In this document: positions 1 through 64,000 of the stretch, piece by piece
How the letters are laid out: each line of letters begins with the position of its first letter
Numbering within the stretch: position 1 is the stretch's first letter
Source of the DNA: Ruditapes philippinarum
Taxonomy: Eukaryota
Assembly (NCBI RefSeq): GCF_026571515.1
Contig: NW_026856964.1
Coordinates: 186,001-250,000, forward strand
Direction of reading: 5' to 3'
DNA: 64,000 nucleotides
Translations under genes and position numbers: made by a program
The notes under the pieces: generated by a model
Database searches by the model: none
Told to the model about the DNA's origin: nothing
What the model saw: the letters and a program-made list of their open reading frames with translations, nothing else

Positions 1-1485
1 AAATTATTCAATCACAGTAGTTTTGCATTATCACAGAAAGAAAGGCACAGGAAAAAATAAGATAACTAAAAACAATAAAGTTGGCGAGACCTATGTCGCC
101 ACTTAATTAGTAATATAAAAATCACTTTGATGTTGCGCAGCCCATATTGAAGCAAGATGGCTTTTAAACAGAATTTTTATATAAAGTTGGATTTTATATA
201 CATTTTACATCATCTGCAAAACTATTCCAATTCTTTAATACCATTATAGAAAAATGTGCTAATTACATATCTTATTACAAAGAGGAATTGAAAAATTAAA
301 CTTATTTGATCTAGTGTTGTAGTTGTGTATATCAGACATCCGAACAAAATTTGTTTTCATATAACTTGGACACGTATTATAAAAAATCTTATGCAATATG
401 ATTAAAGTCTCAGTTGTTTAACTCTGTTTTCAATATTTAACATGTTAACATCTTTAAAATCAGAAGGAGTTAAACTAGTTCTTGGATGGTAATCTTTTAT
501 AAACCTTATGACTTTGTTTTGAGCTACTTGCAGTTTCTTTTCAGACTTTTATTTTAAACTTTCGTACCAGGACGAACAAGAATAGTCAAAATGACATTGG
601 ATTAAAGCAGAACAAAGCAATTTTCTACAGTTAAATGATAGACATTTACTGTTTCTGTACAAAAATTTAAGTTTAGTGTTTACTTTAGATATGACTGCAT
701 TAACAATTTCTTCTCCAGACAGAAGATTTTCAATTTTCAAGCCAAATATTTGACTGTCTTAGTAGATTCAATAGTGTGACCATTACAAATAATATTAAAA
801 TTATTAATCTTTTTAAGTTTTTTCTTTGGACCAAAAAATCATACATTCAGTTTTTCCTAAGTGGAGAGACAGTTTATTATCAACTAGCCAATCTGAACAA
901 GATTCTAGAGCTTTACCTAATTTCTGTGAAATAAAATCAGGATCATGATGAGAAAAAAGTTATTAGTGCTGTCATCAGCATACAAAATAAGCTTACACTC
1001 AGAATCGATACTGGTGATCATATCATTTACATAGCATAAAAAGAGCAATGGACCTAAAATACTTCCCTGAGGAACACCACAATTTACTATTGATGGAGAA
1101 GAAAGAAAACTCTCCAATATGCTACTAATTGTTGCCTGTTATTAAGATAGATCTAAACCATTCTGTATTGGTAATCCCATCAGATGAAGTTTTCCACAAA
1201 GAATATTATGATCAACAGTATCGAATGCCTTTTGCAAATCTATCATTATCATTCCAGTAAATAAGCCATTGGAATTATTCAGTCTGATATGATCTAACAA
1301 ATGTATGAGACAAGTATCAGTTGAATGTGAACTTCTAAAACCAGATTGGTGTTCATACAATATATTATTTTTAACAAGAAATGATTCTAATTGATTATAT
1401 ACAGCTCTTTCTAAAATCTTAGAGATAATACTTAATATACTAACAGGCCTGTAATTGCCCACTTCAAGTGTACTATTTTTGCTTA
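1..1485 (-). mobile_element. 5'-truncated, frameshifted non-LTR retrotransposon (L2/Crack/CR1-group LINE): RT domain and 3' end
   Basis: Minus-strand ORF pieces carry RT motifs: GNYRPVSIL..KILE..HQSGFR..DLQKAFDTVDH (1142-1480), GVPQGSILGPLLFLCYVND..LYADDS (917-1117), then KVNTKLKFLYR..CSALIQCHFDYSCSSWY (549-740). Several frameshifts and stops. Small stem-loop at about 78-104 in the presumptive 3' UTR. Confidence 0.93.
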
Positions 1486-2086
1486 ACCAGTATGGCTGAT
1501 AGACAAAAATAGATTGATGTTTATATTTTATTTTAAATTGATAAGTACATCGTTTGAAAGTTTTTGTGTATGATTGAGCATGAAATTGAAAGAAAATATG
1601 ATAAGCTTTTGAATAAAGCTTGAAAGGCAAGACAATAGACATTTTTGGATTTTTTTATGATGCTATGCGTTTTTGAGCAATAACTATTAGACGTCAGGCT
1701 TGACCGACAAAAACTATAACAAGCCTGTAACGTCTAATATATTGGACTATGAAAAACATTGCTCATTTTTTTCCATTCTTTTCCAGAATTATGAAAAATT
1801 CTAACAAGAGCTGACAGTATGACACTGACAGCATGCTGGAATATTTTTGTGCTTGTTTCTAAAACATGAGCCTGGATTATGTAATAAAACACGAGTCTGG
1901 ATAATCTGATAATGTAATAAAACATGAGCCTGGGTAATGTAATAATTAAGAAAGAGGAAGATTTCATTCACAAAAATACAAATAATGTATGTGATATATT
2001 TATCAGTCTTGGATAGAACTATCCGAAAGACTGGACTGAACAGAACTTTAAATATTAAAGTTTAAACCACTTTAAGATTACGTGGG

Positions 2087-3451
2087 GGGCTTACAGACAA
2101 CTCACCCCCCAGACGATTCACCCTAAGCCATTTTTTCCAGACAACTCACCCCCCAGACAGTTCACCCCACATTATTGGATTTTTGACACAGACAATTCAC
2201 CCCCCATTTTCTTAACTTTAATTTTGATGAAATTTATCTTAAAATTAGAAGATGCAATAAACAAATTTGTTGTGTTTCTTTACTAAATTGATATTTATAA
2301 ATTAGTCATATTTAAATTAATTATAATAATTTTTTACTTAAAAAATAATATTTGTTACTATGTGATTATATTTTTACATATTATTTACATAAAACTATAA
2401 AAATTACAAATTCACCATAAATTTGTCTTAATTTGTTTACTAAGTGCTAGTGATGCTATAATAAGATGACATATCAAAGATATTAACATGTGATAATCAT
2501 TTGCTCTTTAATCCCTTTCATTTTGAAAGGAATTAATTAATGATTATCAATAGGCCTTAATCCCTTTCACACTTCCTTTGATCGTAATTATCTCTAATTA
2601 GGTGTTAAGTGACTATTATCTAGATAGATGGATAGATATGGTAATTATCTTAAATCTTTGAAGTTCTGATTAATTTCTAATTATGTAAAGCTAAATTATG
2701 TAGAATTGATAATTAAAGTAACCCATTCAATATTCAAACAACTCATTGAATGCTTATGACACATCCATCTACAAATAAATTTTGTGCACGTGCGGCCAAT
2801 TAAATTTTTTTAGAAGCTATTCAAGACATGCTGTTGGTCAGAAATGGATAATTGGAAGAGCTCAATGTATACGAAGACAGATTTATAAGTCAATGGATCA
2901 GGACATTTTTTCCTTATGGGATTTGTATGATGAGCATGAGCTCAGAGCCGAGGAATTCCTTGAGCAAGTTGGGGAAATATATGGACGAATTGTTAAGTGA
3001 AGTGATAAGTAGTGATTAGATAGATTCCTGGCAGAGACATGTAATATTCCCAAACCCAAATGATACTAATCCCCATTATATGTGATAATGACATTATACT
3101 TAAATGACATAAAATGACATTTTGAAATCTTACAATATTCCCAAAAAGAAATGATACAATGTACTTCTTCTCCATAATTAAACAGTTGTACATGTTTGCA
3201 TAAAAATATCATAATATTTTTTGTTGTATACTGTACATCATGGTATATGTGCTGTTATGTTTTGTAAATATGTCATAATAAATAAATTAATAAATATACC
3301 GACTTTTTTAATCTTTTCTACCCATAAACATGATTATCATTTATGAGGGGTGAATTGTCTTATCTATTTTGAGGGGTGAACTGTCTTGAGGGGTGAGTTG
3401 TCTTGCTTTTTTGAGGGGTGAATCGTCTGGGGGGTGAGTTGTCTGGTTACC
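2087..3451 (+). mobile_element. Non-autonomous Mutator-like (Phantom-type) DNA transposon with repeat-bearing TIRs
   Basis: Left end cagacaactcaccccccagacgattcaccc is the reverse complement of right end gggtgaatcgtctggggggtgagttgtctg. Each end has about 5 subterminal copies of agacaaytcacccc. Flanking direct repeat acgtggg at 2080-2086 and 3452-3458. Internal remnant 2782-3000 (RRQIYKSMDQDIFSLWDLYDEHELRAEEFLEQVGEIYG) resembles a MULE transposase C-terminus from memory. Confidence 0.8.
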
Positions 3452-4534
3452 ACGTGGGAACCAGCATGAATAGAAACGCGTACCCTTCTTAGAATAGTCG
3501 ACCAAACTAGGAAAAAGTCATTTATTAACTATGCTTTTAACTCACTAATTGTCTAAGATATGAAACATGGGCAGGGTGATATATAATTAAATTTACTGTA
3601 GACAAAATTAGAATATCCGAAGATTAGTTAAAGTTAGTATCGGTATTTTGTCAAAAATGTAGTTTCTATTTCTGAAAAAAAAAGATAATTATATTAAGCT
3701 TAAATTACCTATAACAAAATAAACTCAAATACACCGCAAATCATTCTGTGAGGAGAAAATATACGGTAAAAACAGCAAACTGTCAATAAAATATCACATT
3801 AAGAGTTATCTTTTCTTCTTCAGTAATTTAATTACGAATTAATTTATCATTATCATCTTTGTTTCGTCTGCTCTTGAAAGTGGGCCTCCCAGCTTGTATG
3901 CGTATTTTTCACTTGTATATAGCTTGTTTTTCATGGACAATTACAAAAACCAAAAGATTCAAACAATATTCAGTATAATACTTGTACAACTGAGCATAAA
4001 CTGTTTGTATATTTATATAGAGTAAGACACGTCTCTGATAAATCTCTACAGTACTTAGCTACAAGCTAGTGATCTTTTTAATGTAGAGATCTTGTTAGAA
4101 AGTGCTCAAATTTAAGATTGCAAGTTTAATGTAACACGTACATTGTATTAAATGAACTTTAATCTTTGCGTGTCCTGTATTCGGCTTTTGTTAATTTCAT
4201 TTCACCGGGCGATCTCCCCCGGGGACAAATCATGCCCTAGGCCTAGTATAGGGAGAACCATGGCGTCACTATTGTGTCCCTTACAAATCGCCATGCTCTT
4301 ATTAATGTGTACAATGTACATTTGTATTTCGTATCTACATTTCATGTGTAGATTTATTCATTTATATAATTTCAATAAAAAACGCGGGAAATTATATGTT
4401 GCACGCTACCGTCAAGATGACGCCGTCCCGTCCAAAACAAAACATGACGCCATGTTCGTCTGAAACATAGACATAGTTATCAGATGCTTGTTACAAGTGC
4501 ACTTATATTTATCATTTTATTTAAAGCATCTAAA

Positions 4535-4839
4535 ATGTCATTTTTCCAAAAACTCATGAGAAGAAAATCAAAATCGGATAGCAAAGAAATCGCCATCAAC
4601 TCTTTCAAAACAGAAAGTGATGCCGTCTACGAGAAAAGCTCAGGAAAGGAAATGAATTCTTTATCAAAAAATAATGTTTTCGAGCCTCGAAGCTTTAGAA
4701 GAAAAGAAGGAAGAGATGGTGATATCCCTGATATTTCATCGGATTCTGATGATGATAGTGAAGGCACGTCGGAAGAATTTGGGGATCAGGTTGCTGAAAA
4801 CAGTAAACTAAAGCTGATATCACAGATATACAAACTAAG
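4535..4839 (+). CDS. Orphan coiled-coil gene, coding exon 1
   Basis: ATG at 4535 (MSFFQKLMRRK); donor gtaaag at 4840, phase 2. Confidence 0.75.
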
Positions 4840-6702
4840 GTAAAGCTCTTAGCTTACGTGTTTATCATGATTGAAGATATTCTTCCTGTTCGATTTGATT
4901 AGTTATAAAGATTTTCTAATAGGTATACATTGCAAAATATAAACGATTTTTAAAAAATTTTGAGTTTATCCGAGCCGCTAGAATACGGCCATAATTATTG
5001 CAAAGAAGGTAGAAATCTATAGTATTCATAAACGTACTGTAGGTACAGGGGTAAAAGTTACAGAAGCTTAAAATACGTATACTGTAAAAAAAAGTTGGGG
5101 GCAAGGGGCCCGCTCGGGCCCCCGATGGGTCCAGGGCAACGCCTTGGCACCCGGAAGCTTTTGCAATTTGGTGATTATAAAAGCTCAAGAAAAACACAAG
5201 TGCTTCATTTATCTTCAGATATAATTATTATAAGTTATGGTTACCTCCAGGAAACAACGTGATAAGTTGCGCAGACGACAGACGGATATACTTACTATAG
5301 AGAAAGAGATCCGCGAGGTGATAGCACTAATAGCGGCAACAAAACAACAAGCAGCGGCCCTCAAGGAAGATCTTCTCAATAAGAAATGTGAACTCAAGTT
5401 TTTGGCATCAGAAGGTAGGGACCTTTGATATTTCTTGTTGTGAGCCATATATTTATCGACTTTATCATGGTAAGTCATATGATAATTAATTAATATTATA
5501 TTATAATCTTATTATGGTCATCATGAAGATCATCATCTTGCCATCGTCGTCTTTAACATTATCATCGTTGTCATCATCATTACCATCATCGTCGTTATTA
5601 TCAAAATTAAATCCCATATTCATCATTATCACCGTCACCATATTTATTTCGGCTTTAAAGTGTTATCAATTAGGATCTGCAAAAGATCAGCAATAACAAG
5701 TTTTGCAAATTTTATGAAAATTCCAAATACATGTAAATGAGACTCTTTTTATACATAAAATAAACAATATTTAGAGACTTTCCATACAGTAGACTTTCCA
5801 TAGAGAAATCAAACTTTGCTTTTCCAAGGAAAGCAGACACTGGAGAGAAAAAAACTTGAAAAATTAACGTCGAAGGTGACCTTTTTTAGTTTACAAAAAA
5901 AAAATGTTTTTTTTTTCAATCTCGGAATGCTAATTCATAAAAGGCAAAAGTTCATTTCCATTTTGATTACCAGTGCAGATTACAGGACATTATTTCTACC
6001 CCCATTTTTATAGATTATGTGTCAGTGTTAATTAAGTTTTCAATCTTTCAAAACACACAGATCGTACAGTTTTAATTTGATTTATCTGTAACTCTACTGG
6101 AACAACAACAACAACAACAATAATAATAAATACATCCTGTAATAAATGTGAGAAATCTAAAATAATGATGTCACAATTTAATATATGATATTTAAATCAA
6201 TTTATTTCCAGTCCCGGAGGGATACGAAATCGAGGCAAAGAAAAAGGAATCCGTGTTCTATAAGAAATATTGCAACGTGAAAACCACTATTGAAGCAAGG
6301 GACCTCTTGGGGACTGTCAGACAAAAAATTAAAGTTTTACAGTACATTGAACTGCTAACATACAACAAATATCTTGAATGTAAACATGAGACAAAATCCA
6401 GCTCTGTAAAAAATCGTTCTAATATTCTGTCGAAAAATAAGAAACGTCACTTTGGGCCATTGATGGATGCTATTCAGTTTGCTAGCGCAGAGAAAAACAG
6501 CCCTCCGAGATCAAATGCTGCCGAACAGGGGGCAGCAGACGACATTCCGCTCCAAACGATTGTGACTATAGAACCGTCAACGACACCAGAGGCGCCACCT
6601 ACACCATCGCCATTCCAAGGACCTTTACTTCCGGCGCATTTAATTCGCGGGCCTCTGTCCCTGGCATCGTCAGCTAACATGACACCGGAAACAATTGTCT
6701 AA
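4535..6702 (+). CDS. Uncharacterised 3-exon gene, 319 aa: acidic N-terminal region, central coiled coil, Pro-rich tail ending ETIV. Exons 4535-4839, 5251-5414, 6212-6702
   Basis: GT-AG junctions (AAG|gtaaag, ctccag|G, GAAG|gtaggg, ttccag|TC) join three separate ORFs in matching phases (2, then 1). Total 305+164+491 = 960 nt, open to TAA. AATAAA at 6717 and 6734. Confidence 0.8.
5251..5414 (+). CDS. Orphan coiled-coil gene, coding exon 2
   Basis: Acceptor ctccag, donor gtaggg; encodes the heptad-like KQRDKLRRRQTDILTIEKEIREVIALIAATKQQAAALKEDL. Confidence 0.8.
5515..5640. repeat. Degenerate (CAT)n microsatellite
   Basis: catcatcat/cgtcgt runs in intron 2 of the orphan gene. Confidence 0.8.
6212..6702 (+). 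CDS. Orphan coiled-coil gene, last exon
   Basis: Acceptor tttatttccag; in frame with ORF 6253-6702; followed by polyA signals. Confidence 0.8.
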
Positions 6703-8418
6703 AATGGTTTTTGGAAAATAAAACTTCTGCCGTAATAAAATAGTCTTTGTTTTGTGTTCAGGGTTCAATTTATTTTTTTGAAAATTGGCCAAGACGTTTT
6801 AAGTTATTGCATATGTTAATGACCCCTAGCAGAAATCTTGACTTGTTTATCAAAGATGTTTACAGTCTTTATTAATGCCTTCGATGACATGGTGAGCAGT
6901 GCACTGCATACCTTTAGAAGAACAGGAAAAAATTGCTACCTAGCTGAAAGTCTGTTTGCATCTGTGCAGTTGTTGAAATTAAAGGGGAAGCAACCAATAT
7001 AAAAAAACACAAACACGTGACCTCGCTTTACTATTAAAAGCCATACAACACCATCCAAATCATCTCAAAAGAAAAAAATTCAAAACATTAAAAGTTATTT
7101 AAATATTTAAATTTCTTCAAAACGAACTTGTTTCCGAGTTTCTAATGGCATGATATTAATAGCAGTAGTGACTGGTTTATAACATTGAGTGTATTTGTTT
7201 GTTTTAGTGACTGTGCTCTGATTCACTGAGACGTGAGAGAATTCCAATAATTTCAAGAGCACCTAACGTGATAAATATATTATTATTTTTCACTTTAATG
7301 TGATGTATATTATATTCATTCAACACAAGTTTTCATATATTTTACGTCTAAAAAGTAAAATAAGAGCTATTTTTGACTGTTTTTTATTGAAGCGCGGGAA
7401 AAAAGACACGCATAAATACACTGGGCGACATCTAGCGGCGGAGTGACATATAACGGAGCCACACTGTCTAAAAAATAACACCGATTCCATTTGCATGTAA
7501 AATATGAAACTACTACTACTGTTTCTATTAGTGACACGATTCATTTAGAAATAATCTCAGGGGTACATTAGCAAGGTATCATGTAAATTATGCGTGTTTC
7601 AAAACCTTCCTTTATCTATCTAACACCATCTCGTGGTTCACCCAGGCAATCAAGGACTTTAAACTATAATTGCCGATAATTATTTATAAAGAAAATATGC
7701 TATATAAAGGTATATTCTCTTAATAACTGATTAAATGATCGATTATATTTGGGTACAATCTTTATAAACGGTGTAACATCGGTCTTGTATAAGTGCCAGG
7801 ATATTTGCAACATTGTACGGACGAACCTATTGATCTAGCTGTAGCATTACAACTGGGCTTTAATACAAAGGTTATGTTTACGACCGTAGAATGACTTTAT
7901 CATTTTCATGTTTCCACAGGTCGTTACATTGAAATCTAATTTTATCAAACAGAATAATTTGAAATATAAGTGAAAAAAATAGGGCTTCGGCTTATTTTAC
8001 GGTTTTAAAATGTACTCGATTTATTCCACATACGGACCTTGTAAAAACTTCAAAACATCGAAGAATTCGACACATAAAGATTTGAGTCCTATATCGGTTT
8101 TTTATTGAAGGGTACACAACAGGGGCTTTCAGTTTACTTCGACATATCGCGTAATTCGACTTATCGAAGTTCGACACATAAAAAGTGTTACACAATGAAG
8201 TTCTACTGTATTTGGTATATCTAATATCCTGTCATGTCCCCTGTGAGAATGGAGATGAGAATTTAAGGAAAGTTTTGAATTCTCACTGCGAAAAAAAAAC
8301 ACGTCGACTTTGTTTATTTTTTTTTTCACAGTTTCGGTGGACTTCATTTCTTCTATAATTTTGTTATACTTTGTATCACTTGTATAGCAAGGAGATTATA
8401 TCTCACCGATGAAAAGGG

Positions 8419-8479
8419 GCCGTCCGGCTAGCTCAATAGGTAGAGCGTTTGACTGTAAATTGGGCGACACGGGTTCGAA
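8419..8479 (+). mobile_element. Truncated tRNA-derived SINE head (tRNA-Tyr-like)
   Basis: A box tagctcaataggtagagcg and B box gggttcgaa; no 3' half of the cloverleaf. The same head occurs on the minus strand starting at 34605. Confidence 0.7.
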
Positions 8480-9537
8480 AAGTGGAAAGTGGTGAAAAGT
8501 GGACAATACATTATATGCTACTGTTGAAAAAAGGACATAACAGATTAAAATAGGACATAAAACTTCACTGATAAACTGTTTATACATTTTTTTCTTCGAC
8601 CGTTAATTCATTTACTATAGATTACCGCACAGATAGGATACCAAATACAGAATTTCCTTAACAAAATATAGATAAATTTTATTTTAAATTTCGCATTCTA
8701 AAAAAAAATTCAAGCCCCTGTGCGATTTAGAAGAACCAAGCTTGTGTCGATATTTTGATGTCTGGGATGCACGCAAAACAAACTGATTTTGATCAGTTCC
8801 GATTGCCAATTTCATTATTAGCATTCAAAGCACATTATAATTAAACCTGTTGCGTAAATAAAGGTTTTTACAATAACAATCATAAATATTTACAAAGTAT
8901 GCAATTAAAGTTGAAATTCTAACTGGAGTTTAGTACAAACATTTGTCGAGTTTAAATTGAGAAAAATTGGAACGCAATGCGGATTAAAAACTTAAATACA
9001 CAGGTCGTGTTTAAAGATCACGGCAATATTTAAGTAGCCAGAAGAATTAATCCTAAAGAGTTTAAAACGTTAATATACAAAGACTCCGGAGATTCATTAC
9101 GGTGTTTTAAATGTTTGAATTAAAATCTACAATCGTTAAAATATTTTTTAAACAAAATGACATTCTGTCAATAATTCGATTTTGTGTTATGAGGAAAACA
9201 TTAAATTTTGGATTATCTTTGTTTTTGGTTTGAGAAAATAACAAAACAGGCGTATATGATCACTGTATAAAAAACAGATACTGTAAAATATGTGGGACTA
9301 TTTACTTTAAAAAAGCAAGTAATCAATTGATCAAATACTTTAAACGCTCTTATTTGGGCTCTCAATTAGAGCTGCGAGTAGAAAAAGGACAACAATCGAT
9401 AATGAACAAATAGTCCTGAAGTCGTTATATGGACCCATTTAACTGAAAGAGACAAACTCATCTTTAAGGTCTTTAAAGAGATTATTTATGCTATAGGATT
9501 ACGTGGATCAAGGGATCTAAGAAATAGAAGTTTCCAA

Positions 9538-10587
9538 ATGATGGATATTTTCACAGCGATTGCCCAAGGGCGCGTGCGACAAATAGGGCATATTTTACAG
9601 GATAGTGATAATAGTCTTACAACAACAACACACGACGGTAAAACGGCTCTCATATATGCTGTTTGTGAAGCGAAAGATGAAATAAGGACTCATTTAGTGC
9701 GCATGCTCCTGAAACAAGGAAGTGACGTAAACGCAATAGACGAAAACAGGCGCACTGCGTTAATGTATGCGTCTATGGACAATGATAAACTAGATTTAGT
9801 GCGTGTTCTAGCAAGATGTAAGGGTTGTGATCCAAATATTAAAGATAATGAGGGTAACACAGCAATAATGCACGCGATAATGTGCGCAAATGCTGCTGCA
9901 ATCAAGGTCCTTGTTAACGCATCAGTGACTAAATCAACGATCAATCTAGAACTTACAAATGCACAAGGATTAACTGCATTAGAAATGAGCGTTAAACTAC
10001 AGATGCCTGAGTGTTGTAAAGTCCTTGTGTGTGAAGGAGGGGCTAACACGAAGCAAGTCAACAATCAAGTCGGGCTGATGAGACTCCTAGAGGACGAAAA
10101 TTTGTTCCAAAGAAATAATACCCCACATTCTCGACATCCGTCGAGGAACGCTTTCGTTAACAGAAAGCTGGATTCTCCGATTCTTGAAAATAAGCAGTTT
10201 GAAGGGTCATACATGTCCAGAGACACTACACCAAATTATGTGGACGACTTTCCCGGAAGGGGAACCCCCTACACTGCCCTCTCGCGGTCTAACAGTCTCC
10301 ATAGGAGTAACAGTAACCTGTACAAACGACGACCGGAAGCTGGCAGTCGACCATCTAGCCTCTCATTCGCAAAAGACGTGCTTGGAATATTAAACTCACA
10401 GAAAAGCTTAAAACGGGTGTTGACGCCAATATCCGGTAGAAATGGAACCCCGGTAATAACAAGGGCCGAGATTTCCGAAGATTCTATCGGAAATAGAACG
10501 CGGCTTCCCAGCATTCCTAGTGGCCGGAAGTTGTTTCTTGTGTCGTCAAAAAACAAGTTCAATGGCTATACTAATTCTGACACGTAG
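9538..10587 (+). CDS. Single-coding-exon ankyrin-repeat protein (ANKRD34/ANKRD63-like layout), 349 aa
   Basis: Longest ORF in the window. Ankyrin motifs DGKTALIYAV, DVNAIDENRRTALMYA, DPNIKDNEGNTAIMHAI, NAQGLTALEMS, then a Ser/Arg/Pro-rich tail. AATAAA at 10588. Confidence 0.92.
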   Translation: MMDIFTAIAQGRVRQIGHILQDSDNSLTTTTHDGKTALIYAVCEAKDEIRTHLVRMLLKQGSDVNAIDENRRTALMYASMDNDKLDLVRVLARCKGCDPNIKDNEGNTAIMHAIMCANAAAIKVLVNASVTKSTINLELTNAQGLTALEMSVKLQMPECCKVLVCEGGANTKQVNNQVGLMRLLEDENLFQRNNTPHSRHPSRNAFVNRKLDSPILENKQFEGSYMSRDTTPNYVDDFPGRGTPYTALSRSNSLHRSNSNLYKRRPEAGSRPSSLSFAKDVLGILNSQKSLKRVLTPISGRNGTPVITRAEISEDSIGNRTRLPSIPSGRKLFLVSSKNKFNGYTNSDT

Positions 10588-10905
10588 AATAAACTAGTTT
10601 GTGCATTAAACCCCTACAGCAAATCAGTCACGTGTCATCATATTGTAAGTTCTAGTTCTTAAACTGACATTCATAAAAATAAACACAAAATAACAATGAA
10701 ATGACTGTTGAATGACAATCAATTGACAGAAAACAAGCAAAACTGTGTTAAACATTGTATAATATGTTCATTTTTTTGTTCCTAACTGTTGTTTAATCAA
10801 AAATTAATATTATTTTCATTTCGTCATTGTTTATTTTTATGACTCCCTTATGCGATTGCAAGACATGCCTGCATTAAGAAAAGGAGACTAGTTATTACTA
10901 TATTT

Positions 10906-10940
<35 letters not shown>

Positions 10941-10996
10941 AATCATCATCATCATCGTCATCGTCATCATCATCATCATCATTATTATTATTATTG
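10906..10996. repeat. (CAT)n(TAT)n microsatellite
   Basis: Read directly from the sequence. Confidence 0.95.
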
Positions 10997-11042
10997 TAAA
11001 AAGCCGCTTTATTTTATATACTATGGGCGGAAACGACCAACT

Positions 11043-11116
11043 TACCTAGATTGATTTACGGCTGCGCGGAGGATATATATATATATCCTCCGCAAAGCCG
11101 TAAATCAATGTAGGTA
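11043..11116. repeat. 74-bp near-perfect palindrome with an (AT)n centre
   Basis: tacctagattgatttacggctgcgcggagga(ta)n tcctccgcaaagccgtaaatcaatgtaggta; 3 mismatched pairs. Confidence 0.9.
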
Positions 11117-11640
11117 TACAAAATGTAGTTCTCAAAAATGTGAAACAAAGTAAAGGTGTCCGCGTGCTGAATGTACGTTTAAACATATTTAGTGTGCTAA
11201 AAAAATTTGTAGAGTAAACATTTCATTGGAGACAAAGAAAACCTCATGCATGCATAAGTCTGTGTATACAATGTACATGCGCCTTTCGGACTAGGTAAAT
11301 CGGTGTGGAGATCCGAATAGTTGCTTCCCTTGCATTGTAACAAATGTTTGACGTTGTCTATATTTCGAACATATCGAGGTAAATCTTAATAACCTTGTAA
11401 TACTACCATTGCAGTGACTATTGCATTGCGCCAATCTTATAGCAGGTGCTTTCTGAAGATAATGCCACGTCTAAGCTTAAGAAGACCAAAGCATGCCAAC
11501 TACCGATATTCACAATCAATAAACATTTATTTACGTTTTACTTTTAAAGTTTAAATATCTGATAAAAATATATGTGAACTAAATAAGCTTTTTACTCATC
11601 TTTATAATTATGTACTGTATTTGAATGACAAGCTTTGGCT

Positions 11641-11755
11641 AAAATAATAATAATAATAATAATGATGATGATGATGATGATGACGACGACGACGACGATC
11701 ATGATGATGCTGATTGATAATACTAATAATGATACTAATAATGATAATAATAAAG
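11641..11755. repeat. Compound (AAT)n(GAT)n(GAC)n microsatellite
   Basis: Read directly from the sequence. Confidence 0.95.
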
Positions 11756-12597
11756 AAAAAGAACAAAATCATCTTCGTACCAAAACACAGATTGTTTATA
11801 ATTACTCTTTGGTTATTCATCTTTAGGCTGTCCCTGCACAGCGGAGGTAATTGTTTAGGCTTTGAAAAAGCAAGAGATTATAAACGTGGCCAGGATATAG
11901 GTACGGGTTTGGGGCATTTAAATTTAACAGTTAATTTACTACCAAACATGTCCCTACAAGGGTAGGAGCTTAACAAAGGATTTCCTTGGCTCTAAGTCAA
12001 AGTCCGGCTATTTTCAGGTAATTTTGGAAACGGATGGGCAGTGGTTACAAATTATTAGTGAATGCAAATCAACACAATCAGTGATAGATGGTCATGTTGA
12101 ATCTATATAAGGTATCCGACTCCTCCTGTTAAAGGGCGCTTTCTGATGTTATGCTGACATTTGTTTGAACAATATAATCTTCAATAAGGTCTATTCGTTG
12201 CCATGGCAACCAGGGAGTTACGCTGATATACTAGACGTGAATAAAATTCAAAGCCGCACAATTGCCAGTGGCTACTGGAAGGAAATGTGAAGTAAACATA
12301 TCTGTAAGAAGAGCTTTTATAGCTGACTTATAAAATAACTTGATAACACCATATATACATGTATATAACGCATACAAACAAATTAATAAACCAAGTGTGT
12401 TAAAACAACCTGAGATTATGGCAAATATTGTTCATGAAATATATTTACATAAAAACAACAAAACAAAGCTGTGTTACAAAGTAAAAACTATGACTTTGCA
12501 AATTAGAGTCGCACAGACGGTAACTTTGAAATAGCTTACAAAACAATAAATCTAACCGATCAAACATATGGGGAACATACAAAGAAAAGCCGTTTAT

Positions 12598-12992
12598 AAC
12601 TACGAGTACGTCTACGAATATTTAGTCTTTTATGACTACGAGTCGTTATCTACGACTACGAGGAAGACCATGAAAATAACTTATAATTATACAACTTCGG
12701 ATACGACAACGGGCACGGTCTTCATTTAATACTTCACCGATAACTGAGGCAATTACCACGACTTCTAAAACTTCTACGACAACGATTATTCTAGTCGATA
12801 CTAGTAGTACGACTTGTAGACTACGAGTACGGTTACAAATACGACTTTTTCGACCACTAAGACTCGAATACCGGTACACTAAGAGCTTTGACAACGATTT
12901 CCACAACTGCGACTTGTACGACTACGACAACGGTTTAAATGACGATGCCAGCTACGACTACAGTGACTACGGGTACGACTTCGACGACGACT
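12598..12992. repeat. Degenerate (ACGACT)n simple repeat
   Basis: Recurring acgact/ctacga hexamers. Confidence 0.75.
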
Positions 12993-13219
12993 AAGTTTTT
13001 TTGCTGTTGGTCGAGCAATGCTTTTGTTTTGGACAAAGTGAACTTGACCTTTGACATACTGACCTTAAACTCATTAGTTATTTTCAATATCCGTATCAAA
13101 TATGAAGACAATAATAATAATGTTAGTATTGATCCGAATAATTTCTCAAGGCAAACAAATTCATACGTTAAGACAGAACACCTTTTTCCGAAAGTAGATG
13201 TACATATCCAACGTTTTCA

Positions 13220-13465
13220 CTGTATACGTTTCCAACAAATTATACGTCGTAAGCTGTATACGTTTTCGACAAACTATACGTCGTAAGCTGTATAAGTTTC
13301 AACAAACTATACTAGTACGTTGTAAGCTGTATAAGTTTCAACAAACTATACGTCGTAAGCTGTATACGATTTCAACAAACTATACGTTGTAAGCTGTATA
13401 CGATTTCAACAAACTATACGTCGTAAGCTGTATGTTTTTTAGCAAACTATACGTTGTAAGCTGCA
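13220..13465. repeat. 33-34-bp minisatellite, about 7 copies
   Basis: Unit aaactatacgtcgtaagctgtatacgatttcaac, head to tail with no spacers. Confidence 0.92.
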
Positions 13466-13467
13466 TA

Positions 13468-14490
13468 CTACGGTGTTCCGTTTGGACAATCGTATTTTTT
13501 TTATTTAGTCTGTACCCGCGATGCACGATGGTACGATGGTGAAAACACGATGGTACGATGATGAAAACGCGATGGCACGATTGTGAAATGTCGATGGCGC
13601 GATAGAACAATGATAAAAACCCGTACCATCGCGTTTTCACCATCGTACCATCGCGCTTTCACCGTCGTACCATCTCGTTTTTATCATCGTACCATCGCGA
13701 TTTGATCATCGTGCCATCGTATTCCGGTGGTCATGCGTAATGTATGCCTTCTCATTATTGAACCCCACACTTTTTTCTATTTGAGTATCTTTGAGATCTT
13801 AGTATCTAAAACATGAAAAAAGGCAATTGCTCAAAAATTTAAACAAATAAAGTTGCCATCCTTGTGCACTGTACATATGAGGTTTCAAGTTGATATCCTA
13901 AATACAGCAAAAGAAAAAATGCAGACATATATTAAGCATACATAAGCATATATTAAATAGTCTTTGAATTATATACAGTATATACAGTATAACGACATAA
14001 ATGGCAAATAAATGTACAGATAACAGGTTTTATTATTTATAACTCAAATTAAATAGTAAGTATTCAAAACCTGTTTTTACTATCTGCCTATCAGACCCTG
14101 ACATCATTCTGTATGTGTACTAGTTATACTGACCGAAACGCGATGGTACGATGGCACCATGGCGCGATGGTGGAAACGCGATGGTACGATGGTGAAAACG
14201 CGATGGCACGATGATGAAAACGCGATGGTACGATGATGAAAGCGCGATGGCACGATAGTGAAAACGCGATGGTACGATGGTGAAAAGGCTATGGTACGAT
14301 GTTGAAAACGCGGTGGTACGATGGGGAAAACGCTATGGTACGATGGTGAAAACGCTATAGTACAATGGTGAAAACACGATGGTGGGATGGTGAAAACGCG
14401 ATATAACATCGCATTTTCACCATAGTACCATCGTGCATGGTGGGTTAGGACGAAATAAAAAATCATGATTGTCCAAACGGAGCACCGTAG
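13468..14490. mobile_element. Foldback-type non-autonomous DNA transposon with long TIRs containing 22-bp repeat arrays; flanked by TA
   Basis: ta|ctacggtgttccgtttggacaatc ... gattgtccaaacggagcaccgtag|ta. Unit gatggtacgatggtgaaaacgc occurs in both orientations in each arm. Confidence 0.88.
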
Positions 14491-14799
14491 TATACAGTAC
14501 CTTAAAGTGCATTAATTTCCACAACACGTTGATCACCTTCCGCACAAAAGTGACCACATTGCACTTATTATTCACCAAGCTCTCGTTGTACCTCAGGATA
14601 AAAAGGAACAATAACAACAGCACAACAACAACAACATTTGCCGAGTTCCGGAGAACGTTTGTGCACCAATAACCATAGCGGTACAAAACAGTTTGTTTCT
14701 ACCTCTTGATCAAATGGGGAAACACATTTGCTGGGGATTTGGAAAGAATAACGAGAACGGAGAACAGAGTGACACATAATACGATGACACATGAAATCT

Positions 14800-17700
14800 G
14801 AGCTAAAATCTCGATTTTATGCAGTAAACTGTTAACTGTTAATAAATACGGTTTGTGATATTTAAGTATATATAATTACACAGGTGCGTGTTTATAACAT
14901 ATATATTTCGTAATTAATATAAAATGAAGACGTGAGTCTAAATGAAGATGAAATTACTTGTTGTTTCATTAAATCATAAATACATGTATATACATGAAAA
15001 TGCCCGTATTTCTCAGGAAAAAAAACCCATATTGTTTCCCATTCGTTCTTATAAGATAGTGATTGCAGTGATACAAACACTTTTGATAAACATGTATGTC
15101 CAGATGTCCAGAAATACAATACTCACACAGTACAGTAGCCATGCAAGGGAAGAAACGGGGATTGTATAAAAGTGTCCGTTCGTGCGTGCGTTCGTGATAA
15201 CAAACTGACATCTTCTGAAATCAGAATTACTCGACAATCTTTTTTTCTTAAATTTTCAGTTACATAAGTTGCCGATTTATTTCCCCCGTAATTGGTGAAG
15301 TGGGGTCGGAGAGCTATCCCCTACTGTACCTTACATTAATATTTCATGGCATATATCATCATAAATTTAAAACATTAAACGACAATCAACTTATTGTAGT
15401 GCCATTGTTGGAACGACTTAAAGAGAACATGAAGCAAAGACAAACTCCGACAATATCAAGTCAAATTTGACCATCGGAGCACGGAAAGAAACAAGGACAA
15501 TATACAACTCAATGTCTAAACCGTATAATTAACAAAATAGTGTAATAAATCTAGTTTCGGCAATCTTTTGACGAACTATTTAGTTAAGAAAAAATAATCC
15601 TCTCTAACAGCAGACGACACTATTTTGTAATGCTAGTATTTTGACGCTTGTAATTTCACGTAAAATGTTTATTAAACTTGACAAGGAAGAAGAAAATATC
15701 GGGTTACAATTAATTCAACTTACGAATAAAAACATAGGTATGTGAATAGAGTAAATAATACATTACTACAAATTTAAAATGAATGACGCTTTTTGAATGT
15801 TTAAAACTTAATACCCCTATATTTGGGAAAAGGATTTTTTTGTGTATAAGTTTTAAGGTAGGAAATTTATATATAATATTAATGTTTATGCTGTTTAATA
15901 ATATACATTTGTATAACTAAAAAAAAGAAAAAGAAAGAACAAAAACAAAAAAAAACAAAACTTTTTTTCAGAAAAAAAAAATTAACATAAGCCTAAATTA
16001 TTCTAGATTTAAGTATAATGTATAAATGTAATACTTTTAGCTGAAATTATTTGAAATTTTATGTTTACTAAAACCATAGGATTGTTAAAAGCGATGCGTG
16101 AGTGTGCTATAAAACAAAGAAAATTTATATGAATATAGTCACGTGGTACATTTTAGTTACAAATAATCGAACAAATAGATCTAATAGGTATAATAACGTC
16201 AGTTAAAATATCAGCATGAAAATTACAAGCCGGCGATTTTTGATTCTAAATGTACATTAATTTACATAATGACTGAAGCGTAATGTTAAATGTTTTCCTC
16301 ATTTAAACAGGATCTTATTATAATATAAAGATATAAATATTGTTTTGAATGAAATCGCAAATAAAACTGCATGACATTTCCTTGTTACTAGAAACCGAGC
16401 TCAAATTGCACTCACTCCGTATTATTATGTTGTACAAACAAGCCTCAATAGTTTGTTCCAGAAGATCCCAGCTCTGGGTCCATGACTTGCAAGCTCGAGA
16501 TCTCAAATTTTTACACTCTGCCTACGGGCGGCATTTTATCACTTTGTTTGGGTAAGTTTAAGTGCGTTGTGAACACATTGACACAATGTCATGCAAATGC
16601 AAAAGTCAGGCAAACAAAAAATCATTTTATTTAATCACGGCCTTATGTCTGACTCTCCATCTATGTTTACCCGTGGGTATACAATACAATGCTTTTATTG
16701 CATATTAAATGAAAGATCAACAAATCTTCGTAAAAAAAGGATATACTTTTCATTGATTTTTTTTCACAGCCGTCATATAGGGGCCTATTCCCGAAAATAT
16801 ATTCTCGTATAGTTGATATTTTTAAAGCTACTGCTTAAAATGCCAAAATATTAATAAAAAAGATAACTAAGATTTAAGATTTAAGAATAGTAAAAATATT
16901 CAAAATATAAGTCATAATTAACATGTTATGGGAGATTAATGACTTATTTTCCTGTACTTATCTCAATATTTCTATTGCTTGACTAATGGTAAGGGCTACA
17001 TTTAAATATTTTGACCTCATTTTTGGTAATTTAAGTGGATTGTAAGTGCAATTTGCAATGTGTAAATTGTTTCGTTTATTCACTTCACAATATTTAAGAT
17101 TTAAATACAATTTCAACCATTCCATGAAAATTAGCATACATTTGTGGGCGTGAAGCTTTGAAAACGTGATATAGACTATTCCTGAAAAATGAGGTATACA
17201 ACAAATGTTGATAATGTAATCCCGAAAACCTTATTATATCCCCAACACTTATAATTACACATGCATATTGATATTATAATATTCTCGAACACTTATTGAT
17301 TAGGTGTTCTTAGAAAATTAAAATACCATTTTATCGAACACTGCTGTTGGTAACAAGTTTTTTCGAAACCTTTGTGAATGGAACCTGAAAACGAAAATGA
17401 CGCTTTGAAGCGATTCTTTATGATTTTCATTTTTATTGGTTTTACATGTTTTAGCCATGACAAATCAAACGGAGCAGACGATAACAAGTTTTCAAAACAA
17501 ACATATATTTAAGTGGTTTTGAGCTCATCATTTTTTTTTCTATTTAAGCACAAAACATTTTTTTACATAACCTTCAAATAAAACAAACCGTATAGTTAAA
17601 TAAAGAGATCGATGAATACTTAAATGCAATATAAAATAATCGGGTCATTTATACGACAAAAATATTTTTTTCTGATGACACTATATATTACTGCATGGGT

Positions 17701-19090
17701 TGATTCTTTAATAACTTTGTAACAATGAGTAAGACGAAGGTCACAAAATTAAACACTTGCTTCAACAATTCTATGAAATCAATTAAGTGTCAACAATAAG
17801 AAATATTGATTAAATCGATTAACCATTATAGATTAAAATCGATCTTAAAGAAATTAAATGACATAGGCGGCACCTATGCAATTAAATGATCAGATCGTAT
17901 TTTTGTTCTGATTATATATTTCATGTTCATACGTTATACATTTTAAGGGGAATGATGGCCTATGGGTTATAGTTATATAGAAAGTGATTAATATAAGTTG
18001 CAAGAACTTGTTTCGCAATCGAGCTTTAATTAAATAAATGTGTTTAAACCAAACATTTAAGATATTTTAAAAAATCGCAACTAACAGTTAAGTGTTGCTA
18101 TGGACTTTGTTGCTATTGGTCTGCCACTTAACCTAGTGAACGTTGATTCGAGACCCGTTAAAGTACCAACCATGTTTCGTCATGTATTATTTGAGATACT
18201 GATTTTATTTGATGCAATTTGCATGACCAAGAATTATTGAATCCTTAAATTATTGCTTCATGTATATCCCTTTTTACTTTGTATTACATTTGTATGTCCG
18301 TTTTTTTTATTTCGTTTTCACGACGTACTTAATTTAGAGAACGAAAAACTGTTAAAGATTTGATGATGATAAGTTGGTCACGACATAAACGGGAAGTTCA
18401 CATTGATAAACCGTAATGTACAGCAAAAAAGAAAAAAATAACAATGAAAAGATAGTTTGGGTTACAAATTGAACATTGAAACCACACATTAATATATTAA
18501 TTCAAGGGCACATTAGCGTGGTTGAAGGAACACATACCTACGAATCGAGGTAAGTTTGTCGTTCGAACGGTGATATCTCGCTCCCACGACACAGTAAACT
18601 TACCTACAAAGGCACAGAAACCGGAAGTAATATGTGCTTGAAAGCGAAAGACATGGTACATATTAAATTGTATAGGCAGACATGGCGCAACCAATCTCAT
18701 TAAAATCATATCCTAACTGTCGCTCCACTACCTTACACTCGTACGTAGCAAAGAGTTATAACGGAGCGAAAACAATGATCTGATTTTAATGAGATTGTGG
18801 CGCAACAGAGATGAGATAAATGGAAAAGTATGACATGACAGTTAAAGTAATGAAATACAATATAGCTTTTAAGATATCATAATAAAATAGCGTGAATACT
18901 ACAGGTTTGGTATAACGTGATGGCCATTCAAAATGTCAGATGTATGACTATTACATTACATTCAAAGCTTCTATACACGTGTATCAGAAAAATGAAATAT
19001 GAAGAATGAAAATATAAATACAGTATGTTTAATGCTATGATAATGTTTACAATGAACCAGACATTTACCTAGAATTTCTTTTTATCGTTT
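14800..19090 (+). repeat. Upstream block of receptor copy A, duplicated collinearly at about 47690-54080 and partly at about 45645-46620
   Basis: Shared anchors: aagtcaaatttgacca (about 15459, 45858, 48178), agcagacga (about 15609, 46077, 48399), aataaaactgcatg (about 16360, 46170, 49397), ttctatgaaatcaat (about 17769, 53147). Confidence 0.85.
18692..18797. mobile_element. 106-bp MITE with 17-bp perfect TIRs and a 9-bp TSD (Mutator-like by TSD length)
   Basis: tggcgcaac|caatctcattaaaatca ... tgattttaatgagattg|tggcgcaac. The empty site (single tggcgcagc) is in the paralogous block at about 53782. Confidence 0.92.
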
Positions 19091-19117
19091 CAGGGAAACT
19101 GAACTAGACAGGGAAAT

Positions 19118-19178
19118 ATGTGGACCAGTGACTGTATTGCCTTCTTTATGCTAGTCGTTTCATGTCAAGGCCAGGGAG
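19118..19178 (+). CDS. Receptor A exon 1 (signal peptide MWTSDCIAFFMLVVSCQGQG)
   Basis: Acceptor at 19093, ATG at 19118, donor gtatta; conserved in copy B. Confidence 0.8.
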
Positions 19179-22100
19179 GTATTAAGATAGCTTTTAAGCA
19201 TCTGTAGATCTTCTTTTTAAACATTTTAATAATATGCTCATTTTTTCCAGTTAGGTGTACCCCTAAAACTAATCACCGCGCACGAATCAGATAAATTTTA
19301 AGAAGCCTAAAATAGTATTCTTTTTTTCAAATGTTTAAGAGTAACTTAGATATAGTGGCTGATTTGTGCCATTTCGGACCCGGATCGAGATTCAAGAAAT
19401 AAAACGGCGGGTACGCGGAGTAAAAACACTATTTAGCGGGGCGCGAAACGATGTTAAATGAAAGTATTAAGTCGAGCTTTTTAAGAATAATTTGGCGGGG
19501 GAGCCAACAACAACACGCGAATTAACGAGCAATAACAATAAATATTTCGCTTGCGGCCCCGCCTTATTACAATTTAATCTCGACTTTTCGACTCCGCGCC
19601 GCCGCTAATCAGCGTGTCTCGCTCCACGCCCTGGCCATTTTTTACTTTTTAATTCTCGACCTTTCACTTTGCGGGGCCGAGGGCGAGAGAGGCATTTGAG
19701 GGAGGTACAGCGCTAAAATCTAAACAATACTAATCCTCTATTTATTTCCGCTCTTGTATCATAGTTTGTGGACCTTTCTGTTGAAAATGTGTCAGAGTTA
19801 AATCGTATACGTCATAATTATATATTATACATGCACAGTGCGTTAACTGGAGTACAGGTATTAGTTACCTGCAGTCCAAAGCATACCCATTGATTTGGGT
19901 TTACTCACTGTGACGACAGAGAAAGGGATAGCGACAGAAATATCATATTCAAATGCTCGTTCATTGGTTACATTTTTTCTGGGGTTTCATATTGTGACAA
20001 CAGGGAACGTGTTTTTATATTTTTGCCTACTATAAAACAAAAAGACAAAGAAAAAAAGCAAATTTATACTCGGGGGCTGTGACCCCTCATACAAGTCAGA
20101 TAGCCTCGTTGTTTCGATGCTCTTTCTATTACATAACGACATAGAGTGGGAGAAGTTTATGTTATCTTTGATTGAATCATATAGGAAGTTTTAGTTAATA
20201 TAAGGGATGATTACACTTTATATGTTTTGGATACATCCTTGTAAAGTTCAAGCTAATGCATTTACCTATATATTGTAAGGTTCAAATATCTTGTCATCTT
20301 TTTCCGTTTGCTTATCTGAGTAGCATTAAAATATATATCTAAATATAATAACCTAATACAGAATTTTGACAAGTCGAATAACCAAAAAAAATAAATAACT
20401 GTACATGTATTTGTATCAGCTTATAAAAATCTCGCATCACAAGTATGTTATATATCAAATAATTGTCTATAAACGACAGTATAATCCGTAAAAATTATAA
20501 ATGAATTTCTAACTTTACCCTTATTTAAAAAGACATAATTTCTTAACTTGTGTGTGTGCGTGCAAGCGTGCGCGTGTGCGCGTGTGTTGTGGGTGAGTGG
20601 AGACTGGGGGAGGGGGGCTGTTGTGGTGATCTTCCCTGGCCTAATGGTTAACAGTGCTACCGTCTATTCACTTGCCCAAGAAGAATGTTGTAGGTTCAAT
20701 TACCGACATTGGCTTTGAATTATCTCAAAAAGGAAAGCTATCTAACTAACTTTCAATTTTTTATTGCTATGATTTTAATCTATTTCAAGTTTCCGTCGAT
20801 ACTTGTAAGGAAGTTTTCCTATCTCTTTATCATGCAATCTAGGAAGTGAAACGTTCATCGTATTATTTCTAGGTATTCTCAACAACAGTGTCCTGTGGGT
20901 AGCAAGTGATGGCTATCTCTATTTTAGTACACGACTACAGGAGTGGACAGAGGCCAAAATCACCCCGCAGGAATTTGGGCAGGTAGGAGAATTACTCGGA
21001 ATTTAATACTTATAATTTCTTTACTGAATATGCATATTGAGAAGAAACATCACTTCATATCGCCACCCAAACAATTACAGATAGAGACTTACTAAAACGG
21101 AACAACACAAATGGTGGAGGCAGCAAATGGGCGAAAAGATTTGGGTGGAGGGGACAGGTTTTAGAGAATTTTGAAGGTTGGCCAAAATAAGATAGGCCGG
21201 TAAAACATTTGAATGTTTACTATATAATGCAATTTGCCGTATGACATGAACTGGAGATGATCCTGAATATTATCAATATCTATATTATAAATTACAAGTT
21301 TTTGTATAATATATTTATATAAAATCTTAATTTTATATATTATATTTATTATTGTATTAACTATAACGATGACGAACAGTGACGGCGTTTTGGCATTTAT
21401 GAACATATTTACTTTTATGTCCAATGAGACCAGTTTTAAACAACCTGTTTAGAACTACTTTCGTGCAAACCGATGAACTACAAACTGCAAAATGTTACAT
21501 ACCGATCGGAAAATGCAGTTTCATTATTTCAGTGGCATAAAGCCTAAAACATACAAGATGCATTGAAATACAAATGTATATAATAAAGATGGTGCAAGCA
21601 ATAAACTATAGAATGCTTTATAAATTGGGTAAATTATTAAGACGAATTAGCAAACTTGATACAAAAATTATTATTTTTTATATCTAAATAGCCATAATAG
21701 ATCGAAAGCTCAAGAGTCATTTAATATAAATTGTTATTCTTTATATTTAAAAAGTCATAAAAGATCTATCTATATAGTCAATTCAGCTGAACCTGACAAT
21801 GAAAAATATAAGCAAAGTTTCACTTTAAGAGAAATAATAACAAAAGATGAATATTGGTTTCATTCGGTGACCGCCTGGGTGACTTTTTCTGTGGAAAACA
21901 GTGTAGAATGCTTACTGTTTGTGAACGTTGCTGTCACTTGTTAATCTGAACACCCGAGCATACGAAATAAAATCTATCTGTATTCCATTTGTCAAAGGAA
22001 ATATCTTTCTTGTATTATACAGTCAATTAAAAGTGTTGTCATTAAAGACGCAAGTTCAATTCATGGCATTGCCGGGGATATACCAACTCGACATCTTGTT

Positions 22101-25100
22101 ACCTCCGACACGGACAATAATTGGATTATACTCTTTGATCTTGATGCTAATGGGATAACATACTTTCATATAGGTACTTCTAAAGGTAAGGCTCCTGTAA
22201 TATTAATAGTTTTAAAATTTGCGCGAAAGTGTAGAATTGAATGTACATGTAATTTTTATGTCTCTTACCATTATTATCTAATATAAGAAATCATATGCAT
22301 CTATTTAAAAGCGGGTGAAAAACTACAACTACAAGTTGTATAATAAATAAAATGTTACAAACATCTGCACTCACATTTTTCATGTCTATCAATCCATAAT
22401 GCCTTAGAAATACTTTTATTTTTATTTCTCTATAGCATTTTAGTGTTGGTGTACTTCTAAAGTTTTAAAAAAAGTTGATATTGTGTCTTATGGTGCTTTT
22501 TGTATTAGGGGTTGAGTATTTTGTATGGAAGACAAAATAATACTTTGTTTTAATTTTGCTAGTTTTCTGTCAAGTAGTTTCAGAATTAGAACTACTTTCC
22601 TCAGGTAAAAAGCATATAAAATGCTCTAAAACCACTTTTTCAACAGTACACTACATGTTTGACCGTTCTAAAGAAGTATAGATTTAATATTTTCTGAGGC
22701 ATAATGTGCCTTTGAGACAAATATTATATATCTTGAAAGGTAAAGCGATGATTTCACACACGCGTTACCCATATAATCCAAAATGTAAGAAAGTTTGAAT
22801 AGTTTCTTTTAAATTTCACGTACATGTACTTTGTAATGATTTCTATCATCACAGACTTTAACATTAATGTGAACCTATTTGCGTGTTAGATTTTCAGTCT
22901 TCTGTTACAGATATAGGACATCTGGCAATAGACTGGTTAGGTAGAAACGTGTATTGGACGGACGCAGGGTTCGGTTGGATAGCTATGAAACATTTGCCAG
23001 AGAACATTACTCAAATAAATTCAGCTGATCAAAATTTTAGGGTCGTTGTGGACGAGTTCATAGAGAAGCCCACAGGGATAGTTGTACACCCGGAAAGATA
23101 GTAATTGCTACATATATTAACTTAGAATACAGTGCTTTATAAGCGCTTTGTTTACTAGAATTCCCGATTATTCATATTCGGACACCCAATAAGAAGGCCT
23201 TACTTTATCAGGCAAGGCTAAGGAAAAAAAAGAAAGAAGGGCGAGGCTCTGTCAACTTTGTTGTTCGTGTCGAGCCTGATAAATCTTATGAACTCATTTA
23301 CTTGTTTGGTATACTAGATATCATTTTTGAAATTTTGATATGCAATGCTTTAAATTTTAAAAATAAAAACCTGTCATGTCGCGTGTTAATATGACAATGC
23401 TCATATCTCTAAGAAATAGTCCCAAATGTATTAAGTCAATGTTTTCGATACATATTTTATCAGTTTCAAACTAGTAGGAGATAGAATATTCAATTCTCTT
23501 CATTATATTTCAAAATATATTGATGGGGTGTCTGATAAAGGTTCGTGTGACTGATAAAGCTAAACTTATCAGGTATAAATTTTATCAACGGAAATCAATT
23601 TAGTCATTTGATAAAATGAAAATATATATAGTATATGCATGTACATATCAATATGTTCTTGTCCTCTTTATAATTTCGTCAAACAGCTTTATGCATTCCA
23701 AGTAAGGAATTTATTAGCTCCTATAAATAGAAACAATGTGAATCTTAGGATTTAATGTACATTTTTAAGTGAATTAAATTAAGGACACTTATTGGTTTAC
23801 TTTAAATCTGAAAAAGGTGCTTTCTTTCTTATTAATCATGGACATAATGCTCTTTGTTCAATTTGTTGGATTGAATCAGTAACATATTCCGAAAGATTGG
23901 CTGTTGTAAAATGATTATTGTCCAATAAATGATTATGAAAAAAGTTTATGATACAATTTAAAAAGCAACATAGATTATTAAAAAAAAGACTGCCCCATTC
24001 TTTTTGAGAATTAAAAGTTATATATACATACTCTACGACATTTATAAAAAATACGTTAGTTTTGTGGATTATTGACCTATTTCATCGTAAAATATAGATT
24101 TTAACCCAATTTTTGCAAGTTGTGATTGAGCTATCTCAAATATTTTTACCTGCGTCATCTATTACCAGTTGAGCAACTTTGAATTAACGATTTATTTCCT
24201 ACTTAAAAATCTTTTATCAGAGAAATTAACACTCCAATCAGCATTTTTTACTGCGCTAATATTATAGGAAATTTATCTAAAGAAAAATATTTCGAGGCTT
24301 TTTGTTTTGGACTGACCACCGGCCAACTCCTAATAAACCAAAATAGAAACTCACTAAATCGTCCATGAGCCAGGAAAGAAAAAAATCAATAATATTGGCA
24401 GCCAAAGTATTGTAACGCCTACCAACCCACTGTACTTGACTCTCTAGATCACACGGGAAAGATTGTAGGTAATGTGATTACCCAAGATCGTAGAAGAACT
24501 ATTTTGAGATATTTCATATGTATTTGTCAAATGGAAATGGCAGAACGAATACTTTGTTTGACCGTATCCCAGGAACTAAACTAACTATTGGAATGGCGAG
24601 ATATATACGCGACGGTTATTACTAAACATTATGAAAAAATTACTATACACATAACTATTATTATCATTTGGGCTATTCTCTTGTCAACATGAAGATTACC
24701 TCATATTTAATATATTTTGCCTCCGATAATATGTAATCTGGATGAGCGTTGACATTGCCAAAATACATTTAAAAGAAAAATGGGAGAATGTGTGATTACT
24801 ATTTAAACCACAAATACATCAAAAATAGTATAGAACTAAGGCAATTTGATATCTGATTCAAGAATCGAGTTCCTTACATAATGAAAGTTACTGATCGGGG
24901 CAAACGTGGTCAATATATGTGACGTAATATAGTGATTTATATGCGCCTAAGTTCAGAATTCTAGCTCCTCATATGACGATTTGTTTTTTATTATACGAGT
25001 CATCATCGTGTGTTCTCTCAGCTTTATTTATAGATATTTAATAAGATAGTTGCATTTGAAGCTCTTTTGCATTTGAGACCAGAGAAATTCGTCCTCATTA

Positions 25101-28100
25101 TATAGGCATAGTCTTTGTGTGTATCTATATTTATATAAATATAATTCTTACAAAACATCATGTAAAGCGAACATAAGATATTAGATGTGTATGTTCCTAG
25201 TTGGAACGACCTAATTACCTTCTTGACCAGGTATTGGATTTAAAAAGGTCCGAATATGGCCATGCCCATCTGAACATTCTATGTGAATAATATCAAACTC
25301 AGCTTACAACTCCTCCAGAAACAGATTTATAATGGTGTTTCATCGTTTCATGATGCAATGAAGATCATCTAAAGTCTTCTAGCTTCCGGAAAGAGTTGTA
25401 CGGTGGTTTACTACTGTGATATTCCTTTTTACAGCAAAGCTTAACCGAGACGTCACGATGCACTTTCTAGTTTTTATGTATTCGGTGGCAAACGACAGCC
25501 TAACCCACCCTGACCTCGTAGTATGTTTATATGATTGAGAAAAGTCTAAACATTGAACACTATTTTTAGAAAGTTTCAGTCGAGCGTCTGTCAATCAATC
25601 TCATCAATTCGGCTTCACATTCTAAGTTCTTTCATCCATGATTCATTTCAGGATTCGATCATAACTAATATAAAATACAGTGCAAAATTTTAATAGAACG
25701 GATGTACGTTTCGCTGAAAGAAAATTAATGAAAGGCCGAACAAACATACCAAGCCCAGTATAGAAATTGAACCAATGCGCAAAACTTTTTCCAACAAATT
25801 TGTATAGGTATATGCATTCAAGAAATGCAGACAGACACCGAACAGATGGTAAATGTGGCAACTAACATATAATTCTATATTATAAAAAGATCTTTTCTCA
25901 CAAGTCTACTGCAGCGCCGCTCTCACTCAATAACCTTGTTCACACACAATCAGCTTGTAGTTACACCACTTGACGCTAATAACACCACCTTGACGATAAT
26001 ATCACTATAGGATCTGACAAAAACATTGTACGCATTACCTACCACCTGAATATTTCACCAGTGCAGTAAATATATAAATGTATACAACACTTCTATACAC
26101 ACGTGTGGAACACAATTATATTCAAACACTTGACACACAATATCATACGACGCACCTTAAAAGATCTGAGCCACACACGACCATTAATTTTTTATGGTTT
26201 TATGTTAATCAGCAAAGTCGTATTGATTGAACCATTCAACAAACTGTATTTAAGATGATTACCGAATTAATATTTCATGTTAATAAAGGGAGGGTAATTG
26301 TTAGAAATAATTCAGCCTCTTCTATTAAATTCCATAAGTCAATTTTATCCATTAAGAATATGATATGCATATATAATTATGAATATAGACCTTAAATATG
26401 TTATCAAATATTTGGAAAATGATCATGAGCTCTTACAAATATGCCCGTTCTGTCCATGTTGAAAATTTGAAAAAAATTTGTGCTAAATTACAGACATATA
26501 ATAATATAACGCAATGAAGGAAGGTGTCATGCAGTTCTCCCAATTACATGTACAAAAGCGAATATGAGCGAAATCAATGCATTAACATGATTATACAAAC
26601 GTGTCATATAGACGACTTGACGTATTCACACCACTTTACAATCAATTGACTTCTACACCATTTGACATATACAAACCAGTTTAAAACAGAGAGTGACACA
26701 ATCCTATCGCTGAATTCTCGATCGTGATCTTAAATGCACACAACATTGTCACTGTGATTGTATAACAATCAATTGTGACAATATAACAGGCGACACTATG
26801 ATCGAGATATAAATCATCCCACTCCAAAGTTTTCTTCTATATAATAAAAATGTTTAAGTACTACTTGACATATACACCTCTTGATTTATACACCATTTGA
26901 CATATACACCTTTGACGTATACACTTATTGACGTATATACCAATTAACGTATATGCCAACAACCGGGGACACTAACCGTCATTTATCACAGCGATGCAAT
27001 TGTGTACAACGTAATTAAGAAATAAACATCGCCTGTAGAGTTTGTATATGGCATCTAACACCGGTTTGGATTTGATGCCCCCGTAGGAATTGAACCACAT
27101 GAAAAAACTTTTAGGACCTGTGGACAGTGGATAATTTTAGTCGTATCAAAAAAACGTACAAGCAACCAGTTGTTATAATAGCCGATAGTACACCTCTCAG
27201 GCGTAAGTTTATTTCGATTCCTTAACACACGATAAAAATTAAGCGAAAATAAGCAAAATCACTGAGTGTATTTTTTAAAGCCGAGGAAAAAACTTTTCGG
27301 TCGATTTTCGATATAACGCTGTTCAATTTTCGCACTACCTTACTGTATCAGCAAGAATATTGAAATACCGTCGTTAAACCAAAAAGGAAAATACTAAGAA
27401 AAAAAAAACGTTCCTATTTTATCAAGTTTTGAACAATAAAAACTAACGTCGTATTGTGTTTACGATTCAGTGTCCCAATTTATCATTCTAATGTTATGTA
27501 ATAGAAAATAACGTCAGGCCTTGTTTATGAACGATGTTGTTTACTTAGCTATACGTCACTTACGCTGCCTCTTACGGATTAAAACGCCGCTTTTGTCAAA
27601 AATATTTATTAACGGCATAACCGGATCTAATATGTCGTCGCGTTAGTGTATTGAGAACTATTTCTGTATTTGTATGAAAAGAAAACATTAACAAACTGAA
27701 AATATATATCATACACAATGACTTAATATATATAGATACTATCTAAAATGCTTGTTAACTATCGTAACAATCAGAAAGGGGTGAAAACATTAACAGCTCT
27801 ATATTGACAAGTAGTTCCCTAACCGCGTGTTTATGTGCAGTTTAACACCAGTTTTTTTACTTCTTTGTCTATAGTGACAAAGTCACGTGAGTGTTAGAAT
27901 TTAAAATAACAGTAGAAAAACATAAAATGTAATAAATGTTATATAAATTTAAAGTTACTTGCGTTTTTGTTTTTCAAAAGCATTGTGTAAGAAGGTAAAT
28001 GAATGTGATCAAATATGTCTACATATGGAGATGGATGCTGGATTCATCGTGCCTCTTGAGTGGAGTGGTTTATGACCTACATTTCCGGCTACAGTGATTG

Positions 28101-31100
28101 TAAGGTAATGTTTCAATTTCTTGTCAGTTCAGCGCATTATTTTCTCCTATGTAATGAAGAAATAATGATACTGCTTGAGTCTCCCAAAAGGAAAATTCAT
28201 TGAAAAGGAGCGTTCTCTTAACTGCAGAATTGGTTTGATTAAGATCATTCATTGGCGATACAGAATTGTCCAACATCCCCTACTCTTCCTACCATTGATT
28301 CAATTTTCAGCACTTCACGTTTCACGAAGAATGATCTTGGCGGAAATGAAATATAAAAATAACACCGAGAGTGTGAGAGATGTTGCTTTTATCATTGTTC
28401 CTCACAAGGGGAATCTTCCCCCTTTTTAACACAAGTTTAATGCCATTGTTCTAGATGGATCTCCTTTATTCTGCATTGTTACTATCATCCTTGGAAGAGA
28501 AAAATGACTTGTACTACCCAATTGTCAATGTCAGTTTACATATTTACAGATTCATCTGACAATGCTCTTTTACATAATTGTTAAATTGATGTGCTTTATT
28601 TTTTAGGTTCACTAATTGCTAACTCTTCATATCTAAGTCTTGTCTCCCTAACATAATTCATACGGCAAGAAGTATCGCCAAAGGAAAAAATTATTACGGA
28701 TTTCTTATCTTGGAAATAAAATACTGTCCTATGATAATAAAGTTCCCCAAAAATGTGTTAGGTCAAGATTTTGAATTTTTTATTTGAAAAGAAACATCAT
28801 CTTCAAAATTGTTATACATGCACTAAAAATCTTGCTGTAACATTTCATTAATATGCCTATTAATTGTTTTTTTTTCTTGCAATAATTTAAAACATGTGAA
28901 TAGTTATAAGAAGCAGTATTAAGGAAAATATATTTGGAAATATCATTAAGTCAACACAACAGTTTACCCAAAGTTATACTTAATTATAAAAACATATATT
29001 GCGTGAGTTGAAATTGATAATTCTGCAAATAATCTTACTTAAATTAACGCATCTGTCAATATTGGTGTCAGATACTTTCTTATGTTTTGTGATGCAATTT
29101 TTATTTTGTTTTCAGTTGATGAGAAAGTGTTGGAGAGACACATTTTGTTTACGAATGACAAAAGCATCTGCGCCGTTCCTGTATCTGTACTTGGCCTCGG
29201 GAGCTCATCCATCTTTTCTATACATTGTGATCTGGTGAAAGGGGATAGCTACGTTACAAGGTGTACCTGAATAGACTTTATTATAATTTAATATTTCAGA
29301 TTTATTTGATGATATGGGATGCTCTTGCTGATCAAACAGGGGTTTTTTCTTCAGAATTTTAATATATTTAATTTAGATTATCATAAAACGTTACATTGAT
29401 AAACATATCTTAAATTTAAATTGGTTCATCATCAAATAATAGGTACCAAAACAAAAACCATTTAATAGTTAGGGGGAAAGTTTTTACAATGATGCTATAG
29501 TGCCAGAAATGGCGACACTGCGAATAGTGGTCATGGGATCAGACAACTCGAACATGCCGAATGTTCATTAGAGTCTGCCCTTAAGATCTCATCTGTAAAA
29601 ATAATTGCACGCCAGCAGGGATTAAAGGTGAAATGACAATGATTTAGTCTGACGTGGCTACATAACATTAGTTTGCTAATTGTTGTGTAAAAACCAATTT
29701 ACATAATTAACATATATATACTAGATGAATTACTAACTTTATCTTTAAGAGTTGCCGTAAACATGAGGACAAAAGATTCGGTTATTTTAATTATACAAAT
29801 GATCTTCAACAATATTTAAACAGCCTGCATTCAAAGAAGATCAAAGAGAAGTGCTTTACGAATCTGCTGGTATAGTTATAGGTACATGGTTCAATTATTA
29901 TTATAACTGATTTTTATTAAGACCACATTGCTTGATTATTTTAAAGCATTTGTATCTTATGGTGATTATTTTAAAACTGAAATATTTAAACAAGAACATA
30001 CAAAACTCAAATCTGTCTTGAGTGCGTGTCATATAATGGGGCCTCTTTGAAACACACCACTTCTACGTTTGAAAAATATACAAACATATATTGATAAAAA
30101 AGCCAGTCTGCATAACAATAGTTTTATCTTTTGCTGAAACTCATGAAGCTTATGTTCATTAAATTAAAAAAATACTTTACATAAAAAGTTACTATTAATA
30201 TCTTAATACTTATATCGTAATATAATCAACTTTTTATTATAAAAGTACTAAGATATTTATAGTATTATCTTTATATTATATCATAAAGTAATGGTACTCT
30301 TCGTAGTGGAAATCACTATTTTGACCTGTTCATCATTGTTTATTGCAATTCATATTCTTCGGAAACTGAAATGATGAAAATGATATAGATAAGAATAAAC
30401 ATTAATCGGAAGAGAATTATTTATAATTATAAATGTTAAACACTTCAAAATTAACGAATATTTCGTCTTTCATACACTAGAACGTAAATTAAAAACAATG
30501 CTTTTATTTCAACTTCTGTAATATTCATAGTTACCATACTATATTGATTAATTTAAAGATCGAAACGCTTACCAAAATAAGTATAACTGATAATACATGT
30601 GCGTATGCGTTTCATTATTCAAAATTTAAGATATGGATTGTTGGATCTGGATATAAGTTATGTTGTTGCTCCAATTATTGCGAGAGAAAAAGACATATCG
30701 GTATCATCTCTATTATGCTTCAATAAGAAAAGTTGTGATCTGGAAAGTTTTGATCGAACAATTAACAGATTCAGATATTCACTAAATATAGCTGGTTAAA
30801 CACACATAATAAGTTAAACGATTTAAACAGACTGTTCTTTTAAAGCAATTACAAGATAAACATCATACTTACCCGAGAAGAATACAAATCAACAAGACAT
30901 AATACATAATATAGAAAATGATTCCTTCAACATTGCCCTATCTATATCATCCTATGTTATTCTTCTTAATACAATTAACATATTCAATATTAAATCTCCT
31001 TAAAGAAAGCACGATCCTTTTACAGTTTGATATCTTACCTTGATTAAAATAATACTGTTAAAAGCATCTGACTGTCCTCAATGTTTCACATGGTAGGCGT

Positions 31101-34100
31101 TTGAACTTTGCATATCTCTCATGAACAGACTCAATTAAACCAAGTTATCTTTATTATTTCTTTTCTAGAGATTCGTCTTTTTTTCAAGTTTTCAGATAAA
31201 TGTTGGTCGTCGTCCATTTCTAAAAAAGTGCAAGTTAATCTATTTAAATTTTCAGAAAAGTTTATTGGATATCGAGCTTTTTAGAAGGCACGGGCAAAAA
31301 TTATGTTTTGAATGCATGGAGTATAGAAACAAAGACATCAGAAATTATACCAACATCATTGCTTTCCAAACCGTCTGACTTAGAGTATGATAGAATTAAA
31401 AGACAAGGATAACTCTTAATTATTTATTGATTCATTGGTATTTAATTATATACAACAATATAATAATATTTCATGACTCCCCTAATAAAATTAATACATA
31501 AATAAATTAATTGCATAAAATGCGCATGTAATTTCTAATTATATATAATTATAATTGTTGTATCTTTTATTTCATCACTGGAAACAGTCTTGCAATGATT
31601 GAAGGAGAGGTCACCTGATGTCCAATAGTCTAATGACATTGAAATCGTAAATCATTCATACATCGACTGATTCACTTCATACAGAAATTATGCAAAAGAG
31701 GGTTAAGAAATATGCGCAGAATTTAATGGAACATCGTTTGTTATTGCGATTCTTAGCCTGTTTTGAATTTTCTTTCATTTATAGGTCTTTTTGAACGTTG
31801 CATATTGTATATTGTCACAGATTGTTAAACAAAGTATGGTACAGTATTAATTTGATCTCCTGTCTGAATCGTTGGCGTTGAAGGAGATTTGAAAAAAGTT
31901 CGAAGCGATTGATACTCAACTACTCCCATACAGTATCTTGAAAACAATTATATATAAAATTTCATGGCATGTGAATATAATTATCTTATTTGTGTTAAAG
32001 ATTGTTGTGGAATGACGATGATGGACATATAGGAATGATAAATACTGACAGAACCGGCGAGAGAAAATATGACACTGCAACTACAGGGGAACCACGACAT
32101 GCCGTTACAGTTTATAAGGTAAAGATATTTTCAATTATATGTTGATTAGTTTATCTACCCTGTATAAAAAGTTATTGCTCTACTAATTAATGACCCCACG
32201 CCATTGTAACCGTCACTTCTACATTTTATCTTAGTTTTATCCTTGTAAGTGTTGCTTTTGACAAAAACCATGTATATATTTCTTATGTAAGTGAACAATA
32301 TAATTATTAAATTCAAATAATTAAATTCAAATTTATTCCACGAAAAGCTGATATCAAATGCAGTTAGCTTTTGGTAACTGTTGTACAAGTTGAAGGTCAC
32401 AATAACATTATAATAATGCTAATCAACATTAAAGGAAATTATGGGAAATTGTTGAAAATACATCATTTCAAAAATATTAAAAGTGGATTGTTCTACAATT
32501 TGCAAATTGTCACTAAGTATTCAAATATTGATAAGAATAGAAATATCTAAAATGGCTATTCGTAAAACAAAAATGATTTGGTATCAACACAGGCACAATA
32601 ATATCTTGTTCTGAAATATTTTACTGACTTTAGATATATAAAATTATATAGATTATGTCTTACCAGATCATGTATCTCACATATTTCCAAAACCATCAAT
32701 GCACATGTACATTTCTCTAATGATTCGCTGTCACATATGATACAAAATCCTTGTATGACAATTAGTTATTATATGACTTTACAGAGCATTTATTAGTGAC
32801 CAATTCACACTAATGCATATATTTCAGAATTTTATTATATCGTCAACAGAAGAAAACAGACAGTTTGATATAGTCTACGAACTAGATGAACAAAGGTTTA
32901 GTGTGAATTTACACAAAGCGTATGACGGATTTGTTGAAGATGTACATGTTTATGAATCGGCATTGCAACCATTTGATCTTGGTATGGTCGTATATTATCT
33001 CGAAATTATCTTTTCCTTATAAAAATTTTCACAGTCATTATCAGCTTGTATTTTAGAGTAGTACAGTAAGTATTTTTTGTTTGACTTTTATATGTAGAAA
33101 TTGTGTTTCTGCTTATTGCATTTCCCTTCCCTTCTTTCGCCGCCGAAATTGTATTTCTGCTCAATGCCTTTTTATCTCCTATCGCCTGCCTTGTGTTTTC
33201 TCCCAGTTCTTGTTTGTTGCCTTCTGGGCACCCAGCTGTTGTAGCTGGGTGTGTGTTGGAGACTGCGTCCTGTGAACGTTGTTCTTACCTTATTTGTCTT
33301 CATTCTCATTATTTTAACGATAGATTCTAAAAACTGTTGGGATTAGTTTATCAGTTTCACATCTCTCCTCAATTAACGAAAAAACGTAATAACGGGGCAG
33401 GTAAAAATACCGAATACAAAAATTGACAATGAATTTGTCTTTCTGATTTTACAGAGTCGTGCGAATTAAACAATGGGGATTGTGAACATGTATGTCTTCC
33501 AGGAAGTGAAGGAAAATGTGCTTGTTTTCTTGGATATTTTCTTAACGGTGACAACAAGTCATGTCGGTCAGGTAAAGAACTTGTTTCCAGTTTAGTTGTA
33601 CTTTTTAGGCCTATTAGAATATACGGCAACAGTTTTGCTTTACATTGAGACAGAAAGAAAAAAAATATAATTACGCATATGTCACTTAGCGTGTATTTTT
33701 TTCCATTATGATATTTCTAATTAATTTTTGTGATTTACTAACTTGAATAACAATTTCAGTATTTTTTCGCAGCTGTTTTGAATGAGAATTATTTTGTTGT
33801 ACTGGACGAAGTTCATGAAGGGCTGTACCAGGTTGACCAGGAAACAAAAAGTATACATGCCATTGAAATTAAACAAGATAATGTTCCTGTTAGATTAGCG
33901 TTGGATCCCAAAAGGAATGGCGTTATATGGGTTGATAAAAATACTAACGCAGTAAAAAAAAGATTACGTTAGGTACATCTGACGAGACAGCAGTGATGTC
34001 TGGTAAGAATATTTTTATATTTTCATTACCGTAACGTATTTAGTAAAAGTATTTCGATTGTTAGAAAATGTCACAAATTCAACAAATAAATTATTTCACA

Positions 34101-37100
34101 ATTCGTATGCATGAATCACTGCGCTGTTTGTGCTGTTACTTTGACGGATTATATTTGTAGTCGTGAGGGGTTTCCTACCTTTTATCTCTCCAACCTTTTA
34201 GCAATTTTGCCTATAGCCTCTTTTTCCTATAATAATGATCAAACTAATTTACAAGATTCCCTTTTGGTTAGTAATTAGCCCACCCACGTTCTCTCAATTT
34301 TTAAATCCCTGCCATTTTTCGTCCCTATTGTAGGCGTTAATGTGACAGTGGTGGTGTTGGCTGGTAGTTTTCACTTCGGATCAAGGCACTAAGCCGCATT
34401 GAATTTACCAGAGCACAGTTCAGCCTTCGCGTTGTTTTCCTGGGCAGGCTGTCGAGCAATTTATCAGTACTAGTTACCTTCATTTTTCAAGGACCTGAAA
34501 CTTCTGTACATACCAGAGCAGAGGTACAGTGCGAATGACCGTAGAATCGAACCAGGGTCCCCGATTTACTGTCCAACGCTCTACCTATTGAGCTAACCGG
34601 ACGGCATTTCGCGAACTGTGCTCTCCCTTGTTGTTTTTTATTCATTTCTATTTCTCCTCTCAAGTAAATATGTAAGGGGCGTATATGTAAGTAATGTACC
34701 AACTAAGAAAGAGATAAAGTCAGCAATATCAATTCATTTATTTACCACTTTTCTCCCTGTCCCTGGTCAGCATACACTTTATCTGTAAATCATTGTGGTC
34801 GTTTCGCTGATTCTTTTGTATGGTATAATATACTTTAACAACACGCTGTTTTACAATTGCAGGTGTTGATAATAATGCTGCTATAGCAGTAGATGTATCT
34901 TCTGGAAACATATATATCTCATCTGGACGGAAGATATCCGTAGTCAGCCCTTCTCTTAATTCACTGACGATAGTTGATTCAACAAATATAATTGCCAACA
35001 TTGGAAAAATTGCTGTAATGCCTCAATCTGGGTAATCAAATTTTCAACTTTTAAGAAGTTTAATTTTAAAACATTATTCTCCCAAGAAACAAGACATACT
35101 TTATTCAAACTATTCGTTTGGAATTTTCTAGTTTATACCAGTCTAGTATTTCCTTCATTTCTAAGGTTGATCATTATTCTGTAACCCTAGTCTTAATTTT
35201 CGAAGTCAATCATTAGATTTTACATGGAGGCTTTGTGTCATTTAATATTCCGTATTTTTAAAACTTGATTAAAAAAATACCATTGAGTTATAAAATAAAT
35301 GGATCAGGTGCAGGTTAACTAATTGAACAAAGGTTTACGCGAATATGAATGCAGATCGACCTATTCTAGAAAGGACGAGGAAAAACAGTTTATGAAAAGT
35401 CCAGCATACATTTATATTCTTTCTGAATTTTGTCTAAGACGGTGTATGCAGGCACGTTCAGTACCACTATCGTCTATGAACAGACTCAGCAGTTTCAAAA
35501 TTGCATATTTGAATGTTCTTTTGGATATTTTTATTATATTTTTTTTCATTCGATTTTTGGTACATTGCACTTAATCAAACATTATTTTACTATGTGTGAT
35601 TTTCTGTTCATTTCATAATTATCCCTTGTAATGCATTTTGAACTAGCCTTTGTGGAACATGTTTGACTATACACTATTGTTACTATGACAATTGTAAAAT
35701 TACACTTGTTTGGGATTCATTTAATTTACACTTCTTCTCGTCATAAAGAACATATTGGAGCTAAGAACAAGTCTTACGTGCCTCAAACTGTGTTAAACTC
35801 CTGAAGAAATATTCAATAAAACCTGGCTATCATTTCTAACCCTATAAACGACTCATTTACCGTGGTGCAAACACTTTCAATCCCAATCATCTATCTTTTT
35901 TCGCTTCTTTATCCAATAAAAAGATGCCATCAATTAGGGAACGACCATATTCCACTCTTTTGAAATGATAAATTATTGTCAATTATGAATATGTATATTT
36001 GATTCTGCAATATGTATATGCACAACAGAATTTATAAGGTCAGTATCGGATGGTTTTCCGACCCATAATGATCATTTGGACGGGGAGAATAAATGGGGTC
36101 ATTCAAATTGTTAGGGCCGAAAAAAAGTTTTAAACTCCTCAGTAGTGTTATTACCACCGACAGTTCCAAGACGGTACCGCTCTGTGTTCCACATGTTTGT
36201 GTTTTAACATGTATAATATGTTGTCACGAACTGTGATGGCCTGTCTTGTTGAGTTGTTTTTGGCGTTGGGTATCTCCTGTCCATTCTGCTCATATCCTAT
36301 TTTTGTGCCCCAATCCATTTTCCTTGCACCCTAATCTTGTCCATTTAGTTTCAGCACTTTAAATTCTTATCATTTAATTTATTAGATAGTCAACTCAACA
36401 GTTATTGACATCTTTTTCCACATCTTTTTCGGCCTTTGTCACCTCCCCTGTTTTAGTCCAATGCCTTCTTTGTACCCTGCTAGTGTAACTGGGATGCGTC
36501 GAGAACTACGTTCGCTGCACGTCACCTTGCCATATTTATATGTGTTCTCATTTCTATTTTATACATATCATATATACACCTGGAAATAACTTACGTACAT
36601 CCAGGATTATCCCTTAATTGTGACATGAACACTACTGAAATTTTAAATCTTCTTTGGACAATGTTATGAACCAACTGTTGTCAACCTGCAACAACTGGAA
36701 CAAGCTCTGCACTGAAAAATGGCAACATTTACCTAAAAATGGCATTAGACGCCTTACTTGTAGTATGAGAAGAAGGATTGAGGCTATCATCCTGGCACAT
36801 GGCGGTTACACACGTTATTTAAAATTTGGCTACATAATCTCATTTTAGGTTACTTTATCGTCAATATTTATCAAACTATCCACCAGCAACTGTTTTGTAA
36901 ACGCTCCAACACCATACAATTACTTTTTTTGTTAAAATACAACACATTTGCTTATGCTTCAATAATTTTGTTAAGAATAAACTAAACTCATAAACTTACT
37001 GTTATACTGATATCGCCACTCATTTAATACCTTTTCTTCGCTCAATTAAGTCGCCATCTCATGACAGTGCTTTCAATCTCAACCAATTTTGAATTTCTTT

Positions 37101-40100
37101 AACTTATTTCTAGAGGTATATTTATAACTGAAATTTTTTGAAAAAGTTTACAATAGACAAGCCTAGTTCAATCTTTACTTGATTGTATTTTTTTCCAAGG
37201 TCAATAGCTTGGTACGAAGGCAATACACGCATTGTCATTGCAAATATGGACGGGTCAAACGTTCGACCAATTACAGTACAGTCCATGGAGAAGCCTGAGG
37301 ATATAGCTTTTGACTTAGATGATGGTAAGAAATTGCCCTTTAAATTCAGTTCTTCAGGGATGTTAATATCTTAATTCTAAAATTTGGAAAGCAAGAATCT
37401 GGTCACAATGACTGATAAGATCATACTCATATGCATACTTGTCTCTCACTAAAATCACCCAAAACCCGGAATAGTTTGTTAAATACCCAGGTATAATGAA
37501 AACAACACAATTACATGAACATTGCAGTCTGTTTGATTGAGTCTTTTTGTTTAAGATAATAAATAAGTGCAACATCCTCCGCGCACCATAGCGTCGGTTG
37601 AAGCAAATTTCAATGTTCACCCCTCAAAGCAATAATCCCGAAGGACCAAAAATACTTGATTTTACTTTTTGTCGTTCTTGAGAACATCCGTTTTTTCTTA
37701 ATTCAACTGTGTAACAAGTCCAAGGTAACAATATTGAGTAAATATCTGATTAAGAGATAGTAATTGTGTATGGTTGTACTTTTAAGACTTAGCGAGATTT
37801 AGTTCATAGGTTAATACATTTCATGGTTGTCACGTATAAATAGCGAACATATTTCTTCAGAAGACAACAAAAAACATTCTTTTGTTTGCAGACAGAGGAT
37901 TATATTGGTGTGACAGTGTTTTGGACAAAATCGAGAAAATTGACACACAATCTTTAGCAATTACAATTGTTTACGTGGGGCGTGGCTTAAAGCCGGTTGC
38001 CATAGAAATATTTGCAGATGTTATATATTTAGTCCCAATGCAACAAAGGTAAATAATAGATTATAAATTACTAGTACATCGATCTTATATGCCATTAAAT
38101 AGCCATTGAACATGTTTCTTATTTTGAACATGCAATGCGATGCTCGGTCACTCAGATTATTGATGTGTTGTTAAAAGGTATAAAGTGTGTATTTTGGTAT
38201 TAAAGGGAATAAGCAAAGACAACACTCGTATATACGTGTCAGTTATCATTTCAAATGGAATCAAATTTGGTTTGACAAGCATATCAATTTAATGCAAATC
38301 ATAATAACTATTTTGAATTGGAAACCCTGCTTCATGTGATAGTCAGACAAAGTAACTATTCTTTTAGACTCGAATCCAAAAGTGAATAAAAAATATGATA
38401 TATTGTTACACGTAATCATTTTTTATTTGAAGGAAAATCGTACAAATTAACAAAATCAATGGCTTGCAGCAGAGGGATGTATTTGAGTCACCTTTGTTAG
38501 GGTCCCTTGACAACTTCTTTATATCAAGAAAGTTTGTGACAGGTAAAATAAATTGAATAAAGAAAACTACCTTTCTTTTATTATAATCTGATACATTTTG
38601 CAAAAAAGAATGTATATACAAGATGACTGGTATACAATTACGTCCTGTATTCATATAGCAATATAAATCATGATAAAATAATACAAAATTTATCGTAATA
38701 TGATCCTACTGTTTTTCATTTGCTGAAGAAATCAGCGACTCTTTAGAAATATTGCTGGTAGAAAAACGAACACAAAATCATGCATTCAAGATAGATTAAA
38801 AAAGAATATATTGCTTTCATTGGCACACAGTTATGTGATATATGTCTTGTGTTTTAGTTGATATATTATTTATTCAGTTTTGTATTCAATATTTATTATA
38901 TCTAAAATATTCCACATTAGGTGTTTTCTATATCAAGAACACAAATAAGATAATATTATCTACTATTTGTTATATCATGATTTGAATAACACAAGAACAC
39001 ACTCAACATTTTTTTCAGATACGATGCTATTATAAAAAAACATACTCAAAATATTGTATCATTTAAGACATTGCCTTACGTGTGTAAACTTGGACCTGGC
39101 ACTATTGTTGTTAGGTCTTCAGCCAATTCTTTTGATTTATCAACTACATTCTACTTTGTATAGGACATGATCTATGTGGAGACTGTAACGGGGGTTGTAG
39201 TAATCTTTGTCTACCTATAGGCAGAAGCAAAAGGTGTGCATGTAGAGAAGGGGTTAACTTGAAACAAGACGAACTGACTTGTCAATATGGTAATATTAAT
39301 ATGCATATCTTTAGCAGTAGTATAGAAAGGAGATATATGTTTCAGTTGCGGTTTTAGCGGAAAGTTCATACAATGTCAAGAAATATAGCATATTTAAATT
39401 TATGTTATCATCTTGTTTTCTGCATTTTCCATTCTAAATACTAGTACAATCAAGCAGATTTTGTAAGTGCAAAGAACTCAATTAAGGTTTTATTTGTGCG
39501 GCCTGCTACACAGTAGCGGCGACATATATGGATCACTTATCCGTCGTCTGTCTCTACGTCACAAGACTTGACAGGACTACTCCTAAAAAACTCGTGCAAT
39601 TTTATCCAAACATTTCAGGAATGATATCACCGGCATTGTTTAGTTCAATGAATATTGTCAGAGTTATGAGTCTTTAATGATTTCTATTTATAGATTTTGT
39701 CGCAACTACTTTTCTTATATTACTAATGCAAATTGGCTGAAACGTTACAGGATTGATTGATGATAGATATTGACTGAGTTATGGCCTCTGAAAAAAACCC
39801 GGCGTTTTGCCTGTTAATGAGTTAACGTCTTCTGTTCCATAATTGCTAAAATATGCTACAAAGTAGCCGCAATATATAGGAAGCATACTGGTCATTCAAC
39901 CCTCAATACTACTACCTAATTGGCTATCAACAAGCGACACATGTGCTCACTGATTGCTTTTGTGTATTATTTATTTTTCTTTGTTGTATAGAATTCCATG
40001 GTCCGTAAGCATTTAAATACTGTTATATGAACTTTAAGCAACATAGCCTTATCCATTTGTTTTTGCTATGGCGTTGTCAGATGGGAAAGAAAAAGCATTT

Positions 40101-43100
40101 CAACATTAAAGTATAAGTATGAAAACGAAAAATGCTAATTGAATTTGTGGGCCAAAATAAATTTGTTCTTTTAGTAATTCTATGGCAAATAGTACCAATT
40201 ATGTCGTCACTTCATATTAAGAAGCGAATATGTAAAATGTGTGAGTGTAAACAATTTTCTAAATTGACTTTCGGGTAAAATATTTCTCACAGAATTTAGA
40301 TTTAAAATATTTGTAAAGATCTATGTCCATGGTAAGTTCTAACATCAAGATTGGTTTATCTTACAATAGCGGTTGATGTCTGTCCAAAGGAGTCCTACAC
40401 CTCTGTTACTGGTCTTGATACCCTCAAAGACTGTTGTCCTAATTTACCGGGTGCTCTATGTCGACCTACGTGCCAATCTGGATATGTAAAATCGTCAACT
40501 CTAACAACTGTACAGTGCAAAAACGGAAATTGGAATGTCAAACTAGATAGTATTTGTAAAGGTATCTTAGACATTACAATATCTAACGTTTGATGTGCAA
40601 TTTTATGACCACCTGTTTGCACTTATAATGACAAAAATGAACTAACAAGCTTAACAACGGACTAAAAGAAATAAGGAAATATATAATTTACAGTTACAAT
40701 AAAGGACAGTTTTTTAATTACCTCAAAAAAAGAAAAATGAATGAAACTAAAAAGATAATACTGTTTATATCACCATTTTCATTTTGATTCTATTTTTGAA
40801 CAAGTAAAGGTATTTTAAACAAACTGAGCAATTTCAGACCACGCTGATCTACATATTGTTTTAGTATTGCTTTACGTTTAGTATTATTTACACTGTTTTA
40901 TTATCTCCAATTAACAACAGTATTCTATGTCAAGAAATCTATAGCCGTACTTAAGACTGTTTTGTATTATTTGTAAAGTTCCTGCAGAGGAGGATGGCAA
41001 GCAATCTTATGTGGTCTTCATAGCCATCGGCGTTGGAGGTGTTGTGCTGCTTGTTATTCTTGGAGTTGCCGCTGTGATTTTGTGTCGCCGTAGAAATAGA
41101 AGGTTTGTTCAGTCATGCCAGATTGGTATGGCTCTATTAGAGTGCATATATTTACAAAAGCATATTGTTTTACATAGCCTAATTTTGAAGCATGTACGGA
41201 ATTCAGTTGATGTGTTTAAGATTGAACACTGTAATGTAATTCAGTTGGCGTTGCCGAGTTTAAACATTGTATAGAGTCATTGTAAGCTTTGATACTCATT
41301 GTTTGGTTAAAGTTAACAGAAGTTGAGACTTATTTTGCTTAATTCGTTTTGTCATTTAAACTTAAGCTATCCATTGCTTATGATGTTGGGCAGTTATGTA
41401 TTGAAAATTCTACAATTAAACGACAGTGGTATAAAATCTGTCTAGGTATGTCAGCTTATCTATGCTCTTTACCGGCGGTAGCTGCAATATATTATCTTCT
41501 CTATACAGCTTTGTCTATATATTTGGGCAATGTCTCTGACCGAGACAATGTATTCACACGAAATCAGCTGTCATGCTCGGAAATGTCAAAACTGGTCTTA
41601 GTGTTTAGGTTCTAGAACGAATGCTGCAATATGTGTATTTTCTTTCTTTTTGTACAAAGTATATATGTATTCTTTGAAGCAGAACAACAAACATACAAAA
41701 GTTACACCCTATCAGGTACTGTATATTTTCTCCTTGTTGATTTTTATGTAGCGTTTTACAGTTGCAAATGATTGGTTTGAAGGAAAAGTTGTTTGATGAC
41801 TATCTTTACCTTTTGAATTATAATTACCGAATACAAAATGTGTATGCATCATATTGTTTCAGAAAGCCAAACGGCACAGGTCATGTTCAAGGCAATCATC
41901 ATACATACGAGACGCATGGTAATAACGGTGGATATGCAACAGCCGATGGTATACTTAGTCCGGACCCTCCACCGTATGTTTGATGTTAACTTTTTTACAG
42001 AGTAAAAGAGAAGTAAATGAGTTAAGCATAATTAACATTTAGAATGTTTAAGTTTTCTTACATACATATTAGTAACATGACATTTTTGAACTTTGTTTCA
42101 GTGTTCAGTTTTGCCTTCGAAAGAACTTCTTCCAATTATTTCCACCATCTGGTCGTTTTGGTCATTCCTTTTCCTAGTCAAAAATTCAATAGATCACTTG
42201 AAAAAGAGTTATTAATATGTTTATTGTTTCCAACCAGCGGGACAGTCTGCTTGATGGCTAGAACAGGAGATGATTAACTGTCCGTCTGTTTCTGTGCTGC
42301 ATAGGAGACGATTTGTTTTCTCAACGCCTGTCTTTGCACTACCAGATCAATGCCACGGTTTTGTTTCGAAGCCAAAGTATGTCTAACTTGCAATTATTTT
42401 ACTTTTCTACTGTCCTTACTTTTCCCCAAGGTAAGATATAAGGTACCAATGCAAATTAAAAGTATTTGATTCCATACAGTTATATATATATATATATTTA
42501 AATCTTTCCGTTTAGTTCGCAAGAAAGAATACCAGAACCGGAAGAATACGATTATTTGGATGAGGCGAATATGATAAGTGCAGCAAAGTTAAACGTTTTT
42601 CTGCCACCAGAAGGAGATGATAGCAAAAAGCAAGGAGAGAGAAGAGCTAGTTCTGCTAGTGGTAGATATAGCAAGTGGCCATTAGGTAAAATATTTGTGT
42701 TATGTTTTATTTTATTTGTCTATTTTGCACACTGGCACCGGTCAAGTACAACCTCTAATGACTGCCTCAGGGAGTTAACATCGAAATTGATAGCTCGGTT
42801 TTGGCAGAATATCATTTTTTACGACAGAATTTGGATATATGGTTGTCCGTCCGTCCGTCTGTCCGGTCTGTTAACAGGTTTTCTTATCCGGTCTGTATTT
42901 TTTGAACCGTTGGAAGGAAATTGAAACTACTTGGCAGAAATGTTAACCGTAATATGACGATGTGCAGAGCGCAGGTTTGGCATTCTTCAGGTCAAGGTCA
43001 CAGTTAATCATTTTCAATTTCAAAATTGTGTGTCTGCTCCGTTTCTTTTAAACCGATAGTATGAATTTAAATATATTTGGCAGAGAAATTTATATTACTG

Positions 43101-44506
43101 AGGTGATGTTCAGGACGCAGTTTTGGATTACATCATTCAAAATTCTAATATAAGTATATATATATAACAAAGGGAGATTACAAAGTATGAATTTAGTTAT
43201 TTGTTTCCCCACAATATAAATGTATATGTATTTACCTCCCTCTCCCTTTATTTTCCAAAATATATTGCTTGATAATGTCTTTGTATCAAATTTCATATGT
43301 TTAGATTTTTTTCCAGTGAAGATGATAATAATTGAGTTTATATGTTTTAATTATTTTGAAATAAGAGAATCTTATTGATTTAAACTTATGTTACTTATGA
43401 TATGTAAACTCACTAAATAATGATAAGGTTTGTGCCCTTGAAATTCTGGTATTAAGGTATTTATATGTTTCTTTTAATTCTTAACATTTAAAAACCAACA
43501 TTATCATTGTTTTCAGTCAGTATATATACCCCGTGACAATTGCATGGAGATAAATAATCATCACTTTGTGCTTCAAAATAAGCTTTAGAAGGGCATGACT
43601 GGTGACATGTCCGGGGTCTGTACTCCACAGCGAAAAGCTGTGGCATATATAATTGTCATTAAATATTTATGTTACAAGAGCATAGCCCTTTGGCATGTAT
43701 CAATATAAATCTTAATATTAATAACTGAAATAAAACATGTTTTGGACAAATATTTTAAATGTGTATCCTCTCTCTTTAAAAATTATTTTTGATTACTTTG
43801 AATTTTATTTATTTAAACCAATTTTGCATTCGGGTGTATATTGCCACGTCTTTGCGGTGCTCTTGTTTAGAACATGAACGGTCCTGTGTCTGGAATCCCT
43901 AATTTCGGTGCTTGAAGGGCAGATTAAACATACATGCATCAGAAAATTAAGCGAATATGTGGTCACATGGAAAAGCCTTATCCAGGGCCGCGCAACCACA
44001 AACGATGAAAGAACGTCAGCACAAATGTCGCCTTCAGAACGGGGCATTTGCTTCATCCACTTGTCACATTCGTTGTCATTTGTGCTGTGTATACATTTCT
44101 TCCCTTCTCTTGCGATTTATCATGTAAAATAAATAGGTCTTATGCCAGCGCTCATGATTCTTTTGTAAATATGCCAATTGTTAAACAACAACAACACGTT
44201 CTTTTTATTTTTGTAGAAAATTACGGTTATTTGACGGCATCTTACACAGGAAGCGTAAGTAATGAGCCGAAGCCGGACTATCTCGACTTCAACCAGAATG
44301 ACGATTATCTACAACCTAGTTCTATTGACAGTGGCTCGGGTTTTGGGTCTATAAATCCTTCATTCGCTCATGACCGTAGCTATCACAGCCGTGTTGACCA
44401 CAACAGCGGTACAAATCATTACAGGAACAGCGGAAGCAGCTCAGGCGGACGGATTTCTTTAAACAGAGACCCATTATCGGCGAGATACAGTCAAAATGTT
44501 GAATGA
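19118..44506 (+). CDS. LRP4/5/6-like type-I membrane receptor, copy A: signal peptide, 3x(YWTD propeller + EGF), Sushi/CCP, TM, Tyr-rich tail; 25 coding exons, about 1280 aa. Exons 5-7, 9-11 and 15 are disrupted in this sequence
   Basis: Phase-consistent GT-AG exon chain built by hand. Motifs LAIDWLGRNVYWTD, LYWCD, CELNNGDCEHVCLP..CAC..C, CRPTCQSGY..C.NGNW, and TM VVFIAIGVGGVVLLVILGVAAVILC followed by RRRNRR. TGA ends at 44506; AATAAA at 44558. Confidence 0.9.
19365..19705. mobile_element. GC-rich imperfectly palindromic MITE-like insertion in intron 1 of copy A
   Basis: Arms pair, e.g. ttagcggggcgcg with cgcgccgccgctaa, and aaaacggcgggtacgcggag with ctccacgccctggccatttt. Not seen in intron 1 of copy B. 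Confidence 0.6.
20873..20982 (+). CDS. Receptor A exon 2
   Basis: ILNNSVLWVASDGYLYFSTRLQEWTEAKITPQEFGQ; phase 1 to 0; conserved in copy B. Confidence 0.85.
22023..22185 (+). CDS. Receptor A exon 3 (hypervariable, propeller 1)
   Basis: SIKSVVIKDASSIHGIAGDIPTRHLVTSDTDNNWIILFDLDANGITYFHIGTSK; atacag acceptor and gtaagg donor; phase 0 to 1. Confidence 0.85.
22911..23100 (+). CDS. Receptor A exon 4 (YWTD repeat)
   Basis: IGHLAIDWLGRNVYWTDAGFGWI...PTGIVVHPER; donor gtaatt in phase 2. Confidence 0.9.
24298..24614 (+). pseudogene. Receptor A exon 5, disrupted by many small insertions (probable sequence error)
   Basis: Aligns to the intact copy-B exon 60567-60819 but is about 317 nt against 253 nt. 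Confidence 0.75.
25652..25848 (+). pseudogene. Receptor A exon 6, disrupted by many small insertions
   Basis: Aligns to copy-B 61581-61743; 197 nt against 163 nt. Confidence 0.75.
25950..26960. repeat. Degenerate, interrupted 16-bp minisatellite (paralogous to 61840-62350)
   Basis: Scattered cacca(t/c)ttgacatata units. Confidence 0.7.
27010..27910. mobile_element. About 0.9-kb insertion present only in copy A intron 6 (unclassified repeat)
   Basis: The flanks gcaattgtgta and aaacataaaatg are nearly adjacent in copy B (about 62408-62450). Confidence 0.55.
27981..28104 (+). pseudogene. Receptor A exon 7 (EGF 1), second half disrupted
   Basis: LCKKVNECDQICLHMEMDAGF, then indels; the intact version is at 62502-62618. 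Confidence 0.75.
29116..29260 (+). CDS. Receptor A exon 8
   Basis: DEKVLERHILFTNDKSICAVPVSVLGLGSSSIFSIHCDLVKGDSYVT; conserved in copy B. Confidence 0.85.
29750..29881 (+). CDS. Receptor A exon 9 (net +1 frameshift as assembled)
   Basis: Starts VAVNMRTK and ends STIFKQPAFKEDQREVLYESAGIVI|gtacat in a different frame. Confidence 0.55.
30631..30811 (+). pseudogene. Probable receptor A exon 10, garbled
   Basis: Fragments DMD..WI, YYASI, VLIEQLTDSDI and LNIA fall in shifting frames at the expected position. Confidence 0.45.
31256..31407 (+). CDS. Receptor A exon 11 (donor site unclear)
   Basis: KVYWISSFLEGTGKNYVLNAWSIETKTSEIIPTSLLSKPSDLEYDR; the donor reads gataac. Confidence 0.65.
32001..32118 (+). 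CDS. Receptor A exon 12
   Basis: LLWNDDDGHIGMINTDRTGERKYDTATTGEPRHAVTVYK|gtaaag. Confidence 0.8.
32828..32981 (+). CDS. Receptor A exon 13
   Basis: NFIISSTEENRQF...VEDVHVYESALQPFDL; phase 0 to 1. Confidence 0.82.
33455..33571 (+). CDS. Receptor A exon 14 (EGF 2)
   Basis: SCELNNGDCEHVCLPGSEGKCACFLGYFLNGDNKSCRS. Confidence 0.9.
33773..34002 (+). CDS. Receptor A exon 15 (1-nt frameshift in an A8 run)
   Basis: VLNENYFVVLDE...LALDPKRNGVIWVD; adding one A at 33954-33961 restores KITLGTSDETAVMS|gtaaga. Confidence 0.8.
34400..34605 (-). mobile_element. tRNA-derived SINE, same head as 8419
   Basis: Reverse complement gccgtccggttagctcaataggtagagcgttggacagtaaatcggggaccctggttcgattc has A and B boxes. 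The 3' extent is approximate. Confidence 0.7.
34863..35031 (+). CDS. Receptor A exon 16
   Basis: VDNNAAIAVDVSSGNIYISSGRKISVV...KIAVMPQSG; phase 1 to 2. Confidence 0.85.
36600..36830 (+). mobile_element. Tc1/mariner transposase C-terminal relic
   Basis: EKWQHLPKNGIRRLTCSMRRRIEAIILAHGGYTRY matches the Tc1 C-terminal signature (SM.RR..AVI.A.GG.T.Y); a decayed DMN..E..LW lies upstream. Confidence 0.8.
37200..37324 (+). CDS. Receptor A exon 17
   Basis: SIAWYEGNTRIVIANMDGSNVRPITVQSMEKPEDIAFDLDD. Confidence 0.88.
37892..38048 (+). CDS. Receptor A exon 18
   Basis: RGLYWCDSVLDKIEKID...PVAIEIFADVIYL. Confidence 0.88.
38433..38542 (+). CDS. Receptor A exon 19
   Basis: KIVQINKINGLQQRDVFESPLLGSLDNFFISRKFVT; phase 2 to 1. 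Confidence 0.8.
39164..39289 (+). CDS. Receptor A exon 20 (EGF 3)
   Basis: HDLCGDCNGGCSNLCLPIGRSKRCACREGVNLKQDELTCQY. Confidence 0.9.
39487..39960 (+). mobile_element. Decayed Helentron/HINE-like repeat
   Basis: T-rich start, atccgtcgtctgtct microsatellite remnant, and core repeats with gagttatg. Family assignment is from memory. Confidence 0.45.
40370..40561 (+). CDS. Receptor A exon 21 (Sushi/CCP domain)
   Basis: CP...C.....G..C...C..GY.........C..G.W......C pattern on a single phase 1-1 exon. Confidence 0.88.
40979..41102 (+). CDS. Receptor A exon 22 (transmembrane)
   Basis: VVFIAIGVGGVVLLVILGVAAVILC followed by the basic stop-transfer RRRNRR. Confidence 0.9.
41863..41973 (+). CDS. Receptor A exon 23 (cytoplasmic)
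   Basis: KPNGTGHVQGNHHTYETHGNNGGYATADGILSPDPP; phase 2 to 2. Confidence 0.8.
42516..42685 (+). CDS. Receptor A exon 24 (cytoplasmic)
   Basis: SQERIPEPEEYDYLDEANM...RRASSASGRYSKWPL; phase 2 to 1. Confidence 0.82.
42815..43150 (+). mobile_element. Helentron-associated (HINE/pearl-like) non-autonomous element fragment
   Basis: Poly-T start, (GTCC/GTCT)n microsatellite at 42845-42870, then a core with ggtcaaggtcac; this layout is typical of bivalve HINEs. Confidence 0.65.
44217..44506 (+). CDS. Receptor A exon 25 (last, cytoplasmic)
   Basis: NYGYLTASYTGSVSNEPKPDYLDFNQNDDYLQP...INPSF...YSQNVE*. Confidence 0.85.
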
Positions 44507-47500
44507 CTACTTGACGGCATTTTTATTGTCTAACATAATTAATAAGATTTCTAATCAAATAAATATATATTCACGATTTGGTTGTATTTGCTGTTTACAT
44601 GTAAAAGTTAGTTCTGATCATTTGCTATTTTAACGATATGAACATCCAGCACAGACGCAGTCCAGAATTTTAGCAACACTAAATTCAATATCCAACAGCA
44701 TGTGCACCTTGGTCGACATATATTACTCACTCAATATATCTTTAAGAGAACGATAATTATTTTTTTTAAATCTTTATAATTTTTCTAAGCTGTTTCATAC
44801 TTCATATAAACTGGTGGACTTTTTCAATCTGAACATGGGTGTAATTATTACTTTATTAGACATGTTTACTGATGACATCACAAGCACCTGCCACCAGAAT
44901 TTAGCAGAATTAGTAAATCATAGGCACTTGGGTTTCGAGATAAAATCCCATTTAAGAGGTTTGTAAAACTCTTGTTTGATTGCATGTAATGATTTGTAAC
45001 GTAGATGTCTCGATTCCAAAACCGTCATTTTTTGGATGTTACTTAAAAATATTTTTAAATAATATTGGAAAAAATGACGGTTTTTGGAACCAAATCGTTG
45101 CATTCAATCAAATTTCAGTTCTTCAAACCTGTTAAAAAGATCCTATACGAAGAGAATAATTTCGTTTAGGATAATTAGAGACGTGACCAGTCCACTATTA
45201 GATGTAAAACATTTATCGTATTGTATTTCCTATCTTGAGGCATGCAAGCTGGCAATATAAATTAGAATATCGACAACTCATTTCACGTTTCACTTTCTTT
45301 CTTTCTTTATTTCATAACAATTATGTTTATTTCATTACAACATTGTAAAACCAGAAAACATCAACTTCATTCCGATGATTCCGAGCCTGCCAAAAGGTCT
45401 TCACTCTCTCCACCGTGTCGGTTTACTCGTCACTAGAGTGCCATTCAATCCATTCTACTTCCACATCAACTGCGATGTCTAGCTCCCAGTACTGGTTTTT
45501 TCTAATTTTTTTTGAACACGTGAAATACAGTTCTGCCAAAAGACAAACGTGATGGATAATAAGACCTCTTCTGTTTTCTGAAGAGGTGTCGTCATGCTGA
45601 ACGTTGTATTTTGTCGCACAACAGAATCCTTCACACCTGCCCACACAAAATTCCCGTATTTCAGAAATCATATTGTTTCCCAATACGTTCATGCACGTAT
45701 AAGATACGTGAAAACAAACATTATAAATGCTTGTCCAGTGCGCGCGTGCATGATTACAAACTAAGAATTCTCGAATCAGAAATACTCGATAATCAACTTA
45801 TTATTGTGTCATGGTAAGCACAAATTAAGAGAACCCCAGACAAACTCAGACAAAACCAAGTCAAATTTGACCAAGGAAAATCACTATGTGGAGCACGAAA
45901 CAAAACAAGGACAAAAAAAAACAACAGAAAAACAAAACAAACAAAAAACAACAACAAGAAAGCAAGAATAATATCTGTCTCATTAACAAAACAGTATAAT
46001 AAATTTTAAATCTTTATGTTGTCTCTCTTCGTAAGAACTATTTAATTTTACTTCTGAGAAAAAAATCCGCTCTTATAGCAGACGAACATTTTTGGTAATG
46101 CAGGTGTTTTTAACGCTTGTATCATACGGAAAATGTTTATGGACGACAAAAATATAAATATCAGGTTACAATAAAACTGCATGGTATCTTCTCAATGTTG
46201 TATGAATAAGACCTATGGTCTATTCCAGATCATTCAAGCGCTGGACACAGGACTTGCAACCTCAAGATCTCAAAATTGCACACACTCTGCATGCCGCGCT
46301 AAAATTCAAACAGGTCCCATGCAATTATCAGACAAACAGAATCTATGATTTCATTTATAAACATTCTTAGATCTTACTACCGTGAACCGCAATACCATGT
46401 TTTTATTGCAAATTAAATGAAATATTTACAAATCTTCTTAAAATCGTAATGTAAAAAGATTCTTAATTAGTTGATTTTCCAAAGCGTAAAATATATTTTG
46501 AGACAATTGCTCTTGAATGCTTGATTTGTTTAAAGCTGTATGATTAAAATGCCAACATTTTTCAAGAAAATCAAAGGAAAAGATATATTTTCAATTCAAT
46601 TTGTACTCAATGATAATGTATTTAACGTGCTGCTATATGTGTCCTACATTAGGACCTGTAATAACGACTAACGGATTATAACGGTTAGCGGTTTTCAAGT
46701 TGTATAAATTTGCTGTCGGCTTAGTATGCAATCTGCGTTTGTGAGGATGTACTTATTGTTAATTATGCTAATTTAAAAAAGAAGATATTTCAAACCATTT
46801 TAACCCTGATACTGATGAATAATCGTCGCATACTTTAATTGTCATCTGGTTTGCGGTAAACTTCTATCAATTTTATTAGTAAAAGATACTACCGGGGTAT
46901 ATTTTTCACAGGTCGTTTCATGCTGATGCACTCCGTTTTGCGTATTACATTTTTTTGCAAGCAAACAGTTTAATTGCTTGTAATTACTATATAGTTTTGC
47001 GGTGACGGCGATTAACAAATGTGAATGTGTCCATGCAAAAATAATAAGTAGAGTAATATGACTTATACTTTGGTAAGACGAGTCGAACAATTTAAATCAC
47101 GTTTTGTTCAAAGAATGCCGCAGAAATAATGTCCGAAGAAAAAAAAACATGCCAAAATTTGGAAAAAACGAAGAATTTGAGGCCGCAGAAAAAAACACTT
47201 ATACGGTATATACAGTGTTCATCATGTTTAACTTAAATCAAAATATGCAAAATTAGTCCGTACTGCATAAGTCACGTAGTAGAAATATTGTGATAAGTAC
47301 AAGGAAATTTAGTATTTAATCTCCTGTAACATGTAAATTATGACTTAGATGTTGAAAAGTGTTTCTTTTATTAAAATCTTCATAATTTTTTCTTGAAATA
47401 TTTTGCATTTTAAGCAGCAACTTTAAACATGTCACACATTCGTGAGTAAATTTCCGGAATATGCCCCTATATGACGGCTGTGTCAAGAAATCAATTAAAA

Positions 47501-50500
47501 GTATATCATTTTTTACAAAGATTTATAACCTTTCATTTAAAAGAGGAAAAACATCAAAAGACTTTGCAATCCGATTAATACACTCCCATGTTCAAATCAA
47601 ATAGCCTCGTGTTCGATGCTCTTTCTATAACATATTTCACCAACATTTCTAATAGTAAAATGATGTTTAAAATGCGTGCAAAGAAAGATAACTACAATCC
47701 CGATTTTATTTAATAAAATATAAACTTGTTATAAAAATACGGTTTATGATATTTTGATATGTAATTACACAGGTGCTTGTTTATAACATATATATTTCTT
47801 ATTTAAGTAAATTGAAAACGCGTTTCTCTAAATGGAAATGAAATTGGTTGATGTTACTGATGCATCATTAAATTAAAAACGTATACTGGAACATGTCCGT
47901 ATTTTAGAAAGCATATAGTTTCCCATACGTTCATGCACGTATAAGACACATATAGCCGTGAAAACAAACATTTTTATTAAGAATGCATGTCCAGACGTAA
48001 AAAAGTACAATATACACACAGCAGCACACAAGAAGATACGAGCTTTGATAAAAGTGTCCATCCGTCCATACGTGCATGATAACAAACTAAGAATTCTCGA
48101 ATCAGAAATACTCAACTTATGATAGTGTCATGGAAGGCACAACATAAGAAAACATGAAGATAAACTCCGACAAAATCAAGTCAAATTTGACCATCAAAGA
48201 TTAATACGTGGAGCACAAAACAAATCAAGGACAAACACGCATGCGCACATACATGCACGCACGTTCGAACACACACAAGATTAATATTTCAGTATATTAT
48301 ATGTATTTTTAACAAAATAGTGTAATAAATATATATGTCGGCTCGCTTTTTACGAATTATTTAGATAAACGTGTAAGAAAAAAATAATACGCTCCCATAG
48401 CAGACGAAAATTATTTGTAATGCAGGTGTTTTTGACGGCTTGTATCAATCTTACTAGGTTTATTAAATCTCGACGAGGAAGAAAAAATATCAGATTACAA
48501 TTAATTTAACTGACAAATAACAAAACAGAAGAGCTATAGAAATGATAAAAGCTTGCTACGTATTTGAAAGTGTTTATTCACGCTGTTCTACAAAAAAATG
48601 AAACTTCGACAAGAGCAATAGCGACTTTTTTTTTGGCATGTTTTATTTGGCTTCACTAATAATCACTTTATTGCGTCATTTAGTTTACGAAAGGGATTCT
48701 ATGAATCACTATTAAAAAGGGGAGAAGATGACTATTAACGGAATTTGAGAGTGTCGAATTTTGTTTTTCTAAGAAAATAATTACACAGATTATTCTTAAA
48801 GAAATACAGCGATTTCATTGGCTGAAAAATAAACATGATAAATCCTGGACACTTAACTACAAATGTAAAATGAATATCGCGATTTGAATTTTTAGATTAA
48901 ATAAACCTATCTTTGTGAATAAGGATTTTTGTGCGTATATATATTTAAAGGTAGGAATTTGATAATTATATAGCATCTATGTTTATATTGATATTGTACA
49001 TTAATTTAGTAAAACTTTTTTTTTGAAAATTTTGTCGTCGGAAAATATAACTCAGGCCTAAATCATTCTAGATTTTAAGTTTTAACGGAGTCTTTAAAAG
49101 CAGAAATTATTTGAGATTAAAAGTTTACTAAACGATAAAATTGTTAAAAGTTATGCTTTATTATGCTAAAACAAACAAAGAAAATCTACACGAATGATTA
49201 TATAAATGTGGTACATTTTAGTAACAAATAATTGAAAAGGGATAAGTTCCGTATTTCTTCTGTCAAAATATTGACGGAAGAATAACATTTATTACATATT
49301 TCCATTAAAGGCTGAAACGAAATGTGAAATATATTTTCCAAATTTAAACAGGGACTTACTATGTAGCTTAAAATAATGTTTTAAATGAATTCGCAAATAA
49401 AACTGCATGGTTTCTTCTCAATCCGTATATGTTGTATGAATAAGACCTATGGTCTGTTCCAGATCATTCATGCTCTGGACACAGGACTTGCAACCTAAAG
49501 ATCTCAAAATTGTACACACTCTGCATGCCGTGCTAAAATTCAAACAGGTCGCGTTTCATTAGCTGAAGTGCGTTTTGAACTCATTTACATAAGCAAATGT
49601 AAAAATCAGACAAACAAAATCTATGATTTCATTTCTAAACATTCTTAGATCTTACTCACGCGAACCGCCATACCATGTTTTTGATGCAAATATTTAATAC
49701 AAATCTTCTTAAAATCGTAATGTAAAAAGATTCTTAACTGATTGTTTTTCACAAGCGTGATATATTTTCGGAAATTTGCTCTTGATTGCTTCATATGTTT
49801 AAAGCTGTATGATTAAAATGCCAACATATTTCAAGAAAATCAAAGGAAAAGATATATTTTCAAGTAAATTTTTACATAATGATCATGTTTTTCTTGATAT
49901 ATTCTTAACGATTTTGGTAATGTATTCAAAAACACTTTATATATTCTCGAACGCTAATGTCATGACTAGGTGTTCTCAGTCATTATTTTCTCGAATATTG
50001 CAGTTGATTCGTTTCATCGAAACATTTATATATTCAATTTAGTTCAGAACCTCACTTTACAGCATGCAATGAAAACAGACGACATTAACTTAATTTATAA
50101 TAATTGTTAACGAAAAGCTATTCTTAGTGTATTTTGTGCCATAAAAAGTCAAACATAGCAGACGAAAACAAATGTTCAAAATGAACACACAATTTGTTGA
50201 TTTGAGCTCATCTTTCTTTGTCCATTTAAGTACAAACTTTTAAATTATTTTTCAAATAAACCTTACCAATAAAGTTAAATGAAGATATTCGATAAATGGT
50301 TAATGCAAAATAGTAATCGTGACACTTAAACGACATTTCTTTTTATTTTTCTGATGACACTAAATTACTATACTGGCCATAGCTTTCTCAGAAGTGGCGG
50401 ATGAAAAAAATGTCAATGTTTATTTGAGCTCATCTTTCTTTGTCTATTAAAGTACAAAACTTTTTAAAATAAGATTCAAATAAACTTAACCATTAAGTCA

Positions 50501-50512
50501 CATATTCGACAT

Positions 50513-50893
50513 ACTCCACTTTTGCCTAATTATGGTCAAAACACGTAAAAATGTGTGCAAAACGACCCCTAAATACACCGGCATCACATCGTACGGTTGA
50601 CATCATTTAACAATTATTATAAATTTAAATTAAGTTAATGTCATCTGCTGTTGTCGGTAAGTAAATGGTTGGATTTAACTTTATGTTTTTAATGTTTTAA
50701 TGAAAACATCTAGTAAGACAGGAGAGTATTCTTTCAACTGATACACGCACACGGTGCAATTCATTCTCATTTATGCAAACACTCCCATACAATTTGACGA
50801 GGGGACTCCACATTTGCCTAATTGTGGTCAGAATACTTAAAAAATGTGTGCAAAACGACCCCTAAATATACAGGCATCACATCGTATGGTTGA
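50513..50893. repeat. About 88-bp direct repeat, two copies about 290 bp apart
   Basis: actccacatttgcctaatt...aaaacgacccctaaat...catcacatcgta.ggttga at 50513 and 50804. Confidence 0.8.
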
Positions 50894-52739
50894 TTCTTGC
50901 ACAAAACAACCATATTTTGGAAATATTGGAAATTGTTCTTGCCTTTTTATAAAAAGAATGACAACCAAACATTATTACGCAGATAAGGCTGGATTCGTGT
51001 GCAACGTAATGCGGTGGACCCGCAAGCATAAATGTCAATTGTGATGGTTTAACTTGACATATAACGCAATTTTCAATCAAGTACAACCTTTTCTTACTTT
51101 GACCGCAGACAATGTTTTTTATTTGGTGTCTGAAACGATATAATTATTATAGTATATAGCATTTTTACATCAAGGCATATGAGTTATACAAATATTCAGT
51201 CAAACATATGTCTATTGCGTTTTCGAGAGTATCATAATTATTATTAGTTAAAAAGATTTTTTGACAGGTTGTATGGCCAAATTTTAACGGTTGTTTGGAA
51301 ATTTATAACCCGAGCTGCTAGGCATGGGTTATATTGCAAATAACTGTTTATATACGATCATATAACCCGTCAGGAATGTTTTTAACGAATTTATAATACA
51401 GCACACTTCCTTGTTAAAAACAATAAGAGGGACTTCTTCATCCATAAACATAAATCTTTATAATACTACACGTTTCTAACGTCGCTTTTCATTGGATAAT
51501 CGTGACGTTTATATAGATCTATTATCAAATGCAAATCGACGTTGCACAAGTGCAGTATTATAAACACATATAGGCAGAATTAAAGATATTCAATATAATA
51601 ATTTTATTCTATAATATTGACATGATTTTAGAAATGATAACAGAAACATTTCACGCGAAAAACAACTTAGAGGTCACCGATGTAATTTTCTGCCCTTTTT
51701 TATTAATTTGAGTTGTTTTAAGGGCAGATAACTGAATATGCAAACGGCTGAAAAATCTTTTCCCCTCTTGTTATGTTTTTCAGTATATCCTTGCATATTT
51801 AATAAAAAAAACCAAAAAATTCAATTCCATTTAATATTTCTGAAACCTTTCTTTCCAATTTCATAAGAGGTACTTTATATTCTTTAGAAGTATACCGCTT
51901 TTGAAACCATATACCATTTTTGAAACCATTTATCATCCATTAAATTAAATGAAAAGAGTCTTTGCTAACAACAAATACTAAAGACGATGTAAGCTAAAGA
52001 AACGAGGAAAATAGATCGTATCTACTTTTCGCATTATCCGCCTATGAAATAAGCATAACATAAAAAAAATTCAGGGCCAGACAAACATGAAAACGAGAAC
52101 GGTGAATGTATTTCTCTCATTGAAAGTTTAGAGCGTTTTTTCTTCATTATGACTCCAGAATACGTCCTTAAGTTTAATCATTATACTCAGTATAAACATG
52201 TTATTTTTGTCTGTAAACTGCACTTATTTTTGATGTGATAAACAGAATATTATAATCGTATGTTTTTATCACTTAGTCTATTGAATTCGTTGGTTGGATA
52301 GCCGAGGTCAATATGACTTTCTGCCGGTGAATATCACATCATATTCAATGGCTCACAAGTCAATAATTGTTTTATTATATGAATAGGTCAAGAACAAAAT
52401 CACAAAAAGTACAACCTTATATACATGCATAAAGTTTTGCCTCGATGAAGCGTGGGAAAAAAGACGCACATGTTAGGCGTGCAACGGCTACGCGAACGCT
52501 GCGCATTCAAAAATAATTCAGGTTTATTCTCATCATTGCGGTGTAGCCTTTAAGTATAATAGTAAAGTAATGATATTTTAATCGAGAAATATACCATAAA
52601 GAACAAAAAGCAACAATTATTTTTTTAATTATCACGCGTAATTTCAATTATGATCATTACATATGAGTCACAATCTATTTTTAGACTTGAAAAATCCAAT
52701 TCAGACTGAATATGATACTACACCCAGTGAATATGATAC

Positions 52740-53006
52740 GGGGGCAAGCGTGGCTAAGGTCGTTGACTTCAAACCACTTGCTCCTCACCGCTGTGGGTTC
52801 GAATCCCGACAGGGACTTTGGATTCTTTCATGTGAGGAAGCTATCCAGCTAGCTTACGGAACGTCGGTGGTTCTACTCAGGTGCCCGTTCGTGCCTGAAA
52901 TAATGCACGGAAGGGCACCTGAAGTCTTCCTCCACAAGTAAAGCTGGAACGTCGCGATATGACTGATACTGTGTCGATGTGACGTAAAAGCCAATTAAAA
53001 CAAAAA
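52740..53006 (+). mobile_element. Near-full-length tRNA-derived SINE (resembles bivalve Meta-core SINEs) with a 12-bp TSD
   Basis: B box gggttcgaatccc, core tgtgaggaagctatccagct..gtcggtggtt..gtcttcctccac, A-rich tail. TSD agtgaatatgat at 52726-52737 and 53007-53018. Confidence 0.88.
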
Positions 53007-54103
53007 AGTGAATATGATTTTATAAAAAGTTCTGTTGACTACTGTTTGGACCAATAAGATTTCAGCTATATTTAGATCATATGATAATATGTTATATTAT
53101 ATTATTCCGTTCATTACTTCATGCATGGATACAATTGGTTTAACAGTTCTATGAAATCAATAAAGTGCCATCAGCAATAAATATTAATTGAATCGATTAA
53201 CCATTATATAAGAGATAAAACAATCAATCTTTCGAAATTAAATGAGATAGGCGGCAACTATGCAATTAAATGAGCGAATTTTTTTCTGATCTTGCATGTG
53301 CATACAATATACATTTCAATTTTTAAAAAAGCTAAGAAATAAGTGTTTATATGTATTTTATTGTTAATTATTATTATGGTCTACCACTCAACCTAGTTGA
53401 CTCAAGCTGTGTTTAGTACAAACCATGTTTCCTCATATGGTATTTGAGAAACTGATTAAAGATAGTTGCATGATGAAGAAATATTCAAAAATATTGAAAA
53501 GATGTCATAATACAATTCTGTTTTTACTTGGTATAAAGTTTTGTATTTCATTGTTTTTTCGTTTATTGCCATTCGAGTGGTTTGATATCTCTTTCCTACG
53601 ACACAGTCAGTTATTTCAAACAAAAAACAAACTAATAAGGTACAGTTACGGATAAAATATCTGCTTAAAAGCGCATGACACAATCGGACCTTTTCTGCTA
53701 TTATTTCATTTTAAAGTTCTTATCCAAAGACTGCCGAAAAGGGCGCAAGAAAGTATACATATCAAATTGTAAAGGCAGGCATGGCGCAGCGATTTCGTTA
53801 TCCATCGAAATGACGAATGGAATAGTATTATGTTAACATAATCAAAAGAGATAAACTGAAGAAAGTAAATAAACTTTGAGAAACTGTTTTTATAAAGTAA
53901 CGTTGCACCCTCAAGTTTGTTATAACGTGATAGCCAATCAGATGTAAGAAAATTACATTACATTAAAACCTTCTATACCCATGTATCAGGTTATATTTGT
54001 TCATTGTGATGAAAGTGTTAACGATGAATCAGAAATATCACATTACAACTTAAATTTACCTAGGTTTTTATAATTTCAGGGCATGCGAACCAGAGAGGGA
54101 AAT

Positions 54104-54164
54104 ATGTCGGCCAGTGACTGTATTGTCATCTTTATGTTAGTTGTTTCATGTCAAGGCCAGGGAG
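54104..54164 (+). CDS. Receptor B exon 1 (signal peptide)
   Basis: MSASDCIVIFMLVVSCQGQG; an extra in-frame ATG lies at 54083. Confidence 0.8.
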
Positions 54165-57100
54165 GTATTAAGATAACTTTTGAATATCTATTTTAAATCA
54201 ACATTTTAATCTAGGGGCTACTTTTTCCTGTGAGGTGTACTTGTCAATCATATCACCGAATGATTAAGATAAACAATAAGTTATATAACATCTGCTTTTT
54301 TCACACCAAACTGTGAAGAGCAATATGCCGACTTTATAAAAATTTTGGTGGAAGTAGGTCAGACGTTCTGGTTCATTGTTTCAAGGGCCTAGAAACACGG
54401 ATGTTGCCTATATGTTATTAGCTAGTTGTTAGCCATATTTATATCCTCCTGGTGGTATTTGAACCCACAGTAGTTAAGGGCAAATTATCGAAATTTAGCG
54501 CAGCCACTCCGTTTTTTTAGTACTAGCATTGGAAGTTATATCAAAACTAACACCATAATTATCACTAATATCATATCAAGTTATACTTGCATCATCATCA
54601 TGATCATCATCGTCATCATAACATCAACAACGTCATCATCATCATCTTTTTCTTCTTCTTTTTCTTCTTCATCATCATCATCATTATCATTATCATCATC
54701 ATCAATATCACCACCACCACAACCAAAACCACCACCAATTCATTCTCCTTTTTTGTCGTCGTCGTCATTGTGATTTCATTTTATATGTTTTTGATAATCC
54801 TTTTAATGAACAAGCTTATGCATTTACAAATATTTTGTAGGGTTCACGTATATTCAAATTTTTATCCGTTATCATTAAGATGTAATCACACATCGCTGTA
54901 TTCAAATTGATAGACTCATGTATGTACCATTTATGTATTTCAATAGATTGAATATATTCAGTTTACATAGTTACTTGTTGTCGACCTCATGGAAGATATA
55001 TTGTTGTTTAAATGAGAACTCCTATTAAATAAAATCTTTATTATTGCTTATCTAAGTCCATCAAAACATAGCTTCATAAATGAATATTATTACTTTTTGA
55101 GGAATGGTGACAGGTTATATGGTCAAGAACAAACTGCTGCTGCATCATCATGTAAAAATCACGCGTCGCAAGAATGTTATATAGCAAATAACTGTCTTTA
55201 AACATCAATGTAACCCGTAAAAGTTTATAAAATGCATTTCTAACACTGCATGCACCACAATTTAAACATAGATCATTTCATAACTTGTGTGTTAGGGGGG
55301 CTTCCATTGCTTTATGACTCCGTTCACTAGCCTCACAGTGTCTGTAGGTTCAATTACAGACGGGGTCTTTGATATATCGCAAAAGCGGAAAATATCTAGC
55401 TAGCATTCAATTTTCATTGATATAATTTTAATCGTTTTCAAGTTCCTGTCGTGAATTGTCAGTAAGCTTCCATCTCTCTTTATCATGCAATCAAGAAAGT
55501 GTAACGTTCATCGTATTATTTTTTTAGCTATTCTCAACAACAGTGTCCTGTGGGTAGCACGTGATGGTCATCTCTATTTTAGTACACGACTACAGGAGTG
55601 GACAGAGGCCAAAATCACCCCGCTGGAATTTGGGCAGGTAGGAGAATTACTCGGAATTTAATACTGATCATTTCTTTAACGAATATGCATATTGAGAAGA
55701 AATAACACTTCATATCACCACACACACTAGCAGACCGAGACAAAAAGTGATGATTGAGGCAGAAAATAGGTGGGTGTGGAGTAAAAGATTAGGGGTGGTT
55801 GAAGAAAAATGTTGAGGGTGGGTCACACTAAGGTAAAGCGGTAAAGCATCTAAATTTTAACAATATAATGCCATTTGCAGTATGATTTGAACTGAGGATA
55901 AACTTATATCGATTATATTTTTATTAAAATCTCTATTCTTAATATTATATCTGTTATTGTATTAACTATAACGATGCAGAACAGTGAATCATTTTGGCAT
56001 TTCTGAATATATTTACTTTTTATGTGCAATGAGACCAGTTTTAAACAACCTGTCGATAACTTTTTCCTTGCAAATCGATGAACTACAAGCTGCATATGTA
56101 ACATTCCAAGCGCAAAAAGTAGTTTCAACATTTGAATGGCATAATGCCTAAAACATATAAGATGCATTGAAATATATATAAAGAAGCTGGTGCAAGCTAT
56201 AGAATGCTTTATACATTGGGTAAATTATCAAAAGAGTAAGCAAACATGATATAAAATGCTATTTTCTATATTTAAAAAGCGATAATAGATCGAAAGTTCA
56301 AAAGTCATTTTAATATGATGTTATGCTTTATATTCAAATAGTAATAAAAGATCGATTGATATGCTCTCATGATGACCTTTTCACTATGTGTAATTATTAT
56401 CTGTCAAATAATGACTTTCTTTGAATGGCACTCCAGAAAGAGCGTGACACTGCATCAGTATTTTAGGGCTAAACAAAAATTTACAAAAATGTTTAATAGA
56501 AAATGTGAACGGTTCTATTGTGCCGATTTGAATGGAAATTTATTATTACATTTGTAATATTGTAAAATTATTGACTTAAGCCATTGAATATGATGTGATA
56601 TTCACCGAAATATAATATATTCATCGAGACTAAAGCCGAGGTCAATATGTTATTTTGCGGTTGAATATCATGTCATATTCAATGGCTTGCTAGTAAATAA
56701 TTGTTTTATTGTATGAATAGGCAAAGATAAAACACATACACACACACACACACGCACGCACGTGCGCGTGCACGCACACACACAATTATAAGGAAATACA
56801 AAACACAACTTTTGCTTGTTTTCATGGAAGTTAACGGTTCCAATTTTATCAGTGTGAATGGAAATTTAGTATCACATTCGTAATATATATGTTATTATAA
56901 AGCATATTTTATTGTGTTATTAAAATGCTTTTTGAAAGTTCGAGGAAAAGCACATTCAAGAGCAAAAGATGGTTATCGATATTTAACAGAAATTAAAAGA
57001 GTTCCATTTTGTACATTTGAATGGAAATTAAGTATCACATTCGTAACATATATAGTTATAAGTATATATTATTGTTTAATTAAAATGTCTATTGAACGTT

Positions 57101-60100
57101 CGAGGTGAAGCTAATTCAAGAGCAAAAGATGAATAACAGTGTCATTCGGTGACCACTGGGTGACTTTTTCTGTGAGAAACAATGTAAGATGCTTACTGTT
57201 TGTGAACGTTGTTGTCCCTTGTAATTCTGAACACCCAAACATACGAAATAAAATTCATCTGTAGTCCATTTGTCTTAGGAAACTTTTTTTATTGTATCAT
57301 ACAGTCAATTCACAGTGTTGACATTGAAGGCGCAAATCCAAGTCATGGCATTGCCGTGGATATACCAACTCGACATCTTGTTACCATTAACTCCGAAAAG
57401 GACTTTTATGCGATTGCACTCTTTGATCTTGAAGTTTATAGGATAACATACTTTCATGTAGGTATCTCTAAAGGTAAGGTTCCTATGATATTTTCAGTTA
57501 AAATTACAGAATTAGGCGTAAGTGTAAAATTGTATGTAAGTTGTATTTATCAAATTTATGTAAGACTTTAGAAAACATATGATTCGATATAAAAACCGTT
57601 GAAAAGCTACAAATACATGTTTTATATATTAAATATACTAGAGAATGCTCCAAATATGTACATGTCTCACGGCAAATTTGTGATCTTAAAGGCCCATTAT
57701 GCCTCAGTAATGCTTTTTATTTCTCTATAGCATTGTGTTTTTGATGTACTTCTACAGTTTCAAAAACAGTTGCTCATTGGCCAATAATCTGTTTCTTCTG
57801 GTGCTTTTTATATTTTGTACAGTTATAGTGATTGTGTATTTTGTATGGAAGTCAAAATACTACTTTATTTACATTTTGCTACTTTTATGTCTAGTAATTA
57901 CATAATTAGAGCTACTTTTCTCAGGTAAAAAAATGTCTAAAAAGCTTTAAAACCATTTTTTTAACGGTACACGTCTCATGTTTGACCGTTCTTTAGAAGT
58001 AAAAAATCATTTCTTTAGGCATAATGTGCCTTTGAGACAAATAGTATATATTCTAAAAGGTATAGCGTTGCTTTTATGTGTTTTACCTGTAGAGTCCAAA
58101 CTTTCACAATATTTGAACATTTCTTTTTAAATTTCACGAACATGTACTTTGTAATGATTTCTATCAACACGGGATCAAAATCTTTATTCTATCTACTACA
58201 TATAGAACAATAGAAACGTATGTTCAAAGGGTAAATTAATGTGAACATATTATTTTGAAATTTGATTTTTTAGTCTTTTATTGCAGACATTGGACATCTT
58301 GCGATAGACTGGTTAGGTCGGAACGTGTATTGGACGGACGCAGGTTTCGGTTGGATAGCTATGAAACATTTACCAGAGAACATTAATCAAATAAATTCAG
58401 CTGATCAAAATTTCAGGGTTGTTGTGGACGAGTTCATAGAGAAGCCTACAGGGATAGTTGTACACCCGGAAAGATAGTAATTGTTACATATCTAAACTTA
58501 TATTACAGCGCTTTAACAGCGCTTTGTTTACAAGAATTCCGGATTATTCATATTCGGACACCCTATAAGAAGGCCTAAATTTGAAAGTTTCTGACAGTCA
58601 GTTTTGCAAAAAATAACCCCAATAGTCTTTATCTAACCATTTATTTAAATGCCGCGTTTGTCAAGTTATATAGAATACCTTGCTAGTGTCGGATATTACA
58701 ATATTTATCAGACAAGGCTAAGAAAAAAAAGAAGGTCAAGTCTCAGCCAAACCTTTATTTGTCTCGTACCGAGCCTGATAAATTTTATAATATAAGACAG
58801 ACACTTTTTTGGTATACTATTTATCATATTTGCACTTTTAATATGCGTTTTATTTTTAAATTTCAAATAAAATAAAAAAAAATATGCCAGGTCATGTTGC
58901 ACGCAGTAATATGCCGAGGGTCATATCTTTAACATATAGCCCGAAATGTGTTTAGTCAATATATTCGTTTTAAATTTTATCAGTTTAATATTTAAAACTA
59001 GCAAGAGGTTAAATATTCCATTCTCTTTATTTTATTTCAATATGTATTGATGAGGTGTATGATTAAGCTGAGGGGGACTGAGAAAGCTAAATTTATCAGG
59101 TCATAATCTTATCAACAGAAATCAATGTAATCACGTGATAAAATGGAAATACTTATATCAATGTGTGTCAAATAGCTTTATGCATTCGAAGTAACGAATT
59201 TATTAGCTCCTATAAACTGAAACAATATTATTCTTAGGGATTAACATACTTCTTCAGAGAAAAAAAAGGAAATACTTTGAAATGGTTTACTTTAAGACTG
59301 AAATAGGGTTTTTTTTTTATTAATTTCATGGACATATTTTTCGATGTCAAATTGGGCTGAATTAGTAATATATACCGGAATATCAAGATCGGCTGTTATA
59401 TAATGATTATTGTTTATTAATACCTATGCTTCTATTTATAGTAACAAAATCAAGGGTATTTCAGGGCCAAGATGGCTGCTGACGTTGAATGAATATAGTT
59501 ACTTACCAATTGTTTTAAATAAATTAATCGATCACAATCAGCAAAGCTTAACATTGAGTATTTATAAACTCCAGACAATACACGACCCTCAGAAATTCCA
59601 AAATGATTATAGATTGACGGTAGGAAAAGATTAATCGTTCGCATTTAGACCTAGACATCAGAAACCGTTCTTGAAGGCACAAAACTTCATAAAATACTGG
59701 CACTATATCTTTATTAGAAATGCAATTCACACAAAAATGTAAAGAGTAGAGTATTTATCGGTAAAACAACAATAAAACAACATTCTCTTATATTCATTTA
59801 GTGTTGTCTCCATTCTCTAAGTTAATCGGAGTGTTAAACTGTATGACAGATATTTGTTTACATTGACAACTGTCCGTTTCTTAGAAAGGACGACAACCAA
59901 GATTAGCGACGATGTCTAAACGCCGTATTTCGGACATAGCATTTAAGACGTTAATCGAGTTCACAATGTTTAACGGTAGTTGTAGAAATTTACGTTGGTA
60001 TGAAACAGCTCTAGGTCATTTGATTTGTACGACGGGGCTAATTCCCTGAATGTGATATAACAGATTACCGAGTGTTTTGATTTTGCTCTCTTTTGTATCA

Positions 60101-63100
60101 CAGTCAAAAAATAAGATCACGTCCCTTTTTGTCATACTATGAAACCCCATATGAACGAGCATCTGAATATGACATTTCTTTCGTTATCTCGTTCTCTGTC
60201 GTCACATTAAGTACACCCCAGAAAAAATGAGTCATTCGGTGAGCATGCTATGGAGTGCGGATAACTTATACCTGTACCCAAGTTAACGCTCTGAACATGT
60301 ATATGTATACAATTTAACTCTGACATAATTTCAACACAAAGGTCCCCAAACTATGATATACGTGAACAATTGATTTTGTTTTCATAGTAAAATATAAAAT
60401 TTAACCCAATTATAGCAAAATATTTAGTTATCTTTATTTCTACATGTTCACTTACAAGTTACACTTTGATAAACATTATTTCATTTAAACCATTTTAATG
60501 AAGACTCCAAAGCATTTTACTACATTGCAAACATATATAGAAATGTATCCAAAGAAACTGTTTCAGCTTTTTGTTTTGGACTGACACCGGCCATACTCCA
60601 AAAATAGAAAGGTCTAATCTGATTGGTCAGGAAAGAAAAACAATCATTTGGCAGAGTATTATCACGCCTACAACGCTATGTATTGACCAATCAGCGGAAA
60701 GATTGTATTGGAGTGACCCAGAAAGAAGAACTATTGAATATTCAGATTTTGATGGAAATGGCAGACGAATACTTGTGTCGCATCCAGAACTAAACTACTA
60801 TGGAATTGCAGTATTTCGGGTATCTAAAACGAAAAATTCTGAATACTTTATTCAAAGGCATCACTTGTAAATGAAGTCCTTATTTAAGATTTCGCTCCAA
60901 TGTAAAACGAGGTTGACATTTTTGTGTAATTTTAAAAGAATATGGTAAATGTAGTGTTTACATTAATAACCACAAATATGAATAGTAAATACGATTGTTC
61001 TGTAAATCATTTCTTACAATATGAAAGTTACTGATCGGTCAATTGACGAATACGTGTTACATGATGCTGAAAGTCTTAATGTCGGATTGTTTTCTATACA
61101 CACACAACTTTGTCTCAGCAATAAGTGTTGCTGCTTTGCATTTGACACAGAGCTTCTGTCCCAGTGGAGTGCTTTTGTGTTGTTTTTTTTTATAAAATCT
61201 AAAGCTATGGCAATATAAAGGGAGGGGAGAGTATCTTTGACAAAGTGCTTAAGGGCGTTGATTTTAAAATACTTGCCACCCACCGCTTTGGGTTCAACTC
61301 ACTCCAGGAACGTTTGATTCCTTCATGTGAGGAAGCTATCTATTCAGTTCCGGGAGCTTCGTTGTTTTACTGTGATGTCCTTTAAAAGTAATGCTTAACA
61401 TAGGTCATATGACTTTGATAGTATTGGTGCAACGTAAGCCTAACCCACCCTGACCTTTGTAGTATGTTTATATGATTAGAAAAGTCTAAACATGAAATAT
61501 TTGAAGTTTCAGTCCGGCGTCTGTCAATCAACTCATCAATTCGGCTCATTTCTAAGCTCTTTCATCATTTATTATTTCAGGATTCACTCATATATACAGT
61601 GCCAAATTTTAATAGAACGGGGTACGTTTCGCTGAAAGAAAATAATGAAGGCGAACATATACAAGCCAGTATAGAAATTGAAAAGACCAAACTTTTCGAT
61701 GTGATGGCATATGCATCAGAAATTCAGGAAGAACCGACAGATGGTAAAGTGAACTCTTATAATTGTTTTAAAAGATCTTTTTCTTACAAGTTCTAACGCC
61801 TTTTATCTCATACATATTTTATCTAACCAATCGTAATGCTAATACACCTTTTGACGTAAACACCACTTGACGTTTACACAATTTGACATAAACACCGCTT
61901 GACATATACACTACTTGACATATACAAAACTTGATATATACGATATATACACCACTTGACATATAGACCATTTGATTTATACGCCACTTGACGTATCCAC
62001 CACATGACATATACACGACTTATTCACCACTTGAGATTTACACCCCTTGACATAAACTCCATATATATTGACATATCAATCAGTTGACGTATTCACCATT
62101 TGACATATACACCATTTGACATATACACCATTTGACATATACACCATTTGACATATACACCATTTGACATATACACCATTTCACATATACTCAACTTGAA
62201 GTATTCATCACTTGACATGTACACCACTAGACGTATAAACCATTTTACATATACCCCAATTGCTGTATACACAATTTGACATACGAGTATACACTACCCG
62301 ACGTAAATACAACTGTATATATTACCACTTGACCTTTATGCCAATTGACACATTCAACAACAACCGGGGACAACTACAGTTGACAGAATGTCATTTATCA
62401 CAGCGAGGCAATTGTGTAAGAACTTTCAACAACATAGTAAACATAAAATGTAATAAATGTAATATAAATTTAAAGTTACTTGCTTTTTTGTTTTTCAAAA
62501 GCATTGTGTAAGAAAGTAAATGAATGTGATCAAATATGTCTACATATGGAGATGGATGCTGGATTCACGTGCCTCTGTAGTGATGGTTATGACCTCATTT
62601 CCGGCCGTAATTGTACAGGTAATGTTTTCATTTTTCTTGTCATTCAGCATTTTTTTCTCCGGTGATTTGAAGAATTTGATACTGCTTGGTCTGCCAAAAG
62701 AAATTTGTGAAAAGAAGAGATCATTATACTGAGACTTGGTTTGATTAAGATTATTCATTGGCAATACGAAATTATCCAACATCCCCTACTCCTCCTAGCA
62801 TTAATTTAAGCAGTATTAAATTTTCAGCACTTAACCTTTCACTATAATGGTCTTGGCGGAAAGGAAAGATAAAATTACACCGAGAGTGTGAGAGATGTTG
62901 TTTTCATCGTTGTTCCCCACAAGGAGAATCTTACCCCTTGTTAACACAAGTTTGATGCCATTGTTTTCGATGGATCTCCTTTATTATGCATTGTTACCAT
63001 CATCCTTGGAAGAGAAAAAATGACTTGCACTACCCAATTGTCGATGCCATTTTACATATTTACAGATTCATCTGACAATGCTCATTTACCTAATTGTAAA

Positions 63101-63838
63101 ATTTGCTTATATAAGTGGTTACTTCAGGTATTGTTTTAATCTGTCATTCTTAGCCATTCTTAGTTTTGTTCCCCGCTGTACATAATTCATACCGAGAAGG
63201 TATTGTAAAGAAAACAATATTACGGATAATCCAACACAAGTATGTAGCTCAGTGGATTCTGACATTAATTAATACATTTTTGTTCCCTAAAATTTCATGC
63301 GTTTATCTTTTTTGTCTATTTTTATCTATTATTAATATTATAATTAGGTTCTTTAATATTTGCAAGTCAAGGTTTTGAACTATTTATTTTAAAGAAACAT
63401 AATCTGCAAAATTGTAATACATGCACTAAGAAAATTGCTGTTATATTTCATTTTCTTTTACTTTCGCAATAAAAAAAAGATATTTATAAAACAGTCTAAG
63501 GAATGAAGTTGGCAATATTCTAAATCAAACAAAAACTTTGTTACCCCAAGACATAACTTAATTATAAAAATAAATGTGTCAAATGTTAATTCTGCAAATG
63601 ATCTTACTATGATTGACACTATCAATATTGGTGTCAGACACTTTCTCATTGTTATCTTTTGTGATGCAATTTTGTTGTTGTTTTCAGTTGATGAAAAAGT
63701 GTTGGAGAGACATATTTTGTTTACAAATGACAAAAGCATATGCGCCGTTCCTGTATCTGTACTTAGCCTTGGGAGCTCTGTTGCAGCTATCTTTTCTATA
63801 CATTGTGATCTGGTGCAAAGTGATAGCTACGTTACTAG
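54104..63838 (+). CDS. LRP-like receptor copy B (tandem paralogue): exons 1-8 intact, gene continues beyond the window
   Basis: Exons 54104-54164, 55528-55637, 57305-57473, 58287-58476, 60567-60819, 61581-61743, 62502-62618 and 63688-63838 splice in frame with GT-AG sites and mirror copy A. Confidence 0.92.
54588..54770. repeat. Compound (CAT)n(TTC)n(CAC)n(GTC)n microsatellite
   Basis: Read directly from the sequence. Confidence 0.9.
55528..55637 (+). CDS. Receptor B exon 2
   Basis: ILNNSVLWVARDGHLYFSTRLQEWTEAKITPLEFGQ. Confidence 0.85.
56564..56707. mobile_element. Palindromic Crypton-like non-autonomous repeat; related pieces at about 52262-52390 and 51255-51395
   Basis: ccattgaatatgatgtgatattcaccg pairs with cggttgaatatcatgtcatattcaatgg around a cgag..aagccgagg centre. 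Superfamily assignment is from memory. Confidence 0.6.
57305..57473 (+). CDS. Receptor B exon 3 (hypervariable)
   Basis: SIHSVDIEGANPSHGIAVDIPTRHLVTINSEKDFYAIALFDLEVYRITYFHVGISK. Confidence 0.87.
58287..58476 (+). CDS. Receptor B exon 4
   Basis: IGHLAIDWLGRNVYWTD...HPER; one amino acid differs from copy A. Confidence 0.9.
60567..60819 (+). CDS. Receptor B exon 5 (two YWTD repeats)
   Basis: FLFWTDTGHTPKIERSNLIG...RLYWSDPERRTIEYSDFDGNGRR. Confidence 0.92.
61240..61445 (+). mobile_element. Decayed SINE of the 52740 family, shared with copy A at about 25250-25505
   Basis: gggttcaac..ttcatgtgaggaagctatc core; the same 3' junction (gcctaacccaccctgacc) is present in both paralogues. Confidence 0.7.
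61581..61743 (+). CDS. Receptor B exon 6
   Basis: DSLIYTVPNFNRTGYVSLK...LFDVMAYASEIQEEPTD. Confidence 0.87.
61840..62350. repeat. 16-bp minisatellite (atatacaccatttgac), roughly 30 degenerate copies
   Basis: Perfect 16-bp period at 62101-62180. Confidence 0.92.
62502..62618 (+). CDS. Receptor B exon 7 (EGF 1)
   Basis: LCKKVNECDQICLHMEMDAGFTCLCSDGYDLISGRNCT. Confidence 0.9.
63688..63838 (+). CDS. Receptor B exon 8
   Basis: DEKVLERHILFTNDKSICAVPVSVLSLGSSVAAIFSIHCDLVQSDSYVT. Confidence 0.87.
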
Positions 63839-64000
63839 GTGTACCTGAATTAACTTTATTATAATTTAATATTTAAGATTCCTTTAATGAACGTAGATGT
63901 TATTGCTGATCAATAAAATTGTTTTTTCTTCGGAATTTTAATATTTTAGGTTATCATAAAACCTTACAATGATAAACATCTCTAATGGACTTGGTCATCA

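What the first reader, a model, noticed from the sequence alone, without database searches (positions are those of the whole stretch)
19118..64000. Tandem array of LDLa-less YWTD/EGF-Sushi receptors: candidate diversified recognition system
Seen: two head-to-tail genes about 35 kb apart with identical exon phases. The full copy encodes SP-(propeller-EGF)x3-Sushi-TM plus a roughly 195-aa Tyr-rich tail. Known: LDLR/LRP1/2/4/5/6 all have LDLa repeats, LRP5/6 have four propellers and PPPSP motifs, and none has a juxtamembrane Sushi domain. This is therefore not an orthodox LRP, though pipelines would label it LRP4/6-like. Inference: tandem duplication, a localised hypervariable ectodomain exon and a signalling-type tail resemble invertebrate allorecognition and immune receptor clusters (Hydractinia Alr, Botryllus fester). 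The function is not shown by the sequence.
Basis: partly seen in the sequence, partly recalled or inferred. Interest (0 to 1): 0.8.

Follow-up and report, generated by a model that had tools for sequence, protein, structure and literature searches.

The report
Duplicated clam YWTD–EGF–Sushi receptor genes
The window holds two tandem copies of a Manila clam gene for an uncharacterised cell-surface receptor (three LRP-type beta-propellers, one Sushi domain, a tyrosine-rich tail) from a bivalve family; one exon has diverged unusually fast, but nothing yet shows a diversified recognition system.

Summary
The core observation holds. Two head-to-tail paralogues lie about 35 kb apart in Ruditapes philippinarum, 70-88% identical in DNA, introns included. 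Copy A encodes a signal peptide, three YWTD-propeller/EGF units, one divergent Sushi domain, a TM segment and a 195-residue tail with 13 Tyr. No LDLa motif occurs anywhere in 78 kb. Spliced RNA contigs confirm the EGF3, Sushi, TM and tail exons.

Corrections:
- Copy A is not an open frame as assembled. Five exons are broken, four of them inside patches carrying 138 small insertions against 11 deletions. This looks like assembly noise, not decay.
- Copy B has a 2.47 kb transposon in exon 16 and runs off the contig.
- RefSeq annotates only 405-414-residue models, one joining A exons 1-4 to B exons 5-8.
- Truncated copies lie on two other contigs.

The LDLa-less three-propeller layout is widespread in invertebrates, and the version with Sushi domains occurs in tandem in another bivalve, Sinanodonta.

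Exon 3 shows 20 replacement codons and no silent ones (dN/dS about 8, p about 0.01 uncorrected). Exon 4 beside it has 1 replacement and 10 silent. This is suggestive only. It is a new variant of a known kind, of moderate interest.

The parts
19118..19178 (+). Copy A exon 1: ATG and signal peptide (MWTSDCIAFFMLVVSCQGQG), ends in phase 1
   Evidence: Exact match to RefSeq XP_060593844 (P0043)
20876..20982 (+). Copy A exon 2, start of propeller 1
   Evidence: dN/dS against B 0.85 with very low dS, a possible conversion tract
22023..22185 (+). Copy A exon 3, the fast-diverging exon (blades 1-2 of propeller 1)
   Evidence: 20 replaced and 0 silent-only codons against B, plus a 6-nt indel; dN/dS about 8, p 0.013 / 0.007
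22909..23100 (+). Copy A exon 4, a YWTD blade, ends in phase 2
   Evidence: 1 replacement and 10 silent codons against B, dN/dS 0.02
24297..24620 (+). Copy A exon 5 (approximate); the frame is broken by 38 small insertions
   Evidence: lies in the insertion-rich patch 24100-24599
25651..25858 (+). Copy A exon 6 (approximate); the frame is broken by 20 small insertions
27981..28105 (+). Copy A exon 7, EGF1 (approximate); frameshifted in its 3' half
29116..29252 (+). Copy A exon 8, first blade of propeller 2
   Evidence: dN/dS 0.14
29824..29881 (+). Copy A exon 9 (3' end uncertain)
   Evidence: 97% identical to B in a 93-nt block; aligns to scallop P0080 blade 1
30620..30800 (+). Copy A exon 10 (approximate), blade 2 of propeller 2; the frame is broken by 20 small insertions
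31257..31394 (+). Copy A exon 11 core, blade 3 of propeller 2
31999..32125 (+). Copy A exon 12 core, blade 4 of propeller 2
32825..32968 (+). Copy A exon 13 core, last blades of propeller 2
33457..33570 (+). Copy A exon 14 core, EGF2
   Evidence: Pfam FXa_inhibition 33.3 bits
33775..34000 (+). Copy A exon 15 core, first blade of propeller 3; the A8 run at 33954-33961 shifts the frame
   Evidence: B and copy C read through in frame; C has A6 in otherwise identical sequence
34863..35031 (+). Copy A exon 16
   Evidence: AG/GT boundaries and frame continuity
37200..37324 (+). Copy A exon 17
37892..38048 (+). Copy A exon 18
38433..38542 (+). Copy A exon 19, last blade of propeller 3
   Evidence: The loose end of RNA contigs upstream of the EGF3 exon maps to 38511-38540
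39164..39289 (+). Copy A exon 20, EGF3
   Evidence: RNA joint 39289|40370 with GT..AG; Pfam FXa_inhibition 31.4 bits
40370..40561 (+). Copy A exon 21, divergent six-Cys Sushi/CCP domain
   Evidence: Pfam Sushi 17.1 bits against a cut-off of 20.7; best own-genome relatives are exons scoring 27-35 bits to Sushi; the leading Foldseek hits to the AF2 model are almost all CCP modules; RNA joints on both sides
40979..41102 (+). Copy A exon 22, transmembrane segment and RRRNRR stop-transfer
   Evidence: RNA joints 40561|40979 and 41102|41863; hydrophobic stretch read directly
41863..41973 (+). Copy A exon 23, cytoplasmic tail part 1
   Evidence: RNA contig ends at 41973 and the unspliced contig runs 41944-42545, which places the junction
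42516..42685 (+). Copy A exon 24, tail part 2 (conserved YxxL and RRxSS)
   Evidence: RNA joint 42685|44217; motif conserved in three copies
44217..44506 (+). Copy A exon 25, tail part 3 with stop codon; the 3' UTR continues
54083..54164 (+). Copy B exon 1, signal peptide
   Evidence: Exact match to RefSeq XP_060593843 (P0153)
55528..55637 (+). Copy B exon 2
57305..57473 (+). Copy B exon 3, the fast-diverging exon
58287..58476 (+). Copy B exon 4
60567..60819 (+). Copy B exon 5, intact, two YWTD blades
61581..61743 (+). Copy B exon 6
62502..62618 (+). Copy B exon 7, EGF1
63688..63830 (+). Copy B exon 8; RefSeq models read on to a stop at 63846-63848. The gene continues beyond the window to the contig end.
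24100..24599 (.). Largest of the insertion-rich patches in copy A. The others are at 25600-25899, 28000-28199, 29400-29499, 29600-29799, 30600-31099 and 34200-34299.
   Evidence: 5-11 A-specific insertions per 100 nt in these bins, in exon and intron alike, with no excess of mismatches; 138 insertions against 11 deletions, compared with 116 against 87 in the other 110 bins

Best explanation
The locus holds two tandem paralogues of a bivalve type-I membrane receptor gene in Ruditapes philippinarum. Further truncated copies lie on other contigs.

Shown: the protein is a signal peptide, three six-bladed YWTD beta-propellers each followed by an EGF module, one degenerate six-cysteine Sushi/CCP domain next to the membrane, a single TM helix, and a 195-residue Tyr-rich tail. 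Copy A is transcribed and correctly spliced through EGF3, Sushi, TM and tail.

Inferred:
- Copy A is probably the working full-length gene. Its apparent frame breaks are most likely local consensus errors in the assembly.
- Copy B keeps an intact 5' half but is disrupted by a young DNA transposon in exon 16 on this haplotype.
- By analogy with LRP4/5/6, LDLR and nidogen, the propellers bind extracellular protein ligands.
- The tail has a conserved acidic YxxL, several further YxxL/F motifs and an RRxSS site, but no NPxY and no PPPSP. It would couple the receptor to endocytosis or sorting, or to tyrosine-phosphorylation-dependent adaptors.
- Exon 3 (blades 1-2 of propeller 1) has changed 20 of 54 residues between the paralogues while neighbouring exons are conserved. 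This points to relaxed or diversifying selection on one small surface region.
For: - Co-linear A/B homology including introns.
- Exon map from the RefSeq proteins.
- Four GT..AG RNA joints in contigs from two studies, plus single raw RNA reads.
- Exons 16-25 chain into one 523-codon ORF, all with AG/GT boundaries.
- YWTD-EGF fold: AF2 pTM 0.80, Foldseek E about 1e-23 to LRP6, LRP4 and LDLR.
- Sushi.
- No LDLa.
- Relatives with the same layout.
- The insertion-only patches coincide with A's broken exons. Read on B's frame, they give conserved ORFs.
- Exon 15 has A8 where copy C has A6.
- Exon 4 has dN/dS 0.02 with dS 0.35, so both copies were constrained for most of the time since duplication.
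- Allelic RNA variants in the Sushi exon are 3 silent to 1 replacement.
- The transposon in B has 50-nt TIRs and more than 40 copies at 92-97% identity.
Against: - The assembly-noise reading is therefore inferred from the pattern only.
- After projection onto B's frame, A's exons 5, 6, 7 and 10 still show about 27 replacement to 8 silent codon changes and one stop, which does not exclude real decay.
- RefSeq built no full-length model. Its models end after exon 8, and one joins A exons 1-4 to B exon 5.
- The 5' start of the transcript carrying A's 3' exons was not seen.
- Ligand, tissue and function are unknown. The tail motifs are short and not specific.
Confidence: 0.6

Rival explanations
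1. This is a diversified recognition system. The tandem paralogues and their alleles would present a hypervariable patch (exon 3) on propeller 1 for allorecognition, gamete recognition or pathogen recognition, and the Tyr-rich tail would signal.
For: - Exon 3 has 20 replacements, 0 silent-only codons and dN/dS about 8 (p 0.013 binomial, 0.007 by simulation), beside exon 4 with dN/dS 0.02.
- 12 of the 20 changes fall in predicted loops.
- The family is multi-copy in the clam and lies in tandem in Sinanodonta.
- Three distinct exon-5 protein variants exist in public data.
Against: - Only two copies of exon 3 exist in the genome. Only two near-complete genes exist, and the others are truncated fragments.
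- The p-value does not survive correction for about 12 exons. With a protein-guided alignment dN/dS is 2.1, p 0.16.
- Exon 3 has diverged no faster than its flanking introns, 15.4% against 15-18%.
- Loop enrichment is weak: 12 of 26 loop residues against 8 of 30 strand residues.
- The tail has no ITAM or ITIM spacing.
- No allelic data for exon 3 were obtained, and one search found nothing.
Confidence: 0.1
2. Both copies are decaying, transcribed pseudogenes left by segmental duplication, and the working family members lie elsewhere in the genome.
For: - Frame breaks in five A exons.
- A transposon in B's exon 16.
- Truncated copies on C2517 and C15109, and a tail pseudo-exon with stops.
- RefSeq found no full-length ORF.
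- Overall dN/dS across the other exons is about 0.57.
Against: - A's breaks sit in patches with a 5-10-fold excess of small insertions. These patches have almost no deletions and no extra substitutions, and they span intron as well as exon. Natural decay does not produce this pattern.
- Exons 16-25 form one clean ORF.
- Exons 4 and 8 are under strong purifying selection.
- Allelic variants in the expressed Sushi exon are mostly silent.
- Spliced RNA reaches a k-mer depth of 37-124.
Confidence: 0.15
3. The locus works as a variable 5' cassette. A's exons 1-4, with their own promoter, are spliced over 37 kb onto B's exon 5, as in RefSeq isoform X2. One downstream body would then receive either of two N-terminal half-propellers that differ mainly in exon 3.
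For: - RefSeq XP_060593844/5 has exactly this structure, and XP_060593843 uses B's own exons 1-4.
- A's exons 1-4 are intact and exon 4 is strongly constrained, while A's exons 5-7 are unreadable as assembled.
Against: - The chimeric model is the expected artefact if A's exons 5-7 are mis-assembled, because gene prediction then chains to the next valid exon 5.
- A's downstream exons are themselves expressed and spliced.
- No read evidence for the A4-to-B5 junction was seen here.
Confidence: 0.12

Closest known systems
Invertebrate LDLa-less three-propeller 'LRP4-like' proteins (Mizuhopecten yessoensis XP_021373323.1, Argonauta hians GAB1603458.1, Owenia fusiformis CAH1782417.1, Saccoglossus XP_006815763.1)
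   Same: The layout is SP-(YWTD propeller-EGF)x3-TM with no LDLa. The clam exons align co-linearly: exon 4 to residues 110-171, exon 5 to 172-256 and exon 15 to 662-739 of the scallop protein.
   Different: Identity is only 25-45%. These proteins have a Ser/Thr-rich stalk instead of a Sushi domain. The scallop protein and an unnamed Logan relative (P0075) end in short tails with NPxY. The clam's canonical orthologue of the scallop protein lies elsewhere, at C4556 and C7600, so the window genes form a divergent side branch.
Sinanodonta woodiana 'Sushi domain-containing proteins' KAL3890969/71/75/77
   Same: Each has (YWTD-EGF)x3 followed by Sushi repeats. KAL3890977 and KAL3890971 also end in a TM helix and an acidic Tyr-rich tail, without LDLa. 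The four genes lie at adjacent loci on one chromosome.
   Different: They carry six or more Sushi repeats per unit against one here, and the gene models look like fusions of two units. Sequence identity to the clam exons is about 30-39% over short stretches.
Vertebrate LRP4 / LRP5 / LRP6
   Same: They share the YWTD-EGF pair fold (Foldseek E about 1e-23, TM up to 0.89 on LRP6 E1) and the type-I membrane topology. RefSeq names the clam gene after them.
   Different: The clam gene has no LDLa repeats, three propellers instead of four, and no PPPSP or NPxY. It has a Sushi domain and a 195-residue Tyr-rich tail.
Pro-epidermal growth factor
   Same: It is an LDLa-less membrane protein built of YWTD propellers and EGF modules. 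RefSeq names isoform X1 'pro-EGF-like'.
   Different: Pro-EGF has two propeller regions, nine EGF modules and a releasable EGF peptide next to the membrane (own knowledge). None of these is present here.
Hydractinia Alr1/Alr2 and Botryllus fester/uncle fester allorecognition receptors
   Same: They are tandemly arrayed single-pass receptors with a localised variable ectodomain region. Fester carries a Sushi domain (own knowledge; PMC12582321 and PMC11507803 were listed but not read in depth).
   Different: They have no YWTD propellers. Their hallmark is extreme allelic polymorphism or splice diversity tied to a fusion/rejection phenotype, neither of which is shown here. Clams are solitary animals.

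Membership tests
LDL-receptor superfamily, core members (LDLR, VLDLR, LRP1/2/4) | LDLa (class A) ligand-binding repeats | tested here: not met
   No LDLa signature in six frames of 77,855 nt. The only Cys-rich open segments on the + strand are EGF1-3 and the Sushi exon.
LDL-receptor superfamily, core members (LDLR, VLDLR, LRP1/2/4) | YWTD six-bladed propeller followed by an EGF module | tested here: met
   AF2 model with pTM 0.80; Foldseek E about 1e-23 to LRP6, LRP4, megalin and LDLR. Single-exon Pfam scores for Ldl_recept_b are below the cut-off (13.9-17.4 bits) and FXa_inhibition scores 31-33 bits.
LDL-receptor superfamily, core members (LDLR, VLDLR, LRP1/2/4) | NPxY internalisation motif in the tail | tested here: not met
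   The tail read from exons 22-25 has no NPxY, only NPSF.
LRP5/6 subfamily | Four propeller-EGF units, three LDLa repeats, PPP(S/T)P motifs | tested here: not met
   Three units, no LDLa, and the tail has PPPSQ but no PPPSP.
Invertebrate LDLa-less three-propeller TM proteins | SP-(propeller-EGF)x3-TM, co-linear over the whole ectodomain | tested here: met
   tblastn of scallop P0080 places the clam exons in order. Propeller 3 exons 16-19 match the scallop sequence segment by segment.
Invertebrate LDLa-less three-propeller TM proteins | Ser/Thr-rich stalk and short tail (NPxY in scallop P0080 and in P0075) | tested here: not met
   A Sushi exon replaces the stalk, and the tail is 195 residues without NPxY.
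Sushi / CCP / SCR domain | About 60 residues, four consensus Cys, an invariant Trp, and the CCP beta-sandwich fold | tested here: met
   Pfam 17.1 bits, below the cut-off of 20.7. However, the Cys and Trp columns are invariant in an alignment with paralogous exons that score 27-35 bits. The AF2 model has pLDDT 74.8, and its leading Foldseek hits are almost all CCP modules, the best with probability 0.98. The extra Cys pair makes it a six-Cys variant.
Bivalve (YWTD-EGF)x3-Sushi(n)-TM receptors (unnamed) | Three propeller-EGF units, then Sushi repeat(s), TM and a Tyr-rich tail, with no LDLa | tested here: met
   Window copy A; Sinanodonta proteins; clam contig C8765 with about eight Sushi-like exons (one confirmed by Pfam, the rest read from the Cys/Trp pattern), a TM exon and an NPGY tail, and with YWTD exons on the same strand.
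Polymorphic allorecognition / diversified immune receptor clusters | Many intact tandem paralogues | tested here: not met
   Two near-complete copies exist and the rest are fragments. Exon 3 occurs only twice in the genome.
Polymorphic allorecognition / diversified immune receptor clusters | Positive selection or hyper-polymorphism focused on a recognition surface | tested here: inconclusive
   Exon 3 has dN/dS about 8, p 0.007-0.013 uncorrected, and depends on the alignment (2.1, p 0.16). Its divergence equals the intron rate. No allele data.
Polymorphic allorecognition / diversified immune receptor clusters | Link to a recognition phenotype or to immune or gamete expression | not testable with these tools
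   Run metadata are coded, and only one reads call was allowed.

The most novel reading that the evidence does not exclude
Bivalves carry an undescribed receptor family, (YWTD-EGF)x3-Sushi(n)-TM with Tyr-rich tails, arranged in tandem arrays. In this reading a small patch on the first propeller, encoded by exon 3, is under diversifying selection. Upstream 5' cassettes (A exons 1-4) can also be spliced onto a downstream gene body. Together these would generate alternative recognition surfaces for gamete, self or pathogen recognition.
Probability: 0.1. Interest if true: 0.7.

Novelty: new variant of a known kind. Interest (0 to 1): 0.35.

Why it matters
If copy A is a working gene, it is a member of an uncharacterised bivalve branch of the YWTD-propeller receptors. 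This branch has lost LDLa repeats and gained Sushi domains and a long Tyr-rich tail, and its ligands and role are unknown.

The sharp contrast between exon 3 (20 replacements, no silent change) and exon 4 (1 replacement, 10 silent) offers a concrete, cheap target for population-genetic tests of diversifying selection in a commercially important clam.

Practically, the locus shows how patches of insertion-type consensus error in this assembly can break genes and lead RefSeq to build a chimeric two-paralogue model. That matters for anyone counting pseudogenes or gene-family sizes in this genome.

Tried and rejected
- I first read copy A as a pseudogene because of stops and frameshifts in exons 5-7. 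I gave this up as the leading view when the breaks proved to lie in insertion-only patches that also cover introns.
- A PPxY (PPPY) motif in the tail was considered. RNA contig ends place the exon 23/24 junction so that the Tyr is intronic, giving ...DPPPSQER....
- Assembly duplication or haplotigs: rejected. A and B are only 70-88% identical and carry different transposon content, and no other contig carries either copy.
- Hidden LDLa exons: none found by motif or by Cys-rich scan.
- More copies upstream: none in 79 kb.
- A profile built from four relatives found only some of the exons.
- The word search with the exon 3 open frame found nothing.
- Three literature searches found no paper on YWTD-Sushi receptors in molluscs. 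The Venerida P-selectin expansion paper does not mention LDL or YWTD domains.
- No self-built spliced model was sent to any search or fold tool, and all searches used single exons. A joined translation of exons 16-25 was computed inside one script only, to test frame continuity. The fold of propeller 1 used the public RefSeq protein P0153 as returned by a tool.

Full report
**Source and annotation.** The window is contig C5451:186001-250000 of a 1.41 Gb assembly. A protein found with one exon is 100% identical to RefSeq entries of Ruditapes philippinarum. These are XP_060593844/5, 'LRP4-like isoform X2' (405 aa), and XP_060593843, 'pro-EGF-like isoform X1' (414 aa).

**Two real paralogues.** blastn of the window against itself, extended with the 13.9 kb that remain of the contig, shows that 53.1-77.8 kb is co-linear with 17.7-35.4 kb. 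Identity is 66-89%, introns included. The start codons lie at 19118 (A) and 54083/54101 (B), 35 kb apart. No other contig carries either copy, so this is not a haplotig or a false duplication. The 79 kb upstream holds no further copy.

**Gene structure.**
- Mapping the two RefSeq proteins gives exons 1-8 of B and exons 1-4 of A, with identical splice sites and phases.
- Downstream exons of A were placed from open frames, A/B conservation, co-linearity with a scallop relative, and AG/GT sites.
- Contigs of two runs from different studies, laid on 38700-44650, carry GT..AG joints at 39289|40370, 40561|40979, 41102|41863 and 42685|44217. Single raw RNA reads support two of these.
- The sequence that precedes the EGF3 exon in those contigs maps to 38511-38540.
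- Exons 16-25 all have AG/GT boundaries and chain into one 523-codon frame ending at 44504-44506. The tail from RRRNRR is 195 residues with 13 Tyr.

**Domains.**
- Single exons score only weakly in Pfam: Ldl_recept_b 13.9-17.4 bits, FXa_inhibition 31-33 bits, Sushi 17.1 bits.
- An AF2 model of the public 414-aa protein (pTM 0.80) is a YWTD propeller plus EGF. It matches LRP6 E1, LRP4, megalin and LDLR at E about 1e-23.
- The best relatives of the Sushi exon in the clam genome are exons that pass the Pfam Sushi cut-off at 27-35 bits. Their alignment keeps the Cys and Trp columns, with an extra Cys pair.
- The AF2 model of the Sushi exon (pLDDT 74.8) hits almost only CCP modules among the leading Foldseek matches.
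- No LDLa motif or acidic Cys-rich module occurs in 77,855 nt.

**State of the copies.**
- As assembled, A's exons 5, 6, 7 and 10 are frameshifted.
- Relative to B they carry 38, 20, 7 and 20 small insertions and only 4 deletions. Read on B's frame they give conserved sequence with one stop.
- Across the whole A/B alignment, 19 bins of 100 nt (24100-24599, 25600-25899, 28000-28199, 29400-29499, 29600-29799, 30600-31099, 34200-34299) hold 138 A-insertions against 11 deletions. The other 110 bins hold 116 against 87. Mismatch rates are not raised, and the patches include intron.
- A local burst of insertions of this kind, without deletions or extra substitutions, is what uncorrected long-read consensus looks like. 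Decay does not look like this. This step is an inference, because no reads could be laid there.
- A's exon 15 has an A8 run where copy C, identical in the flanks, has A6 and reads in frame.
- B's exon 16 is split by a 2.47 kb element with 50-nt terminal inverted repeats and more than 40 copies at 92-97% identity. B then runs off the contig.
- Copy C (C2517:14151-26900) begins at the equivalent of A 32433. It is 96.3% identical to A over 3.9 kb and lacks the Sushi exon region.
- C15109 carries the Sushi, TM and first two tail exons only. A tail pseudo-exon with stops lies at C2517:76.6-77.4 kb.
- RefSeq isoform X2 joins A exons 1-4 to B exons 5-8. This is most simply an artefact of A's unreadable exons, though a real alternative 5' cassette is not excluded.

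**Divergence between A and B.**
- With the DNA-guided alignment, exon 3 has 25 differences. All lie in 20 replaced codons, none is silent-only, and there is a 6-nt in-frame indel. Sd is 1 and Nd is 24, giving dN/dS of about 8, with binomial p 0.013 and simulation p 0.007.
- A protein-guided alignment gives dN/dS 2.07, p 0.16.
- Exon 3's divergence (15.4%) equals that of the flanking introns (15-18%).
- Exon 4 has 1 replacement and 10 silent codons (dN/dS 0.02, dS 0.35). The contrast with exon 3 gives Fisher p 3e-6.
- Other exons pool to a dN/dS of about 0.57.
- In the model, 12 of the 20 changed residues lie in loops.
The inference of diversifying selection is only suggestive, because it rests on two sequences and one exon chosen out of about twelve.

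**Relatives.**
- Scallop, argonaut, annelid and hemichordate proteins of 1068-1348 aa share SP-(propeller-EGF)x3-TM without LDLa or Sushi. Those read in full have a Ser/Thr-rich stalk, and two end in short NPxY tails.
- The clam's own orthologue of the scallop protein lies on C4556 and C7600, so the window genes form a divergent branch.
- Sinanodonta woodiana has four adjacent genes with (YWTD-EGF)x3-Sushi(n). Two of the models also end in a TM helix and a Tyr-rich tail.
- Clam contig C8765 has about eight Sushi exons, a TM exon and an NPGY tail. It also holds YWTD exons on the same strand.
- An earlier scan note reports a similar gene elsewhere in this genome.

**Tail.** There is no NPxY, PPPSP, ITAM or ITIM. 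An acidic YxxL (YDYL, or YHNL in other copies) and an RRxSS site are conserved in three copies. Allelic RNA variants in the Sushi exon are 3 silent to 1 replacement.

**Verdict.** This is a real, expressed, lineage-specific duplicate pair of a bivalve YWTD-EGF-Sushi receptor. It is an unusual architecture within a known superfamily. The recognition-system reading is unproven.

**Limits.** No self-built joined model was sent to any search.

Noticed in passing
window 24100-24599, 25600-25899, 28000-28199, 29400-29799, 30600-31099, 34200-34299: Patches of copy A carry 5-11 small insertions per 100 nt relative to copy B, with almost no deletions and no extra mismatches. This looks like unpolished long-read consensus. 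If it is common in this assembly it will create false pseudogenes.
   Followed up: partly
window 19118-23100 joined to 60567-63848: RefSeq isoform X2 (XP_060593844/5) is a chimera of copy A exons 1-4 and copy B exons 5-8 across a 37 kb 'intron'. Both RefSeq isoforms end by reading through the exon 8 donor site.
   Followed up: partly
L005:630-3100 (contig C5451:260630-263100, beyond the window): A 2.47 kb non-autonomous DNA transposon with 50-nt terminal inverted repeats (CCCAGCAAACACATGACG...) and internal 11/22-nt tandem repeats. It has more than 40 genomic copies at 92-97% identity, so it is young and possibly still mobile. Here it is inserted in an exon.
   Followed up: partly
window 57686-58033: An interspersed repeat of about 350 nt in the intron between B exons 3 and 4. 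The 38 other matches listed in the genome are 72-77% identical (2,915 first-look candidates, only 40 scored).
   Followed up: no
L018/L012, C2517:14151-18057 against window 32433-36365: A 3.9 kb stretch of the truncated copy C is 96.3% identical to copy A, while the adjoining parts are 71-86% identical. This indicates a recent gene conversion or a recent partial duplication between contigs.
   Followed up: partly
window 9538-10587 (+): A 349-codon single open frame that looks like ankyrin repeats followed by a Ser-rich tail. It would be the upstream neighbour gene. It was not scanned against any family library.
   Followed up: no
window 1142-1642 (-): An open frame that looks like a fragment of a non-LTR retrotransposon reverse transcriptase (...YRPVSILSIISKILERAVYNQL...).
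   Followed up: no
window 39553 and 42844: About 30 raw RNA reads of run X21 join 39553 to 42844 with (GTCT)n-like letters between, and without GT..AG ends. Many reads there run on into unrelated sequence. These are probably transcripts of a repeat located elsewhere and not a splice of this gene.
   Followed up: no
L017, C8765:152001-162000 (-): About eight consecutive Sushi-like exons (one confirmed by Pfam, the rest read from the Cys/Trp pattern), then a TM exon and a tail with NPGY. YWTD exons lie on the same strand of this contig at 182.5, 95.1 and 32.7 kb. This may be a tandem set of (YWTD-EGF)-Sushi(n) receptors.
   Followed up: partly
window 20860-21066 against 55515-55721: Exon 2 and its flanks are far more alike between A and B (dS 0.04; 80-94% identical in all three translated frames) than the rest of the locus. 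This suggests a short gene-conversion tract or a conserved non-coding element.
   Followed up: no

Follow-up and report, generated by a model that had tools for sequence, protein, structure and literature searches.

The top face of a beta-propeller serves as the binding site in the LRP6-DKK1 and nidogen-laminin complexes. LRP6, LRP4, LDLR, and megalin each contain a six-bladed YWTD beta-propeller followed by an EGF module, and receptors of this type have a binding interface on the propeller's top face (PMC5452030). Another point of comparison is provided by fast-diverging tandem receptors, namely MHC, KIR, and plant NLR/LRR, in which a replacement excess in part of the ectodomain is found together with a conserved scaffold, a tandem layout, and a mosaic of silent divergence suggesting gene conversion. 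The 5′ exon clusters of protocadherin and UGT1A are a third, with alternative 5′ units joined to shared exons. No literature was found on the receptor family described below or on selection in mollusc YWTD propellers.

The window analyzed here, a 64-kb stretch of DNA from Ruditapes philippinarum (Manila clam), holds two tandem paralogues: copy A at about 19.1–40.6 kb, and copy B from 54.1 kb past the window end. Both copies are a mollusc-type "LRP4-like" receptor of this species. Searches used individual exons or the RefSeq proteins P0001 and P0153 as queries, and exons were joined solely for counting codons. The features located, all on the plus strand, are as follows.

Copy A exon 1, 19118..19178, plus strand: start codon and signal peptide, ending in phase 1; 100% tblastn match to residues 1-20 of RefSeq protein P0001; GT donor.
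Copy A exon 2, 20873..20982, plus strand: blade 1 strands 2-3 and a helical insert; tblastn match to P0001; RNA joint 20982->22023 (X20).
Copy A exon 3, 22023..22185, plus strand: 163 nt, acag/TCAATT ... TCTAAAG/gtaagg, with AG and GT sites and RNA joints on both sides.
Copy A exon 4, 22911..23100, plus strand: blade 3 and blade 4 strand 1; tblastn match; 1142-nt RNA contig with 1 other letter.
Copy A exon-5 equivalent, 24299..24600, plus strand: frame-broken as assembled, within an insertion-rich tract.
Copy B exon 1, 54083..54164, plus strand: the spliced sequence reproduces RefSeq protein P0153.
Copy B exon 2, 55528..55637, plus strand: tblastn match and splice sites.
Copy B exon 3, 57305..57473, plus strand: 169 nt, 56 codons, with 2 extra codons (IN); AG and GT sites, open frame, within P0153.
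Copy B exon 4, 58287..58476, plus strand: tblastn match and splice sites.
Copy B exon 5, 60567..60819, plus strand: blades 4-5; tblastn match.
Copy B exons 6-8, 61581-61743, 62502-62618, and 63688-63839(/63848), plus strand: tblastn matches to P0001 and P0154; together they cover blade 6, the EGF module, and the first part of propeller 2.

The gene of copy B extends past the window, with more exons in L017.

The N-terminal domain of the encoded protein is, in the predicted structure, a six-bladed YWTD beta-propeller followed by an EGF module. The Pfam profile PF00058 (Ldl_recept_b) matches P0001 with 47.5 bits and P0153 with 44.6 bits (cut-off 21), with single exons falling under the cut-off (14.6–15.8 bits for exon 4). 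The AF2 model (pLDDT 87.3, pTM 0.88) has about 24 strands and then EGF-like strands, and Foldseek matches it to LRP6, LRP4, LDLR, and megalin with E values of 1e-24 to 1e-21, the target-normalised TM-score against LRP6 E1 (3sov, 3sob) being 0.88–0.89. YWTD-type motifs lie in DSSP strands (VYWTD at 125-129, LFWTD at 177-181, and LYWSD at 221-225). Copy A exon 2 contributes strands at residues 26-31 and 35-39 (AF2/DSSP), and exon 3 encodes residues 58-111, comprising the outermost (fourth) strand of blade 1 and the four strands that make up blade 2 (strands 60-63, 70-76, 81-86, 91-96, and 101-107). The assignment of exon 3 to a YWTD propeller in a first-pass annotation of this DNA is thus upheld. 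The clam protein differs from the four described receptors in its identity of only about 20–24% and in the degenerate motif of blade 2 (HLVTSD at 81-86).

In full-length relatives (P0025, P0030, and P0059), three propeller-EGF modules are combined with a signal peptide, a Sushi domain, and a TM segment. LDL-A domains were searched for in P0001, P0154, P0025, P0030, and P0059, and none was found; with three propeller-EGF modules and Sushi, this is not the architecture of LRP4, which has LDL-A repeats and four propeller-EGF modules. Orthology to LRP4 was therefore rejected, and the RefSeq name reflects similarity only. The first-pass annotation had placed exon 3 in the membrane-distal propeller; the propeller is indeed the N-terminal one, and would be membrane-distal given an anchor like that of the full-length relatives. 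The only close orthologue found is the "LRP-like" protein P0154 of Mercenaria mercenaria, with 65% identity over 98% of P0001. It has the same exon-wise layout as P0001 and the conserved blade 2 core DIPTRHLV, but a third, different sequence in the three variable stretches of exon 3, with all three proteins differing at 14 of the 20 variable positions. The isoforms X1 and X2 of Haliotis were weighed as a comparable instance of alternative blades and rejected, just 2 signal-peptide residues differing between them.

Exon 3 shows fast divergence in protein sequence between the two copies. With the 6-nt indel set after ...HLVT, as in the first-pass annotation, 20 of 54 aligned codons differ, none of them by a silent change only, and there is a 2-codon in-frame indel; the earlier count of 20 replacement and no silent codon differences is reproduced. 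The 25 nucleotide differences are distributed over the codon positions as 10/11/4, and Nei-Gojobori counting gives Sd = 1.0 and Nd = 24.0 over S = 37 and N = 125 sites. A BLOSUM global alignment placing the gap later raises the counts to 22 differing codons and 30 nucleotide differences, still with no silent-only codon. In simulations, 25 random unselected substitutions in exon 3 produced a mean of 5.9–6.7 silent steps, so that the observed 24:1 ratio of replacement to silent steps contrasts with the roughly 19:6 expected under neutrality [P(Sd<=1) = 0.001–0.004; P(no silent-only codon) = 0.005–0.009]; the differences sit in multi-nucleotide clusters beside an indel, however, and the independent events may accordingly number fewer than 25.

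The neighboring exons also agree with the earlier description. Exon 4 shows the opposite pattern (Sd = 10, Nd = 1, and one silent change in a split codon; dN/dS 0.02), indicating that purifying selection has been kept on both copies, and exon 2 shows 4 replacements to 1 silent change when the replacement in its split codon is included (otherwise Sd = 1, Nd = 3). The ratio in exon 3 differs from that in exon 4 (1:10; p = 5e-7) and from that in the eight other compared exons pooled (45:34; p = 2e-4). Amino-acid differences between A and B relative to those between A and Mercenaria are 20:28 in exon 3, 3:18 in exon 2 (p = 0.03), and 1:15 in exon 4 (p = 0.002), which points to a speeding-up of exon 3 since the duplication.

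The first-pass annotation further described the changes as clustered and as lying on the ligand-binding top face. Differing stretches do exist, but clustering is not significant (runs test p = 0.22; loop versus strand p = 0.27). Loops (4-1, 2-3, and 3-4) hold 11 of the 20 variable residues and strands the other nine (DSSP), with no enrichment in loops; those in loops include residues of the 4-1 loop (64-69) and the 2-3 loop (87-90). The top-face placement is less well supported than proposed, as nearly half of the variable residues are those in strands and as the DANG/EVYR cluster maps to the 3-4 loop. By convention, the 3-4 loop of propeller blades faces the bottom.

Errors of sequencing or assembly in either copy of exon 3 could in principle produce such a pattern, since error-like tracts begin 1-2 kb downstream in copy A and read or contig support applies to exon 3 of copy A, that of copy B being known from the assembly alone. 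This explanation is nonetheless highly improbable. RNA contigs (X20) splice copy A exons 2-3-4 with GT..AG joints at 20982->22023 and 22185->22911, a 210-nt RNA contig covers 22020-22183 and matches at 163 of 164 positions, and independent DNA contigs (X5) reach a depth of 25 on the bin containing copy A exon 3. Both frames are open, the sole indel is 6 nt long, and neither copy departs from the canonical sequence at any of the 8 splice sites of exons 1-4, in keeping with the earlier remark that the frames are intact and free of stray indels. The remark that exon 3 is unlike the error-rich tract downstream also holds, the surrounding block (21841-23206 versus 57123-58582) having an ordinary ratio of indels to substitutions (25:218). 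Exon 3 of copy A is expressed, and the fast divergence of this blade between the clam paralogues is real. The raw RNA runs X23 and X24, with an exon depth of 0.3–3.5x, were too shallow to show joints.

Whether the divergence is adaptive is a separate matter, for which the data give hints. Strong positive selection had been proposed from the replacement excess. Measured against the silent sites of exon 3 itself, the ratio of replacement to silent changes does lie beyond neutrality (omega 7.4; likelihood ratio test against 1, p = 0.011, from two sequences), in line with the simulations. The word "strong" did not stand, as pN in exon 3 (0.192) is not higher than intron divergence (0.222), and as its ratio to silent sites pooled over the compared exons (35/254.5) does not significantly exceed 1 (p = 0.18). 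With replacements accumulating only at about the intron rate, the signal comes from silent changes being unusually few locally and hinges on one silent step in 37 sites; moreover, exon 3 was chosen post hoc among about 13 exons. Positive selection on exon 3 is thus plausible, with moderate support from the sequences; two sequences cannot prove it. A search of the clam's own genome found just the two copies of exon 3, a homologous-protein search with the exon 3 open frame gave no matches, and metagenome contigs scanned for exact patterns, of the exon 3 core in one case and of the exon 5 start in the other, yielded no matches. The pair resembles MHC, KIR, and plant NLR/LRR in its replacement excess within part of an ectodomain, conserved scaffold, tandem layout, and mosaic silent divergence, and differs from them in comprising two copies only and in its modest statistical support.

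Relaxed constraint alone is a possible, though doubtful, account of the same figures: the loops of blade 2 would drift nearly neutrally, and the scarcity of silent changes would be due to chance or to a recent short gene-conversion tract. The similarity of pN (0.19) to intron divergence (0.22) fits such drift, as does the family-wide record, in which conservation is lowest in exons 2 and 3 (column entropy 2.9 and 2.8 versus 1.9 for exon 4; identity to Mercenaria 48–50% versus 76%). In addition, another trio of paralogues in the family, C8011, shows variation in these blade 2 loops with omega of 0.27–0.64, which marks low constraint on blade 2 as the family background. Silent divergence across the exons of the A/B pair is itself a mosaic (pS 0.03–0.26), with exons 2 and 12 also at 0.04, so that the low local value in exon 3 is not unique. 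Against relaxed constraint, neutrality expects about 6 silent steps in 25 changes (P<=0.004), and 26 of 54 exon 3 residues are conserved to Mercenaria, so that the other positions are estimated to exceed the intron-rate expectation. Furthermore, the introns flanking exon 3 are 15% diverged upstream and 36% diverged downstream, and hence no conversion tract visibly covers it.

Three further candidates were rejected. A shared constraint on synonymous sites of blade 2 in the family does not agree with the C8011 trio, whose pS is normal there (0.19–0.33). Micro-conversion of the variable stretches would call for donor paralogues, and none similar to exon 3 is present in the genome. That copy A diverged through pseudogene decay is at odds with the omega of 0.02 in exon 4, with RNA splicing, and with the resemblance of the "broken" exons to insertion noise.

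The explanation we favor, at about even chances, is that diversifying selection after duplication gave A and B different blade 2 surfaces. Following duplication, blade 2 has gained replacements at about the neutral (intron) rate, while the synonymous sites of exon 3, and blade 3 (exon 4) at the protein level, have hardly changed. With about half of the exon 3 residues constrained, as judged by conservation to Mercenaria, the free positions must have outpaced the neutral rate. Selection would have acted on the propeller's least constrained blade across the family and produced distinct A and B surfaces, perhaps with sub- or neo-functionalised partner binding. The mosaic of silent divergence probably reflects patchy gene conversion, which may keep the local dS of exon 3 low. 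A more far-reaching version, which makes blade 2 a hypervariable surface dedicated to recognition in a receptor family specific to molluscs, with diversifying selection between paralogues, unusual polymorphism within the species, and conversion keeping scaffold codons identical, seems unlikely; a hint of polymorphism comes from RNA contigs that differ from copy A exon 3 at 3/81 and 3/45 positions, versus 1/192 in exon 4.

If the replacement excess is adaptive, the locus would neatly illustrate, on a small scale, how one propeller blade is retuned after tandem duplication, and blade 2 would be the place to look for partner specificity in this bivalve-expanded receptor family. For now, it stands mainly as a well-documented candidate.

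The two copies could also be read as alternative 5′ cassettes of a single gene, in which copy A has lost exons 5-7 and its exons 1-4 are spliced over 37 kb to copy B exons 5-8. On that view, exon 3 would serve as a variable cassette, and blade 2 would account for nearly all of the difference between the two proteins. RefSeq indeed models X2 (P0001) as copy A exons 1-4 plus copy B exons 5-8 and X1 (P0153) as copy B exons 1-8, a likeness to the protocadherin and UGT1A clusters. Moreover, copy B exon 5 is the sole intact close copy in the assembly (own-genome search: one 100% match, the next <=45%), exons 5, 6, 7, 9, 10, and 11 of copy A read frame-broken, and the 1142-nt RNA contig holding copy A exon 4, which continues 945 nt beyond it, is not continued on 23101-24999.

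Several observations nevertheless make a cassette gene quite unlikely. The exon-5 equivalent of copy A, compared with copy B exon 5, has about 12 insertions and no deletions, although it yielded no high-scoring alignment in the gap count. In neighboring blocks, insertions in A outnumber gaps in A by 24:2, 41:10, and 43:1 events, with indels about as frequent as substitutions. Such near-exclusive small insertions suggest long-read noise rather than decay, and the depth of independent DNA contigs falls to 3 at 24200-24399 and to 0 at 24400-24999. The frame-broken tract of copy A is thus probably assembly noise. The exon 5 joined to copy A exon 4 in the RNA contig is intact, differs from copy B exon 5 at 2 of its first 30 nt, and has CAA (Gln), as do the noisy tract of copy A and P0151; it may stem from a true copy A exon 5 or from an allele of copy B exon 5. 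Copy A also retains homologues of later exons through EGF3 and Sushi at 40.5 kb. The clam units differ from those of protocadherin and UGT1A in comprising four exons each with their own acceptors. The RefSeq isoform fusing copy A to copy B, and with it the shared-exon model, is probably a by-product of the noisy assembly tracts, and users of this joined isoform should treat it with caution.

Self-comparison of the window showed a tandem duplication of an "LRP4-like" receptor gene, with copy A running from ~14.8 kb onward and copy B from ~47.7 kb past the window end; the introns of the two copies are ~75% identical and rich in indels. A query with the exon-4 peptide retrieved the RefSeq proteins of the locus, namely P0001 (405 aa, "LRP4-like isoform X2") and P0153 (414 aa, "pro-EGF-like isoform X1"). 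Mapping of both onto the window gave the following exons, with canonical AG/GT splice sites at all of those mapped (A 1–4, B 1–8).

Exons of copies A and B (window positions; RefSeq protein mapping unless stated)
19118–19178, copy A exon 1
20873–20982, copy A exon 2
22023–22185, copy A exon 3
22911–23100, copy A exon 4
54083–54164, copy B exon 1
55528–55637, copy B exon 2
57305–57473, copy B exon 3
58287–58476, copy B exon 4
60567–60819, copy B exon 5
61581–61743, copy B exon 6
62502–62618, copy B exon 7
63688–63839, copy B exon 8
29115–40560, and 250–375, 5966–6115, 6577–6726 and 9081–9658 of L017 (the stretch with copy B exons beyond the window), further exons by homology to Mercenaria and full-length relatives

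These further exons, found in both copies, encode propeller 2, EGF2, propeller 3, EGF3, and Sushi. The RefSeq models of 405 and 414 aa end by read-through into the intron after exon 8 (63839–63848), and the gene extends beyond that stop. In copy A, EGF2, propeller 3, EGF3, and Sushi are encoded further on, as far as 40.5 kb; copy B continues to the contig end, by which it is truncated.

Four runs were aligned to window positions 19000–24999, i.e., the copy A side. In the assembled RNA contigs (X20), depth was zero in unique intron sequence between exons, GT..AG joints were observed at 20982 to 22023 and 22185 to 22911, and one contig was found to span 22020–22183 with 1 other letter. A 1142-nt RNA contig contains A exon 4, also with 1 other letter, and extends 945 nt beyond the exon 4 donor. 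The independent DNA contigs from 2016 (X5) reached a depth of 25 over the bin of A exon 3, with no difference among the rows listed; exon depth in the raw RNA runs X23 and X24 was only 0.3–3.5×. By these RNA and DNA contigs, the exon 3 sequence of copy A is real.

Exon 3 measures 163 nt in copy A and 169 nt in copy B, with an open frame in both. With the 6-nt indel set after ...HLVT, codon counting recovered what the first-pass annotation had reported: 20 of 54 aligned codons differ, all by replacement and none by a synonymous change only, alongside a 2-codon in-frame indel. The 25 nucleotide differences are distributed 10/11/4 over codon positions 1/2/3, and the Nei–Gojobori method gave 24 replacement steps on 125 sites and 1 silent step on 37 sites. 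An alternative gap placement yielded 22 different codons and 30 nucleotide differences, with silent-only codons still at 0. Silent and replacement steps were 2 and 4 in exon 1, 1 and 3 in exon 2, and 10 and 1 in exon 4, the earlier counts for exons 2 and 4 agreeing with these after addition of split codons. The reported divergence of exon 3 is confirmed.

Ldl_recept_b scored over the Pfam cut-off in both P0001 and P0153. The AF2 model of P0001 (34-row alignment; pLDDT 87.3, pTM 0.88) comprises a six-bladed propeller and an EGF module, with megalin, LRP6, LRP4, ApoER2, and LDLR as top Foldseek matches (E 1e-24 to 1e-21); against LRP6 E1, the target-normalised TM-score was 0.88–0.89. Full-length relatives from Haliotis, Saccostrea, and Sinanodonta (~1,170–1,270 aa) contain, taken together, a signal peptide, three propeller–EGF modules, and then Sushi and/or a TM segment, and a domain search found no LDL-A repeats in them; thus, "LRP4-like" is a name by similarity only. 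Many further paralogues of the propeller family, sharing 33–45% identity with the peptides of exons 4 and 5, occur in the clam genome (contigs C8011, C3075, C8765, C8713, C8940, and C4556).

Exon 3 (residues 58–111): strands by DSSP, and variable residues
Blade 1 strand 4, 60–63; variable 60, 63
4-1 loop; variable 65, 66, 68, 69
Blade 2 strand 1, 70–76; variable 70, 75
Blade 2 strand 2, 81–86
2-3 loop and edges; variable 86–91 and two additional B residues
Blade 2 strand 3, 91–96; variable 93
3-4 loop; variable 98–101
Blade 2 strand 4, 101–107
Remaining positions; variable 107, 109

Residues 81–86 of blade 2 form a degenerate YWTD motif (HLVTSD). By convention, the 4-1 and 2-3 loops of a propeller lie on the top face and the 3-4 loops on the bottom. 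In YWTD domains, the top face is a binding interface (PMC5452030). Since all three loops and the strands are hit, the exon 3 changes in the model would lie on both faces and in strands. The earlier placing of the changes on a ligand-binding surface may fit those in the 4-1 and 2-3 loops, but not those in strands and the 3-4 loop, and loop enrichment of the variable residues was not significant (p = 0.27).

The first-pass annotation had also claimed strong positive selection. A pairwise codon-model fit for exon 3 gave an omega of 7.4, with omega = 1 rejected (p = 0.011), and 25 random unselected substitutions simulated in the exon produced a mean of 5.9–6.7 silent steps, with P(≤1) = 0.001–0.004. 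The N:S of exon 3 differs from that of exon 4 (p = 5e-7) and from the 45:34 of the remaining exons in the comparison (p = 2e-4). With the 65% identical Mercenaria mercenaria LRP-like protein (P0154) as the yardstick, the ratio of A–B to A–Mercenaria amino-acid differences came to 20:28 for exon 3, against 3:18 for exon 2 and 1:15 for exon 4 (p = 0.03 and 0.002), indicating that exon 3 accelerated after duplication, over its generally fast rate. The omega of exon 4 (0.02) indicates purifying selection maintained on both copies.

However, replacement sites in exon 3 (pN 0.192) are no more diverged than the introns (0.222 overall, 0.148 just upstream, 0.36 just downstream), and the replacement excess relative to silent sites pooled over exons was not significant (p = 0.18). 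The case for selection depends on the low local dS of exon 3. Silent divergence between the copies is a mosaic—0.03–0.04 in exons 2, 3, and 12, 0.085–0.18 in three others, and 0.26 in exons 4 and 8—and patchy gene conversion is our guess at the cause of the low value. The main alternative is drift together with such a low local silent rate, an explanation compatible with the intron comparison, at odds with the simulation, and less likely than positive selection. Exon 3 was picked post hoc, its differences are grouped as multi-nucleotide changes adjoining the indel, and the clustering of changes claimed earlier was not significant (p = 0.22).

In an independent paralogue trio on C8011 (L005, L007, and L009), the variable loops are the same as in the exon 3 blade, and the equivalent blade showed an omega of 0.27–0.64 with normal pS, compared with 0.12–0.26 for blade 3, indicating that low constraint on blade 2 is the family background. 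The trio's equivalents of exons 2–4 lie within one open frame. Where Mercenaria polarises the change, B is more derived (5 positions and the indel vs. 1 for A); A, B, and Mercenaria all differ at 14 of the 20 variable positions. The best reading is that a weakly constrained blade diverged rapidly after the duplication. Positive selection on exon 3 is likely though unproven, its chances being about even, and the earlier interpretation is, overall, partly supported.

In RefSeq isoform X2, A exons 1–4 are joined to B exons 5–8. A exons 5, 6, 7, 9, 10, and 11 are frame-broken in the assembly, which contains only one intact close exon 5. Several A blocks past exon 4 (within ~25.5–31.1 kb) are set apart from B almost entirely by small insertions in A (24:2, 41:10, and 43:1 events). 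Indels there are roughly as common as substitutions, whereas the exon 3+4 block has an ordinary ratio of the two (25:218), in line with the initial remark that exon 3 is unlike the error-rich tract downstream. X5 depth was 0 at 24400–24999. The RNA contig with A exon 4 proceeds into an intact exon 5 whose first 30 letters show 2 differences from copy B exon 5, and which has a Gln codon in common with the noisy tract of A and the protein P0151. Together, the insertion bias, indel ratio, zero depth, and RNA exon 5 argue for assembly noise rather than gene structure. Probably, the tracts reflect long-read noise that was left uncorrected, the locus contains two full paralogues, and X2 is an annotation work-around; noise in copy A probably breaks exons 5–7 and 9–11 in the assembly and is the likely cause of the chimeric X2. 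The noisy tracts are also delimited as window 24000–26000 and 28000–31100.

Three X20 RNA contigs over A exon 3 (22020–22183) carry 1/164, 3/81, and 3/45 other letters, compared with 1/192 in exon 4, and polymorphism of A exon 3 within the species may likewise be unusually high. In A exon 4, position 23010 is a C/A polymorphism, found in RNA as well as DNA runs. Its A variant changes ACT (Thr) to AAT (Asn), the copy B state, with loss of an N-I-T glycosylation sequon; position 23038 is C, again the copy B state, in all X5 contigs. These variants common to both copies reflect either gene conversion or cross-mapped reads. The intron just past exons 2 and 4 (20983–21065 and 23101–23200) is 84–89% identical between copies, locally 95%, against 78% for introns generally; conversion tracts and splicing signals are both candidate explanations for these stretches. 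A very high-copy repeat at 19600–20200 (A intron 1; word depth >100,000 in DNA contigs, raw RNA reads 35–70× per strand) is likely an expressed transposable element, given its many joints and loose ends. Tandem or minisatellite repeats, with several direct and inverted copies of 75–89% identity in self-comparison, were found at 13200–14500 and 61840–62290.
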